The notes below the pieces were generated by a model. The model saw only the letters and a program-made list of their open reading frames with translations, was not told the origin of the DNA and made no database searches. 64,000 nt of DNA from an uncultured Bacteroidales bacterium (GTDB lineage: Bacteria > Bacteroidota > Bacteroidia > Bacteroidales > Paludibacteraceae). Below are positions 1 to 64,000 of this stretch, piece by piece (within the stretch, counting starts at the first letter, position 1; each line of letters opens with the position of its first letter). The position numbers and the translations under genes were made by a program. The DNA is taken from assembly GCA_902798965.1 (NCBI GenBank), contig CADBYS010000005.1:23640-87639 (forward strand). The letters run 5' to 3'.

Positions 1-57
1 CTTTGACTTGTTCACCCTATTTCGCGAATAGATATGTGCCACAATATGTGCCGGGCA

Positions 58-89
58 CAAAGATACAAAAAAAAAATGACATATGCAAA
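58..89 (-). promoter_or_regulatory. Bacteroidetes sigma-A type promoter firing leftward out of the window
   Basis: Reverse complement of 58-65 is TATCTTTG (-7 TAnnTTTG). Reverse complement of 86-89 is TTTG (-33) inside ATGCAAAT, with an exact 20-nt spacer. The gene it drives lies left of position 1. Confidence 0.5.
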
Positions 90-184
90 TATTATTTGCA
101 AAAAATAAGAATTGTAACGCATATTCGGGAAAAATGCAAGATAAACCGACTATCCGCGCGCAAAAAAGAGAACCATATACACAC

Positions 185-268
185 AAAAAGAGAACCACTT
201 TCGTGATTCTCTTTTTGCGGTGCCGACCTCTTGCGACCAGCGTGTGATGATATTCGCGAGATTCAATC
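185..268 (-). pseudogene. Decayed tandem copy of tRNA-Asp (3' acceptor end kept, body degenerate) with an intact copy of its terminator hairpin
   Basis: 176-227 repeats 268-318 (about 47 nt, 2 mismatches), covering the hairpin plus TTTTTGCGGTGCCGAC. The next 40 nt (gcgaccagcgtgtgatgatattc) align only loosely with the tRNA-Asp body (gcgacctccggcgtgacaggccgatattc) and no cloverleaf is possible. Confidence 0.45.
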
Positions 269-274
269 TGCACA

Positions 275-303
275 CAAAAAGAGAACCACTTACGTGATTC
301 CCT
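275..303 (-). terminator. Rho-independent terminator of the tRNA-Val/tRNA-Asp operon
   Basis: The minus strand reads AGGGAAUCAC-GUAA-GUGGUUCUCU followed by UUUUU. The 10-bp stem uses two G-U pairs, so it folds better on the minus strand. It lies directly 3' of tRNA-Asp. Confidence 0.7.
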
Positions 304-308
304 TTTTG

Positions 309-382
309 CGGTGCCGACGAGACTCGAACTCGCGACCTCCGGCGTGACAGGCCGATATTCTAACCAACTGAACTACAGCACC
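309..382 (-). tRNA. tRNA-Asp (anticodon GTC)
   Basis: The reverse complement folds as a 74-nt cloverleaf: GGTGCTG-TA-GTTC-AGTTGGTTA-GAAT-A-TCGGC-CTGTCAC-GCCGG-AGGTC-GCGAG-TTCGAGT-CTCGT-CGGCACC-G. CCA is not encoded. Confidence 0.93.
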
Positions 383-502
383 TCGTCGGAACGAACTCGG
401 CTACCGATTTGCTTGCGCAAATAAAGCGCCTTGTTGTTCCTCCTCTCCGATTTCGAAATGTTTGCACATTCCTCATCGGTGTTCAACGGTCAGTACGTTG
501 TG

Positions 503-577
503 TGGGCGTTTACGGATTCGAACCGCAGACCCTCTGCTTGTAAGGCAGATGCTCTAAACCAGCTGAGCTAAACGCCC
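503..577 (-). tRNA. tRNA-Val (anticodon TAC)
   Basis: The reverse complement is GGGCGTT-TA-GCTC-AGCTGGTTTA-GAGC-A-TCTGC-CTTACAA-GCAGA-GGGTC-TGCGG-TTCGAAT-CCGTA-AACGCCC-A (75 nt). Confidence 0.93.
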
Positions 578-620
578 GTGCTTTCGTTAGGAGAAATGCG
601 CTATTTCTCAAAAGCGGATG

Positions 621-652
621 CAAAGGTACTACATTTTTTTGACATATGCAAA
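621..652 (-). promoter_or_regulatory. Promoter of the tRNA-Val/tRNA-Asp operon
   Basis: Reverse complement of 621-628 is TACCTTTG (-7). Reverse complement of 649-652 is TTTG (-33). The spacer is exactly 20 nt and the element lies about 45 nt upstream of tRNA-Val. Confidence 0.65.
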
Positions 653-750
653 TTTTTCCACAAAAATCATGCAAAAAGTGCACATTTCGCCTACAATTTA
701 GCAAGTAGGCTTTGCATTCGATGGGTAATTGGGGCAAAAAAACAGCAAAT

Positions 751-778
751 AGTCGAAAGTCAAAAGTCGAAAGTCAAA
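751..778. repeat. Short tandem repeat (agtcgaaagtcaaa x2; 7-nt sub-period agtcRaa x4)
   Basis: Read directly from the sequence at 751-778. Confidence 0.8.
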
Positions 779-827
779 AGCGCTACAATGGACTTAATAG
801 GTTCTTAGCCCTAAAGGGCACGATTAT

Positions 828-855
828 TTCACGAATTAAGCGAATTAAACTAATT
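828..855 (+). repeat. Short form of the ttcacgaattaagcgaa..ttaaactaatt intergenic repeat family
   Basis: ttcacgaattaagcgaattaaactaatt equals the long form (861-918) minus its internal ~30-nt insert. An inverted copy lies at 56808-56836. Confidence 0.75.
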
Positions 856-860
856 ATTAG

Positions 861-927
861 GTTCACGAATTAAGCGAAATAATCGTTCGAGTGAAACGAG
901 ATAAGAATTAAACTAATTATAATGGAC
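861..927 (+). repeat. Long form of the same intergenic repeat (58 nt identical to 14022-14079)
   Basis: gttcacgaattaagcgaaataatcgttcgagtgaaacgagataagaattaaactaatt is letter-for-letter identical at 861-918 and 14022-14079. Both copies are followed by (at)aatggac. Confidence 0.9.
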
Positions 928-944
928 GTAGAGGCAACAAATGA

Positions 945-970
945 GGCGGTGCGTCGGATGACACACCGCC
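945..970 (-). terminator. Possible rpsA terminator hairpin
   Basis: ggcggtg (945-951) pairs with caccgcc (964-970), 55 nt downstream of the rpsA stop. The trailing U tract on the minus strand is weak (ucauuuguu). Confidence 0.4.
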
Positions 971-1025
971 TGGTTTGTGAGATAGTCAACCGTTGAGCGA
1001 GGCTCAACGTGTTAACGGCAGACGA

Positions 1026-2828
1026 TTACTCAGCGTCCTTCTTAGCGGCTTTCTTAGCCGGAGCTTTCTTGGCGGGTTTAGCCTCAGCCTCCATGGAAGC
1101 CTTGAGGTTAGCCAATACGTCAAGATCGCCAAGAGTAGTCTTCTCTACCTTCGGGAGTTCGGGCTGAGCCTCTTTCTTCTCGGCCTTAGCTTCCTTCTTC
1201 TCAACCTCCTTGCGCTCCTCCCAGGTACGGAGATGCGAAACGAGGATGCGCTTAGCCTCGCGGTTGAACTCAAGCACCTTAACGTCGAGCTCGTCGCCAA
1301 CGGCTACAGGGCTCTTGTCTTCCTTCTGGAGGTGACGGGTCGGGCAGAAGCCTTCTACGCCCTCATCGAGGAGGATGATAGCACCCTTGTCGCTGATCTC
1401 AAGAACCTTACCGGTAACGATGGTATCAACGCCGAACTTAGCCTCCAGCTCCTCCCAAGGATTCTCCTCGAGTTGCTTGTGACCAAGCGAGAGACGACGG
1501 TTCTCCTTGTCGATATCGAGTACGAGAACCTCGATCTCAGCACCAATCTGGGTGAACTCATTCGGGTGTTTGATCTTCTTCGTCCAGCTCAGGTCGCTGA
1601 TGTGGATGAGGCCTTCAACGCCCTCTTCCAGCTCAACGAATACGCCGAAGCCGGTGAAGTTGCGAACCTTAGCGAAGTGACGTGTACCGATAGCGTACTT
1701 GGTCTCGATGTTCTCCCAAGGATCAGCCTTGAGTTGCTTGATACCGAGCGACATCTTACGATCAGCGCGGTCGAGGGTCAGGATGACGCACTCTACCTCT
1801 TGACCAACCTTCAGGTAGTCGTTAGCCGAACGCAGGTGCTGGCTCCAGCTCATCTCACTTACGTGAACGAGACCTTCAACGCCGTCAGCTACCTCAACGA
1901 ATGCTCCGTAATCGGTCATCACAACAACTTTACCCTTGATCTTGTCACCAACCTTCAGGTTAGCGTCGAGTGCATCCCAAGGATGCGGGGTGAGTTGCTT
2001 CAAGCCGAGAGCGATACGTTTCTTCTCCTCGTCGAAGTCGAGAATAACAACATTGATCTTCTGGTCAAGTTGTACGATCTCCTTCGGATCGCTAACGCGA
2101 CCCCAGCTCAGGTCGGTAATGTGGATCAGGCCGTCAACGCCACCCAGGTCGATAAATACGCCGTAGTTGGTGATGTTCTTAACGGTACCCTCAAGCACTT
2201 GACCTTTCTCGAGCTTGCCAACGATCTCCCTCTTCTGTGCCTCCAACTCAGCCTCGATGAGAGCCTTGTGGGAAACAACAACGTTACGGAACTCAGGATT
2301 GATCTTAACGATCTTGAACTCCATGGTCTTGCCAACGAACTGGTCGTAGTCGCGGATAGGACGGATGTCGATCTGGCTGCCCGGCAAGAATGCTTCCATG
2401 CCGAGTACATCAACGATCATGCCACCTTTGGTGCGGCACTTGATGTAACCTTGAACGATCTCTTCCTTCTCGCAAGCCTCGTTAACGCGATCCCAAGCTT
2501 GGGCGGCACGAGCCTCCTTGTGCGAAAGAACGAGCTGACCGTTCTTATCCTCTTGACTCTGGATGTAAACCTCTACTTTGTCACCTGCCTTCAGGTCAGG
2601 GTTGTAGCGGAACTCGGAAGCGGCGATGATACCGTCGGATTTGAAGCCAACGTTTACAACTACTTCGCGTTTGTTAACTGAAACGACGGTACCTTCAACT
2701 ACCTCGTTCTCTTTGATAGCACTCAGACTGCCATCGTACTTTGCAATTTCGCCTTCGTTCTTGGCGCCTTTGGCTGTTGCCTCATAAGCATCCCAGTCGA
2801 AATTGCCCATTACTAAATTCTCTGCCAT
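1026..2828 (-). CDS. rpsA: 30S ribosomal protein S1
   Basis: 600 aa with six tandem S1/OB repeats, e.g. GTVVSVNKREVVVNVGFKSDGII, GYIKCRTKGGMIVDV, GTVKNITNYGVFIDLGGVDGLIHITDLSW and GKVVVMTDYGAFVEV..GLVHVSEMSW. Lys/Ala-rich C-terminal tail. ATG at 2826-2828. Confidence 0.97.
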   Translation of the reverse strand: MAENLVMGNFDWDAYEATAKGAKNEGEIAKYDGSLSAIKENEVVEGTVVSVNKREVVVNVGFKSDGIIAASEFRYNPDLKAGDKVEVYIQSQEDKNGQLVLSHKEARAAQAWDRVNEACEKEEIVQGYIKCRTKGGMIVDVLGMEAFLPGSQIDIRPIRDYDQFVGKTMEFKIVKINPEFRNVVVSHKALIEAELEAQKREIVGKLEKGQVLEGTVKNITNYGVFIDLGGVDGLIHITDLSWGRVSDPKEIVQLDQKINVVILDFDEEKKRIALGLKQLTPHPWDALDANLKVGDKIKGKVVVMTDYGAFVEVADGVEGLVHVSEMSWSQHLRSANDYLKVGQEVECVILTLDRADRKMSLGIKQLKADPWENIETKYAIGTRHFAKVRNFTGFGVFVELEEGVEGLIHISDLSWTKKIKHPNEFTQIGAEIEVLVLDIDKENRRLSLGHKQLEENPWEELEAKFGVDTIVTGKVLEISDKGAIILLDEGVEGFCPTRHLQKEDKSPVAVGDELDVKVLEFNREAKRILVSHLRTWEERKEVEKKEAKAEKKEAQPELPKVEKTTLGDLDVLANLKASMEAEAKPAKKAPAKKAAKKDAE

Positions 2829-2977
2829 TTGTGGTAGAAAGTGCTGAATGTGTCTCGATTATTTCGGCATTGCGCTGTATTGGCGCGCCGATATCCCGAG
2901 TTATTCAGCGGAAAAATTAATAGTTACACATTGCTTATGCAATGAAGCCTCAATGCTTCATTCGCAGAAAAAGCGTG

Positions 2978-3009
2978 CAAAGGTACAAAAAAAAATTGAC
3001 ATTTGCAAA
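2978..3009 (-). promoter_or_regulatory. rpsA promoter
   Basis: Reverse complement of 2978-2985 is TACCTTTG. The -33 TTTG (reverse complement of 3006-3009) sits in the palindrome ATTTGCAAAT. The spacer is 20 nt and includes an A9 run. Confidence 0.65.
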
Positions 3010-3094
3010 TTTTTTCGTGTCAATCTTTATTTTGCAACCTTAACATGCATCCTTCGCATGGTTGCCAAACAGCTGTTGTGTGGCTAAGCGGAGG

Positions 3095-4030
3095 CTATTT
3101 GGAGCGGGGATGAGCTTGGCGGTAGGCTTTCTGGATCTGCTCAAAGGTGGCGTGGGTATAGACCTGCGTGGCAGCGAGGCTGCTATGGCCGAGCAGGTTC
3201 TGGATAGTGCGGATGTCGGCGCCGTTGTTGAGCATGGTGGTAGCAAAGGTGTGCCGGAGCACGTGGGGCGAGTGCTTCTTGAGCGTGGATACCTCCCCCA
3301 TCCTATCGCGGACTACGGCATATACGGCTCGGGCATCCATAGGCACGACTGTTCCGTTGCGTCGCACGTAGGTAAGCAGATGGTGGTCGGGTGTCTCAAA
3401 ACCGCTGCGCACCTCTTGATACGCCTCGATGTCGGCCATCAGCCGTTCGCCGATAGGTACTACACGTTCCTTGCGGCGCTTACCGAACACGCGTATCTGC
3501 CCTTGTTTGAGGTCGATATCGCCATCGGTGAGTCCCACCAGTTCGGCGCGACGCATACCTGTCTGGTATAGGATAGATATAATCAGATGGTCGCGCGTGA
3601 GTTCGAACACCTCGCGCGGCGTAGCCTGGCTGTCAGGGCTGTGCATCAGCTCATCAAGTTCGCGCTCGCCGATGGCTTGTTCGCGCTCCATCTCGCTCTC
3701 GCGGAAGAAGACCGGCAAAGGCTTATCGGTCTTTGGGGAGATGACACCTTGCGTAATGTCGCGGCTGACCAACCCTTGTCGAAGCAGGTACTTATAGAAC
3801 GAGCGAAGCGCCGACAAGCGGCGCTTAACGGTGCGGGGTGACAAGCCGTTATCCAACATGTGCACCATCCACATCTTCACATCGTAGGTATCGAACTCCG
3901 ATGGCTGAAAGTTTTTCTCGTCCTTGCCCACAAACTCCGCAAAGGCGCGCAGGTCATCGCCATACTCACCCACGGTGCGCAAGGAGTAGCGGCGCTCGTA
4001 TTGCAGGAAGTCGAGAAATCGCTGGATCAT
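3095..4030 (-). CDS. Tyrosine site-specific recombinase, XerC/XerD family
   Basis: 311 aa. Catalytic C-terminus HSPHVLRHTFATTMLNNGADIRTIQNLLGHSSLAATQVYTH (R..HxxR..H..Y). N-terminal core-binding domain FLDFLQYERRYSLRTVGEYGDDLRAF. Confidence 0.9.
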   Translation of the reverse strand: MIQRFLDFLQYERRYSLRTVGEYGDDLRAFAEFVGKDEKNFQPSEFDTYDVKMWMVHMLDNGLSPRTVKRRLSALRSFYKYLLRQGLVSRDITQGVISPKTDKPLPVFFRESEMEREQAIGERELDELMHSPDSQATPREVFELTRDHLIISILYQTGMRRAELVGLTDGDIDLKQGQIRVFGKRRKERVVPIGERLMADIEAYQEVRSGFETPDHHLLTYVRRNGTVVPMDARAVYAVVRDRMGEVSTLKKHSPHVLRHTFATTMLNNGADIRTIQNLLGHSSLAATQVYTHATFEQIQKAYRQAHPRSK

Positions 4031-4054
4031 AGTGCAAAGAGCGGGGTGAAAGGA

Positions 4055-4702
4055 TTAGATATCCCTGCCTTTGGTATCAGCCGGCTCGAAGGGGAACAAG
4101 CCGAACAGTTCAGCATCGATGCGGTCGACAACCGACTGGAAATCTTCGGGGTTGTCGCCGAACTTAACCTTATCGCCCTCCACGATGAGCAGCTTGCCCT
4201 TGTAATCCTTGATCCAGTTCTCGTAGAGATCGTTGAGGCCTTGCAGGTAATCGATACGGATACTGGCCTCGTAGGAACGGCCGCGCTTCTGAATCTGCGA
4301 GACGAGCGTGGGCACCGAGGCGCGCACGTAGATCATCAGGTCGGGGTTCTTGATGAGCGAAGTCATCAGGTTGAACAGGTCGGTATAGGTATTGAAATCC
4401 CTATCGGACATGAAACCCTGCTTGTACAGGTTGGGCGCAAAGATACGCGCATCCTCGTAGATCGTACGATCCTGGATGACGTACTTGTCGGAGTTCAATA
4501 TATCTACCACGTCCTTGAATCGCTTGTTGAGGAAGTATATCTGCAGGTTGAACGACCATCGAGCCATGTTTGCGTAGAAATCAGCGAGATAGGGATTGTA
4601 CTCCACACTCTCGAAACGGGGTTCCCAACCATAATGTTTGGCCAACATACTTGTCAGCGTTGTTTTACCGCAACCGATATTGCCTGCTACTGCTATATGC
4701 AT
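4055..4702 (-). CDS. Deoxynucleoside kinase (dNK family), paralog 1
   Basis: P-loop IAVAGNIGCGKTTL, DRTIYED (DRS-type motif), and arginine-rich lid QKRGRSYE. The ORF track starts at 4780, but the family-typical start MHIAVAGN is the ATG at 4700-4702. Confidence 0.88.
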   Translation of the reverse strand: MHIAVAGNIGCGKTTLTSMLAKHYGWEPRFESVEYNPYLADFYANMARWSFNLQIYFLNKRFKDVVDILNSDKYVIQDRTIYEDARIFAPNLYKQGFMSDRDFNTYTDLFNLMTSLIKNPDLMIYVRASVPTLVSQIQKRGRSYEASIRIDYLQGLNDLYENWIKDYKGKLLIVEGDKVKFGDNPEDFQSVVDRIDAELFGLFPFEPADTKGRDI

Positions 4703-4853
4703 TCGCGTTCGCCAATGGGTCGCACGGGCTGAGCGCCACACGCTCATCAAGGCTTCCCATGTCTCCGCTCTTCGGTTCACAAAATTTTATTTTGTTTCCC
4801 GAGGGGTGAAGACCCTCTTTGACGATCAAGAGGATTTAAAGTTTATACTATAG

Positions 4854-5483
4854 TTACCATTGTTGTTCGGAGAAGAGGCCGAAGAGCTGGGCGTCAATCT
4901 TGTTAACGATGGTGCGGAAGTCTTCGGGGTTGTTCTCAAAATCCATATTGTCGCTCTCGATGACGAGCACTCTACCCTCGTACTGATGGAAGATGAAATC
5001 TTCGTAGCGCTCGTTCAAGTCCTTGAGGTAGTCGAGTTGCATGGTCTGCTCGTAGTCGCGTCCGCGCTTCTGGATCTGTGCGATGAGTGTGGGCACGGAC
5101 TTGCGGAGATAGATCATCAGATCGGGCAGTTTCATCATGCTTTTCATATGATTGAACAGCTCCATGTACGTGGTGTAGTCGCGGTCGTCGAGGTCGCCAC
5201 GGCGGTAGTTGTTCGCCACAAACACATATACGCCCTCGAAGATACTTCGGTCTTGCACAATCGTGTGCGTCGAGGCATTGACCGCTAACATATCCTTGAA
5301 GCGCTCCTTGAGGAAGTAGGTCTCCAGGCAGAATGACCAGCGCTTGATGTCGGTATAGTAATCCTCCAAGTACGGATTGAAACCCACGCTCTCGAAGCGG
5401 GGTTCCCAACCATAGTACCTGGCCAGCATCTTCGTCAATGTTGTCTTGCCCGCACCTATATTTCCTGCTATCGCAATATACAT
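4854..5483 (-). CDS. Deoxynucleoside kinase (dNK family), paralog 2
   Basis: 209 aa with IAIAGNIGAGKTTL, DRSIFEG and QKRGRDYE. By eye about 50% identical to the adjacent paralog. Confidence 0.9.
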   Translation of the reverse strand: MYIAIAGNIGAGKTTLTKMLARYYGWEPRFESVGFNPYLEDYYTDIKRWSFCLETYFLKERFKDMLAVNASTHTIVQDRSIFEGVYVFVANNYRRGDLDDRDYTTYMELFNHMKSMMKLPDLMIYLRKSVPTLIAQIQKRGRDYEQTMQLDYLKDLNERYEDFIFHQYEGRVLVIESDNMDFENNPEDFRTIVNKIDAQLFGLFSEQQW

Positions 5484-5520
5484 AAAGAGATGTACAATTT
5501 AATTATGTACGATGTACGAT

Positions 5521-6417
5521 TTATTTACGATTTACCATTTTTTGCAGCGTGTATTTCTTGGCGGCTTTGTGGGCTACTTGCTGCACGATCTTGCGCTGCT
5601 CCTTGTTCATTCCTTCGGCCATATATTCGCATCCCATGCAGCTTTTGCCGGTCAGTACCTCGAGCCACAAGCAGGCCATCATATAGCGGCCGTAGGTGTA
5701 ACTGAGGTGAAAACCGTCGCGGCACATGGTGTCGCCGAGTTTCGTGCGACGTGCATCCTGAATGGCTATGCCGCCGGGAATGAAACCGTCGAAGTGGTGC
5801 GACTTGAGCACCTGGCGGTTGCAGCCGAGAATCTCGTCGTACATATACGATTGATCGCGGTTGTAGTTCGGGATGAAGGCGGGGTGCTTGGCGTCTTGCT
5901 GATATGCCCAAGTCATGTACCAGTAGATCTTCGTCTTGGGCGATATGTGCAGCTTGACGCTATCGATCAGCTCGCTCAGCCACGGCTCGTAGGTGAACCA
6001 CTGACCACTGAAGTGGCTGGCTTGCTGCATGGTTACTACATCCCACTCATCGGATTGCAGGGCTTGGAGGATCGACACACCTTCCGTCACATCGCGTGCA
6101 AACTCCACGCTGCCGTCAGCGGCCACGCGCTTCTGCATCAGGCGGTAGGAGTAAGCTGCCGAGTCGCGGCGGATGTTCGTAGCATGTTGCTCCAGCGAGC
6201 AGCCCGGGATATACAGGTTGCCTACCGTGAGCTTGATGCCACGCTCGTCAGCCAACTGCACGAAGTTCTGCTCTACGGCGTCAATCGAGAAACTGTTGCC
6301 GATGCACAGCACTTTCATCTCGCGCACGGGCTGTTGCTTAGCTGTTGCGTGCGCCACACAAACAACCTCCGTTACCGCGAGTAACAGAACAATAGCTATA
6401 TAATGGAGTTTTCGCAT
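5521..6417 (-). CDS. Secreted DUF4886-like / SGNH-fold protein
   Basis: 298 aa with a signal peptide (MRKLHYIAIVLLLAVTEVVCVAHA), then the KVLCIGNSFSIDAVEQNF block typical of GDSL/SGNH-like DUF4886 proteins. Confidence 0.7.
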   Translation of the reverse strand: MRKLHYIAIVLLLAVTEVVCVAHATAKQQPVREMKVLCIGNSFSIDAVEQNFVQLADERGIKLTVGNLYIPGCSLEQHATNIRRDSAAYSYRLMQKRVAADGSVEFARDVTEGVSILQALQSDEWDVVTMQQASHFSGQWFTYEPWLSELIDSVKLHISPKTKIYWYMTWAYQQDAKHPAFIPNYNRDQSYMYDEILGCNRQVLKSHHFDGFIPGGIAIQDARRTKLGDTMCRDGFHLSYTYGRYMMACLWLEVLTGKSCMGCEYMAEGMNKEQRKIVQQVAHKAAKKYTLQKMVNRK

Positions 6418-6442
6418 ACAAACAGGTATTTCTAAAATTTAT

Positions 6443-6462
6443 CCCATATCGGGCGATATGGG
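6443..6462 (-). terminator. Hairpin downstream of the small ORF 6522-6752
   Basis: cccatatc-gggc-gatatggg (8-bp stem), followed on the minus strand by an A/U-rich stretch (auaaauuuuag). Confidence 0.4.
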
Positions 6463-6521
6463 CTCTTGCGAGAAATGATTTGCACCAAGCAGTTGGTATC
6501 AATGACTACAGGTCTCATAAC

Positions 6522-6752
6522 TTACACATGATACGGCGTGCGGAGATGTGCGCCACGAAGTTCCTGTAACTTATCTTCATTCAATTCGCCGCTATCCCAA
6601 AGCCGATCCATTTCCTCATCTACCCGCTGCGCATAGAACAATGCCAATTGCTCGCGCAACTGATCCAAGGCAAGTTGTGACTTGATGTGCGACATCAAGT
6701 TAAACACATGCACTTGAGCGGGATTAAACGTTATCGTTTCCATACTAATCAT
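6522..6752 (-). CDS. Small conserved-looking cytoplasmic protein (76 aa), function unknown
   Basis: Helical and acidic, ending ..LQELRGAHLRTPYHV. It starts 10 nt after the 3' end of tRNA-Ala. The architecture resembles small antitoxin-like proteins, but no partner gene is adjacent. Confidence 0.5.
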   Translation of the reverse strand: MISMETITFNPAQVHVFNLMSHIKSQLALDQLREQLALFYAQRVDEEMDRLWDSGELNEDKLQELRGAHLRTPYHV

Positions 6753-6761
6753 TTCTAATTG

Positions 6762-6834
6762 TGGAGCATAGGGGACTCGAACCCCTTACCTTAACATTGC
6801 GAACGTTACGCTCTACCAGATGAGCTAATGCCCC
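6762..6834 (-). tRNA. tRNA-Ala (anticodon CGC)
   Basis: The reverse complement is GGGGCAT-TA-GCTC-ATCTGGTA-GAGC-G-TAACG-TTCGCAA-TGTTA-AGGTA-AGGGG-TTCGAGT-CCCCT-ATGCTCC-A (73 nt). The G3:U70 alanine identity pair is present. Confidence 0.92.
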
Positions 6835-6927
6835 GCGTGCGTCAGCACGCGCACTATTTACAGTCCTGTGCTGCGCGAAAGTTTTCGCTCTACTTGCAAG
6901 CGTGGTTGCCCACGCCTGCAAGAGAGG

Positions 6928-6970
6928 AAAGGATGTTGATTACTCAACTAAAGGATGTTGATTACTCAAC
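6928..6970. repeat. Perfect 21-nt unit repeated in tandem (period 22) across the stop codon of the 903-aa gene
   Basis: aaaggatgttgattactcaac occurs at 6928-6948 and again at 6950-6970. The second copy contains the stop codon (6962-6964) and the last two codons. Confidence 0.9.
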
Positions 6971-9673
6971 AATTTGACCCATCATGTTGTAGGTCTTGCC
7001 GTCCTTAATGATCAGCACTTGACCGTTGCGGATCACCTTCTGAACCTCGAGAACGTAGATGTCTTCAATAGCTGTCGACGGGTTCGGATCGGTACCCTCA
7101 ACTACCAACGCCTTCTTTGCCGGAACGATGATTTCGTTCTTGTCGGTCGGAATTGCAAACACAGCCATCAGCATAGATGAAGAATTACTATAAGCTCCAC
7201 TATTCGAAACAGAAGCAACGAGGTTACCAGCATAGTCGAAACTCATTGACGAAATCATGCTATAGCCACAGTCGATAGTTGCCACTTTCTCAAGTGTAAC
7301 AGTAGTGTCGGCTGCATAGGTCGGTTTGAGAACAAGAATATTCTTGTCACCATCAGGAATATAAATCAAGCCTTCCTTATCAATTACCAAGCCACCGCCA
7401 AGTGAACCATTGATAAATGATGCATCATCAGAAACATACTTATTAACGCCATCATGGCTGTAAGCCATCAACGAATATGCCGCACTATTATTGGAACCCT
7501 TTGCACGGTTTTGGCAGAGCCAAATAGCCTTATCGGTTACACCTATCGAGAAGACGCCACCTGCATTGTGCTGAAGAGCAATCTTCTTGGAGGGTGCTGT
7601 ATTCCACTGGTGAAGGATAGAGCCATCCTCCTGACCAACGTTGTAAACCATCAAGCCATTAGCATAATCGGGCATATCCTCGTCAATAGTATACAGTTTA
7701 GTTTCTGCTCCTTCGCCATGAATATAAGCGCACGGTGACGAGCCACCAACGTCAATACCATTGTTTGTCCACAGACCACTCGTGCCACGTGTTCCTTGAT
7801 AGAACTGCGAGCACTTTGTCAAATCTGCCGGATCCACGACATACACACCGGAGTGTCCCTGATCTGTATAGTCCGGCAACCAAAGCATACCAGTTGCATC
7901 AATGGAGAATTTCTGCGAGCCCCAGGTTGCTGTTTCGCCTAACAAATTCAAACCTCCATTGAGAGTGTAATCAGGATTGTAAACATACAAGCCGCCAGTA
8001 GCGCTACCGGTACGGTTGGTGTAGTAGATATAACCAAAGTAGTCGGACTCAGGAATTGCATTGATAACAGCCTGACCACGACCTGTCATGGCAGTTGCAG
8101 CATGTACACAAGCAAACTCTGCTACAGGGTTAGCCTTCAGTTCAACAGCCCAAGTAAGACCAGTGCCTTGAGGAATTTCACTCTTAGCAAGAGTTACCTC
8201 GTTAAGACCTTGTATAGGATCATCTACTGCTACTCGTCCTTGCAGAACACCATCTTTGTAGAACAACAGATTAGCCTCGTTACCAGCGATGTTTACATAG
8301 TACGAGAAGTTGTAGTCATCACCGTTAGCCACAACGTTCAAGCCATAAGCATTGATACGACGGTCAGCGGGAACAACGGGCTCAACATACTCCTCAGCGG
8401 AGATGAAGTAAACCTGTACATTATCGTTATAAACTGCGACAACACCGGTGATATCATATGTTTTCTCGGTATCAAAAGCGATATTTGCATTGAAGCTGTT
8501 ACGCAAAATGAAGGTCTGCTCACCGATGGTAGCATCCATATTCTTGTTGTCCGGGAACGAAGCAGCAGAAACGCTCACGTTTTTCAGGACAACGTACTTG
8601 TTCATATCAGCAGCTACCGGAGCAGCAGTCATCTCAACAGGAGCGGGAGCTTCGCCGGCAGTAGCTTCTACTGCAGCAACTTGCTCAGCGCTCGGCTTAA
8701 CCTCATACAAGCCACTATAGATATCAACCTTGCCTTCTACGCCGGAAAGAACATCACCGGCTGCCCATTCAGCAACATCAGGCAAATAGAGCAACATTGC
8801 GCCCGACGCATCCTTAACATAAACGTTCTTGCCGTTTACGTAAGTTACGGTTAAGTCGTTCAGCAGAACTTCATCGTTCTTAGCCATGTTGTAAACCTCA
8901 GCGCAAGTCTTCGGCATGATTCGAGCTGCATAGATGCAACCTTGGTGCCAGCCTTCACCGCCTTGGCCATCCGGACGGAAGTAAACATTGTATTTACCGG
9001 CTTCGGTAATTGTGTAGTTGTTGTCCATGCCATCGGGATACCAAGCATCAACCTCGCCGTCAATAACCTTGCGAACTTTGAACTGATCGTTAGCAGCAAA
9101 TGTTGTCTTCAGCACATACTCACCTGCAGAAGCGGCATTGGCAGCCAACTTATAACCGGTAGCCGGTGTCCAATTGTTCATCGAGCCAACGAGATAGTAC
9201 TCTACAACGGGCTCTGCGGGAGTGCCATCGGTAACATAGGTTGCATCCCAAACTACGAAACGACGAGCAGTACCACTTGATAATGTGATAGTTGTTTCGG
9301 CTGTAATGTTGGAGAGAGTCAACTCTTTAACAAAATCAGCCTCGCTACCGCTCAACGTATAGTCAGTACCACTACCAGAAATTCCGCTATCAGCGGTAAT
9401 ATCAAGCGTTTGGGCATCTTGACCGGGAATAGAAACATTCACATTACCAGCCTTACCACTCCATGCTGCAATATGGAACGTTAATTTTGTTGCGCCGGCA
9501 CCAAACGTAATGGTCATAGCACCATTAGCGCTGCTCGTACCAACCTTGATGGCAGTCTTTGTGTTGACTGTGGCATCATAAGACTTGTCACCGGACTTTG
9601 CCAATGTAGCCTCGGCTGCCATCATGCTCCCTGCAAAGAGCACTGCGGCAAAAAGAGAAAATAGTTTTTTCAT
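6962..9673 (-). CDS. Secreted 903-aa multidomain protein (protein A): N-terminal beta module, CBM-like module, two OB-like modules, Ig plus beta-propeller module, conserved C-terminal tail
   Basis: Signal peptide MKKLFSLFAAVLFAGSMMAAE with no lipobox Cys. YYLVGSMNNWTP..FKV (CBM-like). CAEVYNM..VYVKDASG..GDVLSGVEGKVDIYSGLYEV (OB-like). ESDYFGYIYYTN and FDYAGNLVASV propeller motifs. Tail TAIEDIYVLEVQKVIRNGQVLIIKDGKTYNMMGQIVE-stop. Confidence 0.85.
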   Translation of the reverse strand: MKKLFSLFAAVLFAGSMMAAEATLAKSGDKSYDATVNTKTAIKVGTSSANGAMTITFGAGATKLTFHIAAWSGKAGNVNVSIPGQDAQTLDITADSGISGSGTDYTLSGSEADFVKELTLSNITAETTITLSSGTARRFVVWDATYVTDGTPAEPVVEYYLVGSMNNWTPATGYKLAANAASAGEYVLKTTFAANDQFKVRKVIDGEVDAWYPDGMDNNYTITEAGKYNVYFRPDGQGGEGWHQGCIYAARIMPKTCAEVYNMAKNDEVLLNDLTVTYVNGKNVYVKDASGAMLLYLPDVAEWAAGDVLSGVEGKVDIYSGLYEVKPSAEQVAAVEATAGEAPAPVEMTAAPVAADMNKYVVLKNVSVSAASFPDNKNMDATIGEQTFILRNSFNANIAFDTEKTYDITGVVAVYNDNVQVYFISAEEYVEPVVPADRRINAYGLNVVANGDDYNFSYYVNIAGNEANLLFYKDGVLQGRVAVDDPIQGLNEVTLAKSEIPQGTGLTWAVELKANPVAEFACVHAATAMTGRGQAVINAIPESDYFGYIYYTNRTGSATGGLYVYNPDYTLNGGLNLLGETATWGSQKFSIDATGMLWLPDYTDQGHSGVYVVDPADLTKCSQFYQGTRGTSGLWTNNGIDVGGSSPCAYIHGEGAETKLYTIDEDMPDYANGLMVYNVGQEDGSILHQWNTAPSKKIALQHNAGGVFSIGVTDKAIWLCQNRAKGSNNSAAYSLMAYSHDGVNKYVSDDASFINGSLGGGLVIDKEGLIYIPDGDKNILVLKPTYAADTTVTLEKVATIDCGYSMISSMSFDYAGNLVASVSNSGAYSNSSSMLMAVFAIPTDKNEIIVPAKKALVVEGTDPNPSTAIEDIYVLEVQKVIRNGQVLIIKDGKTYNMMGQIVE

Positions 9674-9735
9674 GATTTGTTTAATTATTGGTTAATAAAG
9701 TATTGAGTTTAACAATTTTTGTTAATTGTTTTCTT

Positions 9736-10143
9736 TGTTCACAGATCAACTCGCTAATTGGCGTTTGACTTCGTTCAAGAAATCTCGAGCGGGCTGCCCG
9801 ATGGTCTTTGCCTCATCCGCAGAGATCTCCGCAATACAGTTGTAATCAGCCTTCTTGCGCAATTGCTCCATTCTATTCAGCAAGATACCATATTGCTTAT
9901 TATCTTACCGGTTAAAACAAACTCTTTACCAAACACCGCTAACATCCCCTCATGAGTCTTCGCGCTAATTTCGTTTGCTACGAGCAATGCGTGTGTAGCG
10001 TGGAAACATGCATAATAATACCTGTTACATGCCGCATCATAGTGCCCCATAGCGACCAACTCGTCCGCCAAGCCCAACATCTGTTCTGCTTTGGCAAGGT
10101 GATGAGCTATCATCTCACGTCTATCTTGATCAGAAAGTTTCAT
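9736..10143 (-). pseudogene. HEPN-domain toxin gene interrupted by a frameshift (HEPN/MNT pair)
   Basis: The frame from 10143 gives 88 aa (..AMGHYDAACNRYYYACFHATHALL..GKEFVLTGKIISNMVSC-stop at 9877). A second reading frame then reads (D)NKQYGILLNRMEQLRKKADYNCIAEISADEAKTIGQPARDFLNEVKRQLAS-stop at 9736-9738, the expected HEPN C-terminal half with the R(x4-6)H-like region. The shift lies within about 9880-9905. Confidence 0.8.
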
Positions 10144-10457
10144 TGCAGTCGCACAGCATCTTGTTGAACATTATGGTAGAACGGCGTGAAGCTGTTCTGT
10201 TTCCACTCTTTCTGCGTGTACATAATCGGATTGATGGACTGACTTAACTTCCAACCAAGTTCCGTAAACGGATATGAGATATGCGCATAATCGTCAGGAG
10301 TAATGGAGTCCTTAGGCAGCAAGACCAGCAGATCCCAATCAGAATCCGGGCGATTGTCGCCCCGAGCGCGCGAACCGTACAAATACAGTTGCGCACCCTC
10401 AGGAATGAGCTCTTTGCCCATTTGCTGAATGCGATATTGTACCTCCTGATTACTCAT
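10140..10457 (-). CDS. Minimal nucleotidyltransferase (MNT) antitoxin of a HEPN/MNT module
   Basis: 105 aa with the Pol-beta superfamily motif LYLYGSRARGDNRPDSDWDLLVLL (GSx10DxD). A 4-nt ATGA overlap joins it to the downstream HEPN frame. Confidence 0.88.
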   Translation of the reverse strand: MSNQEVQYRIQQMGKELIPEGAQLYLYGSRARGDNRPDSDWDLLVLLPKDSITPDDYAHISYPFTELGWKLSQSINPIMYTQKEWKQNSFTPFYHNVQQDAVRLQ

Positions 10458-10475
10458 ATTTCACCATTCACGCTA

Positions 10476-10507
10476 CAAAGTTACAAAAAATTTTTGATAT
10501 TTGCAAA
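10476..10507 (-). promoter_or_regulatory. Promoter of the MNT-HEPN operon, probably reading through into protein A
   Basis: Reverse complement of 10476-10483 is TAACTTTG. Reverse complement of 10504-10507 is TTTG. The spacer is 20 nt. I see no TAnnTTTG box in the 62-nt gap before the protein A start codon. Confidence 0.6.
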
Positions 10508-10758
10508 TTTTTTGGGCACAAAATTGCGAAAAAGTGCAAAATTGTTGAAAAACGACGAAAACGGCAAGTATAGTCAACAAGAATGGGCTTGATAGGTCAA
10601 AAATTATCCAAAAAATCTGTACGGATTCGACGGATCTGACGGATTACATTGTATCTTTTTTACGAACACGGAAAGACACGAAAAGGCACGGAAAAGGCTT
10701 ATAAAGAAGGCACGGAAGGAGGGGAAAAAAGGGGCTAAAAATCGGGCATAGAAAGGGT

Positions 10759-10890
10759 ATAGGCACAAAGAATTGGTAATCAGATAGATAAATGCATGAG
10801 GTTCCTATAAGGTTCCTATAAGCTTTCTATAAGGTTTATGGTTCCCCACATGGGGGATAGTTGGAGGGAAGGCGGGCGGGCTGATCAGAG
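10759..10890 (+). repeat. Dispersed ~135-bp intergenic repeat, copy 1 (partner at 38782-38916)
   Basis: Shared core: ataggcacaa..ggtaatcagatagatRaatgcatgaggttcctataaggttYctataagctttctataagSttTatggtt..gggaaggcgg(c)gggc. About 85% identity by eye, same orientation. Confidence 0.85.
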
Positions 10891-10906
10891 GTCTTGATAG
10901 GAACAA

Positions 10907-10961
10907 TCACCTACTAATCACCTACTAATAACCTACTAACCACCTACTAATTACCTACAAT
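10907..10961 (+). repeat. Five tandem 11-bp units (tcacctactaa consensus)
   Basis: tcacctactaa / tcacctactaa / taacctactaa / ccacctactaa / ttacctacaat, read directly at 10907-10961. Confidence 0.9.
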
Positions 10962-11000
10962 GACCAGGACTGAATAATTTGCTGACATGCGGGATAGCAC

Positions 11001-11033
11001 AAAAAAGGCGGTGCGTCACAAAAACGCACCGCC
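11001..11033 (-). terminator. Rho-independent terminator after protein B
   Basis: ggcggtgcgt (11007-11016) pairs with acgcaccgcc (11024-11033), a 10-bp stem with a 7-nt loop. A6 at 11001-11006 gives U6 after the stem on the minus strand. Confidence 0.8.
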
Positions 11034-11043
11034 AAAACTATTA

Positions 11044-11122
11044 CAATGGGTTCTTTTTCAGTCAACTATTAAAGACTATTAAAGACAACCAATGGGCTCT
11101 TTTTCAGTCAACTATTAAAGAC
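11044..11122. repeat. Two 33-bp direct repeats immediately 3' of the protein B stop codon
   Basis: caatgggYtctttttcagtcaactattaaagac occurs at 11044-11076 and 11090-11122, with an extra tattaaagac half-unit between them. Confidence 0.85.
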
Positions 11123-11124
11123 CA

Positions 11125-12504
11125 TTATTTGAGTTCTGCGCCGAGCATGTTGTACTCGATGCCATCGCGGAGGATAAGAACCTGACCGTTGCGGATGATC
11201 TTGGTAACCTTAACCTGCTCGATGTTCTCAACTGCTGTAGCCTGATCGGATGCCAAGTCATAACTAACGCTGGCTATTCCGATTTGGTTGTCTTGAGAGC
11301 TGAATGAGATCTTAACAGCGTTGGTTCCGGCGGGAAGGCCGACTTTCTCGATCTCAAAATCGTCGGATGTCAGAGCCGGATCAAAATCAGCATAGTTCTC
11401 ACCGCCATCGGCAGAATACTGAAGTGTAATGGTTTGCGCCTTTGCACCCCACTGCTTGCAAATAAAGCGAACAGCCGTAAAGGAGTTGTTGGCAGCATTA
11501 AGTTTCAGCTCAACATCACCACCCTTCGTTACAGGAACATCGGTGATGGTTCCCGATTGCTTATTTGCCGAAGCAAAAACTACATCAACATCTGCGTCCG
11601 AAATGGTATGCTCGGAATAAGAAGATGTCCAAGACGAGAAATCTTCACTTTGCGAGAAATCAATCGTGTGGTGATATGCGCGCGAAGGAGCATTCACCTT
11701 GATATGAACGGTTACCTCTACCGACTTGTTGTCAGCAGCCGACTGGATTGTGAGGGTTTGTGTAAAGTCGCCCACTTCATCGGTACCGGCAGAGATAGTA
11801 ATGGCATCGCCGCTATTCTCGATGCTACCGGTAGCGCTAAACGGAGCTGTCAAAGCAGAATAGGTAACAGCACCTGTCAAGTTTTCAAAGCTAACTGCAA
11901 CCTGAGCGTCATCCACATCAGCGCCTTGTTCTACAGTACCGAAGTCGATGGATGCGGGATTAGCACTAATAGCCGGAGCTGTAGAAGGCTCGCCGGCATA
12001 TATTACGTCGATTTGATACAAGCAAATATTTTTCTTTGTCGCGCTGGCAAAAGCCAAATTCACTACCAAATCAGCAGACAATGTAACACCCTCCTCAGAA
12101 CTTGCATTAAAGATAAGCGTAGTTTTAGTACTACCTGAAACGCTGCTGGTCGTAGCCGAGAAACTGGTAGAACCACTCGTTACCGTTACTGTGGCTGTGC
12201 TGCTTGAACTACACGCAACTTTTACTTGTTTTACAGTCTTTCCGCTGAAAGAGGATGATGTCCAAGTCATCGAAGTTGCGGTTTTCTTGCTACTACCGAT
12301 TTGGTAGCACTTATCACCATCGTAAGTTTGAATTGAATTACCTTCACAAACTTTCGTTACCGTCCAAGTAGCACCATCTGTTGCACTGAAAGATGTTGTA
12401 GTCTCTTTAGCATCATTGGGGATGTCCATGGTTGATGTCACATCGGCAGCAAACATGCCACCTGCCAAAAGCACAGCAGCGAGAATAGAAAAGATTTTTT
12501 TCAT
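11125..12504 (-). CDS. Secreted 459-aa protein (protein B): two Ser/Thr-rich beta modules flanking an Ig-like domain, conserved C-terminal tail
   Basis: Signal peptide MKKIFSILAAVLLAGGMFAAD. Tail TAVENIEQVKVTKIIRNGQVLILRDGIEYNMLGAELK-stop. No enzyme motif recognised. Confidence 0.8.
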   Translation of the reverse strand: MKKIFSILAAVLLAGGMFAADVTSTMDIPNDAKETTTSFSATDGATWTVTKVCEGNSIQTYDGDKCYQIGSSKKTATSMTWTSSSFSGKTVKQVKVACSSSSTATVTVTSGSTSFSATTSSVSGSTKTTLIFNASSEEGVTLSADLVVNLAFASATKKNICLYQIDVIYAGEPSTAPAISANPASIDFGTVEQGADVDDAQVAVSFENLTGAVTYSALTAPFSATGSIENSGDAITISAGTDEVGDFTQTLTIQSAADNKSVEVTVHIKVNAPSRAYHHTIDFSQSEDFSSWTSSYSEHTISDADVDVVFASANKQSGTITDVPVTKGGDVELKLNAANNSFTAVRFICKQWGAKAQTITLQYSADGGENYADFDPALTSDDFEIEKVGLPAGTNAVKISFSSQDNQIGIASVSYDLASDQATAVENIEQVKVTKIIRNGQVLILRDGIEYNMLGAELK

Positions 12505-12567
12505 GAAAACTGAAAATTTTTAGTTGTTAATGAATATTGGTTTTAATTTCGATTCGTAGTTATGTTG

Positions 12568-13809
12568 TTACTTAACTTCTGCGCCGAGCATGTTGTACTC
12601 AATGCCATCGCGGAGGATGATAACCTGACCGTTGCGAATAAGCTTGGTAACGGGAGCAGCCACGGCAGCATTATCGACAGCGGATGGAACTGCCGAGTAG
12701 GTCAGTTCAGCCCACGTCCAGTTGGCGGTGGTAGGAACGAGCTCCCACTGGCTGTCGCGCGAGAAGAAATCCCACTTGCCGGTGATCGTGCCGGAAACAA
12801 AACCTTCGATCTCCCACTCAGCCGGAACCTCGACACCGGACTTGCTGAAATAAATCTCCAGGTCTTTGTTGTCGGAGGTCTGCTTGTCGATATATATACC
12901 TTTCTTTTGTTGCGAGGAGTTCAGATAGAAACCTGTGATCTTGGCATTGACAAACGTAACGGTTACATCGGTAGTGCCTGCGGGCAGGCTGTCGGCGATC
13001 AGTTCCTCGATAGAGGCGTAGTCGTGCTGCGGTTCAACGGGCGATGTTGCCGGTTCGACGATCACGCAGGTGCAACCTGCTGCGAACTCAGGAGTGGTGT
13101 TGTACTTGGTGAGTTTGCCGGTTACCTTAACGAGGTCGCCTACCTTCGGGGCATTGATCTCGGAATCAATAGTACATTTATATGCTTCGAGAATCTTGCC
13201 GCCATCCACTGCATCCGCCATCCAGAAACTCATGTTATGATATTGCTCGCTATAGGCGTAGGCGATCTCGGTAACATAGCCTTGCACCTGATAGGTAGCG
13301 CCGTTGTTGTACTCCACATTGTTGCCGGAAACGCTCAGGGCAGCGGTGCGCGCCTCGGCACAGGTCATGGTAAGGATTGAATCGTTACCGGGTTGCGGGT
13401 CGATGGTCGTAGAATCCGAGCCTGGAGTAGTACCACCTTCGCCGAGAGTAACTTTGATTTCCGTCAGACGCGCCTGTGATGGCAGATCTGCAATAGAATA
13501 CGATGTTGCGTTAACCGTAACCTCTGAATCCAAGCCGCCTGTTTTGCCACCGGTTGTGGTGAAGTTAATCGTTGTGATCGTAGCAGTAGCCGTGATAGAC
13601 ATAGCTCCGTGAGCATAGCAACGCAGGGATTCATCCGCACAATAGCCTTTGCTATACGTAAAAGTTACACCATCTTTGGTGGCCGAAACCTGACTGCCGG
13701 TATTAGCTGTACCTTGACCGGAAAAATCGTCTTTGGTAAAAGTTACCTCCGTAGCCAACAGACTACCTGCAAAAAGCACGGCAGCGAAAAGGGAAAAGAT
13801 TTTTTTCAT
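12568..13809 (-). CDS. Secreted 413-aa protein (protein C): N-terminal beta module, two OB-fold-like modules, conserved C-terminal tail
   Basis: The ORF track extends to 14001 across the promoter. The real start is MKKIFSLFAAVLFAGSLLA (ATG 13807-13809). YQVQGYVTEIAYAYSEQYHNMSFWMAD..VGDLVKVTGKLTKYNTTPEF (OB-like). Tail SAVDNAAVAAPVTKLIRNGQVIILRDGIEYNMLGAEVK-stop. Confidence 0.8.
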   Translation of the reverse strand: MKKIFSLFAAVLFAGSLLATEVTFTKDDFSGQGTANTGSQVSATKDGVTFTYSKGYCADESLRCYAHGAMSITATATITTINFTTTGGKTGGLDSEVTVNATSYSIADLPSQARLTEIKVTLGEGGTTPGSDSTTIDPQPGNDSILTMTCAEARTAALSVSGNNVEYNNGATYQVQGYVTEIAYAYSEQYHNMSFWMADAVDGGKILEAYKCTIDSEINAPKVGDLVKVTGKLTKYNTTPEFAAGCTCVIVEPATSPVEPQHDYASIEELIADSLPAGTTDVTVTFVNAKITGFYLNSSQQKKGIYIDKQTSDNKDLEIYFSKSGVEVPAEWEIEGFVSGTITGKWDFFSRDSQWELVPTTANWTWAELTYSAVPSAVDNAAVAAPVTKLIRNGQVIILRDGIEYNMLGAEVK

Positions 13810-13876
13810 GAACTGAAAAAATTTTAAGTTAGTTAATGATTGTTTCAGGTTTATACGAATTGTTCGAAAACCATTG

Positions 13877-13908
13877 CAAAGGTAGTAAAATATTTTGAAA
13901 TTTGCAAA
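13877..13908 (-). promoter_or_regulatory. Promoter of the protein C - protein B operon
   Basis: Reverse complement of 13877-13884 is TACCTTTG. Reverse complement of 13905-13908 is TTTG. The spacer is 20 nt. The 63-nt C-B gap has no promoter box. Confidence 0.65.
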
Positions 13909-13972
13909 TATTTCACGAGCGATGGTCGGAAAAGTACAAAATTGTTTTGGGAATGCAAAGTTTTGGTTACAG

Positions 13973-14002
13973 AAAACGTGGCGTGCCTTGCGACACGCCA
14001 CG
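13973..14002 (-). terminator. Rho-independent terminator ending the protein D transcript
   Basis: cgtggcgtg (13977-13985) pairs with cacgccacg (13994-14002), a perfect 9-bp stem. A4 at 13973-13976 gives a U tract on the minus strand. Confidence 0.75.
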
Positions 14003-14021
14003 CTTGCGATGGGGTTTAATA

Positions 14022-14087
14022 GTTCACGAATTAAGCGAAATAATCGTTCGAGTGAAACGAGATAAGAATTAAACTAATTCAATGGAC
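14022..14087 (+). repeat. Long-form copy of the ttcacgaattaagcg.. repeat (identical to 861-918)
   Basis: See 861-927; the two share an identical 58-nt core. Confidence 0.9.
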
Positions 14088-14109
14088 TATATTTGTCAAA
14101 AATTGCCCA

Positions 14110-14283
14110 TTTTTTTAGAAAATAAACCAAAATAAACACTTCTGTTGTCTGTTGTCCGTTCCGGACTATGTCTTTGCCGTATAAGTCTCTTTTTCAAGTA
14201 AACTTGACGATAGCCTTATCCGCCAAATCCATACTCTCCGAGTAACAGACAACATCAGCCATAAACATAAATAAAATTCAATG
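14110..14283 (-). repeat. About 175-nt structured intergenic element, copy a (3' UTR of protein D)
   Basis: The flanks are near-identical to 18421-18596. The minus-strand RNA has a closing stem (GAUGUUGUCUGUU with AACAGACAACAG), an internal CAAG-NNNN-CUUG hairpin, and a GUCCG-GAA-CGGAC hairpin. Confidence 0.75.
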
Positions 14284-14335
14284 TATACATCATTGTATTA
14301 TAAATATGTACGTCTATTTTCTAAATAACCCGCCA

Positions 14336-16312
14336 CTACTTCATTTCGGAGCCGAGGAGGTTGTACTCGGTGCCGTTGCGGAGGATAAGAACCTGACCGT
14401 TGCGGATGAACTTAACGGCTTGAGTGTCAACATTGACGTTATCAACAGCACTCACTTTTTTCCAGAAGTAAACGTTAGCAACGGCAAACGCGTTACCTTC
14501 GAAGCTTGCACCTTCCGGAGTCTGATAGTTCTCCAATACGAAGCACTTCAAGTTAGTGAAGTCGTATCCACCAGCCCAATCAGCCACAGCGATGTCGAAG
14601 CTGTTCCAACCCTCAGAAAGGTCAAGAACCTGACCGTCCTTGTAATTGCCACCGGCAACAGCCTCAGCGGTGAACTTAATCTTGGCAGCAGCGGGAGCCC
14701 ACATGTCAACGTGAATATTCTCATAAGCGCTGAAGTCGTGAGGATCATCGGTATGAGCGGGATCTATGATGCACTCCCAGGACATACTTTTCCATGCAGC
14801 AATAATCGTTCCGTCAATATCGAGAATGTCATAAGCACCAGCCCATCCGGAGATACCGAAGTTAGCATTGTTGGTCGCATAGTGGTTGCAATAGATTGCC
14901 ATCACGTCAGCCTCAGGCTGAGTCGGAGCAGCGGGAGCGGTTTCCGGAGCGGTAGGCAGAGGGGTTTCATCCTCAAGAACGAATGCATAACGCGAAGCAG
15001 CCATGACGCGGCAGTTGCTGGTCTCCTTAGCGATGGGGAAGACATACAATCTCTCCGAAGATGCAGAAACGATGTAGAGGTTATCTGCTGCATCGAAAGC
15101 TACACCATCAATATTAGTTCCTAACTGCGGAGTCTCGCAAAGTTTGGAAAGAGTAGGAATACCAGCTTCATCGTACACAACAGATAATACAATAACCCGT
15201 TTACCTGAACCGATAGCCAACATGCTACCATCAATACTTACAGCCATTGCGCCACGTTGTGTAGTGCTACTCTCAGACAAAAGGTTCATATCAGGAGTAA
15301 TGTTATAATCCAGTTTTCCTTTTTTTGTCCAGTGAGCAGCAGCTGTGTAATCATCAAACTGGCCACGATATTGTACAACCCAGAAACCATTACGCTTATC
15401 TGAACGAATGGTAATGTGGCTATTGGCAAGTCCATTCTCCATCGTCTCATATGACTTCAGAGCCGAATCAACCGGAATCGTTGACAAATCATATGAATTA
15501 AACGAACCTGTACCAACACCTACGCCCTCAAGGGTATACAGTTTGCCGTCCTTAGCCTCAATGGCATCAACGGCTTCATTTGCAGCAAGAACCTGAACGA
15601 AACGATTCTGCGGATTAGCGGGATCCATTCTATATACACCCTTTGTGCTATCGTCAAGCGAGCAAACATATACGTATCCACTCTCATCAATTGCCAAGCG
15701 GCGGAAAGCTACTGTAGATGTTGAGTCACCACCGATACCTCCATCATAGCCAATAAGCGCTTCTTGCTGCCCATTGACAAAATTCATCTGTGTGTCATAG
15801 ATATAAATACCGCGTGTTTGGTTTGCTGTAGTTTCCGAACCTGCATCATTGTCAGCGTTACCTATCGTAGCTTCACTTACATAAACTCGTCCGAAATACT
15901 CACTCTCGAAACTATTGTCAACCAAGACGTCACGAGGCATATAATACTTATAGCGGACATCAGAACTGGTAGTAAGGTCCGCAAATGTGGTAGCAGCACC
16001 GTAAGCGTGGATGCCCCAGGTGTACGTACCCGGTTCGAGGTCTTCCTCGGGGATAGTGATCGTAGTCTGGTGAGCACCTGCGGTGAGCAGCGATGCATCA
16101 TTAGGAGTAACAAGCGATACGAGGTCGCCTGCCTCATCAAAGAACTCAATCTCGATGCTGGTGGCAGCGGTGTTCAGAACGAACTCGATAGCCATAGTGC
16201 CATCATCGTTGAGTGTGGATTTCAATCCGGATGCCATGACGTTCACGCCATCCAGTGCCATAGCGCTCGATGCGATGAGCGCTGCAGCTACAAAAGCGAA
16301 AATCTTTTTCAT
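14336..16312 (-). CDS. Secreted 658-aa protein (protein D): Ig plus beta-propeller module, Pro-rich linker, CBM-like jelly-roll, conserved C-terminal tail
   Basis: Signal peptide MKKIFAFVAAALIASSAMALD. ESEYFGRVYVSEA and FDAADNLYIVSASSERLYVFPIAKE propeller motifs. ADVMAIYCNHYATN..IHVDMW..NVYFWK (CBM-like). Tail SAVDNVNVDTQAVKFIRNGQVLILRNGTEYNLLGSEMK-stop. Confidence 0.82.
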   Translation of the reverse strand: MKKIFAFVAAALIASSAMALDGVNVMASGLKSTLNDDGTMAIEFVLNTAATSIEIEFFDEAGDLVSLVTPNDASLLTAGAHQTTITIPEEDLEPGTYTWGIHAYGAATTFADLTTSSDVRYKYYMPRDVLVDNSFESEYFGRVYVSEATIGNADNDAGSETTANQTRGIYIYDTQMNFVNGQQEALIGYDGGIGGDSTSTVAFRRLAIDESGYVYVCSLDDSTKGVYRMDPANPQNRFVQVLAANEAVDAIEAKDGKLYTLEGVGVGTGSFNSYDLSTIPVDSALKSYETMENGLANSHITIRSDKRNGFWVVQYRGQFDDYTAAAHWTKKGKLDYNITPDMNLLSESSTTQRGAMAVSIDGSMLAIGSGKRVIVLSVVYDEAGIPTLSKLCETPQLGTNIDGVAFDAADNLYIVSASSERLYVFPIAKETSNCRVMAASRYAFVLEDETPLPTAPETAPAAPTQPEADVMAIYCNHYATNNANFGISGWAGAYDILDIDGTIIAAWKSMSWECIIDPAHTDDPHDFSAYENIHVDMWAPAAAKIKFTAEAVAGGNYKDGQVLDLSEGWNSFDIAVADWAGGYDFTNLKCFVLENYQTPEGASFEGNAFAVANVYFWKKVSAVDNVNVDTQAVKFIRNGQVLILRNGTEYNLLGSEMK

Positions 16313-16481
16313 GATTGTTAGTATTAGGGGTTAGTTTATTAGTCAAAAATTACCAAAAATTAATCCAAAATTACATTGGACTTATCAGGTCAACAATTAA
16401 AGACAATTAAAATCTATTACAAAGATCAATTATTTGTCAACAACTACCAACAACGCCCAACAACTCCAATGGATTTTCTTG

Positions 16482-16558
16482 TTTGAGTACGGAATCTTCG
16501 GAATCTACGGAAGGAAGTATCTATTATTTCCGATAGTTCCGTGAATTCCGTACTCAAA
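16482..16558. repeat. Long inverted repeat (14-bp perfect arms) between the lipoprotein gene and protein D
   Basis: tttgagtacggaat (16482-16495) is the exact reverse complement of attccgtactcaaa (16545-16558). The interior has further cggaa/ttccg pairing. Confidence 0.85.
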
Positions 16559-16595
16559 TAATTGCTCAATGGATTTTTTTGACAACTTCTGTGAT

Positions 16596-18389
16596 TTACT
16601 CAGCCTTGGGGACTTCGATGATGGCGAAGCCTACGTGCGGAGCGGCGCAGAAGATAACGAGTTTGTCGTCAACGATAGCGCAGTTGCACAAGCTGACACA
16701 AGCCGAGGAGATAGTCCCAGAGTCCATCATGTAGTTGTAGCACGGCTCGATAGGCGTGATGCCCTCTTGGGGCTCCTCCTCATCGTACTCGAAGTGCTCA
16801 GCGAGTTTCACGAGAGCAGCTACGAGGTCGTTGCCTTCGGAGATATCCCAAACGAGTACTCCTTCGGGTTTCCACCAGGCGAAGCGGCGTGCGTTCATCA
16901 TCATCAGATAACGCGAGCGGTTGAACTCAATAACGCGCGGGTCGCAAGCGTGAGCCGAGCTGAAGTTGCCGGGCGTGGTTACGAACTCTACTTCACGGAG
17001 CACATTTGCCTGACTGTCCATGAGCCACATGTAGGACTGATAGGACGAAGTGAAGACATATTGATCCGGGCCACAGGGGTTCATCATACCGTAGTAGTTC
17101 GAGATAGCGGGCAATGCCAACTCTGTGGGTTCGCTGAACTCGGTGAAGTTACGTACGGTGAAGCGGAAGAACTTGTTATCAGCCTCTTGCTTAAAGAAGA
17201 AAGCGTAACCGTTACCGCCCTCGTCGAGGGAGATAGAGATGTTATCACCAATACGCTGGTTGTAGCTATAACCATCGGGGAAGAGTTCGGGGTCGGGATT
17301 AGGCAGACCTGAGCCGTCCCAACTGAGCACAACCTCCGGCGCAGATGACGGAGTAGCGTAGTGATACACCTTGAGCGGCATATCTGCGCCACAAGCGGTA
17401 GCGAGGTTACACAGATAGATGTGACCTTGTGTCAATCGACCGGCACTGACCTCGTGGGTACCACCTTCTATACCGGTGATATCGAGGAGGATAGGATTGC
17501 CGGCGTTGTCAGCCAACAGGTCGCTAAGACGGAACAGCTTCGGAGCGGTGCGGTTAGCGAGCAGCACATATTCGCCGTCGAAGTCACCGCCACGGGTGAA
17601 CTCCTCGTCGAAGTCCACATAACGATGGTTGGTAATCAGCGAGAAGTCGTGAACTACAGCCTTGCTCCAGTCAGCACCCGGTGTGGGCGATGCGGCGAAG
17701 GTGATGTCGTACTCAGCAGTCAAGCCCATGAAGTCCATAACAAACTTACCCGGGTTGGATGCGGAGATAACACCCTCGGCAGCGGTGGTGAACTGATAGG
17801 TAGCACGTGCCGGCGAGAGCTGAACAGATACCACGGTAGCCGTAGCTGACTCAGGAATACCAAAGCAGAGTTTGCCATCGATGATGTTAGCCGGAGTAAG
17901 GGTGTACTCGGTGCCGGCTTCGTCCTTGATGACAATCTTCTCCATTACCGGAGCAGCTGCAGGGGCGTTGAGGTTGAGGGTAACGGCATAAACCTGCTCC
18001 ACTTTCTGCTCCTTGCCGCTCTTATCGGTTACGGAGTTGGTAACCTTCAGTTGGGCTGTGAGCTTGGTAGCGTTAGCCTCAGCGCCTTCGGCGAAGTTGA
18101 GGACATCTTTTTCGAGCTTAGCGCCGAGCGAGCACTTGGCATTGAACTTCACGGCTGCGATGTTCGTCTCAGCCGGAACACCGTCGAAGGTAACGGTGAA
18201 CGCGGTGTTGTCCACAACACCCTTGATGAGGTCACCGCCGGAAATACCGCCGTTGACGATCTCGATGGAGTTGATCTTGGCCTCCAAGCCACCGCCTTGC
18301 TGACCGGGATCAACAGGATCTTTACAACCCGTCATGAACAGCGAGGTGGCTGCCAAAAGAAGGGTTAAGAGTTTGAATGACTTTTTCAT
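16596..18389 (-). CDS. PUL-associated surface lipoprotein (597 aa), Ig-like N-terminal repeats plus beta-rich C-terminal domain
   Basis: Lipobox MKKSFKLLTLLLAATSLFMTGCKD. It follows SusD with no intervening promoter box, the position typical of surface glycan-binding proteins. No catalytic motif recognised. Confidence 0.75.
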   Translation of the reverse strand: MKKSFKLLTLLLAATSLFMTGCKDPVDPGQQGGGLEAKINSIEIVNGGISGGDLIKGVVDNTAFTVTFDGVPAETNIAAVKFNAKCSLGAKLEKDVLNFAEGAEANATKLTAQLKVTNSVTDKSGKEQKVEQVYAVTLNLNAPAAAPVMEKIVIKDEAGTEYTLTPANIIDGKLCFGIPESATATVVSVQLSPARATYQFTTAAEGVISASNPGKFVMDFMGLTAEYDITFAASPTPGADWSKAVVHDFSLITNHRYVDFDEEFTRGGDFDGEYVLLANRTAPKLFRLSDLLADNAGNPILLDITGIEGGTHEVSAGRLTQGHIYLCNLATACGADMPLKVYHYATPSSAPEVVLSWDGSGLPNPDPELFPDGYSYNQRIGDNISISLDEGGNGYAFFFKQEADNKFFRFTVRNFTEFSEPTELALPAISNYYGMMNPCGPDQYVFTSSYQSYMWLMDSQANVLREVEFVTTPGNFSSAHACDPRVIEFNRSRYLMMMNARRFAWWKPEGVLVWDISEGNDLVAALVKLAEHFEYDEEEPQEGITPIEPCYNYMMDSGTISSACVSLCNCAIVDDKLVIFCAAPHVGFAIIEVPKAE

Positions 18390-18420
18390 GTGATTCGTAT
18401 TTTGGTTAGTAATAGTTTCG

Positions 18421-18596
18421 TTTTTTTAGAAAATATACCTAAATAAACACTGCTGTTGTCTGTTGTCCGTTCCGGACTTGTGCCTCGGTCTGCTACGCCA
18501 TTCATTCAAGCGAACTTGATGCCTGCCGTATCAGTCCAAGCCACAACTCTTCGAGAAACAGACAACATCAGCCATAAACATAAATAAATTACAATG
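18421..18596 (-). repeat. About 175-nt structured intergenic element, copy b (between susD-like and lipoprotein genes)
   Basis: Partner of 14110-14283. Its closing stem pairs 15 of 16 positions. The inner hairpin here is CAAG-UUCG-CUUG (UUCG tetraloop), and the GUCCG-GAA-CGGAC hairpin is conserved. Confidence 0.75.
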
Positions 18597-18614
18597 AATC
18601 CATTACGTTTTAAA

Positions 18615-20363
18615 TTATTCCCATTCGGGGTTTTGGGTGAGGGTATAACCCTTGCTCTTGTAGAGGCTGATCTGACCTGAGGGGATAGGCGAGATGTAGT
18701 TACGCGGGATAGGACGATTGCGCGCACCCAGGGTGTTGCGCAAGATATATCCTTCGGTTGAGCCTTCCACCACTATCTCGTCGGCCTTGCTCGGATAGTT
18801 AGCCAGAACGATATATGCGCCGTAGCGTATATCGGGGTTGCAGCCGTTCCAGAGGTAATCGAGTTTGCGCCAGCGTTTGAGGTCGTTGAGGCGGAAGCCT
18901 TCGAGGCAAAGCTCGACACGACGCTCGCGGCGAATCTCCCAAAGCATCGATGAGGTGAGTCCTCCATCGGCATTCTGCTCGATCTGCAGACGCATTGGAT
19001 CGTCGAACGCTACTCCACCTACGGCAGGCGAACCACCCATATCTTGCAGCGGCGGGAGGTTGACATCGGCGCGTGCACGAATCAGGTTGATTGAGCGATC
19101 AAGGTCGGTTTGACCGAAGGTGTACTTGCCCAGCAAGGAGAGTTCGTAGGCAGCCTCAGCGTAGTTGAGCAGCACCTCGGCATAACGAAGGCAAGGTGCA
19201 TCGATCACATTCTTGTTGCTTGCCCAAGTGGGTTCAGGGTTCGTAGCACGGCTGTCGTCCATGAACTTGTTCCAGCTGTAGCCGGACAAGGCATATTGGA
19301 ACGGTGAGCAATCGGTACCCTTGATGTAATACTTGGGACGTATAACCTGCGTAAGACGCGGGTCGCGGTTGGTAAAGAACTCGGTATCGGTGCGTGGAGT
19401 CCAGTACTCGTCAGCCACATATACGGGCAGACCGTCGGCATTAACAAACGACTCAGCAAGCGACTTGCTCAAGCCGGCTTGCGTCTCGGTGAACGAGTAA
19501 GATAGCGTGGAGTGCGAGAGTACGCCATCGACATAATGGCGGTACATGAGCATCTCTTTGTTACCGGCGAGGTTGTCGGAAACGAAGAGCGCTTTGTAGG
19601 AAGGAGCTATCTCGTACCTGCCCGACTTCATGACCATATCTGCTGCGTCGTAGGCGAACTGCAAGCAGGTGGCAGCCATGTTCAGATCGATATTATGGTA
19701 CTTGAGGTAGGTACCCTCGCGCAACAGGAAACGCGAAGCCATGCCAGCTACGACGTACTTGTTGACTTGCAGTTGCCCGTCGTTCTCGCGGACATTATCC
19801 ATGGCGAACTTGAAATCCTCCATGATATGTTGGTCAACCTCGGTGCGCGGATCACGATCCTTGTACAGGTAATCCATATCCTCCTTCTTATTGCTGACCT
19901 TGGGCACCTTGTCGTACCAAGGCACATCGCCATACAAGAACACGAGGTTGCTGTAGTAACAAGCGCGGAAGAAGCGTGCTACGCCCTCCCAGTGAGCTAT
20001 ATCCTTGTCGCTGAGCGGCAGGCGGTGAACATTCTCGATCACATAATTTGCCTTGCGGACGTTACTGAACGACCAGCTACCATCGGAAACGGGCACTACT
20101 ACGGGCTGCAGGTCTTGCTGATCGACATCGGAAGCGAAGTCGTCGTTGAGGGTCTGCCCCATGAGGAACGGTCCGTGCGACCAACCCGAGCCATAGCCGG
20201 CAAAGACGGAAGTGTAGAATCCGTACATGTACGAACGGGCTTGAGCCTCAGACTTCCAGAACTCCTCGTCGGTAAAGTCGTCGTAGGGTTTTTGGTCGAG
20301 CAGTGAGCAGCTTGCTGCCAACAAAGGCAGAAGGGCAATCAATAAATATATTCTCTTTTTCAT
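18615..20363 (-). CDS. SusD/RagB-family nutrient-binding outer-membrane lipoprotein
   Basis: 582 aa with lipobox LLAASCSLLDQ. N-terminal FTDEEFWKSEAQARSYMYGFY and TPR-like helical body typical of SusD. It lies directly downstream of SusC. Confidence 0.93.
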   Translation of the reverse strand: MKKRIYLLIALLPLLAASCSLLDQKPYDDFTDEEFWKSEAQARSYMYGFYTSVFAGYGSGWSHGPFLMGQTLNDDFASDVDQQDLQPVVVPVSDGSWSFSNVRKANYVIENVHRLPLSDKDIAHWEGVARFFRACYYSNLVFLYGDVPWYDKVPKVSNKKEDMDYLYKDRDPRTEVDQHIMEDFKFAMDNVRENDGQLQVNKYVVAGMASRFLLREGTYLKYHNIDLNMAATCLQFAYDAADMVMKSGRYEIAPSYKALFVSDNLAGNKEMLMYRHYVDGVLSHSTLSYSFTETQAGLSKSLAESFVNADGLPVYVADEYWTPRTDTEFFTNRDPRLTQVIRPKYYIKGTDCSPFQYALSGYSWNKFMDDSRATNPEPTWASNKNVIDAPCLRYAEVLLNYAEAAYELSLLGKYTFGQTDLDRSINLIRARADVNLPPLQDMGGSPAVGGVAFDDPMRLQIEQNADGGLTSSMLWEIRRERRVELCLEGFRLNDLKRWRKLDYLWNGCNPDIRYGAYIVLANYPSKADEIVVEGSTEGYILRNTLGARNRPIPRNYISPIPSGQISLYKSKGYTLTQNPEWE

Positions 20364-20446
20364 AATGATCTATGTTTTTTCGATATATCGATATTTCGAT
20401 AAATCGATATTTCGAGTTTTCGAGATTGCGAGATATCGAAGTCACT

Positions 20447-23400
20447 TTATAAGGTTACTTGCAAGCCAAAACTGTACTGGCGTGTGTAGGGGTAGATACG
20501 TCCCCAACCCATTCCACCGCCTGAACCGGCAGCACTACCCGTTTCGGGGTCGATAGGCAGGTTGCCCAGGTGATCGAACTCACATACATTCTCCAAGCTG
20601 CAGTAGATACGTGCTTTCTGGAAATGTGCCTTTTGCAGAATGTTCTTAGGCAGCGAGTAACCGACGGTTATGTTCTTGAGTCGCAGGTACGACAAGTCGA
20701 GCAAATAACGCGTCTGGGTGAGGAAGTTGAACGATGCAGCGCTGTACTGACCGGGTTGGTTGAGCTCGGTGAGGCGCGGATACCAGGCGTTGGTGTTGGT
20801 AGGAGTCCAGTAGTCAGTCTGGTGGGCATAATACGTACCCTCCGAGAAGTTCCATCCGGGTATCATCATCGTACCGGTAGCCCAGTAGTCGCGTTTGCCT
20901 ACGCCCTGGAAGAAGATATTGAGATCCACACCGTACCAGTCGGCACCAATACGGAAGTTGTACTCGAATCGCGGTGTGGTGTTACCTATACGACGCCAGT
21001 CGCCCGGGTTGGCAGCAGTCTTGTCGCCCCAAGTGATCTGACCATCGCCGTCAAGATCCACGTACTTCACGTCGCCCGGGCCGTATTTGTACTTGTAGCC
21101 CTGGTTCTCGAAGTAGGCTTGCGAAGCGATACCATCTTTCATCGTGCCGTCGGCATTGAAGTCCGACTCCTGGAACAGGCGGTCGGTGGTGAAGCCCCAG
21201 ATCTCGCCTACGATCTTTCCCTCGTAGTTCGAGCCGTCGAGAACCGACAGTGTGGAGCGCGGGTGCTTGGTGATGATAGCCACAGCGTCGGACAAGCCGG
21301 CTGTGAGGTTAAGGCGCAGACCGTTGCTGAACTTATGGTGGTAATCGAGTTGGAGCTCGAAACCGTTGGTAGTCATCTGGGCTGCATTCTCGTAAGGAGC
21401 GGAAGCGCCGTAGGTGGAAGGAGTCTCGGCGCCGCCGGCGATCATTCCGTCGTTGATGCGGCGATACCAATCGAAGGTCAAGCCCAGATCGTCGTTAAAG
21501 AAGCGGAAATCGCAACCTACGTCGTAGGTCTTGATTGTTTCCCAAGTAAAGCCGTTGGCGAGGGCTGTAGGCAGCGAGAAGGTGATCTCGTCCACCTCGT
21601 TGACAATCCAGCCGGAGTTACCGGAGGACATTATGGCGCGGAACATGTTGGCACCTACGTCCTGGTTACCGATCGAACCGTAAGAAGCACGGAGCTTGGC
21701 AAACGACCACCAGGGTTTGAGCGCTTCCCAGAAGTTCTCTTCCGAAGCCACCCAACCTATTGAGCCGGAGGGGAAGAATCCCCAAAGCTTATCTGTCGGG
21801 AAACGGCTGGAGCCATCCACACGGCCGTTGAGCTCGATCAGGTAACGATCCTTGTACGAGTAGTTGGCGCGAGCAAAGAATCCCATCAGTGCCCAGCTGC
21901 TATGTGAACCATAGATGAACGTATCGCCGGTAGCGAGGCTGATCTCGGGTTTCGTCTGGTCGAGCAAGTCACGCTTCTCGGCATTGACGTACTTGTAGTC
22001 ATCATATTCGATGTTGTAACCGCCGAACACGCTGAACTTATGTGCATCGTTCCAGGTGTGCTGGTAACGGAGCACGGCGTTGCCGCTGTGGTGCTGGGTG
22101 CGGTAGTTATACGAGTCGATCTTGTTGCGCGAGGTGGCAGCCCAGTTGTCGGTAAGTGCCAATGTACCTGTCCAGAAGTCCCAGCCGCCAACCGTACCAC
22201 CGCGCTGCACGTAATCGCGCGAGGTGAGGTTGAACGCATAATCCACATCGAGGGTGAAGCCCGGGAGGAAAGTGACAGTAGCACCTATAGCGGCACGCGT
22301 ATAGTCGCGTTGGTCGGTATTCAGGTTTGCCGCTGCCGTTTCGGTGATGGAGTTATGGAAGGGCTTACCCTGGTACGTACCGTACGGCATAATTGCCGGC
22401 CAACGGTAGAGGTAGTACAGCGCGTCGTAGGAAGCCGAGTTGAAGTTGAAGGGCTCAGCCAGGTTCGTGCGGGTGTACATCATTTTGGCGCGTACCTTGA
22501 GCCAGTCGAAGACCTGGGTCTCGAGGTTGGTGTTAACAGAATAACGCTTGTAGCTGTCGCGGTTGACTTTTACCACGCCATTCTGATCGGCATAACCGAG
22601 GCCGATATAGTAGTTCGTCTTGCCGGCAGTGCCGCTGACGTTCAGGTTGTGCTGGTGGGAGAAGCTGTAGTCGTCGACGAACATCTTCGCAGCGTTCCAC
22701 GAGCGGTAGAAGTACGTATCGCCGGCAATGATATCGAAGTCACGGCCGAGCACCATCTCGTCGGAGAGTTCCATATTGCCGTAGGTCTGCTCCCACTGGC
22801 GCATCATATCGATGGCTGCTGCATCCCACACGAGTCCGCATCCTCCCTTGAACATTGTTGTTCCCGGTACACGGCGGTTACGTGCTTCGAGAGCCATCTC
22901 TGCACCGACGTACGACTTGGCTACCTGGGGCAGTACGGTAGGTGCAGCCCAGGAGAAGTTGTTGTTGTACGTAACGTTGAACTTGCCGCTCTCGCCGGCA
23001 CCGTTCTTCGTAGTGATGAGGATGACACCGAAGGCGGCACGTGTACCGTAGATAGAAGCCGAAGCGGCATCCTTGAGCACACTGATGGCGGATATATCCT
23101 CGGCGTTGATGGCAGAGATATCGCTCATCTCCACTCCATCGACCAGGATGAGAGGCACTGCATCGCCTGTCAGCGAACCCGAGAATCCACGGATATGGAA
23201 CTCAGGCGCTTCGCCCAGACGACCGCTGGTGTTCGTAATGGTCAGACCCGGCGTAGCACCTTGCAGACTGTTACCGACATTCGTTATAGGACGGCCATCG
23301 AGTTGATCCTCAACACTGACCGTACCTACGGCGCCTGTGAGGTTTGCCCTGCGCTGCGTGCCGTAGCCTACGACTACAACCTCTTCCAGTGCCTTGGTGT

Positions 23401-23683
23401 CCTCAACAAGTTGCACATTGACGGTTGAACGGTTCTCCACCTTCACCTTGTGGGTGCGGTAGCCGATATAGCTGAACACGAGCACGGCATTGCCGTCGGC
23501 GCTCAGGGTGTAGCGGCCTTCGAAGTCCGTGATGGTACCGGAGGTTGTGCCATCCACCATCACCGACACACCGATCATAGGTTCACCTTGTGCATCGGTG
23601 ACCAGACCGCTCACTTCCACTGCCCGGAGCGTAGCCGAACTCAGCAACGCTACTATGAGCAGGAACAGATAGGATTGTTTCAT
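20447..23683 (-). CDS. SusC/RagA-family TonB-dependent outer-membrane transporter
   Basis: 1078 aa: signal peptide, carboxypeptidase-regulatory-like domain (VSGLVTDAQGEPMIGVSVMVDGTTSGTITDFEGRYTL), plug (VVVVGYGTQRRANLTGAV) and a 22-strand barrel ending ..YSFGLQVTL. No N-terminal STN/anti-sigma signalling domain. Confidence 0.96.
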   Translation of the reverse strand: MKQSYLFLLIVALLSSATLRAVEVSGLVTDAQGEPMIGVSVMVDGTTSGTITDFEGRYTLSADGNAVLVFSYIGYRTHKVKVENRSTVNVQLVEDTKALEEVVVVGYGTQRRANLTGAVGTVSVEDQLDGRPITNVGNSLQGATPGLTITNTSGRLGEAPEFHIRGFSGSLTGDAVPLILVDGVEMSDISAINAEDISAISVLKDAASASIYGTRAAFGVILITTKNGAGESGKFNVTYNNNFSWAAPTVLPQVAKSYVGAEMALEARNRRVPGTTMFKGGCGLVWDAAAIDMMRQWEQTYGNMELSDEMVLGRDFDIIAGDTYFYRSWNAAKMFVDDYSFSHQHNLNVSGTAGKTNYYIGLGYADQNGVVKVNRDSYKRYSVNTNLETQVFDWLKVRAKMMYTRTNLAEPFNFNSASYDALYYLYRWPAIMPYGTYQGKPFHNSITETAAANLNTDQRDYTRAAIGATVTFLPGFTLDVDYAFNLTSRDYVQRGGTVGGWDFWTGTLALTDNWAATSRNKIDSYNYRTQHHSGNAVLRYQHTWNDAHKFSVFGGYNIEYDDYKYVNAEKRDLLDQTKPEISLATGDTFIYGSHSSWALMGFFARANYSYKDRYLIELNGRVDGSSRFPTDKLWGFFPSGSIGWVASEENFWEALKPWWSFAKLRASYGSIGNQDVGANMFRAIMSSGNSGWIVNEVDEITFSLPTALANGFTWETIKTYDVGCDFRFFNDDLGLTFDWYRRINDGMIAGGAETPSTYGASAPYENAAQMTTNGFELQLDYHHKFSNGLRLNLTAGLSDAVAIITKHPRSTLSVLDGSNYEGKIVGEIWGFTTDRLFQESDFNADGTMKDGIASQAYFENQGYKYKYGPGDVKYVDLDGDGQITWGDKTAANPGDWRRIGNTTPRFEYNFRIGADWYGVDLNIFFQGVGKRDYWATGTMMIPGWNFSEGTYYAHQTDYWTPTNTNAWYPRLTELNQPGQYSAASFNFLTQTRYLLDLSYLRLKNITVGYSLPKNILQKAHFQKARIYCSLENVCEFDHLGNLPIDPETGSAAGSGGGMGWGRIYPYTRQYSFGLQVTL

Positions 23684-23724
23684 GGTTTATGTTGATTTAG
23701 TATATCTTACTTCAGATTACAAGA

Positions 23725-26700
23725 TCAATACTTTACGCCTTGTGCGTTGTAGGTATCGCCGTCGCGGTTGATAAGCAGTTGGCCATCACGGATGGATTTC
23801 GTTACTTGCGATGCGCGGTCATTACTGACGGTGGAAACAGCATCGTCGATAGGCTCGGCGGGCAGCGGCTCGCGGCGAGTGGTGAACGAGTTGTCGAGTT
23901 TCGGCATCGTGAATACCATCAGGTTGTGGTTGGTAGGCGATACGACATACAGGTTACCTGCAGCGTCGAACTCGCAAGCCATGGTCACACACGACTCGGC
24001 ATCTTCGCCGTAGTGAATGAGGTGACGCAGGGTGAGCGTAGGCACGTTCTTGGCGTTGTAGGTTACGCCATATACGGCTATGGTGCTCAGTTCGCGACCG
24101 ATAGCTACCAGATTGCCGTCGGGCGAGACAGCCATACCACCTTGCTCCGAACCGCCGATAGCGGAACCGCAGTTGTAGTCGATCTTGCCACCGGTGATAT
24201 GGATGAGCGAAGGTACGGCTTCCGACGAAGCGTAGCGGTACTGACTCATCCACCAGCCACCACGACCGTCGGGATAAAGCTGACCCGAGCCATTCTGCAT
24301 CTTACCATACTGGTTGTCGTTATATACGATGGACGAGGGCACTTGGTTCCAGGGCAGGGTTGCCGAACCGAGTTTGTACTCGTTGATGCTCGTAGTGATA
24401 GGCGACGAGGCGATATTATGATCCATAGTGTACAGAGTTTTGGCGCTGCCTACACCCGTGAGATAACAGCTCATCACAGGGTTGGTCACCACATCGGCAC
24501 CGTTCTTGATCACGCCGGTTGTCTTGTTACGTTTGCCGGTGAACACCTCGGTAAAGGCTGCTGCGGGGTCAGCAGGGTTCATGATATATACGCCACTGGA
24601 GGTAGCCGTAGCGGAAGGAACAAACACATCGCCATCGGGGGCAACCGACAGACGCGACAGTGCCATCTGATAGCTCTTGCCCTGGTTGTGCGCACCCCAG
24701 GTTACACTGCCTGAATAGGCGTTTGTGCCTTGCGAAGTGATGTCCGTCCAATCGGACGAGAGGACATACACACCTTGTTTGGTGGTACGCATATCGGCAT
24801 TGCCACCCTCGGCATCGGCAACGTAGATACGACCAAAGAACGGGGAGTTGGGTGTCTTATCCACTGCAACACCCATCGGCGTAGCGAAGCTGAAGATAGG
24901 ATCATCGTCGCTGAGTTGTGCAGGGTAGCTGACAGGCTCAGCGGTAACGGTCAGTTCATATACATCGAAATCGGCGGTGTTGAAGGGATTGTCGATCTCA
25001 TGACCACCCATAGCCAACGCACCCAGTTCGGTGGAGCCTAACTCGTTGCCTTCCTTCGAAATCTTCAGGGTGGCAGTCTGAGCGTCGGTGTTCAAGCGGA
25101 AGGTGAACTTACCGTTGTTGAACTGGAGTTCGGAGGCGAAGATGTTCGCCACTTCGGTGATGCTTGATACGAAGTGCTGAATACCCAGACCTTCGGCAAC
25201 TATATACACGTGTATTACATATTTATCTACGTACGCGAACGCGTGTGCACGCGAGGCGTTGCCGCTCATGGCTTGGAACTGCGAGATAGCAGTCTGTGCA
25301 CCCTCGTCGATATCCCAGAGGCGGAAACCTACCTTGTCGTTTTGCACTTCGGGCTTAACCATCAAGTCGTGACCGGCATAACGGAGGAAGCAAGGGATCA
25401 TGCCATTGCTCTCGATGTTCACGTCCTTGTTCGGCATCAAGGTCACGCGGCTTTCGGCATTCAGACCGAGCAGCGTAGCGGATTGTACATCGCCAACAGT
25501 AGGATGATCCTCATCGTAGTTGAGGGAGAGCAGAGCGTTGGCGGTAGTTGTCCAGAGCGTGGCTTTCCAGTGCGGAGCGCTGGCAGCCAAGGTGCCGGTT
25601 ACGTTGCCATCGACCGTGCGTTCAGCCATCAGTTCGACGGAAGTGAACTCGGGATCGAACATATACACTTTCCAACTATTCTCTGCAGCCACACTTGCCA
25701 GGAGGAAGTTATCGGCAGCAAACGCGATATCCGAGAATACTACACCGGGGAGTGCGGGGAGCGTATCGATGGGGTTCATCTGCAGGTCGCGGCGGGTGAG
25801 TGTGCCGTCAGAGGCCAAGGCATATACATAACCTTCGCGGTATAGTACGCGCTTGAACGATTCGGTAGAAGCATGCTCCTCGCCTACCTTGGTGAAACCA
25901 TAATCCGGCAAGAGCAGGGTGCCAAGGTCTTGCTCGGGCTCATCGAAGTCGGGCAGGTCGATGCGGGTATAGCGGAGGAAGAACTTCACACCGGCTATAT
26001 CCTCGGCAGCCACGGTGACCGTTTCGGTCTTGCCAATGTAACCGCCTTTATCGGCGCGAACAGTATAGGTGCCCGGCTCCAGGTCGTAGAAGGCAAAGAT
26101 ACCGTTGTACCAATCATCAGTGATGACCGTATCGAGCGGATTGCCGTCGGCATCGCCGAGGATGACCGTAGCGCCGTTGAGCGGTAGCCACTGGTCGTCG
26201 GTATTGTTGAAATAGTAGAACTTAGGCTGCTCCAGATCGTCGATGGTCTGGTTGCTGCTCTTTACGAAACCGCTGATGCATGCCGTAGCCGGCAGCTGGC
26301 GGTCGAACCACTTGTGGAAGTACTGGAACATGCGCAGGGCTTCCAGGTGGCAATAGTCGTTGTTCATCAAGCGGTGGGTTTCCGGTGCATAGTCATGGAA
26401 ACTACCCTCGGAGAGGTGACCGGGGACAGTGAGGGGGCGTAACACACCCAGACCGGCGAGCGGGTCGGTAGGACTGTCGCCGTAGAACGTTATATCGCCA
26501 CGGATGTACGGCGTAGCACCGCTGCCCCACACGGTAAGCGGGTTCTTGATCTGCACACTGCCCGCCATGGCAGCCATCAAGTTCGAGGGAGCTACTGTAG
26601 GAGCGCCATCCTCGCCGTGGTAAAGCATCAACAGGTAATTGGTGCGCAGATTATGGGCGTTGGAGTGAATACTGAGGAAGTGATCCGCACCAAAGGCGTT

Positions 26701-27531
26701 AGCCTCCTCTGCGATCTCCGACAAGTAGCGGTCGCCGCCCGCCATGATAGCGTTGTACTCCGCCGAGCCGACTTGTACGTTCGGATAATAATCGATATCG
26801 CGTGCGCCGGAGGTATTCTCGGTACGTGAGATCATCACCGTAGCACCGGCAGCCTGGAGCATGTCGTACAAGTACAGCGCCTTGACCAAGTTCGACTTCG
26901 ACTCCCAGTAACCGGCGGGGTTCGTCCACTGTTCGGGTACGGGGATCGTCCAACAACTACGGTCGTTAGCATCGTATCCGCCATGACCCGGGTTGAGGTA
27001 GATCTTGATACCAGCGAGGCCAACTGTTCCGGTCTGCTGTGCTCGGAGGGCAGTGTGAGCGGCGATGCGTGCGCGGTTACGCTGCACCTCTGCCTGGCGG
27101 CGTTCAACGACTTTGTTCTCATACCATATTGCCTCAAAGTCGGTCATCTCGCGATGCATCTTACCGTCGCGGCTTGTGCAGAAATACTCGGCACGGTACT
27201 CGGGGACTTCGTTCGGACCATAATACTCGAGTTTACCGGCAACCATCTCGTTGTCCATCCAGGTGGGTTCGATCATCCAACCCAGACGGCGAACATTCTT
27301 GCCGTTGAGGTCGCAAACATAGGCGCCCTGATAGGCTACATAGTAAGCGATATGCGTGCGGTCGGGGCTGAGACTTACCCAGAAGTAACTGGCATCAGCT
27401 CCGTTGGGGGTGAGGACGGTTTCCTGACCAACCATCTCCACTACGATCTTACAATCGCGCACAAAAACGTTTTGTGCTGCAAGGCTCAGGCTAAACGCCA
27501 TGGCCAAAACAAAGAGAATAGATTTTCTCAT
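23725..27531 (-). CDS. Secreted 1268-aa fusion: PD40-like N-terminus, N-acetylmuramoyl-L-alanine amidase (amidase_3), CarboxypepD_reg-like domain, Ig plus beta-propeller module, conserved C-terminal tail
   Basis: Signal peptide MRKSILFVLAMAFSLSLAAQ. Amidase_3 blocks IKIYLNPGHGGYDANDRS, WESKSNL..GATVMISRT and ADHFLSIHSNAH. GATVILGDADGNPL..YDLEPGTYTVRADKGGY. NSPFFGRIYVADA and FDAAGNLYVVSPTNHNLMVFTMPK. Tail DAVSTVSNDRASQVTKSIRDGQLLINRDGDTYNAQGVKY-stop. Confidence 0.88.
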   Translation of the reverse strand: MRKSILFVLAMAFSLSLAAQNVFVRDCKIVVEMVGQETVLTPNGADASYFWVSLSPDRTHIAYYVAYQGAYVCDLNGKNVRRLGWMIEPTWMDNEMVAGKLEYYGPNEVPEYRAEYFCTSRDGKMHREMTDFEAIWYENKVVERRQAEVQRNRARIAAHTALRAQQTGTVGLAGIKIYLNPGHGGYDANDRSCWTIPVPEQWTNPAGYWESKSNLVKALYLYDMLQAAGATVMISRTENTSGARDIDYYPNVQVGSAEYNAIMAGGDRYLSEIAEEANAFGADHFLSIHSNAHNLRTNYLLMLYHGEDGAPTVAPSNLMAAMAGSVQIKNPLTVWGSGATPYIRGDITFYGDSPTDPLAGLGVLRPLTVPGHLSEGSFHDYAPETHRLMNNDYCHLEALRMFQYFHKWFDRQLPATACISGFVKSSNQTIDDLEQPKFYYFNNTDDQWLPLNGATVILGDADGNPLDTVITDDWYNGIFAFYDLEPGTYTVRADKGGYIGKTETVTVAAEDIAGVKFFLRYTRIDLPDFDEPEQDLGTLLLPDYGFTKVGEEHASTESFKRVLYREGYVYALASDGTLTRRDLQMNPIDTLPALPGVVFSDIAFAADNFLLASVAAENSWKVYMFDPEFTSVELMAERTVDGNVTGTLAASAPHWKATLWTTTANALLSLNYDEDHPTVGDVQSATLLGLNAESRVTLMPNKDVNIESNGMIPCFLRYAGHDLMVKPEVQNDKVGFRLWDIDEGAQTAISQFQAMSGNASRAHAFAYVDKYVIHVYIVAEGLGIQHFVSSITEVANIFASELQFNNGKFTFRLNTDAQTATLKISKEGNELGSTELGALAMGGHEIDNPFNTADFDVYELTVTAEPVSYPAQLSDDDPIFSFATPMGVAVDKTPNSPFFGRIYVADAEGGNADMRTTKQGVYVLSSDWTDITSQGTNAYSGSVTWGAHNQGKSYQMALSRLSVAPDGDVFVPSATATSSGVYIMNPADPAAAFTEVFTGKRNKTTGVIKNGADVVTNPVMSCYLTGVGSAKTLYTMDHNIASSPITTSINEYKLGSATLPWNQVPSSIVYNDNQYGKMQNGSGQLYPDGRGGWWMSQYRYASSEAVPSLIHITGGKIDYNCGSAIGGSEQGGMAVSPDGNLVAIGRELSTIAVYGVTYNAKNVPTLTLRHLIHYGEDAESCVTMACEFDAAGNLYVVSPTNHNLMVFTMPKLDNSFTTRREPLPAEPIDDAVSTVSNDRASQVTKSIRDGQLLINRDGDTYNAQGVKY

Positions 27532-27557
27532 ATTGCGTGTGTTTTATGGTATAAATC

Positions 27558-29522
27558 TTATTGTTTCATCACTTTCTGCCCGTTGACGATGTACAAGCCG
27601 CTATCGAGGCTCTCAACATCATCGCCCATATACACACCGAGCAGCGAATAAACGCCTTGGCGTGCGGGCTGTGCAGTGGTCATATCCAGTGCATCCTCAA
27701 TAGAGTCCTCCAGGGCAATCTCCACAGTGCGCGGTGCGCTCCACACATCGTTGGCGTTCGCCTTGCGGGTCTTGACGCGCCAGTAGTACGTGCCTAAAGG
27801 CAGCGCGGCAATGATATGTCGGGAGGAAGTAGTGAACGAGGGATCAATGGTCTCGTGGGTAAGGATGATATCCTCGAAGTTCGCATCGCGCGCAAGTTGG
27901 AAGAGGTAGCAATCCGCCTGCGGCACAAGATCCCAAGTGAAGGTGAAGGGCACTTTGCGTTTGCCGCCTTCAGCGGGCGTGAGCAGCGTAGCAGCCTGCT
28001 GTTCGGCTTCCGGTTCGCCTAACACGCGCAGCGCGTATTCGTTATTATAGCCGTCGAGCACACTTACGGCAATCTTGTGCGATTCCGTGCTTACCCCTTC
28101 TGGCAAGGTGAACGACTTGCTATAGGTTATACCTAGCAACATCTCTGCTTTGGAGAATATACCAACACGGTTCCGGAAGTTGTTCGGCACGGCATATACG
28201 GCAAAATGCACATCAGCGTCGGCATGGTTCCATGTTACTGTTTGTCCGTTGGCAGCGAGATCGGTGACCATCGTGCGTTCGGGTGCGGGCTTCCAGTTGA
28301 TTGCCGGTGGCAGAGCGTACGAAGCAAACTGCTCCTTGCGGAAAGCTTTACGGAACTTCGAATCAAATACCCACGCCAAGGTGTTGTAGAACACCGAGCC
28401 GGGGGCATTGTCATAGACAGCCACGCGGTTGAGGTCGGTTTGGTTCTGCAACTCGCTAACGGTATAGGCGGCATCGGATTTCTCGTGGTACTTATATACC
28501 GCCATGCTTGAGTAGAACTGCTTGCCGAAGGTATCGGCGAGCCTGCCCCACCACTTGCTGAGCACGGAGTAGTCCTGCCCGCCGCCGATCTTCCAATACA
28601 ACTGCGGGGAGATATAATCCACCGTGCCAGCCTTGAGCCAAGCCACAGGGTCGCAATAGATCTCCTGGTACATATTGCCGCCCGAGATGTTCGGCGGCAG
28701 ACTGATACCTTCCTGATTAGCTACTGTGTAGTTGGTAGTCCATATACCGAACGGCGAAATACCGAAGACCACCCAGGGCTTGACGGCTTGAATGGTATCG
28801 TACACGGCTTTGACCATCTGATTGACATTGTCGCGACGCCAGTCGTGCACGTTCATGTCGGCAGGTTTGTACTTGCGTACGGAAGCCGAGTCCTGATTGG
28901 TAGTACCGCCGTAAGGGTAGAAATAGTCATCGAAGATGATACCGTCGATGTCGTACTTGCTAAGCACATCGCCCACCACATCCTTGATGCGTTGTTTCAC
29001 CTCGGGCAATCCGGGATCAAGAACAATGTTGTTGCTGTAATAGAGCAGCCAGTCGGGATGCGTATTCTCGTAGTTGAGCGGGGTGTCGTTCGCTCCTGTC
29101 CACGATGCACCGGTACGCGAATAGCGGTAGGGATTCATCCACGCATGGCATTCTATGCCGCGCTTATGGCACTCCTCAATGCAGAACTGCAGCGGATCGA
29201 AGCCCGGGTACGTGCCACGGCTCACCTTCATAAAAGAAGACCATGGCTCGTACGCACTATTGTATAACGCGTCGGCACATGGACGGATATGAAAGAAAAC
29301 GGCATTTAACTTGAGCGACTGAATGGAATCGAGCATTCTGATCATTTCCTGCTTCTGAGCGGAAGCGCCGGTAGAGCTTGGCCAATCGATATTATTGACA
29401 GTTGTGAACCACGTGGCACGCATCTCGCGTTTCGGTGCGGAAGCACCCCACAACTGACACAAACTACCCCAAAGCAGCACACCTGCAAGCAGGCATATTC
29501 GATGAGTAAAAGTGGTGTTCAT
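27558..29522 (-). CDS. Glycoside-hydrolase-like family 10 (GHL10, YddW/DigH-type TIM barrel) secreted protein with FN3/Ig-like C-terminal domains and a short T9SS-like tail
   Basis: 654 aa with a signal peptide. Family block REMRATWFTTVNNIDWPS..LNAVFFHIRPCADALYNS..HAWMNPY..DGIIFDDYFYP. C-terminus DSIEDALDMTT..GVYSLLGVYMG..SGLYIVNGQKVMKQ-stop. Confidence 0.85.
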   Translation of the reverse strand: MNTTFTHRICLLAGVLLWGSLCQLWGASAPKREMRATWFTTVNNIDWPSSTGASAQKQEMIRMLDSIQSLKLNAVFFHIRPCADALYNSAYEPWSSFMKVSRGTYPGFDPLQFCIEECHKRGIECHAWMNPYRYSRTGASWTGANDTPLNYENTHPDWLLYYSNNIVLDPGLPEVKQRIKDVVGDVLSKYDIDGIIFDDYFYPYGGTTNQDSASVRKYKPADMNVHDWRRDNVNQMVKAVYDTIQAVKPWVVFGISPFGIWTTNYTVANQEGISLPPNISGGNMYQEIYCDPVAWLKAGTVDYISPQLYWKIGGGQDYSVLSKWWGRLADTFGKQFYSSMAVYKYHEKSDAAYTVSELQNQTDLNRVAVYDNAPGSVFYNTLAWVFDSKFRKAFRKEQFASYALPPAINWKPAPERTMVTDLAANGQTVTWNHADADVHFAVYAVPNNFRNRVGIFSKAEMLLGITYSKSFTLPEGVSTESHKIAVSVLDGYNNEYALRVLGEPEAEQQAATLLTPAEGGKRKVPFTFTWDLVPQADCYLFQLARDANFEDIILTHETIDPSFTTSSRHIIAALPLGTYYWRVKTRKANANDVWSAPRTVEIALEDSIEDALDMTTAQPARQGVYSLLGVYMGDDVESLDSGLYIVNGQKVMKQ

Positions 29523-29558
29523 ACAATAGCGTTTTTCTATTTGGCATTATTCCACGTG

Positions 29559-29590
29559 CAAAGTTACAAAAAAAAAATGGAATTTGCAAA
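29559..29590 (-). promoter_or_regulatory. Promoter of the GHL10-amidase-susC-susD operon
   Basis: Reverse complement of 29559-29566 is TAACTTTG. Reverse complement of 29587-29590 is TTTG, within the palindrome AATTTGCAAATT. The 20-nt spacer contains A10. Confidence 0.65.
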
Positions 29591-29668
29591 TTTTTGGAGT
29601 ATTTTTATCGTTTTTTTTTATGTAAATATGTCGAAAAACATATTTTTTGCTATTATCGAAAGATTTTG

Positions 29669-29700
29669 TTTGGAAATATTAAAAAAAAGTCGTACCTTTG
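29669..29700 (+). promoter_or_regulatory. Promoter of the TPR/PD40 gene, divergent from the PUL promoter
   Basis: TTTG at 29669-29672, 20-nt spacer, TACCTTTG at 29693-29700, ATG at 29722. The 8-bp inverted repeat aaatatgt/acatattt (29624-29645) lies between the two divergent promoters. Confidence 0.6.
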
Positions 29701-29721
29701 TAGCCGATTTCAAAAGTTATT

Positions 29722-31155
29722 ATGCGACACATATCAACCATAATCATTTTGGCGTTTTTATCGTGCACATTGGTGTACGGTCAGAGTGCCAAGCAGGCGG
29801 ACGACCTGTTCAACAACCGTCAATACACCGAGGCACGTGCGGTGTACGAATCGTTGCTGCGCAAGCAACCTACCAACCCGTTGTACCTATACCGCGCTGC
29901 GCGCTGCGCACAGGAGGTAGGAGATTTGGCAACAGCCGAAACATTGTTTATCAAGGCAGGGACGAAGTATCCGCTTAGAAACTATTTCCTGGGCGAGATC
30001 TACTACAGCCAATGGCGCATGGCGGAGGCCATAGCGGCGTACGAGGCTTTTCTGCCTTCGATTGACGAGAATCACGAGCGTTGGCAACCCGTGCAGCAAC
30101 GCATCGCTTCGGCGCAGATCATAGCCCGCTACCTAAAACATGTATCACGGGTGGAAGTAACAGGGGTGCAACGTGTGCCAAAAGCCGAGATGCTTACCGC
30201 CTACCCGCTCAGCGAGGAGGCAGGCGAACTGAGTATGGACAGTCTGGGCAATATCTTCACCACGCAACGCGGTGACCGGCGTTACTATGCCGTACGCTCC
30301 GCAGAGCAGCAAGACAGTACGACAACTGAGCGCACGCTGCTGGTGAGTCAGCAACGCTTGCTCGAGCACTGGGAGACTCCTGACACCCTGCGCGCCACGG
30401 TGAACAGCGGCACAACGAACGTTTATCCGTTTGTACTGACCGACGGTGCCACGCTCTATTTCGCTTCCGACCGTGAGGGAGGATTAGGCGGGTTGGACAT
30501 CTACATGACCCGTTACAATGCCGCGTTGGGCGAGTGGTTGCCGGCGGAGAACATAGGTATGCCGTACAACTCACCGGCGGATGACTACCTGTTTGTGGCG
30601 GATGAGCATCTTGGTTATGCTTATTTCGCTACCGACAGGCACTGCGCGGGAAGCGACTCGGTGGAAGTGTACCGTATCAGTCTGGGCGAGCGCACATTCC
30701 TACGCGGATTGCCGGAAAACGAATTGGTTGCCTTGGCGCGCTTGGACAGCCTTATCCCGCTGCTCGCCACAGCCGAGCAACCGATAGAAGCAACGCAACA
30801 GGTCGATATACCGGCTACGGTTACGCCCACTGCCAGACCCGCGCAACGCATCAAGACAGAATCAACCGACTCCATCTATTTCGTACTTTCCGACGACGCG
30901 TTGTACACGCATCTATCGGATTTCCACAACGATTCAGCACGCGTGTTGTACGAGCAATATATTCGTTTGGAGCAAGCACAGCAGCAAGCCCAACAGATGT
31001 TGGATAGTTTGCGCCATCAGTACTACGAAGCCGACAGCAACACCCGCGCCTCACTTGAGGCACGTATCCCTGCGCTGAGCGACGAGATTCTGAATCGCAA
31101 GCGTCTGCTGCGTGAGACACTATCGCGCGTACGTTCGCTTGAAACGCAGCAATAA
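29722..31155 (+). CDS. TPR plus PD40 (TolB-like beta-propeller repeat) periplasmic/outer-membrane-associated protein with C-terminal coiled coil
   Basis: 477 aa with a signal peptide. TPR helices (ADDLFNNRQYTEARAVYESLL..). PD40-type repeats (GATLYFASDREGGLGGLDIYMTRYN, DDYLFVADEHLGYAYFATDR). Gln-rich coiled coil at the end. Confidence 0.75.
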   Translation: MRHISTIIILAFLSCTLVYGQSAKQADDLFNNRQYTEARAVYESLLRKQPTNPLYLYRAARCAQEVGDLATAETLFIKAGTKYPLRNYFLGEIYYSQWRMAEAIAAYEAFLPSIDENHERWQPVQQRIASAQIIARYLKHVSRVEVTGVQRVPKAEMLTAYPLSEEAGELSMDSLGNIFTTQRGDRRYYAVRSAEQQDSTTTERTLLVSQQRLLEHWETPDTLRATVNSGTTNVYPFVLTDGATLYFASDREGGLGGLDIYMTRYNAALGEWLPAENIGMPYNSPADDYLFVADEHLGYAYFATDRHCAGSDSVEVYRISLGERTFLRGLPENELVALARLDSLIPLLATAEQPIEATQQVDIPATVTPTARPAQRIKTESTDSIYFVLSDDALYTHLSDFHNDSARVLYEQYIRLEQAQQQAQQMLDSLRHQYYEADSNTRASLEARIPALSDEILNRKRLLRETLSRVRSLETQQ

Positions 31156-31162
31156 CGGCAGT

Positions 31163-31229
31163 AGTTGACCAAGCTTGGTCAACTAATCATAGCTATCAAC
31201 AATATCTCATTGACCATTCTTGGTCAATG
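31163..31229. repeat. Two related perfect palindromes sharing the core TTGACCA-N4-TGGTCAA
   Basis: agttgaccaagcttggtcaact (31163-31184) and cattgaccattcttggtcaatg (31208-31229). They lie just 3' of the TPR/PD40 gene and before the real terminator. Confidence 0.85.
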
Positions 31230-31239
31230 ACCAACACAC

Positions 31240-31270
31240 AAAAAGCGGAAGTTTTTGACTTCCGCTTTTT
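31240..31270. terminator. Bidirectional Rho-independent terminator (TPR/PD40 gene on plus, tRNA-CAT on minus)
   Basis: gcggaagt (31245-31252) pairs with acttccgc (31258-31265). The stem is flanked by A5 upstream and T5 downstream. Confidence 0.8.
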
Positions 31271-31306
31271 CTTATCTCGGCATTAAATGCCTCGAACGAT
31301 TATTTG

Positions 31307-31381
31307 TGGTCCCACTAGGGCTTGAACCTAGGACCCCCTGATTATGAGTCAGGTGCTACTAACCAACTGAGCTATGAGACC
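31307..31381 (-). tRNA. tRNA with anticodon CAT (elongator Met, or Ile2 if lysidine-modified)
   Basis: The reverse complement is GGTCTCA-TA-GCTC-AGTTGGTTAG-TAGC-A-CCTGA-CTCATAA-TCAGG-GGGTC-CTAGG-TTCAAGC-CCTAG-TGGGACC-A (75 nt). Met and Ile2 cannot be told apart by eye. Confidence 0.88.
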
Positions 31382-31570
31382 CCGCGTTCGGCAAATCGTG
31401 CTTCCGGATGTCGCGCTGCGACATTAAGCGCACGATTGCCTCCGCTCTTCGAAAAACATCGTTACACGATCTTTTTCGAGTATTTCAATGAACCCTTCTA
31501 TAGAGAACTTTCTTTACAAAGAACTCATCACAAAGACTTCCGATAAGTGTTCGGCAAAGCGAACGCTATT

Positions 31571-32914
31571 TTATTGCTCACCGCGGGCACGGGCGGCAAC
31601 GGCACGAGCTTCCTCCTTGGTGATGGCTTTCTGCTGGTCGTTAAGCACAGGAATCTGCAGTTTAACGGAAGGCAGAATCACGTTAGGATCGGGAGCTACG
31701 TTTTTGTTTGCCAACCAGATATATACCCAGCAGAAGGTATTGCGGTAGTACTTACGTGCCAACTGGCTGAGCGACTGACCTTCCACAACGGTCGGTTGAG
31801 CTTTCGGTTCCCAATCTTCCTGAAGTTTCAGTTCCTCGTGACGCTCTTCGGGCAGAATCATGATCTCACCCGGAGCGAGTTTCGGTTGCTCCTCTTTGAC
31901 AGCAGGTGTTGATGATACTGCCGAAAGAGAAGTTACTTGCTCACGCTTGTCCGTCATCACAACAGTGTCACGATGGATAATAACCAGTGTATCCTTGTGA
32001 TAAACCACAACGGTATCGATGCGATGCTCGTAGATATGCATCTCCTCGGGGTGCGACTCGTAGTACTTCGTTTCCAGAACCTCGTACGAAGAAACGTTTT
32101 TCACGTGGTTCTTCTCCGTTGCGTTGATCTTCCAGCGGAGTACCAACTCGGCATTGTACATACCATCGTTACGCTTGTTCACCGAGTTCTTTCTGTAGCG
32201 GTTATCTACATAATCGCTCATAAAGATATCGTATTGCATGCGCAAACCTAATGCCAACTCACGCGAAACGTTGAACTCGGTTGATACACCGAACGGGATA
32301 TAAGCCACCGTCTCCAACTTGGAGCCATGCACATTCGGATCGGTGAGGTCGTCCTCTTGATACTGCTGGCTGTCGCCGCCAGTTTCCGCATCACGGAATT
32401 GAACCTGATTCTTATACATGGTTACACCGATACCCGACCAAACGTTCAGGGCAAAGATGTCCGACACGGCTTTCGGGAACCAAGCATTCACCATATTAAA
32501 GGTCACGTACGCCTGCAAGCTATGCATCATGCTTTTGTACACAGGTTTGCCTTTTGCCAAGACGCCAGTACCATCCAGCGTTACGAACGCTTCGTCCTTG
32601 GTGGTTTTGATTTGCGGCATATCAAAGTGATAGCCCGCACCCAGACCCCAAACAGGACTGAAGTTGTATTCCAACGCCAAACCTCCGCCATAACCGAGGT
32701 TCATGAAACGTCCCATCGGGAAGTCTCCGTTAAAAACGCTCACGCCGCCATTGAACACGAGTGAGAATGCTGCGGTCGGTTTGGCCATGTTGGCCGTAGC
32801 TTTGAACGGGTGGACGCCCATAGTAGTCGTATCAACTTCTGCAGGCTCTTGTGCCATCATTGTACCGAACATACCACAAAGGGCAATTGCTAATACTAAA
32901 AATTTTGCTCGCAT
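31571..32914 (-). CDS. Outer-membrane beta-barrel protein with C-terminal LysM-like peptidoglycan-binding domain
   Basis: 447 aa with a signal peptide. N-terminal ~260 aa show alternating beta-strand/aromatic-girdle patterns (GGGLALEYNFSPVWGLGAGYHF.., AELVLRWKI). C-terminus VVEGQSLSQLARKYYRNTFCWVYIWLANKNV..LPSVKLQIPVL is LysM-like. Confidence 0.7.
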   Translation of the reverse strand: MRAKFLVLAIALCGMFGTMMAQEPAEVDTTTMGVHPFKATANMAKPTAAFSLVFNGGVSVFNGDFPMGRFMNLGYGGGLALEYNFSPVWGLGAGYHFDMPQIKTTKDEAFVTLDGTGVLAKGKPVYKSMMHSLQAYVTFNMVNAWFPKAVSDIFALNVWSGIGVTMYKNQVQFRDAETGGDSQQYQEDDLTDPNVHGSKLETVAYIPFGVSTEFNVSRELALGLRMQYDIFMSDYVDNRYRKNSVNKRNDGMYNAELVLRWKINATEKNHVKNVSSYEVLETKYYESHPEEMHIYEHRIDTVVVYHKDTLVIIHRDTVVMTDKREQVTSLSAVSSTPAVKEEQPKLAPGEIMILPEERHEELKLQEDWEPKAQPTVVEGQSLSQLARKYYRNTFCWVYIWLANKNVAPDPNVILPSVKLQIPVLNDQQKAITKEEARAVAARARGEQ

Positions 32915-33103
32915 AACACTATATTAAGTTGCAATTTTTCACAAATCGGCTGCAAAGATAACACTTTTTTTTGAAATATGCAAGAAAAATTAAAAAAAAA
33001 TGCAAAAAATGTAAAAAAAAATGCAAAATACTTGCATATTTGCATATTTATTTGTAACTTTGTAGTAAATTTTCAACAATTGCAACAAAAAATCACCAAA
33101 AAT

Positions 33104-34102
33104 ATGGATATACTGAAATCAATGTACGAGCGTGCGAAGAATCATCCGCAGCGCATCGTGTTGCCGGAAGGCGACGAGCCTCGCACCTTAGAGGCAGCTA
33201 ACATCATTCTGGAACAAGGCTTAGCCAAGCTTACTCTGATCGGCAATCCGGAAGTCATCCGTAAGATGGCTGCAGAGAAAGGTTATGCCCATATCGACAA
33301 AGCCACCATCTTCGATCCCGCAACTGATCCGAAGATGGGCGAGTACGCGAACCTGTTGTACGAACTGCGCAAAGCCAAAGGCATGACAGAGGAGGAGGCC
33401 AAGAAGAAAGCCCAAGACCCTCTGTATTTGGGTTGCCTTATGATCAAAGCCGGTGATGCCGACGGCGAGTTGGCCGGTGCACGCGGCACGACGGCCGATA
33501 CGATCCGCCCCGCATTCCAGATCCTGAAGACCAAACCGGGTTGCAAGATTGTATCCGGCGCATTCCTGATGTTCACCCCCGCCAAGCATCTTGGCGAGGA
33601 TGGTTTCCTGTTGTTTGCCGACTGTGCGGTTAACCCCAACCCGAGTGCTGAGGAACTGGCACAGATTGCCGTATCGACCGCAGAGACAGCCCGCACGATT
33701 GCAGGCATCGAGCCGAGAGTGGCAATGTTGTCATTCTCGACCAAGGGTTCGGCCAAGCACGAGAATGTGGATAAGGTAACTGCCGCTTTGGCTATGGCGC
33801 ACGAGTTGGCACCCGAGCTGGAGATTGACGGCGAGTTGCAAGCCGACGCAGCATTGATCCCGAGCGTAGGCGAGAAGAAAGCTCCGGGCAGCAAGGTAGC
33901 AGGTCACGCTAATGTGCTCGTGTTCCCTGACCTGCAGGCCGGCAACATCGGTTACAAACTGGTAGAGCGCTTCTCGGGCGCTGATGCTGTTGGACCAATT
34001 CTGCAAGGCATAGCTGCTCCGGTGAACGACCTGAGCCGCGGCTGCAAGGTGCAAGACATCGTGCAGATGGTAGTTATCACGGCTAATCAGGCGATTAAAT
34101 AG
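33104..34102 (+). CDS. pta: Phosphate acetyltransferase
   Basis: 332 aa starting MDILKSMYERAKNHPQRIVLPEGDEPRTLEAA; ..ANVLVFPDLQAGNIGYKLVERF..PVNDLSRGC. The ORF track start at 32978 runs across the promoter (TAACTTTG at 33055-33062). Confidence 0.95.
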   Translation: MDILKSMYERAKNHPQRIVLPEGDEPRTLEAANIILEQGLAKLTLIGNPEVIRKMAAEKGYAHIDKATIFDPATDPKMGEYANLLYELRKAKGMTEEEAKKKAQDPLYLGCLMIKAGDADGELAGARGTTADTIRPAFQILKTKPGCKIVSGAFLMFTPAKHLGEDGFLLFADCAVNPNPSAEELAQIAVSTAETARTIAGIEPRVAMLSFSTKGSAKHENVDKVTAALAMAHELAPELEIDGELQADAALIPSVGEKKAPGSKVAGHANVLVFPDLQAGNIGYKLVERFSGADAVGPILQGIAAPVNDLSRGCKVQDIVQMVVITANQAIK

Positions 34103-34206
34103 ACCGCTACGCTCAAAGAGAAAAGACCGTTTCACTCAAAGACAAAAGAGTGAACGGCCTTTCGACTAAACAAGAATAATTAATCATTAAAATACAATAA
34201 ATATCC

Positions 34207-35403
34207 ATGAAAATCTTAGTTTTGAATTGTGGCAGTTCGTCTATCAAGTATGCATTGTACAACATGGACGACAAGAGTGTTATGACCTCCGGCGGCGCAG
34301 AGCGCGTAGGTTTGGACGGTGCGTTCGTAAAAGTGAAACTCGCTAACGGCGAGAAGAAACAGATCATGCACGATATGCCCGAACATACCGAGGGTGTGAA
34401 GTTCATCTTCTCGCTGCTGACCGACCCTGAGATAGGTGTGATCAAGAGTCTGAAGGAGATTGACGCAGTAGGTCACCGAATGGTGCACGGCGGCGAGAAG
34501 TTCGCCAAGTCGGTAGTCATCACTCCGGAGGTTATCAAGGCCTTTGAGGAGGTGAGCGATCTGGCTCCGCTGCACAACCCCGCTAACCTGAAAGGTATAC
34601 GTGCCGTTGAGGAGTTGATGCCGGGTCTGCCGCAGGTCGGCGTGTTCGACACCGCCTTCCACCAAACGATGCCCGCCTACAGCTATATGTACGCTCTGCC
34701 GTACGAGGTATATGAGAAGTTCGCCGTTCGCCGTTACGGATTCCACGGCACGAGCCATCGCTACGTGAGCACGCGTGTGTGCGAATTTTTAGGTGTACCG
34801 TACGAGAAACAGCGCATCATCACCTGCCATATCGGTAACGGAGGTTCGCTGGCAGCCGTTAAGGACGGCAAGTGCATGGACACGACGATGGGTCTCACTC
34901 CGCTGGAAGGTATCATGATGGGTACGCGCAGCGGTGACGTGGATGGCGGCGCTGTAACGTTCTTGCAGAAAAAACTCGGTCTGAATCCTGACGAGATGTC
35001 CGACCTGCTGAACAAGAAATCCGGTGTAGCGGGCGTTTCGGGCGTAGGCTCCGATATGCGTGACCTGGAGGCAGCAGTAGCAGCCGGCAACGAGCGTGCC
35101 AAACTGGCAACGGATATGTACAACTACAAGATCAAGAAATACGTCGGCGCCTTTGCCGCAGCTATGGGCGGTGTGGATATCATCGTATTCACAGCAGGTG
35201 TAGGCGAGAACCAAGCCTCGATGCGTGCCGCCGTTTGCCGCGACATGGAGTTCATGGGCGTGAAGGTTGATGAGGCGCTGAATGCTACGATCCGTGGCAA
35301 GGAAGCCGTGATCTCTACTCCTGACTCGAAAGTTAAGGTTGTAGTTATCCCGACCGACGAAGAGCTGATGATTGCAAGTGATACAGCTGCATTGGTTAAA
35401 TAA
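34207..35403 (+). CDS. ackA: Acetate kinase
   Basis: 398 aa: MKILVLNCGSSSIKY, VGHRMVHGG, FDTAFHQTMP, RRYGFHGTSH and the EELMIA motif. Confidence 0.97.
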   Translation: MKILVLNCGSSSIKYALYNMDDKSVMTSGGAERVGLDGAFVKVKLANGEKKQIMHDMPEHTEGVKFIFSLLTDPEIGVIKSLKEIDAVGHRMVHGGEKFAKSVVITPEVIKAFEEVSDLAPLHNPANLKGIRAVEELMPGLPQVGVFDTAFHQTMPAYSYMYALPYEVYEKFAVRRYGFHGTSHRYVSTRVCEFLGVPYEKQRIITCHIGNGGSLAAVKDGKCMDTTMGLTPLEGIMMGTRSGDVDGGAVTFLQKKLGLNPDEMSDLLNKKSGVAGVSGVGSDMRDLEAAVAAGNERAKLATDMYNYKIKKYVGAFAAAMGGVDIIVFTAGVGENQASMRAAVCRDMEFMGVKVDEALNATIRGKEAVISTPDSKVKVVVIPTDEELMIASDTAALVK

Positions 35404-35491
35404 CGCGTATTTATATATGCGACGTTATTAGCGCGTAACTTAATACGCGTTGTTATCAATTTGCAGTTATTAACATTATCACTTTGTATTC

Positions 35492-37129
35492 ATGAGTAAA
35501 ATAATCATTTATCAATGTTTTCCGCGTTGGTTCACCAACTACGTTACCGCGCGTGTGCCTCAGGCAGACAAGAGCGTTAACGGCTGCGGAACATTTGCAG
35601 GCATCAATACCAAAGCCTTGAAGGCAATACAGGAGCTTGGCGCGACGCACGTCTGGTACACAGGCGTGCTACGCCACGCAACTGCGGAGCATAACACTCC
35701 GGCCATCACCAAAGGCAAGGCGGGTAGTCCGTACTCCATAACCGACTACTACGATGTTGATCCCGATTTGGCAGTTCACGAGCAGAAACGAATGGAAGAG
35801 TTCGAGGCACTCGTAGCCCGCACGCACAAGGCCGGCATGAAGGTCATTATTGACTTTGTGCCCAACCATGTGTCGCGCGAGTACAAGTCTGCCTGTCGTC
35901 CGGAAGGTGTAGAGGATTTAGGCGAACATGATCATAGCGAGTGGGCATTCTCGCCGCTGAACAACTTCTATTATATTCCGGGCGAGGAGTTCAGGCCGTC
36001 GTTTGACATAGGGGATTACCATGAGTACCCTGCCAAGGTGACCGGCAACGATTGCTTCAGCGCTCATCCGTCGGTTAACGACTGGTACGAGACGGTGAAG
36101 CTCAACTACGGTGTGCACTATATGGGCGGCTGCGAGAAGCAGTTCAACCCCATCCCCGACACATGGCGGAAGATGAGCGACATTCTACTGTTCTGGGCAG
36201 GGAAAGGCATCGATGCTTTCCGCGTGGATATGGCGCACATGGTGCCCGTAGAGTTCTTCGATTGGGCGATCCACCGCGTTAGAGCCGTGTTCCCGAACGT
36301 GCAGTTCATCGCCGAGATCTATGATCCGGGATTGTACCGCCCGTATCTGAAGGCAGGTTTCGACTTCCTGTACGACAAGGTAGGCATGTACGATTACCTG
36401 CGTGCCGTGACCAGCCGCAACTACAGTGCCGAAGGTATCAGTCACCAGTGGCAAGCCGTGGACGACATACGCGAACATATGTTGTACTTCCTGGAGAACC
36501 ACGACGAGCAACGCATCGCCTCGGGCTTTTTCTGCGGCAGCGGAAGAGCCGCCGAGCCGTCGATGATTGTAGCCGCCACGTTGGGTACGAACCCCGTAAT
36601 GATCTACTCAGGACAGGAGGTTGGCGAGAAAGGCATGGATGTTGAAGGCTTCTCGGGCATGGACGGTCGCACCACGATCTTCGACTACTGGGGCGTGAAG
36701 AGCATTCAGGCCTGGGCGAACAAAGGTAAGTTCGACGGTGCGGGACTGGACGACGAGCAACGTGACTTGCGGGCATTTTACTGCAAACTGCTGCAGATTG
36801 CCAAGACCAGCCCGGCTATCAACGAAGGTAAGATGTACGACTTGGAGTACGCTCAGGGCGAAGGCTTCAACCGCCACAAGCAATATGCGTTCCTGCGCAA
36901 GCACGGCAAGCAGACGTTGCTCATCGTTGTCAACTTCGACGACAAAGAGGTGGATGTGCCTGTGACAATCCCCGCTGACGCATTCATCTACCTGCAGATG
37001 GACGAGAAACTGAGCGTTCACGCTATTGATCTGCTTTCCGGTCGTACGATCGACGAGCCGCTGATGACCAGCACACCAATGCACGTGACATTGCCCGCGT
37101 GGACAGGAGCTATTCTGCAGATCCATTAA
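35492..37129 (+). CDS. Cytoplasmic alpha-amylase-family (GH13) glycosidase
   Basis: 545 aa with no signal peptide. GH13 conserved regions DFVPNHVS, GIDAFRVDMAHMV, FIAEIYD and FLENHDEQR. Confidence 0.9.
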   Translation: MSKIIIYQCFPRWFTNYVTARVPQADKSVNGCGTFAGINTKALKAIQELGATHVWYTGVLRHATAEHNTPAITKGKAGSPYSITDYYDVDPDLAVHEQKRMEEFEALVARTHKAGMKVIIDFVPNHVSREYKSACRPEGVEDLGEHDHSEWAFSPLNNFYYIPGEEFRPSFDIGDYHEYPAKVTGNDCFSAHPSVNDWYETVKLNYGVHYMGGCEKQFNPIPDTWRKMSDILLFWAGKGIDAFRVDMAHMVPVEFFDWAIHRVRAVFPNVQFIAEIYDPGLYRPYLKAGFDFLYDKVGMYDYLRAVTSRNYSAEGISHQWQAVDDIREHMLYFLENHDEQRIASGFFCGSGRAAEPSMIVAATLGTNPVMIYSGQEVGEKGMDVEGFSGMDGRTTIFDYWGVKSIQAWANKGKFDGAGLDDEQRDLRAFYCKLLQIAKTSPAINEGKMYDLEYAQGEGFNRHKQYAFLRKHGKQTLLIVVNFDDKEVDVPVTIPADAFIYLQMDEKLSVHAIDLLSGRTIDEPLMTSTPMHVTLPAWTGAILQIH

Positions 37130-37166
37130 TATCCGGCAGTCAAGGTGACTGCCATATAACACAGAT

Positions 37167-38129
37167 ATGGAAAAATTCAGAGATTTCTTAACGCTCGTAC
37201 GTTGGCAGAACGTGCTGATGATTGCTGTTACAGTGTACGTCATGGAGAAATGGGTGGCAACACCCATTCTCTGTGCGGCGTACTTCGGCGAACAGCTGCC
37301 GTGGTATGTACTGCTGCTGATGACCATGGCTTGCTGCCTGATTGCTGCCGGCGGCTATGTTATCAACGATTACTTCGATGTAAAGATCGATGCCATCAAC
37401 CGCCCCGACCGCCTTATTGTCACGCGTTCGGTAAGCAAGCAACAGGCCATGCAGCTATTTCAGATGTTGACGGCTTTGGGTCTGCTGTGCGGCATAGCGA
37501 CCGCCTGGCTGGTGAGGAGCTGGATACTGGGCGTTGTGTTCGTGTTTGTACCGGGATTGTTGTGGTTCTACTCAGCCTCGTACAAGCGCCTGCTGCTCAT
37601 CGGCAATCTGACGATTGCCCTGGTAACCGCGCTTACGCCGCTGATTGTAGCGATGGCGAATGTGGCTTACCTGAAACACCTATACAGCAATATGCGCGGA
37701 CATATCAACGTGCTTGACTACACTACCCTGCCCCATGATATCTATCTCTGGCTCGGAGGCTTTGCGGCGTTTGCTTTTATCGGCACACTTATTCGCGAGA
37801 TCATCAAGGATATGGAAGACCAACAAGGCGATCGCGAACTGGAGTGTCATTCTTTGCCTGTGGTGTTTGGCGATACGGCGACGAAGGTTATCGTCACCTT
37901 GCTCATCCTTGCCATGGCCGCAGCCATCGTGTGGCTTGCATGGTGGGTTATTCCCTCGCCGATGACCGGCAGATACGCCATCTTCGGTCTGCTTATCCCG
38001 CTGATTTGCGTGCTATACCTGCTATGGAAAGCAAGTATCCCTTCTGATTACCGCACCACGCAACGCGTGATGAAGTTTGTGCTGTTTATGGGTGTGATGT
38101 TTAGTTTTGTTGTAACGCGACTATTATGA
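37167..38129 (+). CDS. UbiA-family aromatic/isoprenoid prenyltransferase (integral membrane)
   Basis: 320 aa with about 8-9 TM segments. First Asp-rich motif YVINDYFDVKIDAINRPDR; second motif IKDMEDQQGD. Confidence 0.88.
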   Translation: MEKFRDFLTLVRWQNVLMIAVTVYVMEKWVATPILCAAYFGEQLPWYVLLLMTMACCLIAAGGYVINDYFDVKIDAINRPDRLIVTRSVSKQQAMQLFQMLTALGLLCGIATAWLVRSWILGVVFVFVPGLLWFYSASYKRLLLIGNLTIALVTALTPLIVAMANVAYLKHLYSNMRGHINVLDYTTLPHDIYLWLGGFAAFAFIGTLIREIIKDMEDQQGDRELECHSLPVVFGDTATKVIVTLLILAMAAAIVWLAWWVIPSPMTGRYAIFGLLIPLICVLYLLWKASIPSDYRTTQRVMKFVLFMGVMFSFVVTRLL

Positions 38130-38157
38130 ACGTCCGTTTTGTTGTAACACGATTGCT

Positions 38158-38745
38158 ATGAATATTATCTTAGGTTCGCAGTCACCTCGCCGCCGCGAAT
38201 TGCTGCGCGGCTTGGATATTGATCACTCGGAGGTAGTGATAGATGCCGATGAGTCGTATCCGAGCGAGTTACAAGGAGGCGATATACCTATGTATATATC
38301 GCGTGCGAAGGCGCAAGCGTACCTGCGCGCGCACGAGTTGAGTTCTGATGAGTTGCTCATCACGTCAGACACCATCGTTTGGTCGGCGGGTCGGGTGCTT
38401 GGCAAGCCGCACTCGGAGCAAGAGGCGTGCGGGATGCTTAAGAGCCTGAGCGACAAGACACATCAGGTGTTTACGGCAGTATGTTTTGCCGGCAGAAGGA
38501 ACGGTCAGCCGTTCATGGATTGTTTCGTGGATCGTGCCGACGTGACATTTCTGCCCTTGAGCGAAGCGGATATCACCTACTACGTGTCGCACTACCACCC
38601 GTTGGACAAGGCCGGAGCCTACGGAATACAGGAGTGGATAGGGTATATCGGTGTGAGCCAGATCAAAGGCTCATTCTTTACCGTTATGGGTTTTCCAACC
38701 CATATCGTTCACCAGTACATAAACAAGCTGAAAATGCTGAATTGA
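38158..38745 (+). CDS. maf: Maf-family nucleoside triphosphate pyrophosphatase
   Basis: 195 aa: ILGSQSPRRRELL, ..SDTIVW..GKP.., DKAGAYGIQE. Confidence 0.93.
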   Translation: MNIILGSQSPRRRELLRGLDIDHSEVVIDADESYPSELQGGDIPMYISRAKAQAYLRAHELSSDELLITSDTIVWSAGRVLGKPHSEQEACGMLKSLSDKTHQVFTAVCFAGRRNGQPFMDCFVDRADVTFLPLSEADITYYVSHYHPLDKAGAYGIQEWIGYIGVSQIKGSFFTVMGFPTHIVHQYINKLKMLN

Positions 38746-38781
38746 CCGCAAAATTCGGCTTAGAAATCGTCACATTTGAGG

Positions 38782-38916
38782 TATAGGCACAACATACTGG
38801 TAATCAGATAGATGAATGCATGAGGTTCCTATAAGGTTTCTATAAGCTTTCTATAAGCTTTATGGTTACCCATGTGGTTGATAGGCGGCGGGAAGGCGGC
38901 GGGCAGGATTAGAGAG
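38782..38916 (+). repeat. Dispersed ~135-bp intergenic repeat, copy 2 (partner at 10759-10890)
   Basis: It lies between the convergent maf and Omp85 genes and contains the same 11-bp phased aggttYctata units (38822-38865). Confidence 0.85.
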
Positions 38917-38942
38917 GAACGAACGATAGCTAAATACTTGTA

Positions 38943-41204
38943 TTAGAAGGGATAACCGATGGCGAAGTGGAAGGTCATATCGTCACGCCAGCAGAGTCCG
39001 TTCTTGACGGTTCGCCACTCGGCGCCATGCGTAGATCCACTCCAACGGCTGGGGTCGTAGAGTTTGACACCGAAGTCAATACGGAAGAGTAAGATATTGA
39101 AATCCAAACGCAAACCTGCGCCGTACGCCAAAGCTATCTGCTTGTAGAACTGATCCCACAGGAAGACACCTCCGGGTTGCGCCTCGTAGTCGTAGATTGT
39201 CCAGTTGTTGCCGGCATCGACGAAGGCTGCGAGTTCGATGATCGACCACACGCGCCAACGGTATTCGATATTGAGGTCGAGGCGGATATCACCTACCTGG
39301 AGGTCGTAGCTGGAAAGATCATTGTTTCCACGGAATATTCCGGGACCTAAGGTTCGTGCCTGCCAACCGCGCACGCTATTGGAACCTCCGGAGAAAAAGC
39401 GTTTCTCGAAAGGCACAGACTTGGAGTTGAGATAAGGCACGGCGACACCAAAGCCGGCATGGAAGACGAGCCTGTGTTTGGGCGCAAGCAGCTGATTATA
39501 TGAGAAGTTGAGGTCTGCGCGGGCATATTGCGAAAAAGGAACCTTAACGATGGAATAGACACCATCTTCATCCTTTTTGACATTAAAGGCGCTGCAAATG
39601 CCGTATAACAGGTTGCCAGCCGTTTCGAGTCGGTAACCGAAGTTGACGAAACTCTGTTCAGTTGTGTTGGCACGTTTGCCGGAGTAACTGCCCGAAACGC
39701 CCCAACCTCCGATCAGGTGGTCTTGGTAGCTGTATTTGAGGATGGACGAACGGCTAAGAATCTCATCGCGGAACCGGTCGGAGACGTACGGCATATATAT
39801 ATAACTGATATCGAGCACGTTGAATGTATGCGTCCAACGACTATGCGGCTTATGTAAATTGTAGTACAGACCGGCGTTGAAAATCATTCGCGTGAACTCT
39901 TCGGGACGTTGCTGGTAGGAGAACATGAGGTTGGTTCGCCAGTTGGACGGGAACTTTAATCCTACTTCCCCGCGCGTTTCGATGGCTCGACCTCCGTTGA
40001 GTCGCCACTCGTAGAGTGCGCTACCGCTGACCTGCAGTTCCTCCGCTCCGCGGAAGATGTTGCGGTTGGTATAAGTCAGTTTTCCATCAATACCCCAAGC
40101 ATCACCGGAGTAGGTTCCTTCCAGTTCGGCACTGACGCTGTTCATCTTATTGCGGCTAATAAAGATGTGACACACCAGACTGTCGTTGGAAACAAGTTCG
40201 AAATGGATGTCGGTGTACTTGATAGGTCCGAGTCCGTTGAGGTTGGCGTAGGTGTTCGTGACCGCTCTTTCGCGGTAGAGGCCACCGGGTTTGATTTCGC
40301 ATTGACGGATAAGTACATTTTCGCGCAACAGCTGCCTTCCGCGCCAACTGAAACAGAAGTTGTCGTGTTCGCTGTAATGCAGCACCGTATCGGAGATATC
40401 CTCCGCTTGAGTCATATCCATATAGAAACACACGCGTGCAATCGAATACTGACGGAAGATAAGATTGCGCACGGAATCCGGCTGTGATGTAAGGAACTCG
40501 CTCAAGTGAAGGCGCAGATCAATCTCGCGGTTGTAGGTACTATCGGCCTCGTAGTGCAAGAACTCCTTATCAAAGAAGTAGTAACCCCGGTTTCGCATCC
40601 TTTTGGTTATTCGGTCACGTTCGTCGTCGAGCGCCTGTGTGGAGTAGCGCATTCCGGGTTCGATGAGTTTGCGCCGTGTGGTAACAGCCATCTCGCGCAA
40701 AGTAGGATGCTCGAGGTCGATGTTATAGTTGCGAATCTTATATTCCTCGCCGGCATGAACATAGTAGTTCAGCCACACTTTGCGGTCTTTGACGATGGTG
40801 GACGTATCGACAGTAGCCCGGAAGAAACCTTCGTTTTGCATGGCTTTGCGTATCTGCGCGATACTTTGACCGGTTTGTTCGTCATCGTAGATCACCGGCG
40901 GTTCACCTACCTTGTGCGCATTGCCCGTAGCCCATTTGTCGTACTTGCTGACAGTATCAAGCGGGGCAGTATTGTAGAGGTCGAGTTGGAGCTTCCAGAA
41001 TCCGAGGATCTCGGTGTTCTGCGTCTGCCGCAAGTACCGCTTGAGGTCGGCAGGGGAAACGGCGTTGGTACCTTCGACATTGATATGGGTCTTAAACAGC
41101 AGTTTCTCGTTTTCGGGCACAAACTTGGTAGCATTGCACGAACAAAGAAGTATCCCCATGACGGATACCACGACAAAAATCATGTGTCGAACCACTCTAT
41201 TCAT
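38943..41204 (-). CDS. Omp85-family (BamA/TamA-like) outer-membrane protein with POTRA domains
   Basis: About 753 aa from the ATG at 41202-41204 (MNRVVRHMIFVVVSVMGILLCSC). The track's TTG at 41234 is unlikely given the -7 box at 41251-41258. The surface-antigen barrel ends ..MTFHFAIGYPF with the terminal Phe. Confidence 0.85.
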   Translation of the reverse strand: MNRVVRHMIFVVVSVMGILLCSCNATKFVPENEKLLFKTHINVEGTNAVSPADLKRYLRQTQNTEILGFWKLQLDLYNTAPLDTVSKYDKWATGNAHKVGEPPVIYDDEQTGQSIAQIRKAMQNEGFFRATVDTSTIVKDRKVWLNYYVHAGEEYKIRNYNIDLEHPTLREMAVTTRRKLIEPGMRYSTQALDDERDRITKRMRNRGYYFFDKEFLHYEADSTYNREIDLRLHLSEFLTSQPDSVRNLIFRQYSIARVCFYMDMTQAEDISDTVLHYSEHDNFCFSWRGRQLLRENVLIRQCEIKPGGLYRERAVTNTYANLNGLGPIKYTDIHFELVSNDSLVCHIFISRNKMNSVSAELEGTYSGDAWGIDGKLTYTNRNIFRGAEELQVSGSALYEWRLNGGRAIETRGEVGLKFPSNWRTNLMFSYQQRPEEFTRMIFNAGLYYNLHKPHSRWTHTFNVLDISYIYMPYVSDRFRDEILSRSSILKYSYQDHLIGGWGVSGSYSGKRANTTEQSFVNFGYRLETAGNLLYGICSAFNVKKDEDGVYSIVKVPFSQYARADLNFSYNQLLAPKHRLVFHAGFGVAVPYLNSKSVPFEKRFFSGGSNSVRGWQARTLGPGIFRGNNDLSSYDLQVGDIRLDLNIEYRWRVWSIIELAAFVDAGNNWTIYDYEAQPGGVFLWDQFYKQIALAYGAGLRLDFNILLFRIDFGVKLYDPSRWSGSTHGAEWRTVKNGLCWRDDMTFHFAIGYPF

Positions 41205-41250
41205 CGTGCTTTTGCAATGTTGATTTGGGTACAATGCACATTTCGGCCTA

Positions 41251-41282
41251 CAAAGTTACAAAATTATTTGCAATTTTGCAAA
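41251..41282 (-). promoter_or_regulatory. Promoter of the Omp85-family gene
   Basis: Reverse complement of 41251-41258 is TAACTTTG. Reverse complement of 41279-41282 is TTTG. The spacer is 20 nt. It interdigitates with the divergent promoter at 41267-41298. Confidence 0.6.
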
Positions 41283-41298
41283 TTTTTATGTATCTTTG
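41267..41298 (+). promoter_or_regulatory. Promoter of the TrmH-like methyltransferase gene
   Basis: TTTG at 41267-41270, 20-nt spacer, TATCTTTG at 41291-41298, ATG at 41348. Confidence 0.6.
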
Positions 41299-41347
41299 CA
41301 TCGTTTTTTTTCAAATAATTGACAAATACGTATTCAATACCCGAAAA

Positions 41348-42082
41348 ATGACCCATTTAGAGCAAAAACAAATTCGTTCGCTTCGGTTAAAGAAGTACCG
41401 TGACGAGTTAGGTCTGTTTGTAGCAGAAGGGGATAAGTGTATCGGTGAGTTGCTGAAGTCGTTTGAGTTGGTTCACCATCTCACGCCTGAGAATACTCCG
41501 CTGAAGGAGATTGAGCGTTTGTCGAGTCTGCAAACGCCTCAGGGCAGCATCGCTGTTTTTCGCAAGCCGGCTTACGCCAATGGATGGTCGGCAAGCGAGT
41601 TGCAGGCCGATTGCCTGTATCTGGCGCTTGACGATGTGCAAGATCCGGGCAATGTAGGCACGATTATTCGCACGGCTGACTGGTTTGGCGTGAAACATAT
41701 CCTATGCAGCGAGGGGACAGCCGACTGCTTTGCGCCGAAGGTGGTACAAGCCACGATGGGTGCGTTGGCTCGTGTGCAAGTACACTACCTGTCGAACGAA
41801 GATTTTTGTGCGCTGCTGCAGCAGTCTGCCAAAGCGGGAATACCTGTTTACGGAACGCTTCTGGACGGAGAGGATATCTACTCCGCAAACGCCATCGCCG
41901 ACAAGTCACGCGGAATAATCGTAATGGGCAATGAGGGCAAAGGGTTGTCGGCAGCCGTACGCAAGTGCGTGACACACCGTTTGCGCATCCCGTCCTACCC
42001 TGCCAACGAACCGACCTCGGAAAGTCTGAACGTAGCCATCGCTACCGCCGTTACTCTCGCCGAGTTCCGGAGAGAGGGATAA
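41348..42082 (+). CDS. SpoU/TrmH-family RNA 2'-O-methyltransferase
   Basis: 244 aa from MTHLEQKQIRSLRLKKYRDE. Motifs DDVQDPGNVGTIIRTADWFG, IVMGNEGKGLS and ESLNVAIATAV. The ORF track start at 41225 crosses the promoter. Confidence 0.88.
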   Translation: MTHLEQKQIRSLRLKKYRDELGLFVAEGDKCIGELLKSFELVHHLTPENTPLKEIERLSSLQTPQGSIAVFRKPAYANGWSASELQADCLYLALDDVQDPGNVGTIIRTADWFGVKHILCSEGTADCFAPKVVQATMGALARVQVHYLSNEDFCALLQQSAKAGIPVYGTLLDGEDIYSANAIADKSRGIIVMGNEGKGLSAAVRKCVTHRLRIPSYPANEPTSESLNVAIATAVTLAEFRREG

Positions 42083-42226
42083 GACAGGCTCGTGCGTGAG
42101 GGGAAAAAAGTCGAAAAAACCACACTAAAGTGTGGGTGAAGATAGAAAAACGATTTTTCTTGAAAAAAAAATGGCAAAAAACTTGCAATTGTCATTTTTT
42201 TTTTGTATCTTTGTAGGCTTTTTTGA

Positions 42227-44353
<2,127 letters not shown>

Positions 44354-44471
44354 TTTTGTTTTTTCTTGGCACCTTTGCTTTTTCGGCTCGGTCATTATGC
44401 CCGCATAACACCCTCACCGGAAAAAACAAATCCACTCAAGAAAAATTCAAAATCGGATAATAGACATTGAG

Positions 44472-45005
44472 ATGAAAATAGCAGTATATTGCAGTGCGAA
44501 GGATTGTATTCCTGAGGAGTATTTGCGACTTGGGGATGCGCTGGGCAGATGGCTGGCTGAGCATGGACATACATTGGTGTATGGCGGCGCTACAGGCGGC
44601 TTGATGACCCGCACGAGCGATGCTGCACGGGCTGCAGGTGGTGAAGTGATAGGCGTAGTGCCTCATCGTATTATAGCCGCAGGCAGGCTGGCAGCGAACT
44701 GCACGACACAGTATATAGTAAAGTCGATGGCCGAGCGGAAGCAAACGATGCGCGACGTAGCCGACTGCTTTATATGTCTTCCGGGATCGTACGGCACGCT
44801 GGATGAGATGTTCGACGTGATAGCTTCCGGAACAGTGGGCGAGCACAAGAAGCCGATATATATCCTTAATTACAAGGGATTTTATGAAGGTATTCGCCGC
44901 GAAGCAGAAGATATGCGCGCACTGCAGTTCCTACCGCAGCAGGAGTCGTACACGCCGGTGTATGTCAACACGCTTGAAGAGCTGTATAAGCTATTGATAA
45001 ATTGA
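44472..45005 (+). CDS. LOG-family (TIGR00730) nucleotide phosphoribohydrolase-like protein
   Basis: 177 aa: LVYGGATGGLM and the PGSYGTLDEMFDV motif (PGGxGTxxE). Confidence 0.85.
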   Translation: MKIAVYCSAKDCIPEEYLRLGDALGRWLAEHGHTLVYGGATGGLMTRTSDAARAAGGEVIGVVPHRIIAAGRLAANCTTQYIVKSMAERKQTMRDVADCFICLPGSYGTLDEMFDVIASGTVGEHKKPIYILNYKGFYEGIRREAEDMRALQFLPQQESYTPVYVNTLEELYKLLIN

Positions 45006-45027
45006 CAAATAATTAAACAACCGAAAT

Positions 45028-46338
45028 ATGAAACATGTTACACAACTCAAGGCTGACACCTTGACAACCGCCCAGATGGAAGAGCGTATTCGCCAAGTGA
45101 GTACCGATATCCGCCGTTATCGTGATATTGAGAACTCTTCGGAGTTGGCAGAGTTCATGGCACTGAAACCGATTGTAGAAGCCAAAGAATTTCAGGATTA
45201 CAAGCAAGAACTGCTCACGACGAAATACAAAGACCGTGAGGAGTACAGACTACTCAGAGATTACGAGAGCGCCAAGCATAGCTGGCATGTTCGTTGGTTC
45301 CACTTTTTCCGCGGCCGCTCCAAAGTGCAAGAGTACATGCACTTTGCCGAAACGAGCGATTTTTCGAAGTTGAAAGATCCCGAGGCAGTGAAAGCCGATC
45401 CGCGATTGAAGAGGATGCAGCGTTTGGGCAATTCATTTGCCGTAAAGCGTTATTTGGTTCATAAGAACTCCCATGAGGTGAGCGAATATTACCGCTTGCG
45501 TGACATAGTGAACAACACCGAGTTCCGCACGCGGAATCACTTCTGGAAGAACCCCAAACGTTGGTACACGACCTTGCAGAGTCAGCAAGACGGCAAGTAT
45601 CAGGCGCTGAAAGAGTCGTCGAACATCAAGTTCTTCCTCTCACAAGACCCGAAGAAGATCGCCGAGTACGAGGCCTATCAGGAGATGTTTGCCGACGCTT
45701 GTCAGTGGAACAGGATGCAGGACAGTCAGTGGAAAGCCGGTTTCTATTACGGCAACAACAAGCTGAAAACCAGCCACTCGTACGCCAACGAGGAGGCCGC
45801 CATGAACAACGGCCGTAACGTTCAATGCTCGCGCGACGGAAGAATGCAGGTGGCTGTGAAAGCCGAGCACGCTTCCGTTCCGGCTTGGGATGCAAAGAAA
45901 GGCTTCATCATGAAGGACTACGACTACACCGGTGATGTTATCCAGACTGCCGAAGACTTCCGCGCTGCAGAAGGAATGTTCCAGGTTAAAGCTTCGTTCA
46001 CGGGTAAGGCACACGGCGCTATCTGCCTGATGAGCGAGAACCGTCTGCCTATCTTGCGTATAGCTGAGTGGGACGGCAAGAATGTAACCATGGGCGTGAC
46101 GTTCGAAAAGTTTGAGGAGCAGACGACAGTTGAAGGTCTGAAAGAAGGAACTGAGTACGTATTTACGGTATTCATCTCATCGGCAGACATCACGTGGTAC
46201 GTCAACAATCAGGAGGTAGCCCGTACGGCCAACAAGCTGGGCACCAAGGTGTTCCCGACTGTTATTGCCTTCCTGCCGGAAGGCGTAAAAGCAACGGGTG
46301 TGACCTCCATTGACTGGTTTAAGGCTTACAAGCACTAA
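45028..46338 (+). CDS. Hypothetical cytoplasmic protein: helical Lys/Glu/aromatic-rich N-terminal half plus beta-sandwich-like C-terminal half
   Basis: 436 aa with no signal peptide. The C-terminal ~190 aa (..FQVKASFTGKAHGAICLMSEN..WDGKNVTMGV..YVFTVFISSADITWYVNNQEV..) resemble a concanavalin/GH16-like jelly roll, but I see no ExDxxE catalytic motif. Confidence 0.6.
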   Translation: MKHVTQLKADTLTTAQMEERIRQVSTDIRRYRDIENSSELAEFMALKPIVEAKEFQDYKQELLTTKYKDREEYRLLRDYESAKHSWHVRWFHFFRGRSKVQEYMHFAETSDFSKLKDPEAVKADPRLKRMQRLGNSFAVKRYLVHKNSHEVSEYYRLRDIVNNTEFRTRNHFWKNPKRWYTTLQSQQDGKYQALKESSNIKFFLSQDPKKIAEYEAYQEMFADACQWNRMQDSQWKAGFYYGNNKLKTSHSYANEEAAMNNGRNVQCSRDGRMQVAVKAEHASVPAWDAKKGFIMKDYDYTGDVIQTAEDFRAAEGMFQVKASFTGKAHGAICLMSENRLPILRIAEWDGKNVTMGVTFEKFEEQTTVEGLKEGTEYVFTVFISSADITWYVNNQEVARTANKLGTKVFPTVIAFLPEGVKATGVTSIDWFKAYKH

Positions 46339-46341
46339 TCT

Positions 46342-47127
46342 ATGTTTCTGATAGCCGGTCCTTGTGCGATTGAAGGCAGGCAGATGGTTATGGAAACCGC
46401 TGCCGAGTTGCAAGCGGTGTGTCGTGAACTCGACATCCGCTTGTACTTCAAGTCGTCGTTCGACAAAGCCAACCGCACCTCTTCGGGTTCGTCCCGCGGC
46501 GTGGGAATGGCAGAAGGACTGCGTATCCTTGCCGAGGTCAAGCAGCAATACGGCTTGCCTATCGTGACGGACGTGCACGAGAGTTACCAGTGTGCGCCGG
46601 TGGCCGAGGTGGCTGATGTGTTGCAGATTCCCGCTTTCCTCAGTCGCCAGACCGACCTACTGCAGGCGGCAGCCCGAACAGGTAAGACAGTGAACATCAA
46701 GAAAGGTCAGTTTATGGCACCGTGGGATATGCGCGGAGCGATAAACAAGTGCACGGAAGTCAATCCCGAGGCAACCATCTGGCTCACGGAACGTGGATCA
46801 TCGTTCGGCTACGGCAACCTGGTGGTGGACATGACCTCACTGGTTAAGATGCGCGAGTACGGCCGCCCCGTTATCTTCGATGCTACGCACTCCGTACAAC
46901 AGCCCTCGTCGCAGCAAGGTGTGACGGGCGGCAACCGCGAGCTTGTGCCACCGTTGATGCGCGCGGCGTTAGCCATTGGCGTTGACGGGTTGTTCCTGGA
47001 GGTGCATCCCGATCCCGACAAGGCCATCAGCGATGCAGCCAACCAAGTGCGGCTGGCAGACATTCGTGACCTGCTCCAACAAGCCAAAGCGTACGACGAG
47101 CTAACGAAAAAGTTGACCCAAAATTGA
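46342..47127 (+). CDS. kdsA: 3-deoxy-8-phosphooctulonate (KDO8P) synthase
   Basis: 261 aa: FLIAGPCAIE, FKSSFDKANRTS, IVTDVHE, QIPAFLSRQTDLL and FDATHSVQ. Confidence 0.95.
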   Translation: MFLIAGPCAIEGRQMVMETAAELQAVCRELDIRLYFKSSFDKANRTSSGSSRGVGMAEGLRILAEVKQQYGLPIVTDVHESYQCAPVAEVADVLQIPAFLSRQTDLLQAAARTGKTVNIKKGQFMAPWDMRGAINKCTEVNPEATIWLTERGSSFGYGNLVVDMTSLVKMREYGRPVIFDATHSVQQPSSQQGVTGGNRELVPPLMRAALAIGVDGLFLEVHPDPDKAISDAANQVRLADIRDLLQQAKAYDELTKKLTQN

Positions 47128-47133
47128 CAGCGG

Positions 47134-48087
47134 ATGACAGCAACGATAGATAAAGCGAAAGAAATCTTCCTGCAGGAGATAAGCGAGCTGACCAGGTTAT
47201 CGGAGACGATCGACGAACGGTTCGCTCAGGTGGTGGATGCGCTCTACGCTTGCAAGGGTAAGATCGTGGTGATGGGTATCGGTAAGACCGGTATCATCGG
47301 CAGGAAGATTGCTTCGTCGCTGGCATCGACCGGAACACCGGCGATCTTTGTTAACGCCGCAGAGGCAGTGCATGGCGACCTGGGAATGGTAGCCGGCGAC
47401 GATGTAGCCTTGCTGGTAAGCAACAGCGGCGCTACGAACGAGATATTGGCGGTTATCGATCCCTTGCATCAGTTAGGTTGCCGCATCATTGCCATGACCG
47501 GCGATCTGCAGTCACCCTTGGCCCAACGTGCTGATCTGGTACTGTCGGTGCACGTGGATAAAGAGGTGTGTCCGCTTGGCTTGGCACCTACGACCTCAAC
47601 CACTGCCACGCTGCTGATGGGCGATGCGCTGATGGTTTGCCTCATGGAGAAACGCAATTTCCAAGCAGAGAACTTCGCTGTATATCACCCGGGAGGCGCA
47701 CTGGGAAGAAAACTGCTGGGACGCGTGGGCAACCACATGTCACAATCTGTACCGAAAGTATATACCGACACGCCTTTCCGGGATGTGGTTAGCGAGATGA
47801 GCGATCACCATCTGGGAATGACGATGGTTTATGAGCAGTCAGCTTGCGTAGGAATAATCACGGATGGTGACTTGCGTCGCGCTATACAGAAATACAACGA
47901 CGTACATATCACCGCAGCGCAAGTGATGACTGTCGGTTACAAGCATATAGCCAAAGACGCCTTGCTATCCGAGGCGTTGGCTATAATGGACAAGTACAAT
48001 ATTACCACGCTTGCCGTGACGGAGAGCGAACAATCAGAGGAGATAATAGGCATCCTGTCTATTCATCATATTATCGATTTTGCCTAA
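47134..48087 (+). CDS. kdsD: Arabinose-5-phosphate isomerase (KpsF/GutQ/KdsD family; SIS plus tandem CBS)
   Basis: 317 aa. SIS block VVMGIGKTGIIGRKIASSLASTGTPA; ..VSNSGATNE..; YHPGGALGRKL; C-terminal CBS pair. Confidence 0.9.
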   Translation: MTATIDKAKEIFLQEISELTRLSETIDERFAQVVDALYACKGKIVVMGIGKTGIIGRKIASSLASTGTPAIFVNAAEAVHGDLGMVAGDDVALLVSNSGATNEILAVIDPLHQLGCRIIAMTGDLQSPLAQRADLVLSVHVDKEVCPLGLAPTTSTTATLLMGDALMVCLMEKRNFQAENFAVYHPGGALGRKLLGRVGNHMSQSVPKVYTDTPFRDVVSEMSDHHLGMTMVYEQSACVGIITDGDLRRAIQKYNDVHITAAQVMTVGYKHIAKDALLSEALAIMDKYNITTLAVTESEQSEEIIGILSIHHIIDFA

Positions 48088-48101
48088 AGGCATTTCAACA
48101 G

Positions 48102-48764
48102 ATGACACGCACACAAGTTGCCAAGATTACGCGATTCTTTATGCACCTGCATTACGATATCCGCACGGAAGGTGGGGAGTTGCTTCGTGATGACAAGGTG
48201 CACCTGCTGCTGCCTAATCACCCGGCTTACGTGGAGCCCGTTATGTTGTGCGCCGAGTTCGCGGAGGTGATGTTGCGTCCGATGACCGATGAGGCGTTTT
48301 TCCGTAATCCCGTGTATCGTTGGGCATTGAATCTGGCTCACGCCATTGTGGTGCCCGACTTACCGGCCACCTCAGCCGACAACCGAGAGAAGAGTGCAGC
48401 CAAAGCGCGCGCGCTGACCTCCACCGCCCTGCAAACGCTGGCTGACGGCAACGACCTGCTCTTCTATCCGTCAGGACATATCCGCCGCACGCCTGTGGAG
48501 CAGATAGGCAACCGGCGATTAGCGTACGAGGTGTGTCAGGGGATTTTTGATCCGGCTAATAAAGAAAGGTACGCGCGCGTACGCGTAATTATGCTCCGCA
48601 CGACAGGCTTGGACGACAGCCTGACCAGCAAACAGAAGACGCGCTACACGTGGCGCAGAAAAGTTACCATGCACTTCGAGGATATGACCGAACAGTTGAG
48701 AGAATGGTCAGTGCTTGACCGACGGGCATTCAACGAACGGCTGGAGCAATGGTATAACAAATAA
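48102..48764 (+). CDS. Lysophospholipid/glycerolipid acyltransferase-like protein (PlsC superfamily)
   Basis: 220 aa. LLLPNHPAYVEPV (NHxxxxD/E block) and LLFYPSGHIRR (FPEGxR-like block). The position after kdsA-kdsD suggests an envelope lipid role. Confidence 0.6.
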   Translation: MTRTQVAKITRFFMHLHYDIRTEGGELLRDDKVHLLLPNHPAYVEPVMLCAEFAEVMLRPMTDEAFFRNPVYRWALNLAHAIVVPDLPATSADNREKSAAKARALTSTALQTLADGNDLLFYPSGHIRRTPVEQIGNRRLAYEVCQGIFDPANKERYARVRVIMLRTTGLDDSLTSKQKTRYTWRRKVTMHFEDMTEQLREWSVLDRRAFNERLEQWYNK

Positions 48765-48797
48765 GCAGGTCTGTTTTTAAGGACTATCTTACAAAAA

Positions 48798-48831
48798 GTA
48801 CGTTTTTAAATAAGAAAACGTGCTTTTTTTT
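48798..48831 (+). terminator. Rho-independent terminator after the acyltransferase gene
   Basis: acgtttt (48800-48806) pairs with aaaacgt (48815-48821), followed by a T8 run (48824-48831). Confidence 0.7.
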
Positions 48832-48942
48832 AAGAATATGCTTAAAATATGAAATATTTTTTGTATCTTTGCATTCGCTTTCAGCAACGCAGTCGCACGA
48901 ATTGCGCGATGCGCACTAAAAGCGATTAAAAATTTGAAGTTT

Positions 48943-49788
48943 ATGCAAGACAATTCTATCCCCTTGTTGGATTGCCCGAAAGATTACCTGATAGGTGATG
49001 CGAGCGGTAAGATAATGAACGAGTACGGTCGTTTCCCGTGTAAGATACAGTGCACGGTATTTGCCATTTTGGCTCGCGGCAGCGCTAAGGCGACAATCAA
49101 CGTGACGCAATACGACTTCCGCGCCAACGATGCGCTGTTGTTGGAGAGCGGCTCGTTTTTGCTAATCCATGAGTTCTCTGATGATGCGCTGGTGTACTAC
49201 GTGCTGTTCAGTTCGTCATTCATGGAGAAGAACACCTTCCAGACCCGCCTGACAGCCAACGCGATGCACATGCATTCACCTATCGTGACGCTGACTCAGG
49301 AGCAGGCAGATGTGATGGTTAGCACGTGCAAACTGCTCATCCAAGGCAGTAACTGTACTCCATCGCTGCTGAATACGGAAAAGATGGTGAACGTGTATAA
49401 CATCTTCCAGATGACCTACAACGGCTTTTTCCGTGCGCAGTCAGAGACGACCCTTCGTCCGCAGGACAGAAAGAACGAAATCTATTACGAATACTGCAAC
49501 CTTGTGCTCAAGCATTACCACGAGTGGCATCACGTATCGAAATACGCCGACGCGATGCATATCACTTTGCCGCACTTGTGCGCTACCATCAAGCAGGTGA
49601 GCGACAAGACGGCAGGCGACCTGATTGTGGAGGCTATCATCACCGACGCCAAGGCGAAGCTGAAACTTACGAATCTGCAAGTCAAGGAGATAGCTTTGTC
49701 CTTAGGATTTGACAATGTGGCGTTCTTTAACCGGTTCTTTAAGACCCACGCTACCGTAACGCCCAAAGCCTACAGACTTATGGTATAA
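48943..49788 (+). CDS. AraC-family transcriptional regulator
   Basis: C-terminal dual HTH (YADAMHITLPHLCATIKQVSDKTAGDLI..IKEIALSLGFDNVAFFNRFFKTHATVTPKAYR). The first ATG is at 48943 (MQDNS..); the track start at 48934 is TTG. -7 box TATCTTTG at 48864-48871. Confidence 0.9.
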   Translation: MQDNSIPLLDCPKDYLIGDASGKIMNEYGRFPCKIQCTVFAILARGSAKATINVTQYDFRANDALLLESGSFLLIHEFSDDALVYYVLFSSSFMEKNTFQTRLTANAMHMHSPIVTLTQEQADVMVSTCKLLIQGSNCTPSLLNTEKMVNVYNIFQMTYNGFFRAQSETTLRPQDRKNEIYYEYCNLVLKHYHEWHHVSKYADAMHITLPHLCATIKQVSDKTAGDLIVEAIITDAKAKLKLTNLQVKEIALSLGFDNVAFFNRFFKTHATVTPKAYRLMV

Positions 49789-49860
49789 GATTCAAAAATT
49801 CAAATATAAAAAATTTGACAATCTTTGAATCTTTAAATCGTTAAATTTTTCAATAAGAAA

Positions 49861-51180
49861 ATGTCAAAGACATTTTACATAGAGACTTACGGCTGCCAGA
49901 TGAACGTGGCTGACAGCGAAGTGGTAGCAGCTATCCTGCAGACCACCGATGCCGAGTTGACCGACGACATTACGAAAGCGGACATCGTGCTCCTGAACAC
50001 CTGCTCTATTCGCGATAATGCGGAGCAGAAAGTGCAACACCGCTTGCAGGAACTTGCCTCCGGCAAGCACAACAAGCATCGATTGACAGGTGTTATCGGC
50101 TGCATGGCCGAGCGAATGGGCGAAGAGTTGCTGCGCGACTACAAGGTGGATTTTGTGGCAGGACCTGACGCTTATCTTGATCTCCCGAATCTGATTGCAC
50201 AGTGCGAGCAAGGCCATCAGGCAATCAACGTACATCTGAGCACCACGGAGACCTACGCTGATGTGTTGCCGGCACGAATAGGCAAACAGATATCAGGCTT
50301 CGTAAGTATCATGCGCGGGTGCAACAACTTCTGCTCCTACTGCGTTGTCCCGTACACGCGAGGCAGGGAGCGTTCGCGCGACGTGGAGAGTATTTGTAAG
50401 GAAGTGCTTGACCTGCAAGCACGCGGCTACAAAGAGGTTACGCTATTGGGGCAAAACGTCAACTCCTACAAGTGGGAGAAGGACGGGAAAGTGATAGATT
50501 TTGCCGATCTGCTGCAAATTGTGGCGGACACCGTGCCGGATATGCGTATCCGCTTCACCACATCGCACCCGAAGGATATGTCCGACAAAACGCTGCATGT
50601 CATTGCCGCCAACCGGAACATTTGCAAGTTCATCCATCTGCCCGTACAGAGCGGAAGCAACAAGATACTGAAACTAATGAACCGCAAGTACACACGCGAG
50701 TGGTACTTGGAGCGCATAGCAGCTATCCGCAGAATAGTGCCGGAGGCAACGATAGGAACAGATGTGTTCTGCGGTTTCCACGACGAGACGCTTGAAGACC
50801 ACGCCGAGACGCTGAGCTTGATGCGCGAAGTGGGATTTGACACAGCATTCATGTTCAAGTACTCGGAGCGACCGGGAACCTACGCACAGAAGCACCTGCC
50901 AGATAATGTGAGTGAGGAGGAGAAAGTGCGCCGACTCAACGAGATCATCGCCCTGCAAAATACACTCTCACTGGAGAGCAACCAACGGGAGATAGGCAAA
51001 ACAGTGGAAGTGCTGGTGGAGGGATTCTCCAAGCGGAGTCATGACGACATGTTCGGACGAACATCGCAGTACAAGACGGTGGTCTTCCCAAGAGGAGGAC
51101 GACACATCGGCGAACTGGTAAATGTGCGAATATTGTCGGCAACAGCTGCCACACTCAAGGGAGAAATAGTTACAGAATAA
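49861..51180 (+). CDS. miaB: tRNA-i6A37 methylthiotransferase
   Basis: 439 aa: FYIETYGCQMNVADSE, radical-SAM CNNFCSYCVVP, and a C-terminal TRAM domain. Confidence 0.95.
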   Translation: MSKTFYIETYGCQMNVADSEVVAAILQTTDAELTDDITKADIVLLNTCSIRDNAEQKVQHRLQELASGKHNKHRLTGVIGCMAERMGEELLRDYKVDFVAGPDAYLDLPNLIAQCEQGHQAINVHLSTTETYADVLPARIGKQISGFVSIMRGCNNFCSYCVVPYTRGRERSRDVESICKEVLDLQARGYKEVTLLGQNVNSYKWEKDGKVIDFADLLQIVADTVPDMRIRFTTSHPKDMSDKTLHVIAANRNICKFIHLPVQSGSNKILKLMNRKYTREWYLERIAAIRRIVPEATIGTDVFCGFHDETLEDHAETLSLMREVGFDTAFMFKYSERPGTYAQKHLPDNVSEEEKVRRLNEIIALQNTLSLESNQREIGKTVEVLVEGFSKRSHDDMFGRTSQYKTVVFPRGGRHIGELVNVRILSATAATLKGEIVTE

Positions 51181-51282
51181 GCAACAATTTTTGCAAAAAA
51201 TGGCCATTAAAACATCAAAAAATAGCCATTTTTGTAAAAAAAACAAAAAAAATGAAGATTTTTTGCATTTTTTTGCAAAAAT

Positions 51283-51314
51283 ATTTGCATATTTGAAATA
51301 AAAGTATTACCTTT
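51283..51314 (+). promoter_or_regulatory. Promoter upstream of the greA region
   Basis: TTTG at 51283-51286 (in ATTTGCAT), exact 20-nt spacer, TACCTTTG at 51307-51314. Confidence 0.6.
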
Positions 51315-51319
51315 GCACT

Positions 51320-51396
51320 CGAAAACAAATAAAATTTTCATAGTTAAGGTTTAGGTTTAATGGCAACAGGAGGCTGGGAAGTTTCCTGTTGTTTTT
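51320..51396 (+). ncRNA. Candidate ~75-nt short transcript (promoter-proximal terminated leader or sRNA)
   Basis: It would start about 6-9 nt after the -7 box. It ends at the hairpin caacagga (51364-51371) / tcctgttg (51384-51391) followed by T5 (51392-51396). I recognised no homology; the call rests on promoter plus terminator geometry only. Confidence 0.4.
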
Positions 51397-51502
51397 AAAA
51401 ACCATCAAAATCGACCTTGCTGTGAAGACTTTTTTGTTTTGTCAATTGGAAGTAAAATGACAACGGTGCACCGGGGTGCATCGTTACAATAGTGTGGATA
51501 TT

Positions 51503-51637
51503 ATGACAACAAAACAGCAACGTGACAGGATGGCAAACGCTCGTCAGGAAGATGAGCAGACGATGCTTGATTTGTCGAATCCCGATGAGTTTCGCAAGGC
51601 ATTTTTGGCCTCGGAGATTCTCAACAGGAAATATTGA
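51503..51637 (+). CDS. Possible 44-aa small protein upstream of greA
   Basis: The ATG at 51503 gives MTTKQQRDRMANARQEDEQTMLDLSNPDEFRKAFLASEILNRKY-stop. It is below the 60-aa cutoff of the ORF track, has a charged helical composition, and ends 23 nt before greA. Confidence 0.35.
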   Translation: MTTKQQRDRMANARQEDEQTMLDLSNPDEFRKAFLASEILNRKY

Positions 51638-51660
51638 TAGAAAATAAATAAAAGATATAT

Positions 51661-52131
51661 ATGGCAACAACGTACATGACTGCAGACGGACTGCAGAAAC
51701 TAAAAGAAGAGCTGTCGTTTCTTGAGAGCGTAGAGCGCCCTCGAGTGATAGCCGCCATCGCTGAGGCGCGCGACAAAGGCGACCTGAGCGAGAATGCGGA
51801 ATACGATGCCGCAAAAGAGGAGCAAGGACACCTGGAGACCCGCATCGCTATTCTGAAAAGTAAGATTGTGGATGCACGCATCATCGACGAATCGGCGATT
51901 GATACCGATGAGGTAAAGATCCTCACGCGCGTACGCGTTCGTAATAAGATGAATGGTGCAGAGCGCACGTATCAGATCGTAACAGAGAGTGAGGCCAACC
52001 TGGCAGAAGGAAAGATCGCATCCACCACGCCTATCGCCAAAGGGCTGCTCGGCAAAAAGATCGGCGATATTGCAAAGGTACAGGTACCTGCAGGAACATT
52101 GGAATTGGAAATCCTTGAAATTTCATTGTAA
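51661..52131 (+). CDS. greA: Transcription elongation factor GreA
   Basis: 156 aa: TADGLQKLKEEL..L..VERPRVIAAIAEARDKGDLSENAEYDAAKEEQ.. Confidence 0.96.
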   Translation: MATTYMTADGLQKLKEELSFLESVERPRVIAAIAEARDKGDLSENAEYDAAKEEQGHLETRIAILKSKIVDARIIDESAIDTDEVKILTRVRVRNKMNGAERTYQIVTESEANLAEGKIASTTPIAKGLLGKKIGDIAKVQVPAGTLELEILEISL

Positions 52132-52133
52132 CT

Positions 52134-52541
52134 ATGACAATCTTCACCCGCATCATTAACGGCGATATCCCCAGCTACAAAGTGGCAGAAAGCGAGCATT
52201 GCTACGCCTTTCTGGACATCAATCCGCTGGTAAAAGGTCACACCCTGGTTATCCCCAAACTGCCCGAACCGGAAGCCGACTACCTGTTCGACCTCGATGA
52301 CGATCTGTATGGCGAACTGATGCTCTTTGCCAAGAAAGTGGCAGCAGGCATCAAGCAAGCCACGGGCTGCAAACGCGTTGGCGTAGCAGTGTTAGGAATG
52401 GAAGTGAACCATGTACATATCCACCTCGTACCGATGAACTCGGAGAAGGATATGCTGTTCACCAACCCCAAGCTTCAGCTTACAGCCGATGAGATGGCGC
52501 AGATAGCCAACTCCATCGCGCAAGTTATTGATCCGCTATAA
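52134..52541 (+). CDS. HIT-family (histidine triad) nucleotide hydrolase
   Basis: 135 aa: IFTRIINGDIPSYKV and HVHIHLVP (HxHxHxx). Confidence 0.92.
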   Translation: MTIFTRIINGDIPSYKVAESEHCYAFLDINPLVKGHTLVIPKLPEPEADYLFDLDDDLYGELMLFAKKVAAGIKQATGCKRVGVAVLGMEVNHVHIHLVPMNSEKDMLFTNPKLQLTADEMAQIANSIAQVIDPL

Positions 52542-52568
52542 TTCACTCACTAACAGAAAGAAACGTTT

Positions 52569-53588
52569 ATGGCTTTTTTCAAATTAACGCAAGAAATTGC
52601 AATAGACCTCGGAACCGCCAATACCCTGATCATGTATGAGGATGAGATTGTGGTTAACGAGCCGAGCGTAGTAGCCATCTCGGTGGCTGACAACAAGTGT
52701 CTGGCTGTAGGCAGAAAAGCGCAACAGATGATCGGTCGCGGTAGTCAGCAGATTCGTACCGTGCGTCCGCTCAAGGAGGGTGTGATTGCCGACTTCCAGG
52801 CCTGCGAGATGATGATTCGCGGACTAATCAAGATGATTCCGCAAAAGCATCACATGTTCACACCCGCTATCCGAATGGTGGTAGGTATCCCTTCAGGCTG
52901 TACGGAAGTGGAGATCCGTGCCGTACGCGACAGTTGCGAGCACGCCGGCGGTCGTGAGATCTATATGCTCTACGAACCGATGGCTGCTGCTATCGGTATC
53001 GGTATTGACGTGGAGGCTCCGGAAGGCTGCATGATTGTGGATATAGGCGGTGGTACGACGGAGATTGCCGTTATCTCACTGGGAGGTATTGTGGCAAACA
53101 AATCCATCAAAACGGCCGGCGACGACTTCAACCGCGATATCATCGACTTCATGAGCAGGATGCATAACATGCGTATTGACGAGCCTACTGCCGAGCGCAT
53201 CAAGATTGCTGTAGGTGCTGCTCTGCCCGAACTGGAAGAGGCTCCGGAGGACTATCTGGTTACCGGCCCGAACAAGGTGACAGCTCTGCCGATGAAGGTT
53301 TCCGTTTCGTACCACGAGATCGCTCACTGCCTGGAGAAGTCCGTTTCGCGTATCGAGCAAGCCGTTTTGGCAGCGTTGGAATCTACACCTTCCGAGTTGT
53401 ACGCCGACATCGTGAACAGAGGTATCTATCTGGCTGGCGGTGGTGCACAGCTCCACGGTTTGGCCAAACGTCTGCAAGATAAGATTACTATCCCCTTCCA
53501 TGTAGCAGAAGCGCCGCTTCTGTCAGTGGCTCGCGGCGCGGGTATTGCCCTAAAGAACTACGACAAGTTCGGCTTCCTGATTCGCTAA
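52569..53588 (+). CDS. mreB: Rod-shape-determining actin homolog MreB
   Basis: 339 aa: IAIDLGTANTLI, EPMAAAIG, VDIGGGTTEIAVISLGGIV and IYLAGGGAQLHGL. Confidence 0.97.
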   Translation: MAFFKLTQEIAIDLGTANTLIMYEDEIVVNEPSVVAISVADNKCLAVGRKAQQMIGRGSQQIRTVRPLKEGVIADFQACEMMIRGLIKMIPQKHHMFTPAIRMVVGIPSGCTEVEIRAVRDSCEHAGGREIYMLYEPMAAAIGIGIDVEAPEGCMIVDIGGGTTEIAVISLGGIVANKSIKTAGDDFNRDIIDFMSRMHNMRIDEPTAERIKIAVGAALPELEEAPEDYLVTGPNKVTALPMKVSVSYHEIAHCLEKSVSRIEQAVLAALESTPSELYADIVNRGIYLAGGGAQLHGLAKRLQDKITIPFHVAEAPLLSVARGAGIALKNYDKFGFLIR

Positions 53589-53601
53589 GCGCTAAATCGA
53601 G

Positions 53602-54435
53602 ATGCGTAACTTGCTACAACTGATACTACGTTACAGCAACTTCCTACTCCTTGTGGGCTTGGAAGTTGTTGCATTTATTCTCGTTGTTCGCGGGAACAGG
53701 TATCAGTATGTAGCCGCGTCAGGTGCAGCTAACGGCGTAGTGGCAAGTGTCCAACTGGTGTGCGACAATATCGTTTCGTACTTCCGGCTCCGTTCGGATA
53801 ACGCGCAACTGTTGGAAGAGAACGCACAACTGCACGCCGACATTCTCACGTTGCAGAACAGCCTTGAGCAAACGACACAGGTCACCGACAGCACAGATGT
53901 CCCCTACACCTTTGCCGACCGCGATTACACCTTTATTCCCGCACGAGTCATCGCCTACCGCACCGACCGCCATCACAACTACCTCACGCTCAACAAAGGG
54001 GCGCGCGACGGTCTGACACCCGACATGGGTGTCATCGGCAAGGATGGTATAGTGGGTGTCGTGCAATCGGTCAGCTCGCACTTCGCTGTTGTAGCACCGG
54101 TAATTCACGAGGGGCTGTACATCTCGTCCATGTTCCGCAAGAACGGCTATCTGGCTACCCTGCACTGGCACATGCCCGATACGCGCAGCGCGGCGCTGGA
54201 AGATGTAGCACGACATGTGGATGTTGAGGTGGGGGACACCATTGTCACAAGCGGAATGAGTGCCATCTTCCCCGCAGACCTGCCGGTAGGCATCGTTTCC
54301 GAAGTGTCGCTCGGCGAAGGCGACTCCTACTACGATATTGGTGTCACACTCGCTACCGACTTCCGCAGCTTGCGTCACGTACATGTCCTGCAATATACCC
54401 ATCGCGCCGAACTGGATTCGATTACCAACAGATAA
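53602..54435 (+). CDS. mreC: Rod-shape-determining protein MreC
   Basis: 277 aa: N-terminal TM, coiled coil (ENAQLHADILTLQNSLEQ), beta-rich domain GVVQSVSSHFAVV.., FPADLPVG. Located after mreB. Confidence 0.9.
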   Translation: MRNLLQLILRYSNFLLLVGLEVVAFILVVRGNRYQYVAASGAANGVVASVQLVCDNIVSYFRLRSDNAQLLEENAQLHADILTLQNSLEQTTQVTDSTDVPYTFADRDYTFIPARVIAYRTDRHHNYLTLNKGARDGLTPDMGVIGKDGIVGVVQSVSSHFAVVAPVIHEGLYISSMFRKNGYLATLHWHMPDTRSAALEDVARHVDVEVGDTIVTSGMSAIFPADLPVGIVSEVSLGEGDSYYDIGVTLATDFRSLRHVHVLQYTHRAELDSITNR

Positions 54436-54444
54436 CTAACCACC

Positions 54445-54945
54445 ATGACCGACTGGCTGAAATATATAGGATTGTTCTTACTGGTTATGTTCCTGCAAGT
54501 GATGTTGCTCGACAACCTGCATTGGCTTGGATTGATACACCCGTTTGTGTACATCTGGGCTATCCTGTTGCTGCCTATCGAACTGCCTCGCTGGATGCAG
54601 ATGTTCATCGGCGCAGCCATCGGCGGACTAATGGATCTGAACGCGCACACGCCGGGAGTACATATGGCAGCTTGCGTGATGATTGCCTATCTGCGCCCGC
54701 TGCTGGTGGCAAGTTACGTGCAGGATATACAACGAATGAAAGGTGCCATCACCATCAAGACCCTCAGCCCGGGCAATTATCTGCAACTGCTGGCTATCAT
54801 CGTGGTGGTGCACCACAGCTTGGTTTTCTTTCTGGAGGCGTTCACCTTCCGGCATTTCGGCTACACGCTGCTGCAAATACTGCTCAGCGGTGTACTCAGC
54901 TTTGCTTTCATCCTGATGTTTGAGTATTTGCGCAAGAACACCTGA
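54445..54945 (+). CDS. mreD: Rod-shape-determining protein MreD
   Basis: 166-aa polytopic membrane protein in the canonical mreB-mreC-mreD position. Confidence 0.8.
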   Translation: MTDWLKYIGLFLLVMFLQVMLLDNLHWLGLIHPFVYIWAILLLPIELPRWMQMFIGAAIGGLMDLNAHTPGVHMAACVMIAYLRPLLVASYVQDIQRMKGAITIKTLSPGNYLQLLAIIVVVHHSLVFFLEAFTFRHFGYTLLQILLSGVLSFAFILMFEYLRKNT

Positions 54946-54956
54946 TTGCTACCCCA

Positions 54957-56807
54957 ATGACCAACGACCCTTATAGCAAACGATCATTTATCATCGGCGG
55001 AGCGGTAGCTCTGGTGGTGATAATATTTATTTTTCGGCTATTCTGGTTGCAGATCATCGATCAGTCACAGAAAGCCAAAGCCGACAGCAACGCCCTGTTG
55101 CGTCAGGTCGTCTATCCCTCCCGTGGTCTGATCTATGACCGCAACGGCGAACTGCTCGTCTTCAACCAACCTATCTACGAAGTCACGCTTATTATGCAGG
55201 AGATGCGCCATGGTTTTGACACCGTGGCTTTCTGCCGTTGTCTGGGTATCGACAGTCTGGAGTTCGAGCAGCGCATTGCCGCCGTCAAAGACCGTCGGCG
55301 CAACCGGGGATTCTCCACCTACACGCCACAGATCTTCATGTCGCAACTCAGCAAGTCGGAGATAGCCTCGCTGCGCGAGACATCGTACAAGTTCTCCGGC
55401 GCAGGAATCCGCAAGCGTACGCTGCGCGGTTACTCCTATCCATACGCAGCACATATTCTCGGCTCGGTAGGCGAGGTGTCGCAAGCGGATATCGACCGCG
55501 ACGAATACTACCAAGCCGGCGACTACGCCGGCCGCGACGGGCTCGAGCGCACCTACGAGCAGCGACTACGCGGCACGAAAGGTGTAGAGGTTATTATGCG
55601 TGACTCGCGCGGACGAATACAAGGCTCCTATCACGACGGTGCGGAAGACAAGGAAGCCATAACAGGTACCGATCTGCATCTCTCGCTGGATATACACCTT
55701 CAGGAGTTGGCTGAACAACTGCTGCAAGGCAAGGTGGGCAGCGTCGTAGCTATCGAACCTGCCACAGGCGAAATCCTGGCACTCGCCTCCTCGCCCACGT
55801 GGAACCCCGAGATCCTGGTCGGCAAGCAGCGCTCAGCGCAATACAGCCGTCTATTGAATGACCCGAGCAAACCGCTACTCAACCGCGCCACGCAGGCTAC
55901 GTACCCGCCGGGCTCGACGTTCAAGACTATTCAGGCTGTTGTATGCCTACAAGAAGGCGGCATCAATCCGTATAGCAAGTTCCCTTGCAGCGGTCCGCGG
56001 TCTACGCCTATCAAATGTACCCACAACCACGGTTCGCCCGTTGACCTGCTCGGCGCCATCGAGCAGAGTTGTAACCCATATTTCTGGAATGCCTTCCACG
56101 ACATGCTCCAGCGTGACGGTTTTGGTGACAACAATGCCATCTTCCGTGCACGCTACAACCTATGGCGCGACGATGTGATGAAGTTCGGTCTCGGTAGCCG
56201 GTTCACGAACACCGATATCGGCGAACAGTCACCGGGCAAGATCCCTCTCGAACGGGAATACAACCGCACGTACGGCGAGAAAGGTTGGAAAGCTATCACG
56301 ATCCGTTCGCTCAGTATCGGTCAGGGCGAGGTGCTCGTCACGCCTCTGCAACTTGCCAACCAAGCCGCCACGCTCGCCAACCGAGGTTACTACATCACCC
56401 CGCACCTCAACACCGAGCTCACCAACAACCCCAACCTGCGCCACGAGACAGGGATGGACGACAAGTGGTTCGCCCTCACCGCCCAAGGCATGCACCAGGT
56501 GATGACCAACGGTACAGGGCGTTGGTATAACATCGACTCCCTACAAATGTGCGGCAAAACCGGTACCGTGCAGAATCCCCATGGCAAAGACCACGCCATC
56601 TTCATCGGCTTTGCCCCGATGGATGCACCGAAAATTGCTGTGGCGGTAGTGGTAGAGAATGCCGGCTTCGGAGCCACATGGGCAGCTCCTATCGCTTCGC
56701 TGATGATGGAGCAATACCTCACCGACACCATCACCCGCAAACATATATACAACAAAATGGTCAACTCCGTTCTGACGCACCCTTCATCGGAGAAGAGTGA
56801 CCCATAG
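54957..56807 (+). CDS. mrdA: Penicillin-binding protein 2 (elongasome transpeptidase)
   Basis: 616 aa: RGLIYDRNG, catalytic STFK (PPGSTFKT), SCN (SxN), and KTGT (CGKTGTV). Confidence 0.95.
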   Translation: MTNDPYSKRSFIIGGAVALVVIIFIFRLFWLQIIDQSQKAKADSNALLRQVVYPSRGLIYDRNGELLVFNQPIYEVTLIMQEMRHGFDTVAFCRCLGIDSLEFEQRIAAVKDRRRNRGFSTYTPQIFMSQLSKSEIASLRETSYKFSGAGIRKRTLRGYSYPYAAHILGSVGEVSQADIDRDEYYQAGDYAGRDGLERTYEQRLRGTKGVEVIMRDSRGRIQGSYHDGAEDKEAITGTDLHLSLDIHLQELAEQLLQGKVGSVVAIEPATGEILALASSPTWNPEILVGKQRSAQYSRLLNDPSKPLLNRATQATYPPGSTFKTIQAVVCLQEGGINPYSKFPCSGPRSTPIKCTHNHGSPVDLLGAIEQSCNPYFWNAFHDMLQRDGFGDNNAIFRARYNLWRDDVMKFGLGSRFTNTDIGEQSPGKIPLEREYNRTYGEKGWKAITIRSLSIGQGEVLVTPLQLANQAATLANRGYYITPHLNTELTNNPNLRHETGMDDKWFALTAQGMHQVMTNGTGRWYNIDSLQMCGKTGTVQNPHGKDHAIFIGFAPMDAPKIAVAVVVENAGFGATWAAPIASLMMEQYLTDTITRKHIYNKMVNSVLTHPSSEKSDP

Positions 56808-56836
56808 AATTCGTTTAATTCGATTAATTCGTGAAC
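56808..56836 (-). repeat. Inverted short-form copy of the ttcacgaattaagcgaattaaactaatt repeat, in the mrdA-rodA spacer
   Basis: The reverse complement of 56808-56836 is gttcacgaattaatcgaattaaacgaatt, with 2 mismatches to 828-855. Confidence 0.7.
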
Positions 56837-56842
56837 AAATAA

Positions 56843-58300
56843 GTGACACGCAACAACAGCATCATATCAGGTCTTGACTGGTGGACAATCGTACTCTTCT
56901 TGGCGATTGCCCTGTTCGGTTGGCTGAACATCTACGCCGCAGGTTATACCTTCGAGCAGACCTCGATGTTCGACTTCAGCAACCGTGCCGGCAAGCAGTT
57001 CCTCTGGATCGGCATCGCCTGTGCACTGGGCATCACTGTGCTTTTTGTCGAGGGCCGCACCTACGAGGTTATCGCATATCTGTTGTACGCCTTCTGGATA
57101 CTTGTTCTACTTGTCACGCCTTTCCTTGCGCACAACACCAAAGGCTCCATGTCGTGGATAGATATAGGTCCGCTTAAGTTCCAGCCGGCAGAGCTCGCGA
57201 AGATGATCACCGCACTCGCTCTTGCCAAGTACATGGGGAGATACGACTACCGCGTACGTTCGTGGCGCGACTTGCTTGTACCGTTCGCGCTGCTTGCCTT
57301 GCCCGCAGGAATCATCATGGTGTGGCAGCAGGAAACAGGTTCCGCACTGGTTTTTGTCTCGTTCCTGCTGATGTTCTATCGTTTCGGAATGTCGGGCTAC
57401 GTGCTTTCAGGTGGCTTGTCGTTTGCCTTGCTGTTCATCTGTTCTATACGCTTCGGCGAAGTAGCACTGCCGTGGGGAGAAGGCAATGTAGGTATCTTAC
57501 TCTGCTATCTGGTGCTCATGGCGGTGGTGGTGGGGTTTGTGCTGCTGCACGAGCAAGACTGGAAAAATGCCCTCATCATAGCGGGCGGAGTGATTGGCAT
57601 GTACGCTATAGGACTTATCATCAATGTGTGGTACACGGTGAATTTTAATCTCATCTCGCTCATTGCCCTGCTCGCGGCACTCATCTATTACACGGTAGTT
57701 GTCATCTACCGCCGACATTTCTCCATGTTGCTTGTCACGTTGTATATAGCCTCAGCACTGGTCTTCTGCGAGGCATGTACTATGGTGTTCAACAAGGTGC
57801 TCCAACCTCACCAACGCACGCGTATCGAAGTGCTGCTCGGACTCAAAGACGACCCCACTGGAGCCGGCTACAACGTCAATCAGTCGCTTATAGCCATCGG
57901 TTCGGGGCAATTCTCGGGCAAAGGATTCCTCAAGGGCACACAAACCAAACTGCGCTTCGTACCCGAGCAGGATACGGATTTCATATTCTGTACGGTAGGT
58001 GAAGAGTGGGGATTCATTGGTTCGGCAGGGTTGCTGATTGTGTACCTGATATTTATCGTGAGACTGATTTTTATTGCCGAACGTCAGCGCGACAACTACT
58101 CGCGCATCTACGCCTATTGTGTGGCGGGCATCTTCTTTTTCCATCTTACCATCAATGTGGGAATGGTGCTTGGTCTGTTGCCCGTGATAGGTATTCCGCT
58201 GCCGTTCTTTAGTTACGGCGGCTCGTCAATGATCAGTTTTACCCTGCTGTTGGCTGTCTTGCTGCGTTTGGATGCCGAGCGCCTAAACAAACTGCACTAA
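56843..58300 (+). CDS. rodA: SEDS-family peptidoglycan polymerase RodA
   Basis: 485 aa. GTG start at 56843; no in-frame ATG precedes TM1. QPAELAKM, GSGQFSGKGF, VPEQDTDFIF and LPFFSYGGSS motifs. Confidence 0.93.
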   Translation: MTRNNSIISGLDWWTIVLFLAIALFGWLNIYAAGYTFEQTSMFDFSNRAGKQFLWIGIACALGITVLFVEGRTYEVIAYLLYAFWILVLLVTPFLAHNTKGSMSWIDIGPLKFQPAELAKMITALALAKYMGRYDYRVRSWRDLLVPFALLALPAGIIMVWQQETGSALVFVSFLLMFYRFGMSGYVLSGGLSFALLFICSIRFGEVALPWGEGNVGILLCYLVLMAVVVGFVLLHEQDWKNALIIAGGVIGMYAIGLIINVWYTVNFNLISLIALLAALIYYTVVVIYRRHFSMLLVTLYIASALVFCEACTMVFNKVLQPHQRTRIEVLLGLKDDPTGAGYNVNQSLIAIGSGQFSGKGFLKGTQTKLRFVPEQDTDFIFCTVGEEWGFIGSAGLLIVYLIFIVRLIFIAERQRDNYSRIYAYCVAGIFFFHLTINVGMVLGLLPVIGIPLPFFSYGGSSMISFTLLLAVLLRLDAERLNKLH

Positions 58301-58302
58301 TC

Positions 58303-59034
58303 ATGACCTACAATCGCGACATATTTGCCCGCGCAGAGCTTTTATTGGGCGAGGAGCAGATGACTGCCATCGCCTCTCGCCGCGTTATCCTCTTCGGCGT
58401 AGGTGGTGTGGGCTCATGGTGCGCCGAGACGCTGGTTCGTTCAGGTATCCACCATCTAACCATCGTCGATGGCGACGTGGTCGCAACCTCGAACATCAAC
58501 CGCCAGCTGCCGGCAACCACCGCCACCATCGGCCTGCCGAAAGTCACTGTGCTGCGCGAGCGACTGTTGCAAATCAACCCCGAGGCACAGATCGAGGCAA
58601 TATGCGGGCGCTATAATGCCGAAACGGCGGAGAGTTTTCATCTCGGGCAATACGATTACGTCATCGATGCCATCGATTCCCTCAAGGATAAAGCGCTGCT
58701 TATCCTCAATGCTACGAGCCTCAGCGGCATACAACTCTTCTCCAGTATGGGCGCGGCGCGCAAGTTCGACCCCCAACAAATCAAGATCGCCGATTTCCGT
58801 AAGGTAACCGGCGATCCGTTAGCGCGCACATTGCGCCATCATTTCAAGCATATCGGGCAATTCCCCGAACGCAAGTTCCTCTGCGTCTATAGCGAGGAGA
58901 TCCTACCGAATCAGCAACCGTCAGCCGCCACTCCCGAGCCGCGAGCCAACGGGACGTTGGCGCATATCACGGCTATTTTCGGGAACATGCTGGCGTATAT
59001 GGTGCTGCAGTCGATTACTCAACCAGACGAATAG
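58303..59034 (+). CDS. tcdA: ThiF/E1-like tRNA threonylcarbamoyladenosine dehydratase
   Basis: 243 aa: ILFGVGGVGSWCAETLVRSGIHHLTIVDGDVVATSNINRQ. Confidence 0.85.
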   Translation: MTYNRDIFARAELLLGEEQMTAIASRRVILFGVGGVGSWCAETLVRSGIHHLTIVDGDVVATSNINRQLPATTATIGLPKVTVLRERLLQINPEAQIEAICGRYNAETAESFHLGQYDYVIDAIDSLKDKALLILNATSLSGIQLFSSMGAARKFDPQQIKIADFRKVTGDPLARTLRHHFKHIGQFPERKFLCVYSEEILPNQQPSAATPEPRANGTLAHITAIFGNMLAYMVLQSITQPDE

Positions 59035-59674
59035 CACGTGCGTAGCACGAGGTGTGGCTCACGATCTTCACGCCCTTGGCATTGAATACCACACGCCAGC
59101 ATTCACCTTCAGCTTTCTTAGTGGATGTCCAGTAGTCGCCGAACTCATTCGCGCCACGGAACTCACCCGTGCAGTTGATGAAACCGGTCAGCGGGAAGAT
59201 AACGTAGTTGCCGTTCGGGCCGATAACCTTGTAGCCGCCTTCCTTGATCTCCTTCCATTGGCATTTCTCGTACAGCTCGGTGTACTGCTTGAGCGACGGC
59301 AGTTGCTTGCCGTACTTATCCACTGCCTCATCGAAGGTCATCAACTGATCCTCATTGATCGTGCGCCATTTCGTTCCGCTGGGCAGACCCAGATCGATGA
59401 ACGGAGCTGTCGGGGCTTTTCTCTTCACCGTGCCATCCGGATTAGCCAACGTACCGGCAGGCTCTTCTTGAGCTACGGGCTGTTGGGGCTCCGCTACAGG
59501 TTCAACAGGCGCAGCTGCCTGAGGTTCAACTTGTTCTACAGCAGGAGCAGCCTCCTGTACATGTTTGTGGCAGCAGGGGCAGTTCTTCCAGATTAGCAGG
59601 CAGATTACCAATGCCACAATACTGATTAGCAAAGCAATAATGCTTAGAATAACCGAAAGTTTCTGGTCTTTCAT
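59015..59674 (-). CDS. Single-pass membrane protein with Pro/Ala/Glu-rich linker and C-terminal DUF1566/FISUMP-like (C-type-lectin-fold-like) domain
   Basis: 219 aa. TM segment LSVILSIIALLISIVALVICLLIW, linker AAPVEPVAEPQQPVAQEEP, and domain ..GLPSGTKWRTIN..FPLTGFINCTGEF..YWTST..SCYARAIRLVE. The 3' end overlaps tcdA by 20 nt (convergent genes). Confidence 0.6.
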   Translation of the reverse strand: MKDQKLSVILSIIALLISIVALVICLLIWKNCPCCHKHVQEAAPAVEQVEPQAAAPVEPVAEPQQPVAQEEPAGTLANPDGTVKRKAPTAPFIDLGLPSGTKWRTINEDQLMTFDEAVDKYGKQLPSLKQYTELYEKCQWKEIKEGGYKVIGPNGNYVIFPLTGFINCTGEFRGANEFGDYWTSTKKAEGECWRVVFNAKGVKIVSHTSCYARAIRLVE

Positions 59675-59746
59675 TGTTGTATCGATTTTTTGTTAGTAAT
59701 GGATTGCTATCGCGCAGGGATTCACACAGAATCTCTTTTGCGCCTG

Positions 59747-59778
59747 CAAAGATACGAAAAAAATCTGATATATGCAAA
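59747..59778 (-). promoter_or_regulatory. Promoter of the 59015-59674 gene
   Basis: Reverse complement of 59747-59754 is TATCTTTG. Reverse complement of 59775-59778 is TTTG. The spacer is 20 nt. Confidence 0.6.
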
Positions 59779-59839
59779 TTTCTTAACCAAAAAACGCACA
59801 AAATTTCACATTTTTCGCCCAAACGCAGCCAAATGGGGC

Positions 59840-61078
59840 TTACGCAGTGGCTTTTTTGCGTCGTTGTGCACGCAGTTGCTTCGATGCAGTATGCATTCTG
59901 TCTTGCTGCAGCTGGGTGTCATCGATGGCGGCATATAACATTTGTTCGAACAGCGTCACCGAACGTTTCAGGCTGTACTTCTCGCCCTGGTCGGCATAGC
60001 GCTGCTCCATCTGCTTGCGCTCCTCCGTGTGCTCAATCCAGTAATCGATCTTCTCGGCCAAGGCTTGGGGATTACCGGCCTCAAACAAGCTCCGCTCATC
60101 CAACGCGAACTGCGGCGTGGCGCTCTCCTTGCTGTCAGCGATGATTGGCACTAATCCCGTGGCAAAAGCCTCAATGCAACTGATTGCCTCTATCTCCATG
60201 TCCGAAGCGTGCACGTACAGATCAACCTGCAGCAGCTTCTCTATCAGCGCTTCGCGCTCCAGGAACACGAACTCAGGTGCGTGCGCCAAGTTGCGGCTCT
60301 GCTCCAGGTAATGTTCGTATTCCGGCCCGCGACCGGCAAACACCAGTTGTATCCGGTCGGCGTACTTGCTCAGCCGGGCTGCATCGATGATCACATCCTG
60401 ACGTTTCTCCTTACTCAGTCGGCCTATCATCATGATGCGTATCTTGTCATCCGTCTGCTCGCGCTGCCCCATTAACGCTTGCACGCGCTTGCGCTTGCCC
60501 GCATCGATAAACTGCTTGTGTATGCCGTTGGATATGACATGCAGCTTGGCGGTGTAGTCACGCTGCTGCATCTGACCCGCAATGAACTGCGATGGCGCGT
60601 GAATATGCTCCACGCGGTTGTACACAATCTTGCGGAACAGGGAATAGAGCATCTCGTTTGCCCAACGTACCTTACCCAGCCCCAACGAACTGGTTATATT
60701 CTCCGGCTGCACATGGAAAGCCGCAGTAACGGGCTTGCCTATCTTGTGGCAATAAGTGATGCACGCCACGCTGATACCAAACGGCACATATATATGTACT
60801 ATATCCGCCCAATTACAAGCCTCGCGAATCAAAGGCTTGCGGATATTGGCGTAGCGGAAGTCGTGCTTCTCGCACAGCGGCTGAACCAGCGGCAAGTGCA
60901 ACACGCCGCACACAAAATCCGGCTCGCCGCCTATCGTCTGACCATCCTTAGGCGTATCGCTGCACAGAGCGCGAACACGATGACCGCGCTTCAATAACTC
61001 ACCCGCAAAACGCTGCGCCGATATCGACGTGCCGTTGTTGCTCGTGTACAAACTGTCAATCACAAATAGTATCTTCAT
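59840..61078 (-). CDS. GT4-family (GT-B fold) glycosyltransferase
   Basis: 412 aa from MKILFVIDSLYTSNNGTSIS (ATG 61076-61078; the track start at 61186 crosses the promoter region). C-terminal half has VFAGRGPE..LYVHASDMEIEAISCIEAFATGLVPI (EX7E-type motif). Confidence 0.85.
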   Translation of the reverse strand: MKILFVIDSLYTSNNGTSISAQRFAGELLKRGHRVRALCSDTPKDGQTIGGEPDFVCGVLHLPLVQPLCEKHDFRYANIRKPLIREACNWADIVHIYVPFGISVACITYCHKIGKPVTAAFHVQPENITSSLGLGKVRWANEMLYSLFRKIVYNRVEHIHAPSQFIAGQMQQRDYTAKLHVISNGIHKQFIDAGKRKRVQALMGQREQTDDKIRIMMIGRLSKEKRQDVIIDAARLSKYADRIQLVFAGRGPEYEHYLEQSRNLAHAPEFVFLEREALIEKLLQVDLYVHASDMEIEAISCIEAFATGLVPIIADSKESATPQFALDERSLFEAGNPQALAEKIDYWIEHTEERKQMEQRYADQGEKYSLKRSVTLFEQMLYAAIDDTQLQQDRMHTASKQLRAQRRKKATA

Positions 61079-61321
61079 ATCTTGTCTCCTTTCGTTTATC
61101 ATTGGCCGTTCGCCAATTGCCATTAACTGAAAATTTTTGCAAAAGTACTGCTTTTTTTTCACATTTGCAAGTCTTTCAGTCCCCATTCATAACAATCGGC
61201 ATCGAATAATAAATTTCCGCCCCTCCCCGCTCAACAATAGAGAATACTATATTAAAAAAACGCAGCCGAACCTATCGACTGCGTTCATTTTTTGTGAAAT
61301 AGATTATTAAAAATCGTACAT

Positions 61322-62977
61322 TTACTGCACGCGTTTGCCCTCCGTATTGTACAGCGAACCGTTGTAATAGACATATACCTGCCCGGCGTGCATGTACTTC
61401 TGTGCATCACGTATCTGCTCCGGTGTCAGTTGCTCCACATAGGTCGCCACCTGCGGGGCTGCCTGAATATGGAACGTGTTCATTATTACCGTTGTAGGCA
61501 GATAGTTGTTGTTGCCCGGATGGTAAGCAATCACCGTCACTTCGCCCTCATTCTCCGGCACAATCAGCCCGTTCTCTATCCGCAGCAGGCACTCGGTAAA
61601 CGCGTACGTGATCGGCATGTTCGATGACAGCACAGCCGTTGTTTGCACCGGCTGTCCCACGGTCAGTTCGGTCTGCTGATCTTCCCAAGTGATAACCTGC
61701 ACTGCTTTATTCACGTGCAATGCCACGGGCATCACGCGCGTGTTGTATATGCCCTCGTTAGCTGGCGTGAACAACACACTGAGCGCATAATCGCCCGCAT
61801 CAAGCACCGTACTCGCATCTACATCCACCCAGCTCAATGTGCCCTCTACCTGACCGAGAGTCTCGGTCAGCACAGCCTCGCTCAGCGCTTGGCCGTACGT
61901 CAGGTCATCCACATGTACGCCTATCATCGGGTCGGCTTTGCGGATAGTCAGCGTCTTGGCTATCTGCTGCGCAGCATTGAACTTGTAGTTGCCCGGTTGC
62001 GTAGCTGTCAGCGTCACCTCGCCCGCACGAACAATCTGCAAGGCGCTGTTCGCCACGTAAGCGATGGTCGTGTCCGAACTCTCATATACCACTTCCAGCC
62101 CCGACGAGGTGAACGCATTCAGTGTCAGCTGGTCGGTAGCGATGCACTCGCCTAACTCCTGCAGCCAAGTCAGCGTCTGGTCGAACTTCTTGGTCTCGCC
62201 CGACACGGCGATGCGCACTTCTCTACCCTCGCCGGCTATCACGATCTCGCCGCTGTGCTTGCCTGCCTCGCGGTGCGAATACACGATGCTCAGCTGAGTC
62301 GTCTGGTTGATCAGGTTCTTTTGTCCTATCATGCTCAGTGAAGCCGAGAAATGCGGATCGGTACTGCTCACCTCAGCCACCACATTCGTCCACATCACGT
62401 TCACGTTCTTTACGCCATCCGCATCATCCACCATCGCCGAGCCAAACGGCCACTCGTCAGTGCCTACGCTCAGGCTCTTCAGCTCCGTCACTTTGATCTT
62501 GCGGAACGCAGCCGCGGTCTTGCCCGTAGCGGCAAACTTTAGGTAGCGCGTGTTGGTGGCTAAGTTCACATCCTCATCTGTATCGGCGGAGATGGTATTA
62601 CCGTTCTTGCTTACCAGCAGCGACCAGTTATTGTGGTCAGGCGACTGATACACGCTTATCGTACCGCTGCTCGCACCCTGCCAACTGAACGTCAGTTTCT
62701 CAGCTACACCCACCTGCGACAAGGCTATAACGCACTCATCCTCAAAGGGATCTTCACCGAAGCCTAAGACATTCAAGACGGTCTTGCCTATCTTCAAACC
62801 GCCGAACAATCCCAATGTCGGGTTCGACCAGCTCACATTCTCCGTCTTGCTAATCACCGTCAGCGCGTTGTTGTAATCACTCTGCGAGAACTCCGTATCC
62901 CACGCCAATTGGGCGTGAGCACCTACGGCCAACACCAACGCCGCTATAACACTTACAATCCTGTTCATTTGTTTCAT
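61322..62977 (-). CDS. Secreted protein with N-terminal beta module, several Ig-like (Big_2-type) domains and a degenerate version of the conserved C-terminal tail
   Basis: Start MKQMNRIVSVIAALVLAVGAHAQ (ATG 62975-62977). SSGLEVVYESSDTTIAYVANSALQIVRAGEVTLTATQPGN (Big_2-like). C-terminus ..AQKYMHAGQVYVYYNGSLYNTEGKRVQ-stop. Confidence 0.75.
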   Translation of the reverse strand: MKQMNRIVSVIAALVLAVGAHAQLAWDTEFSQSDYNNALTVISKTENVSWSNPTLGLFGGLKIGKTVLNVLGFGEDPFEDECVIALSQVGVAEKLTFSWQGASSGTISVYQSPDHNNWSLLVSKNGNTISADTDEDVNLATNTRYLKFAATGKTAAAFRKIKVTELKSLSVGTDEWPFGSAMVDDADGVKNVNVMWTNVVAEVSSTDPHFSASLSMIGQKNLINQTTQLSIVYSHREAGKHSGEIVIAGEGREVRIAVSGETKKFDQTLTWLQELGECIATDQLTLNAFTSSGLEVVYESSDTTIAYVANSALQIVRAGEVTLTATQPGNYKFNAAQQIAKTLTIRKADPMIGVHVDDLTYGQALSEAVLTETLGQVEGTLSWVDVDASTVLDAGDYALSVLFTPANEGIYNTRVMPVALHVNKAVQVITWEDQQTELTVGQPVQTTAVLSSNMPITYAFTECLLRIENGLIVPENEGEVTVIAYHPGNNNYLPTTVIMNTFHIQAAPQVATYVEQLTPEQIRDAQKYMHAGQVYVYYNGSLYNTEGKRVQ

Positions 62978-63040
62978 ATCTTCACATTTTGCGTCGGCAA
63001 ACATGCAACTATATGCATAGTTGCCGACTGATTAAGCATG

Positions 63041-63072
63041 CAAAATTACAAAAAAATCCTGAATATTACAAA
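63041..63072 (-). promoter_or_regulatory. Promoter of the Ig-like secreted protein gene
   Basis: Reverse complement of 63041-63048 is TAATTTTG. Reverse complement of 63069-63072 is TTTG. The spacer is 20 nt. Confidence 0.55.
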
Positions 63073-63080
63073 TATTCAGG
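63050..63080 (-). terminator. Terminator of the MATE gene, overlapping the -33 element of the next promoter
   Basis: cctgaatat (63058-63066) pairs with atattcagg (63072-63080), a 9-bp stem with a 5-nt loop. On the minus strand it is followed by AUUUUUU (63051-63057). Confidence 0.6.
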
Positions 63081-63119
63081 TGATTTTCTAAAGATTTGGA
63101 TAATTATTACGAATATTCG

Positions 63120-64000
63120 TCACATCTTCCCGCGGAACTTTCGCACTTGTACGAATATCATCACCGCCGCCACAAGTGCCGACAAAGTATCGCTCACGGG
63201 TATCGACCACCACACGCCCATTATCGGGTCGCCGGTGAAGAGCAGCGGCATAACCAGCGCCAGCGGAATCAGGAACAGAACCTGCCGCGTCAGGCTCAGG
63301 AAGATCGATTTGCCTGCCATCCCGATGGAGGTAAAGAAGTTACCCGCAACCATCTGAAAGCCAACCAATAGCATCGACGAAGCCAATATCCTCATCGGCA
63401 ATATTGTCTGCGCTATCAGCTCCGTGTCGTGCGTGAACAGCAGCACCATCCACCGCGGCACAAACTCGCCAAGCAGGAACACGCACCCCGTAACCATCGT
63501 CGCGCAAATTGCCGTCAGCTCAAACGCACGCAACATCCTACTATATTGCCGCGCACCGTAGTTGTAACCCACAATCGGCTGCATGCCTTGGTTCAGTCCC
63601 ATCACGATCATCGCAAATACGAAGATGAATCGGTTAATCACACCATACGACGCAATAGCCATATCCCCGCCGTACTCCTTGAACTGGTTGTTCAGAATGA
63701 TGATCACAAAGCAGTGGGCGATGTTCATCAGGAACGGCGACAGACCGATCGATAGCGCACGCTTCGTGATTGCGGCATCCAGGCGCCATATACCCTTGTG
63801 AAAGTGGACGATCTCCTTGGGATTCATGAATATGATCATCTGCCAACCTACGGCTATCGCTTGCGACAGGATCGTTGCCACAGCCGCGCCGCGCACACCC
63901 ATATCCAGACCGAAGATAAATATCGGGTCAAGCACAATATTGATAAACACTGCCACAATCGTAGCCACCATCGACGTGCGTGGATGCCCCATCGAGCGCA
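63120..64000 (-). CDS. MATE-family multidrug/oligosaccharidyl-lipid efflux transporter (C-terminal part; 5' end lies beyond the window)
   Basis: The polytopic membrane sequence (..GMQPIVGYNYGARQYSR.., ..VGFQMVAGNFFTSIGMAGKS..) remains in an open frame at position 64000. Confidence 0.85.
   Translation of the reverse strand, partial: RSMGHPRTSMVATIVAVFINIVLDPIFIFGLDMGVRGAAVATILSQAIAVGWQMIIFMNPKEIVHFHKGIWRLDAAITKRALSIGLSPFLMNIAHCFVIIILNNQFKEYGGDMAIASYGVINRFIFVFAMIVMGLNQGMQPIVGYNYGARQYSRMLRAFELTAICATMVTGCVFLLGEFVPRWMVLLFTHDTELIAQTILPMRILASSMLLVGFQMVAGNFFTSIGMAGKSIFLSLTRQVLFLIPLALVMPLLFTGDPIMGVWWSIPVSDTLSALVAAVMIFVQVRKFRGKM

Follow-up and report, generated by a model that had tools for sequence, protein, structure and literature searches.

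Dense communities such as those of the gut and the rumen contain a very large pool of carbon and nitrogen in the form of peptidoglycan, and we know of no route by which Bacteroidota bring it across the outer membrane. The operon described here, in which a GHL10 enzyme and an Amidase_3 fusion protein are encoded together with a SusC/SusD pair, raises the question of what such a system takes up. It was found in a 64-kb stretch of DNA, referred to below as the window, from an uncultured member of the Bacteroidales of the gut or rumen. Judging from the domain identities, the fold, the intact catalytic residues, the organisation of the operon and the conservation of gene order and neighbourhood, we consider it probable that the locus is a SusC/SusD system for the murein of other or dead bacteria, that is, a peptidoglycan-utilisation locus.

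The core genes are arranged on the minus strand downstream of a single putative promoter, in the order GHL10, Amidase_3 fusion, SusC, SusD and DUF4623 lipoprotein, with intergenic spacings of 26, 41, 83 and 225 nt:

29559-29590, minus strand: putative Bacteroidetes-type promoter (-33 TTTG and -7 TAACTTTG; sequence reading and pattern scan)
27558-29522, minus strand: secreted GHL10 enzyme, 654 aa (PF02638, E=1e-68; Cwp19 and DigH homology)
23725-27531, minus strand: secreted fusion protein, 1268 aa (Pfam matches; AF2 models)
27142-27474, minus strand: PD40-like N-terminal domain of the fusion, ~aa 20-130 (tblastn, 36% identity, E=2e-20)
26302-27024, minus strand: predicted Amidase_3 catalytic domain, ~aa 170-410 (PF01520, 35.7 bits; Foldseek; residue conservation)
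25969-26289, minus strand: transthyretin-like (CarboxypepD_reg) domain, ~aa 415-521 (PF13620, E=6e-10)
23872-25914, minus strand: tandem beta-propeller region, ~aa 540-1220 (AF2 pLDDT 91.5; Foldseek)
20447-23683, minus strand: SusC-type TonB-dependent transporter (TIGR04056, 859 bits)
18615-20363, minus strand: SusD-family lipoprotein (PF07980, E=3e-34; PF14322)
16596-18389, minus strand: DUF4623 lipoprotein (PF15416, E=3e-57)

The coordinates, lengths, strand and gaps of the core genes given in the initial annotation agree with the list of open reading frames. Judged by its match to the consensus, the segment 29559-29590 would be the promoter; TTTG (29590-29587) and TAACTTTG (29566-29559) are spaced by 20 nt and lie 36 nt 5' of the GHL10 ATG. 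A pattern scan for the exact box TAnnTTTG detected no second one in the intergenic gaps from GHL10 to DUF4623, the others (at 27314, 26094 and 17741) all being intragenic, which agrees with the earlier view of one promoter with no further box between the core genes. The susC and susD genes are adjacent, co-oriented and separated by 83 nt, and GHL10 (PF02638) is a predicted co-localised carbohydrate-active enzyme in the same operon, as is expected of a polysaccharide utilisation locus (PUL). A linked sensor or regulator, likewise expected of a PUL, was absent: Pfam, applied to most of the larger ORFs in the 64-kb window, revealed no HTCS, SusR or ECF regulator, and SusC is devoid of an STN domain. 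Pfam also assigned no classical GH or PL family to the locus proteins, and both absences had been correctly described before.

The GHL10 enzyme has a signal peptide and a TIM-barrel catalytic domain (aa 31-385), followed by Ig-like domains in its C-terminal part and a terminal tail of 35 aa. Its PF02638 match scores 232 bits and spans profile positions 1-305 of 311. Among proteins of solved structure, the catalytic domain is most similar to Cwp19 of C. difficile (PDB 5oq2; 39% identity, E=3e-80), a peptidoglycan lytic transglycosylase that causes cell lysis (PMC6016235). E. coli DigH, a hydrolase specific for denuded glycan (PMC12288456), shows 38% identity (E=2e-78), in agreement with the original designation as a YddW/DigH-like hydrolase. 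Nine of the 13 active-site residues proposed from the Cwp19 structure, a set that includes W36, W127, R132, D195, D196, Y197, S250, Q295 and Y297, are identical in the window protein; W128, R133, D198, D199, Y200, S256, Q307 and Y309 (window numbering) are invariant in 55 sequences, DigH included. Since the other four positions differ from Cwp19 (Q77H, G328S, F367Y and S368N), the chemistry may be either that of a lytic transglycosylase or that of a hydrolase. The enzyme appears to be active and, by homology, to cleave peptidoglycan glycan strands, whereas a preference for denuded strands may be suggested solely from the neighbouring amidase. NCBIfam provided no family name for the GHL10, fusion or DUF4623 proteins.

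In the fusion protein, the PD40-like N-domain is followed by a long helix, the Amidase_3 domain, the transthyretin-like domain (a beta-sandwich at aa 417-521 in the model), the tandem beta-propellers and a 25-aa tail, an architecture common to more than 1500 homologues. The AF2 models reached pLDDT values of 84.5 for the amidase-bearing part and 91.5 for the propeller region. The N-domain was detected using a stand-alone PD40 protein from other species as tblastn query. In many species this domain is encoded by a separate gene (280-305 aa) directly 5' of the amidase gene, and a PD40 partner, separate or fused, was present in all 82 of the 82 loci examined in addition to the window. The second half of the propeller region is homologous to the propellers of the 658-aa and 903-aa proteins described below (blastp), and Foldseek retrieved solely generic tandem WD-type propellers, which gave no functional hint.

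The PF01520 match of the fusion is above the cut-off (35.7 bits versus 27, E=1e-8) but weak and partial, covering profile positions 1-91 of 174, and further tests of the amidase assignment were therefore needed, all of which it passed. As phmmer of the whole fusion against PDB sequences yielded no match and the isolated amidase region only a marginal one (3ne8, E=0.057), structure prediction and Foldseek were required. The leading PDB matches of the amidase model (AmiC2, CwlV and 4rn7) were all MurNAc-L-Ala amidases with a probability of 1.00; target TM values were 0.84 for 5emi and 0.82 for 1jwq and 4rn7, compared to only ~0.25 for M14 carboxypeptidases. The putative zinc ligands H183, E210 and H289 and the catalytic E375, located in the motifs GHGG, WES, SIHSN and SEGSF, respectively, and assigned by motif position and fold without coordinate superposition, were invariant in 46 homologues of 50-81% identity, which argues for catalysis. 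The initial annotation had made its peptidoglycan proposal dependent on zinc ligands in this domain. With the H/E/H set in place, the domain appears to be an active MurNAc-L-Ala amidase, as judged from sequence and model.

The pairing of SusD with a SusC lacking STN was confirmed, the Pfam domains of SusC being CarbopepD_reg_2, Plug and barrel. Its closest solved structures, 8aa4 and 5t3r, are glycan-importing homologues, and its relatives of solved structure also include RagA peptide importers. PDB searches with SusC and SusD gave no pointer to the cargo; by sequence, it may consist of either glycan oligomers or released peptides. The signal peptide of SusD shows the lipoprotein Cys, and the DUF4623 protein carries a lipobox (...MTGC, followed by KDPVDP). 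The latter has a solved but uncharacterised homologue (4ftd). In 31 of 57 species-level loci, many of them cut short by the flank limit, its gene comes directly after that of SusD. It is a candidate surface glycan-binding protein whose gene always adjoins susD.

Further downstream, four secreted proteins are encoded on the same strand:

14336-16312, minus strand: secreted propeller protein, 658 aa, 25-aa tail (-7 box of its own at 16366-16373; accessory component)
12568-13809, minus strand: secreted protein, 413 aa, 25-aa tail (shared N-terminal and tail segments; membership of the system uncertain)
11125-12504, minus strand: secreted protein, 459 aa, 25-aa tail (segments shared with its neighbours; membership of the system uncertain)
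6962-9673, minus strand: secreted protein, 903 aa, 25-aa tail (accessory component)

Their presence and common strand had been noted correctly, but they are not uniformly linked to the operon. Boxes at 16366-16373 and at 13877-13884, the latter 5' of the 413-aa gene, suggest that the first two genes have their own promoters, and a nucleotidyltransferase/HEPN pair (9877-10457) separates the 903-aa gene from the others. The sole strong terminator-like hairpin between 11 and 30 kb (11033-11007) is located 3' of the 459-aa gene. The 658-aa protein is 34-37% identical to a stand-alone propeller protein sited between amidase and SusC elsewhere, and in one orthologous locus (L009) the counterpart of its gene likewise follows DUF4623. 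In the 903-aa protein, N-terminal domains and a DUF5689-like segment precede a C-terminal propeller and the tail, and aa 438-903 of this protein show 27-29% identity to a ~480-aa propeller protein encoded 5' of GHL10 in many loci. For an ORF of 477 aa, the ATG at 13809 is the more likely start codon, which yields the 413-aa protein. This protein has no significant Pfam match and has N-terminal and tail segments in common with the 459-aa and 903-aa proteins; beyond the tail, the 413-aa and 459-aa proteins share little. The assumption that all four are core parts was rejected, as conserved counterparts elsewhere exist only for the 658-aa and 903-aa proteins.

The enzymes of the locus are not lipoproteins but secreted proteins that end in C-terminal tails. 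Many orthologues carry PF18962 T9SS sorting domains at their C-termini, which align with the tails of the window proteins and argue for export of the enzymes as opposed to a periplasmic location. The window proteins themselves end in short unclassified tails of 25-35 aa, which matched no T9SS domain (PF18962/TIGR04183) in Pfam or NCBIfam even at E<=10, and their export to the surface is thus predicted from the orthologues.

The 5' flank contributes little to this picture. The initial annotation had placed peptidoglycan-associated families on this side, and the TPR/PD40 protein at 29722-31155 was indeed confirmed by Pfam. It is retained in few orthologous loci, so the argument from the flanks is weak. 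A LysM reading of 31571-32914 was rejected, the only Pfam match of this gene being a weak one to OMP_b-brl (E=0.013).

Relatives are encoded in 192 species-level genomes, and gene order was counted, using 10-kb flanks, in those with adequate flank. GHL10 was found 5' of the amidase in 46 of 49 such genomes and SusC 3' of it in 39 of 43; GHL10, SusC, SusD and DUF4623 were all visible in 29 loci. As dozens of species-level genomes show this gene order, the arrangement is unlikely to be due to chance. Of 57 loci, 25 contain a divergent GH20 gene. In two loci (L002 and L003), DUF4623 is followed by NamZ (PF07075/PF20732) and an SSF transporter, a PF00474 sodium-solute symporter of the superfamily that includes MurT of T. 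forsythia. NamZ was also detected in L015 and L028; as the 10-kb flanks mostly stop at DUF4623, its linkage was evident in no more than three or four loci. Genes for a MurK-like BcrAD/BadFG kinase, a Golvesin_C-domain protein of ~1000 aa and a GT2 protein adjoin distant relatives of the amidase. NAGPA phosphodiester glycosidases are likewise encoded beside distant amidase relatives. Within the window, tblastn revealed no GH20, NamZ or MurK-like gene, and Pfam revealed no MurT, MurQ or AmpG gene among the ORFs scanned, so that no MurNAc salvage set of the T. forsythia type (NamZ, MurT, MurK, MurQ and AmpG) was detected in it.

The closest relatives, L001 and L006 (76-77% identity), encode the GHL10-amidase pair without adjacent SusC/SusD, indicating that the enzymes can occur without the importer. 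This would suit a weapon: the secreted enzymes might mainly lyse neighbouring cells, chiefly Gram-positive ones, with the uptake of debris by SusC/SusD being secondary. We regard this as unlikely, although it is the alternative that survives best. Both enzymes are predicted to be exported and lytic, and Cwp19 itself lyses cells, but in 39 of 43 species they are co-oriented and tightly spaced with a nutrient importer, and the adjoining periplasmic exo-glycosidases GH20 and NamZ make sense for consumption only. Target cells might be bound through the large propeller scaffolds; however, Gram-negative neighbours are shielded by their outer membrane, and no immunity-like gene is evident.

Less probable still, and in our view improbable, is a different amino-sugar polymer (poly-GlcNAc, a chitin-like polymer, capsule or wall-linked glycan), for which the amidase-like domain would be a binding module or would act on a different amide bond. 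Both nearest characterised GHL10 enzymes, Cwp19 and DigH, cut peptidoglycan, even though the GHL10 fold resembles the C-terminal domain of PgaB and further TIM-barrel hydrolases and a GHL10 protein of Deinococcus is reported to act on starch (PMC9967864). Many GlcNAc glycans are substrates of GH20 and distant amidase relatives are found beside NAGPA glycosidases, whereas NamZ specifically targets terminal MurNAc. The family-wide invariance of the four amidase residues favours catalysis over binding, and the Amidase_3 structures matched are all peptidoglycan amidases.

Housekeeping of the cell's own septal wall with an incidental SusC/SusD adjacency is very improbable: the pairing of amidases with DigH in E. 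coli is the known physiological context of the GHL10 family and the closest relatives have no adjacent transporter, but the T9SS domains of orthologues take the proteins beyond the periplasm, the proteins are 1200-1700 aa long with propeller scaffolds, Pfam detected no AMIN or SPOR targeting domain, the secondary structure predicted for the amidase lacks an additional helix between H289 and E375, the site of the autoinhibitory helix of AmiA/B/C (a placement read from the model, not superposed), and the linkage to SusC/SusD/DUF4623 is kept in about 90% of species.

Utilisation of foreign murein is the reading with which all computational tests run agreed, namely GHL10 homology, amidase residues and fold, the GH20, NamZ and symporter neighbours, and the T9SS domains of orthologues; the original proposal that the locus targets peptidoglycan is thereby supported. 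From this computational evidence we infer substrate, cellular location, reaction order and physiological role as follows. Type IX secretion, or a related pathway that recognises the C-terminal tails, would bring GHL10, the fusion protein and the propeller proteins that serve as accessory components to the cell surface or into the medium. The Amidase_3 domain would cleave the MurNAc-L-Ala bond, releasing soluble peptide-free (GlcNAc-MurNAc)n strands and free peptides; as every cross-link of the sacculus runs via peptides, the amidase alone could solubilise the wall. The DigH/Cwp19-like GHL10 enzyme would cut the denuded strands into oligosaccharides, to be captured by SusD and the DUF4623 lipoprotein and imported by SusC. 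Periplasmic finishing would be carried out by GH20 hexosaminidase and NamZ exo-muramidase, whose genes adjoin the operon in sister species and, in the genome to which the window belongs, are probably located elsewhere. MurNAc and GlcNAc would then enter the cell via a MurT-like symporter for catabolism or wall synthesis.

A full-text literature search of limited coverage found no paper on an amidase_3, GHL10 and SusC/SusD locus or on a 'peptidoglycan PUL'. Classical PULs (Sus and the levan and dextran utilisomes) have in common with the window locus the adjacent SusC/SusD pair, an extra surface lipoprotein, co-oriented enzymes and one upstream promoter. In contrast to them, the locus has no classical GH or PL, no HTCS, SusR or ECF regulator and no STN domain, one of its two enzymes is an amidase acting on a peptide bond, and its enzymes are secreted, tailed proteins instead of lipoproteins. 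DigH (YddW) and AmiA/B/C of E. coli represent the same order of reactions, Amidase_3 producing denuded glycans that GHL10 degrades, but they are periplasmic, serve the cell's own septum and have no linkage to an importer, whereas the enzymes of the window locus have export signals and large propeller scaffolds and belong to a SusC/SusD operon. Cwp19 differs as an autolysin anchored in the Gram-positive wall by CWB2 repeats. The amiE-nagZ-namZ-murQRP cluster of Bacillus subtilis is likewise a dedicated operon, in which amidase, hexosaminidase and NamZ digest peptidoglycan prior to MurNAc import; it differs in its exo-acting enzymes, its Gram-positive host, PTS uptake without an outer membrane step and the lack of GHL10.

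The closest parallel in biology is found in the same bacterial order. T. forsythia is able to grow on intact peptidoglycan, amidase and glycan-cleaving activities are present in its extracts, and the cluster Tanf_08345-08385 encodes LytB, AmpG, NamZ1, MurT, MurK and MurQ. Foreign peptidoglycan is stripped of peptides, NamZ processes the peptide-free glycans and uptake follows; NamZ and a symporter of the MurT superfamily also occur in loci orthologous to that of the window. The kinase, 'xanthan lyase' and glycosyltransferase genes of the T. forsythia cluster are echoed, by description only, among the neighbours of distant amidase relatives. The published pathway refers to its amidase as 'so far unidentified' and names no outer-membrane importer, whereas the window locus encodes candidates for these outer steps (amidase and outer-membrane importer) and for none of the periplasmic or cytoplasmic ones. 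A homology search with a Porphyromonadaceae-type 800-aa amidase retrieved no Tannerella-named protein among the best 120 matches.

We give roughly even chances to a broader proposal, according to which these loci constitute a widespread, previously undescribed peptidoglycan utilisation locus of Bacteroidales from gut, rumen and termite gut, in which a surface amidase dissolves foreign sacculi, a DigH-like GHL10 enzyme trims the strands and SusC/SusD/DUF4623 imports them, supplying the missing outer-membrane stage of the Tannerella pathway, and in which a new family of 25-35-residue tails is able to replace the T9SS domain.

The locus family offers concrete candidate genes for the amidase and the outer-membrane importer of the Tannerella pathway, and Bacteroides nordii JCM 12987, which carries the locus, represents a cultured carrier and a possible genetic system. 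PULs without classical glycoside hydrolases look 'enzyme-less' to CAZyme-based pipelines, yet they may function. If the reading is true, amidase-first solubilisation of the sacculus would represent a strategy both simple and distinctive, the locus would be relevant to the influence of gut bacteria on the muropeptide pool that reaches the NOD receptors of the host, and the locus family would fill the outer-membrane step of peptidoglycan scavenging in Bacteroidota.

The locus consists of five closely packed minus-strand genes running from 29.6 to 16.6 kb, with gaps of 26, 41, 83 and 225 nt between the ORF calls. A match to the Bacteroidetes-type promoter consensus is located 36 nt ahead of the GHL10 start codon, and genes for four secreted proteins of 658, 413, 459 and 903 aa follow downstream on the same strand, the 413-aa protein being the ORF listed at 477 aa when counted from an upstream GTG.

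Features of the locus and of the remaining window
29590-29587 (-33, TTTG) and 29566-29559 (-7, TAACTTTG), minus strand: Bacteroidetes-type promoter (consensus match)
27558-29522, minus strand: GHL10 protein, 654 aa (Pfam PF02638, E=1e-68)
23725-27531, minus strand: fusion protein, 1268 aa, with Amidase_3 and CarboxypepD_reg matches (Pfam)
20447-23683, minus strand: SusC (TIGR04056, 859 bits; CarbopepD_reg_2, Plug and barrel, no STN; Pfam, NCBIfam)
18615-20363, minus strand: SusD (Pfam PF07980, E=3e-34)
16596-18389, minus strand: DUF4623 lipoprotein, 597 aa (Pfam DUF4623, E=3e-57)
9877-10457, minus strand: nucleotidyltransferase (PF01909) and HEPN (PF05168) pair between the 459-aa and 903-aa genes (Pfam)
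52569-58300: elongasome operon mreB-mreC-(mreD)-PBP2-rodA
4055-5483: two tandem deoxynucleoside kinase genes
3095-4030: XerD-like tyrosine recombinase

Between the five genes, a pattern scan detected no exact -7 box, and the whole block is free of terminator-like hairpins, weak or strong. Since coordinates, gaps and protein families agreed as well, the initial annotation, which had described five genes behind a single promoter, proved accurate. It had also reported the absence of HTCS, SusR and ECF regulators and of an STN domain in SusC, in agreement with Pfam annotation of most of the larger ORFs across the 64-kb window and with the Pfam and NCBIfam matches of SusC; all structural features of a PUL that were tested were found except a linked regulator. 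The flanking gene at 31571-32914 (minus strand) had been regarded as encoding a LysM outer membrane protein, an assignment left unconfirmed by Pfam, which gave no LysM match and a weak OMP_b-brl match (E=0.013) as the sole hit. Downstream of the block, -7 boxes at 16366 and 13877 suggest own promoters for the 658-aa and 413-aa genes, and the only strong terminator-like hairpin between 11 and 30 kb (11033-11007) is located 3′ of the 459-aa gene. The nucleotidyltransferase/HEPN pair resembles a typical toxin-antitoxin module and is preceded by a -7 box of its own (10476-10483). The remaining window contains housekeeping genes (pta-ackA, alpha-amylase, gyrB, kdsA, mreBCD-pbp2-rodA).

The catalytic domain of the GHL10 protein shows 39% identity (E=3e-80) to Clostridioides difficile Cwp19 (PDB 5oq2), a peptidoglycan lytic transglycosylase as shown by experiment (PMC6016235), and 38% identity (E=2e-78) to E. 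coli DigH, a hydrolase specific for denuded glycans (PMC12288456). The window protein retains nine of the 13 residues proposed for the Cwp19 active site (PMC5765458). Alignment of 55 GHL10 sequences, comprising 53 locus-linked proteins, the window protein and DigH, demonstrated that W128, R133, D198, D199, Y200, S256, Q307 and Y309 are invariant in all of them, and by sequence the window protein belongs to the GHL10 family. Public calls of the same GHL10 gene (L084 196-1974; L085 1999-3777) begin at an internal Met and comprise 592 aa. The start at window position 29522 (654 aa) is preferred, because the shorter version lacks both the signal peptide and PKREMRATW, a conserved strand that aligns with Cwp19 and DigH.

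The Pfam match of the fusion protein to Amidase_3 is weak and partial (35.7 bits, profile positions 1-91 of 174). Nevertheless, both sequence and predicted fold correspond to this family. The translated protein shows the motifs NPGHGG, WESKSN, SIHSNA and LSEGSF, and H183, E210, H289 and E375 are invariant in 46 aligned homologues of 50-81% identity. The catalytic part of an AlphaFold2 model of residues 1-540 (pLDDT 84.5, pTM 0.86) resembles MurNAc-L-Ala amidases, with target TM values of 0.84 for AmiC2 (5emi) and 0.82 for both CwlV (1jwq) and 4rn7; Rv3717, LytH and AmiA/B structures were matched as well. Between H289 and E375 only the canonical strand-helix-strand is predicted, which suggests that the autoinhibitory helix of AmiA/B/C-type enzymes is absent. 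Ahead of the amidase domain the fusion has a PD40-like N-domain and a long helix, and behind it a transthyretin-like domain and tandem beta-propellers; the latter were modelled with a pLDDT of 91.5 and matched only generic propellers in Foldseek.

The locus proteins bear signal peptides, with a lipobox Cys in SusD and the DUF4623 protein only. At one aligned position, orthologues of the fusion end in a short tail of 25 aa (K.IRNGQ.LI.R.G..YN..G) or 35 aa (GIY..GQYLG....LP.G.YI.NGKKVIK) or, as a third type, in a full T9SS type-A domain (PF18962). In the window the 25-aa tail occurs on five proteins and the 35-aa tail on GHL10.

C-terminal tails in the window
23728-23811: 25-aa tail, fusion protein
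14336-14420: 25-aa tail, 658-aa protein
12568-12650: 25-aa tail, 413-aa protein
11125-11210: 25-aa tail, 459-aa protein
6962-7045: 25-aa tail, 903-aa protein
27558-27665: 35-aa tail, GHL10 protein

No further ORF of 100 aa or more in the 64-kb window ends in either of these conserved tails, and GHL10 and the amidase exchange tail types from species to species. The tails gave no Pfam or NCBIfam match, and the window proteins themselves were negative in a formal test for T9SS sorting domains. The short tails may represent minimal, shortened or alternative surface-sorting signals. The amidase orthologue of Bacteroides nordii JCM 12987 (L046 3259-6921) ends in what looks like a typical T9SS type-A sorting domain (...LNSGIYALLVKTSEGITNKRILKQ); type IX secretion is usually said to be missing from the genus Bacteroides.

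More than 1500 homologues share the architecture of the fusion, and a scan with one genome per species found relatives encoded in 192 genomes, most of them rumen and gut MAGs of Paludibacteraceae and other Bacteroidales; B. nordii JCM 12987 and members of the Dysgonomonadaceae, Prevotellaceae, Muribaculaceae and Porphyromonadaceae are also represented. Gene order was mapped for 82 loci by calling and clustering ORFs, and 57 of these loci form a closer set with an identity of at least 41%. Among closer loci with enough flank, the amidase gene directly follows GHL10 in 46 of 49 and has SusC downstream in 39 of 43; GHL10, SusC, SusD and DUF4623 were all seen in 29 of the 57, and 25 carry a divergent GH20 hexosaminidase gene (PF00728, E=3e-79). 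A NamZ exo-beta-N-acetylmuramidase (PF07075/PF20732) lies past DUF4623 in L002/L003, L015 and L028, where such DNA is visible, followed in L002/L003 by a sodium-solute symporter; peptide-free peptidoglycan glycans are the substrate of NamZ enzymes. A PD40-like partner, fused to the amidase in the window and encoded separately in many species, was found in all 82 loci and the window. In other loci, the counterpart of the 658-aa protein is a stand-alone propeller protein encoded between amidase and SusC, and that of the C-terminal half of the 903-aa protein is a propeller protein of roughly 480 aa encoded upstream of GHL10; owing to these counterparts, both are accessory parts of the same system.

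Muribaculaceae, Porphyromonadaceae and Odoribacter harbour a distant amidase branch (L063-L082, L086, L087; 32-35% identity, about 800 aa, with T9SS domain). These loci have no SusC/SusD; their core consists of one or two NAGPA phosphodiester-glycosidase genes and then two tandem PD40-amidase pairs. In about 8 of 20, genes for a BcrAD/BadFG kinase-like protein, a Golvesin_C protein of ~1000 aa and a GT2 protein come next, recalling the kinds of gene listed for the Tannerella forsythia cluster Tanf_08345-08385, whose MurK belongs to the BcrAD/BadFG family. The Golvesin_C protein adjoining the MurK-like gene in L074 (15104-18097) has an N-terminal stretch, IWQSHGYYFEP...VEDLYTQ...LENAGAYVMSPRERD, which by eye resembles the first metal-ligand motifs of Amidase_3/M14-type enzymes.

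The best-supported model for the locus is a system that would strip, cut and import peptidoglycan. The exported amidase would take off stem peptides, which alone would solubilise sacculi to denuded glycan strands because the cross-links pass through the peptides, and the DigH/Cwp19-like enzyme would then cleave these strands. The oligosaccharides would be bound by SusD and DUF4623 and taken in by SusC, whose cargo may be either glycans or peptides, as the sequence does not discriminate between them. The pathway would be completed by GH20, NamZ and a MurT-like transporter, whose genes adjoin the operon in sister species. This scavenging model has weak points, since tblastn found no GH20, NamZ or MurK-like gene within the 64-kb window, the closest relatives (L001, L006) possess the GHL10-amidase pair without SusC/SusD, and no regulator was found. 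An attack weapon against other bacteria, which would be compatible with scavenging rather than exclusive of it, appears unlikely, and it is still less probable that the substrate is another amino-sugar polymer. The elongasome operon indicates that the organism makes its own wall. A role of the locus in remodelling that wall is very improbable, as the tails, read as sorting signals, would put the enzymes outside the cell and thus argue against a role on its own septum.

The proposed stripping, cutting and import of peptidoglycan parallels the pathway put forward for T. forsythia, which grows on intact peptidoglycan and yields extracts with amidase and glycan-cleaving activities; for that pathway, the enzyme behind the amidase activity is described as 'so far unidentified' and no importer in the outer membrane is named. 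The PUL paradigm, Amidase_3, GHL10 and NamZ-based salvage are each already known, and full-text literature searches found no published description of a conserved SusC/SusD operon combining them. The novelty would lie in the combination, an amidase and a non-classical hydrolase as the operon's only enzymes, together with putative sorting tails that had not been recognised.

Follow-up and report, generated by a model that had tools for sequence, protein, structure and literature searches.

The canonical type A C-terminal domain (CTD) of T9SS cargo (TIGR04183 Por_Secre_tail/PF18962), exemplified by RgpB of P. gingivalis and RemZ of F. johnsoniae, comprises 70-100 aa and folds into a seven-stranded β-sandwich. 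The type B CTD (TIGR04131) and the type C ChiA-like signal (NF033708) are also alternative C-terminal T9SS signals; thus, the T9SS accepts several unrelated-looking tails, some of them with dedicated carrier proteins. T9SS cargo is usually predicted with the models TIGR04183, PF18962, and TIGR04131. Short type A C-terminal domains are said to have been described in Prevotella intermedia by Veith and coworkers in 2013. According to a more recent study of the P. intermedia short type A CTDs (Ye et al., 2025, Open Biol 15:240335, PMC11969387), these carry the motifs B (YxxxG), D (GxY-I), and E (basic), with 1-6 aa separating B and D, and their cleavage motif is PT/GI with a conserved aliphatic residue at position +2.

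A Common C-Terminal Tail in Six Secreted Proteins

The 64-kb stretch of DNA analyzed here as a whole (hereafter, the window) comes from an uncultured gut Bacteroidales bacterium and encodes six proteins that share a C-terminal tail (Table 1). A tail HMM, which was trained on 50 tails of other organisms with the window's own sequences left out, matched six of the 1,143 six-frame segments of the window and no more, with E-values from 8.8e-23 (protein B) to 9e-6 (protein F), and the next-best segment had E=2.8. Each match ends at a stop codon, and all six ORFs are encoded on the minus strand. Exactly these six ORFs had been singled out in a previous sequence-only reading, and its assignment of Sec signal peptides without a lipobox Cys likewise holds, as an SPI-type signal peptide with no such Cys was found in 6 of 6 proteins. 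The bodies had been described there as otherwise unrelated; this is correct for B and C, whose sole common parts are the signal peptide and the tail, but not for A, D, and the amidase fusion, which share a propeller-like domain of 360-400 aa (residues 537-899, 44-429, and 811-1265, respectively).

Table 1. Tail-bearing proteins, their tails, and neighboring genes in the window (position 1 is the first letter of the window).
Feature	Coordinates	Strand	Description
Protein A, 903 aa	6962..9673	(-)	SPI signal peptide, DUF5689-like region, propeller-like domain, tail; tail HMM E=2.6e-19
Tail of A	6962..7078	(-)	STAIEDIYVLEVQ-KVIRNGQVLIIKDGKTYNMMGQIVE-stop; linker motif and three-strand meander
Protein B, 459 aa	11125..12504	(-)	Signal peptide, body, tail; tail HMM E=8.8e-23
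Tail of B	11125..11241	(-)	ATAVENIEQVKVT-KIIRNGQVLILRDGIEYNMLGAELK-stop
Protein C, 412 aa	12568..13806	(-)	Signal peptide, OB-fold-like body, tail; tail HMM E=4.5e-21; length counted from the ATG giving MKKIFSLF, ORF extends upstream to a GTG at 14001
Tail of C	12568..12687	(-)	PSAVDNAAVAAPVT-KLIRNGQVIILRDGIEYNMLGAEVK-stop
Protein D, 658 aa	14336..16312	(-)	Signal peptide, propeller-like domain 44-429, tail; tail HMM E=1.7e-20
Tail of D	14336..14455	(-)	VSAVDNVNVDTQAV-KFIRNGQVLILRNGTEYNLLGSEMK-stop
DUF4623 lipoprotein	16596-18389	(-)	Between the amidase fusion and D-A
SusD-like	18615-20363	(-)	Between the amidase fusion and D-A
SusC-like	20447-23683	(-)	Context 16596..23683, between the amidase fusion and D-A
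Amidase fusion, 1268 aa	23725..27531	(-)	Signal peptide, Amidase_3, CarboxypepD_reg, propeller-like domain, tail; tail HMM E=9.4e-16
Tail of amidase fusion	23725..23844	(-)	DAVSTVSNDRASQVT-KSIRDGQLLINRDGDTYNAQGVKY-stop
GHL10 glycoside-hydrolase-like protein, 654 aa	27558..29522	(-)	Ends in a short type-A-like CTD
Short CTD of GHL10	27558..27707	(-)	DSIEDA..QGVYSLLGVYMG-DDVESLDS-GLYIVNGQKVMKQ-stop; motifs B, D, E in canonical order
Protein F, 551-560 aa	61322..63004	(-)	Signal peptide, Ig-like repeats, degenerate tail; tail HMM E=9e-6, alignment covering the last residues
Degenerate tail of F	61322..61450	(-)	..QIRDAQ-KYMHAGQVYVYYNGSLYNTEGKRVQ-stop

Beyond the window, the tail family comprises 6,751 protein clusters (50% identity), and the tail is almost always found at the extreme C-terminus of proteins with Sec signal peptides and many unrelated bodies. 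Among the top family matches, the match ends no more than three residues from the C-terminus in 146 of 149, a signal-peptide-like N-terminus is present in 75, and a possible lipobox in one only. The bodies contain InlB-B/List-Bact repeats, BspA LRR, FlgD_ig, CHB_HEX_C, Big_2, and amidase domains, which are typical of surface proteins and T9SS cargo. Nearly all confirmed genome matches belong to uncultured Paludibacteraceae from animal guts. Three tail loci labeled 'Segatella copri', 'Erysipelotrichaceae', and 'Acutalibacteraceae' are taken as mis-binned, because all three have the same neighboring 630-aa gene.

The last ~26 residues of the tail have the consensus K-x-IR[ND]GQ[VL]LI-x-RDG-KT-YN-x-x-G-x-E-V-K, with a near-invariant Lys (K100) before strand 1. 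A conserved linker, P-T-A-[VI]-[ED]-N, is located 8-9 residues upstream (P44 T86 A76 [V53/I36] [E57/D34] N84); in sequence, it resembles the site PT|GI mapped in P. intermedia. One further protein, whose tail continues into the D/E half of a long CTD, was rejected as an evolutionary intermediate and is probably a chimeric assembly, because its N-terminus belongs to an unrelated cytoplasmic-looking protein.

Comparison with Known T9SS Signals

The models TIGR04183, PF18962, TIGR04131, and NF033708 (ChiA-type), the last two scanned in NCBIfam release 20, gave no tail match at E<=10, whether whole proteins or 69-85-aa tails were scanned, and 0 of 70 tail family members matched PF18962. The curated TIGR04183/PF18962 cut-off for type A CTDs is therefore not reached by the tail, nor do the type B (TIGR04131) and type C ChiA-like (NF033708) models, which describe longer signals, recognize it. 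As a positive control, three long CTDs from orthologs scored 41-57 bits against a cut-off of 23 (E 1e-10 to 1e-15). Scoring with the type A and type B models had been proposed along with the first description of the tail; the tails fail it, whereas the control long CTDs pass.

With the canonical type A CTD the tail shares its position, at the extreme C-terminus of proteins with an N-terminal Sec signal peptide, and the kinds of cargo. It differs in lacking the PNP and GxY signatures, and in having a folded core of only ~26 aa with three strands, in agreement with the earlier remark that it is far shorter than a canonical CTD of 70-100 aa. Nor does the tail show the canonical succession of B (YxxxG), D (GxY), and a basic residue close to the end (E): its motif-B-like YNxxG comes last and GxY is absent.

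The P. intermedia short CTD is closer in several respects. Both occupy the extreme C-terminus of Sec-exported surface proteins, extend over ~40-55 aa from linker to stop as a single predicted three-stranded β-sheet, carry a P-T-[G/A]-[I/V] linker (at which cleavage was mapped in P. intermedia), and are missed by generic CTD models. Compared with the published features of short CTDs (40-55 aa, a three-stranded sheet, PT/GI, and colinear B-D-E), the tail comes close in length (37-39 aa), fold, and linker, and departs from them in motif order and in motif D. Whereas the order is B, D, E in published short CTDs, in the tail the I-R-[ND]-G-Q hairpin comes first and YNxxG last; moreover, the tail has no GxY and possesses an invariant Lys before strand 1. 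The GHL10 protein of the window, in contrast, ends in a genuine member of the short-CTD class. It had been noted previously that this protein has a different, short CTD-like ending, and indeed it is not matched by the tail HMM.

Predicted Fold and Order of Motifs

In the AF2 model of the tail of protein A (46-aa query), strands 20-25, 28-33, and 36-38 form a three-stranded meander rather than a seven-stranded Ig-like β-sandwich, and pLDDT is ~92 over the last 26 residues and 64-70 in the preceding linker. The short CTD of the window GHL10 protein was modeled with pLDDT 84.9 and strands at 20-21, 27-29, 38-42, and 45-49. The three-stranded model of the tail matches both that of this short CTD and the published three-stranded short CTDs. 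A Foldseek search of the PDB with the tail model, a domain too small for such a search, yielded nothing below E=1, and when the tail profile was searched against PDB sequences, only chance matches emerged (such as designed WD40 'RNGQLL' repeats and eL19).

By profile-profile alignment (hhalign), the tail and the short CTD align best in a permuted register, in which the D/E hairpin is followed by motif B (score 15.9-16.5 over 17-18 columns); this score was reached by 1 of 150 and 2 of 120 column shuffles. For the colinear register, the score is 11-12 over 7-10 columns, a level that 21 of 150 and 8 of 120 shuffles attained. The comparison of profiles prefers the permuted register over the colinear one, and the tail reads as a short CTD that may have been reordered, with the D/E hairpin before rather than after B. 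The opposite order of the two hairpin-like elements, proposed from the window alone, has thus been borne out as far as it is testable by alignment and shuffling. The likeness between the tail and CTDs is weak, with a best P of ~4e-4 by hhalign and ~0.01-0.02 by shuffling.

Against the long CTD, motif B of the tail alone was aligned (element Y-[ND]-x-x-G-x-x-V); a reading of the tail as the N-terminal half of a long CTD, from the PNP strand to motif B, was rejected on this ground. The short CTD of the window GHL10 protein aligns with the long CTD on motif D with a score of 25.6, which was reached by 0 of 120 shuffles. Motif D (GxY), which most strongly connects short with long CTDs, is absent from the tail.

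Exchange of Endings among Orthologs

In the GHL10 and amidase families, the tail, the Prevotella-type short CTD, and the canonical PF18962 CTD alternate at one linker position. Among the 120 GHL10 orthologs listed, the tail is the ending of ~65, compared with ~33 for the short CTD and ~21 for the long CTD, six of the latter flagged PF18962, and every ending class comes after the same ED[AS][VI]E[DN] linker. The 120 listed orthologs of the amidase fusion include 63 with a short CTD, 35 with the tail by pattern (and three more by eye), and 17 with a PF18962 long CTD. The ending class has switched at least six times on each of the two body trees. At E<=1e-3, the tail HMM recovered 99 of 101 tail-ending orthologs (62/64 and 37/37) and none of the 95 short-CTD orthologs. 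At the syntenic locus of GCA_017477325.1, all three endings are found on adjacent genes: the tail on GHL10, a PF18962 CTD on the amidase, and a short CTD on the gene that follows. The assignment is swapped in the window, with the short CTD on GHL10 and the tail on the amidase. One and the same cargo protein can hence end in the tail or in a bona fide CTD, as expected of a functional type A signal, and the natural swaps in two ortholog families and at one locus amount to built-in replacement experiments.

Proposed Role of the Tail and Alternative Explanations

We consider it most likely that the tail is a very short, so far unmodeled minimal variant of the T9SS sorting signal. The suggestion of the sequence-only reading that it serves for sorting and is not a functional domain, and that it is related to T9SS CTDs yet distinct from them, is supported as far as it can be tested by its C-terminal position on thousands of unrelated Sec proteins and by its replacement of T9SS CTDs at the same linker. 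The cargo would be directed by the SPI signal peptide through Sec to the periplasm, where the last ~26 residues would fold as a three-stranded antiparallel β-meander. The Sov/SprA translocon and the PorV shuttle would then recognize the tail instead of the usual type A CTD, either seven-stranded (long) or three-stranded (short). The linker P-T-A-[VI]-[ED]-N is a putative PorU sortase site, presumably cut between T and A by analogy with PT|GI of P. intermedia; the tail would be removed and the new C-terminus joined to a surface glycolipid, or released. Acceptance of another minimal fold is plausible because type A motifs specify the fold and not the contacts with the translocon (PMC10994853). 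On the other hand, PorV need not bind the tail in the same manner, because a permuted order cannot keep the strand neighbors: in the permuted tail B would pair with E, not with D as in the short CTD. Published work regards the final two strands (D/E) as essential to the T9SS signal, and their location away from the C-terminus of the tail counts against its reading as a T9SS signal.

A more specific version, to which we give somewhat less than an even chance, holds that the tail represents a distinct further class of T9SS signals, a ~26-residue mini-domain whose elements are a circular permutation of those in the short type A CTD, and that it is the predominant export tag of Paludibacteraceae and is tolerated by the T9SS or by a specialized PorV-like shuttle. 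Such a mini-domain would plausibly have arisen by duplication and truncation. Alternatively, the tail could be a diverged P. intermedia short CTD, an ordinary type A signal with colinear B-D-E, no permutation, and no new class. The comparable length from linker to stop (~40-55 aa), the predicted three-stranded sheets, and the common PT-[GA]-[IV] linker speak for this view, and a lead for it comes from the segment QVLIIR-DG-KTYNMMGQEVK, which can be matched by eye to what we take to be the terminus of the RgpB CTD of P. gingivalis. Ye et al. also mention a subgroup with GxN in place of GxY. We nevertheless regard it as unlikely: genuine short CTDs (GVYxxxGxYLG-x8-GxYI[IV]NGKKVIK) exist in the window and in GCA_017477325.1 as a separate family, which the tail HMM separates from the tails (0/95 against 99/101); motif D links these to the long CTD (25.6, 0/120 shuffles) but gives no such match for the tail; the colinear alignment of 7-10 columns does not rise above shuffles; and the 37-39 aa from the predicted cleavage site fall short of the published 43-55 aa.

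The tail might also belong to a sorting or anchoring route outside the core T9SS, such as a dedicated outer-membrane partner or shuttle, comparable to the PorP-like proteins that serve type B CTDs, or retention in vesicles or at the surface by β-strand augmentation, with lineages switching cargo between two parallel routes. The complete lack of matches to T9SS signal models, the missing motif D, the near-invariant Lys at another place (K100 before strand 1), and the very hydrophobic central strand ([VL]-L-I-[LIV]), which suggests a binding partner, are all consistent with this, and specialized shuttles for different CTD classes are known (PMC12618676). This explanation appears quite improbable in view of the exchange of the tail with type A CTDs behind a common linker, six or more times in each family, the coexistence of both endings in adjacent genes, and the linker/cleavage motif common to the tail and the short CTDs; moreover, no conserved partner gene was found beside the tail genes in the window or in 80 loci, where the neighbors are SusC/D, DUF4623, and assorted genes. 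Finally, binding repeats include short β-hairpin repeats with G/Y/N patterns, and internal 51-aa repeats of one protein weakly match part of the tail profile, as might be expected if the tail were a small functional module (a ligand-, glycan-, or wall-binding hairpin, or an oligomerization tag) and not a targeting signal. However, there is one tail per protein, placed within three residues of the C-terminus in 146 of 149 matches, the bodies have unrelated functions, the preceding linker is of low confidence (pLDDT 64-70), and orthologs have secretion signals, not binding domains, in place of the tail, all of which makes a functional module highly improbable.

Implications for Cargo Prediction

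In the Paludibacteraceae lineage, the commonly used models miss both the tail and the short CTD; therefore, most secreted and surface proteins of this abundant gut and rumen family, including glycoside hydrolases, amidases, LRR adhesins, and PUL-associated proteins, are annotated as 'hypothetical' or by their body domain only. The tail HMM would bring thousands of cargo proteins to light (6,751 clusters, 50% identity), and if the tail indeed forms a permuted class, then HMM-based secretome predictions would miss most of the Paludibacteraceae cargo. A reordered signal of 26 residues that is swapped with CTDs of 80 residues offers a test of what Sov, PorV, and PorU recognize, and the tail would be the shortest candidate secretion tag for engineering of Bacteroidota.

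Genomic Context

NCBIfam scans of the ORFs detected no T9SS core genes (porK/L/M/N, sov, porU, porV, and porP) in the 64-kb window, and none among ~35 candidate ORFs from 80 related loci, which are short stretches of each genome (20 ORFs were scanned individually and ~15 were concatenated into two pseudo-proteins). No PorP/SprF-like gene was found to accompany the tail genes, and the literature yielded no usable statement on the T9SS in Paludibacter/Paludibacteraceae. We infer the T9SS machinery here from the occurrence of canonical CTD cargo in the family as the only basis; TIGR04183-positive cargo is present in Paludibacteraceae, including the GCA_017477325.1 locus. An AraC-type regulator from the related loci has a partial PorZ-like propeller match only, and a TPR protein in the window is weakly similar to PorE/CHU_0125. 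The gene order GHL10-amidase-SusC-SusD-DUF4623 is kept in another Paludibacteraceae genome.

A common C-terminal tail in six secreted proteins

The sequence-only reading had proposed six secreted proteins with a common C-terminal tail, and this proposal is confirmed. A tail HMM built from 50 tails of other organisms only, leaving out the window's own sequences, was run against all 1,143 stop-to-stop segments in the six-frame translation of the window; its matches are exactly the six tail genes (E = 8.8e-23 to 9e-6), and all six alignments run up to the stop codon. The best non-tail segment gave E = 2.8. The pattern ..[ST]A[IV][ED][ND]-x8-K-x-IR[ND]GQ[VL][LI]I-x-[RK][DN]G-x-x-YN-x-x-G-x-x-x-x-stop closes five of the proteins (A, B, C, D and the amidase fusion), and the sixth, F, remote from the other five genes, carries the degenerate copy KYMHAGQVYVYYNGSLYNTEGKRVQ. 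An SPI-type signal peptide starts each of the six proteins and none has a lipobox cysteine, again as proposed. The further claim of unrelated bodies holds for B and C, which have nothing but signal peptide and tail in common, and fails for A, D and the amidase fusion, which all contain a propeller-like domain of 360-400 aa (21-28% identity); this domain occupies a C-terminal position in A and the amidase fusion and an N-terminal one in D, where it does not adjoin the tail.

In B, C and D the DNA that codes for the tail is far more alike than the remainder of these genes, and long stretches such as ATCCGCAACGGTCAGGTT and GAGTACAAC are identical, which suggests that the tail cassette was recently duplicated or underwent gene conversion. 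The open reading frame of C reaches 65 codons upstream, to a GTG; the plausible start, though, is the signal-peptide-like MKKIFSLF at 13806. The exact 412-aa sequence has no counterpart in the protein collection, thus C was probably called there with another start. NF052644, 'T9SS-dependent surface endonuclease', is weakly matched by the N-terminal ~110 aa of A (E = 6e-4) and of C (E = 0.7), and C also has an OB-fold-like stretch; either protein may act at the surface as a nuclease or in binding.

Features of the window and of one related locus
Feature	Coordinates	Strand	Remark
A	6962-9673	-	ends in tail pattern
B	11125-12504	-	ends in tail pattern
C	12568-13806	-	ends in tail pattern
C, extended ORF	12568-14001		to GTG
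D	14336-16312	-	ends in tail pattern
Amidase fusion	23725-27531	-	ends in tail pattern
F	61322-63004	-	degenerate tail copy
Tail-coding DNA of B	11125-11263
Tail-coding DNA of C	12568-12706
Tail-coding DNA of D	14336-14474
Short CTD of GHL10	27558-27707	-	Prevotella-type
Short CTD, GCA_017477325.1 locus	13654-16989		Prevotella-type
TPR protein	29722-31155	+	divergent from GHL10 gene
HEPN	9877-10143	-	between A and B
HEPN, second piece	9746-9883	-
MNT nucleotidyltransferase	10140-10457	-	between A and B
Deoxynucleoside kinase (PF01712)	4055-4747	-	tandem paralogue
Deoxynucleoside kinase (PF01712)	4854-5483	-	tandem paralogue
Tyrosine recombinase	3095-4030

Size and distribution of the tail family

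A six-tail profile searched against 1.84 billion representative proteins retrieved 6,751 clusters at E ≤ 1e-3, of which 129 remain at E ≤ 1e-10. The match ends at most 3 residues from the C-terminus in 146 of the 149 top hits; 75 of these hits have a signal-peptide-like N-terminus, many others being gene fragments below 200 aa, and a possible lipobox occurs in just one. Their bodies vary widely and are of surface-protein types (InlB-B/Listeria-Bacteroides repeats, BspA-type LRR, FlgD_ig, CHB_HEX_C, Big_2, amidase and others). Among 52 diverse tails, the linker has the column frequencies P44 T86 A76 [V53/I36] [E57/D34] N84 and is followed, after 8-9 variable residues, by the core K100 [VIL] I71 R88 [N55/D42] G100 Q96 [VL] L75 I96 x R90 D88 G100 K71 T65 Y86 N96 x x G100 x E71 V53 [K51/R19].

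Cluster-mates of the window's S1 protein bear the name 'Paludibacteraceae bacterium'. Scanning one genome per species with a narrow pattern confirmed at least 481 tail sites. Nearly all of the best 80 come from rumen, caecum and faecal MAGs named 'Paludibacteraceae bacterium' or 'uncultured Bacteroidales', and there are several sites to a genome. More divergent tails were also met (e.g., KVLIDGKLYILLGEKIFTVTGQQIK), so the confirmed sites do not measure the full taxonomic breadth. Erysipelotrichaceae, Acutalibacteraceae and Segatella copri were rejected as hosts: the same 630-aa gene adjoins the tail gene in their three bins (loci L059, L068 and L074), evidently one contig mis-binned in three MAG sets. 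The top-scoring hit, P0020 (774 aa), was likewise rejected: it is an unrelated protein built of 51-aa repeats (..ICAGDSIIVNGTTYNATGIYTDTLVAANGCDSVLTIDLTVNPVA..), fifteen in tandem, each with a weak match to profile positions 15-40, a caveat for HMM scans with the tail. In the metagenomic protein P0095 (229 aa), a tail ..FNMMGQEV continues in frame as a long CTD's D/E half (..GVYFYSLIVNNQTVKTNKLVVSK), and the N-terminus in front is unrelated and looks cytoplasmic; the protein probably arose by chimeric assembly, with the join at words common to the tail and motif B, and is less probably a natural hybrid.

Comparison with known T9SS signals

The tails do not score as ordinary CTDs. Neither the whole proteins nor their 69-85-aa tails matched TIGR04183, PF18962, TIGR04131 or NF033708 (ChiA-type 'type C') at E ≤ 10, which, given the HMMER filters, effectively means E > ~0.1, and PF18962 matched 0 of 70 full-length family members. 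Three orthologue long CTDs, the positive control of the same run, scored 41-57 bits on TIGR04183 (cut-off 23). The short CTD-like ending of the window's glycoside-hydrolase-like protein GHL10 was likewise unseen by these four models.

AlphaFold2, given an alignment of the 52 tails and a 46-aa query, predicts a disordered linker (pLDDT 64-70) and a three-stranded antiparallel meander (strands 20-25, 28-33 and 36-38; pLDDT about 92). The window short CTD, modelled likewise (mean pLDDT 84.9), has a small B hairpin (20-21, 27-29) followed by strand D (38-42) and strand E (45-49), in agreement with the three-stranded short CTDs of P. intermedia (PMC11969387). The opposite order of the hairpin elements suspected from sequence is the best-supported register in hhalign comparisons with column-shuffle nulls, with modest statistics on very short profiles. 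GxY is absent from the tail. Its tight DG turn between strands 2 and 3 means that the B-like strand must pair with the E-like one, whereas B pairs with D in the short CTD. This amounts to a motif re-ordering on a meander and not to a structure-preserving circular permutation.

Profile-profile comparisons of C-terminal endings
Comparison	Matched columns	Score	Column shuffles with that score or more
Control, short CTD against long CTD	motif D, L..G.YI	25.6	0/120
Tail against long CTD	motif-B-like Yn.lG..v only	12.7	5/120
Tail against short CTD in colinear register	7-10 columns	11-12	21/150 and 8/120
Tail against short CTD rearranged to D/E then B by cutting and rejoining, or duplicated in tandem	17-18 columns (I.NGq..I.--.vY..lG)	15.9-16.5	1/150, 2/120

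Exchange of endings between orthologues

The decisive evidence on the nature of the tail is orthologous replacement. Orthologues were searched with GHL10 and the amidase fusion, neighbours that flank each other in the window. The 120 GHL10 orthologues listed show 56-98% identity; their bodies end in ..YYWRVKTR..N..D.WS, and three alternative endings follow one ED[AS][VI]E[DN] linker: the tail (e.g., EKWIENGQVYIMRQGTTYDMLGNTISK) in about 65, the short CTD GVYSxLGxYLG-x8-GxYI[IV]NGKKVIx in about 33, and a long CTD in about 21, six of them PF18962-flagged. The 120 listed amidase orthologues comprise 63 with a short CTD, 35 with the tail by pattern (three more by eye) and 17 with PF18962. The independent tail HMM (E ≤ 1e-3) recognised 62/64 and 37/37 tail-bearing GHL10 and amidase orthologues, respectively, and 0/95 with a short CTD. 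Neighbour-joining trees of the bodies alone require at least six changes of ending in each family, and named cluster members of tail-bearing and short-CTD GHL10 orthologues alike are Paludibacteraceae.

In GCA_017477325.1, the syntenic locus reads GHL10 - PD40 - amidase - Big_2 - SusC - SusD - DUF4623, with the tail on GHL10 (AQKIVEDGVIYILRNGGKYNVLGHKIQ), a PF18962 CTD on the amidase and a short CTD on the Big_2 protein; the window has a short CTD on GHL10 and the tail on the amidase. Thus, a single cell contains all three endings, and the same cargo proteins swap them, as expected for alternative signals of one export route.

A probable sorting signal of the type IX route

We consider it probable that the tail is a T9SS sorting signal. 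The proteins would first be exported by Sec; the T9SS translocon and the PorV shuttle would then recognise the C-terminal mini-sheet, and PorU would cut within the conserved P-T|A-[VI] linker, after which the cargo would be attached or released. The signal peptides, tail position, predicted fold, conserved linker, and interchange and coexistence with genuine CTDs were obtained here, and every step involving the machinery is inferred. This is reasonable because, by cryo-EM, the conserved type A motifs set the fold and not the contacts with SprA and PorV (PMC10994853). Two points count against it: no T9SS core genes were found in the window or in candidate ORFs of related loci, and the D/E-like hairpin of the tail stops short of the very C-terminus, which holds the essential part of the signal according to published truncation work. 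That the tail uses a partner or route of its own is unlikely, and a functional module is very improbable.

An identity of the tail with the known Prevotella-type short CTD, its closest relative, is also unlikely, if slightly less so than a separate route: size, strand number and linker are common to both, whereas motif order, motif D and HMM recognition differ. The tail appears to work like a T9SS CTD, yet it lies outside type A (model score, motif order and seven-stranded fold all differ), type B and type C. No description of it was found in the literature searched, where the 'short CTD' is mentioned for P. intermedia only, and there is a small chance that the 'GxN' subgroup of Ye et al. overlaps the tail. 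The observation thus holds and is out of the ordinary: these minimal C-terminal tails form a large family that no current model covers, and they appear to serve as alternative T9SS signals in an uncultured lineage that is abundant in gut and rumen.

The Prevotella-type short CTD, GVYxxxGxYLG-x8-GxYI[IV]NGKKVIK, is in use in Paludibacteraceae as well; to it TIGR04183 and PF18962 are blind, and long CTDs, short CTDs and the tail occur in adjacent genes of one genome. According to PMC11969387, P. intermedia is the sole species in which short CTDs have been reported alongside long ones.

Other genes of the window

The TPR protein has partial PorE/CHU_0125-type OmpA-like similarity (55-70 bits against cut-offs of 600-620); it is without an OmpA_C domain and was ruled out as a PorE orthologue. 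The MNT nucleotidyltransferase and HEPN genes form a toxin-antitoxin-like pair, of which HEPN may be a pseudogene since its reading frame appears split. The tyrosine recombinase gene adjoins the deoxynucleoside kinase pair.
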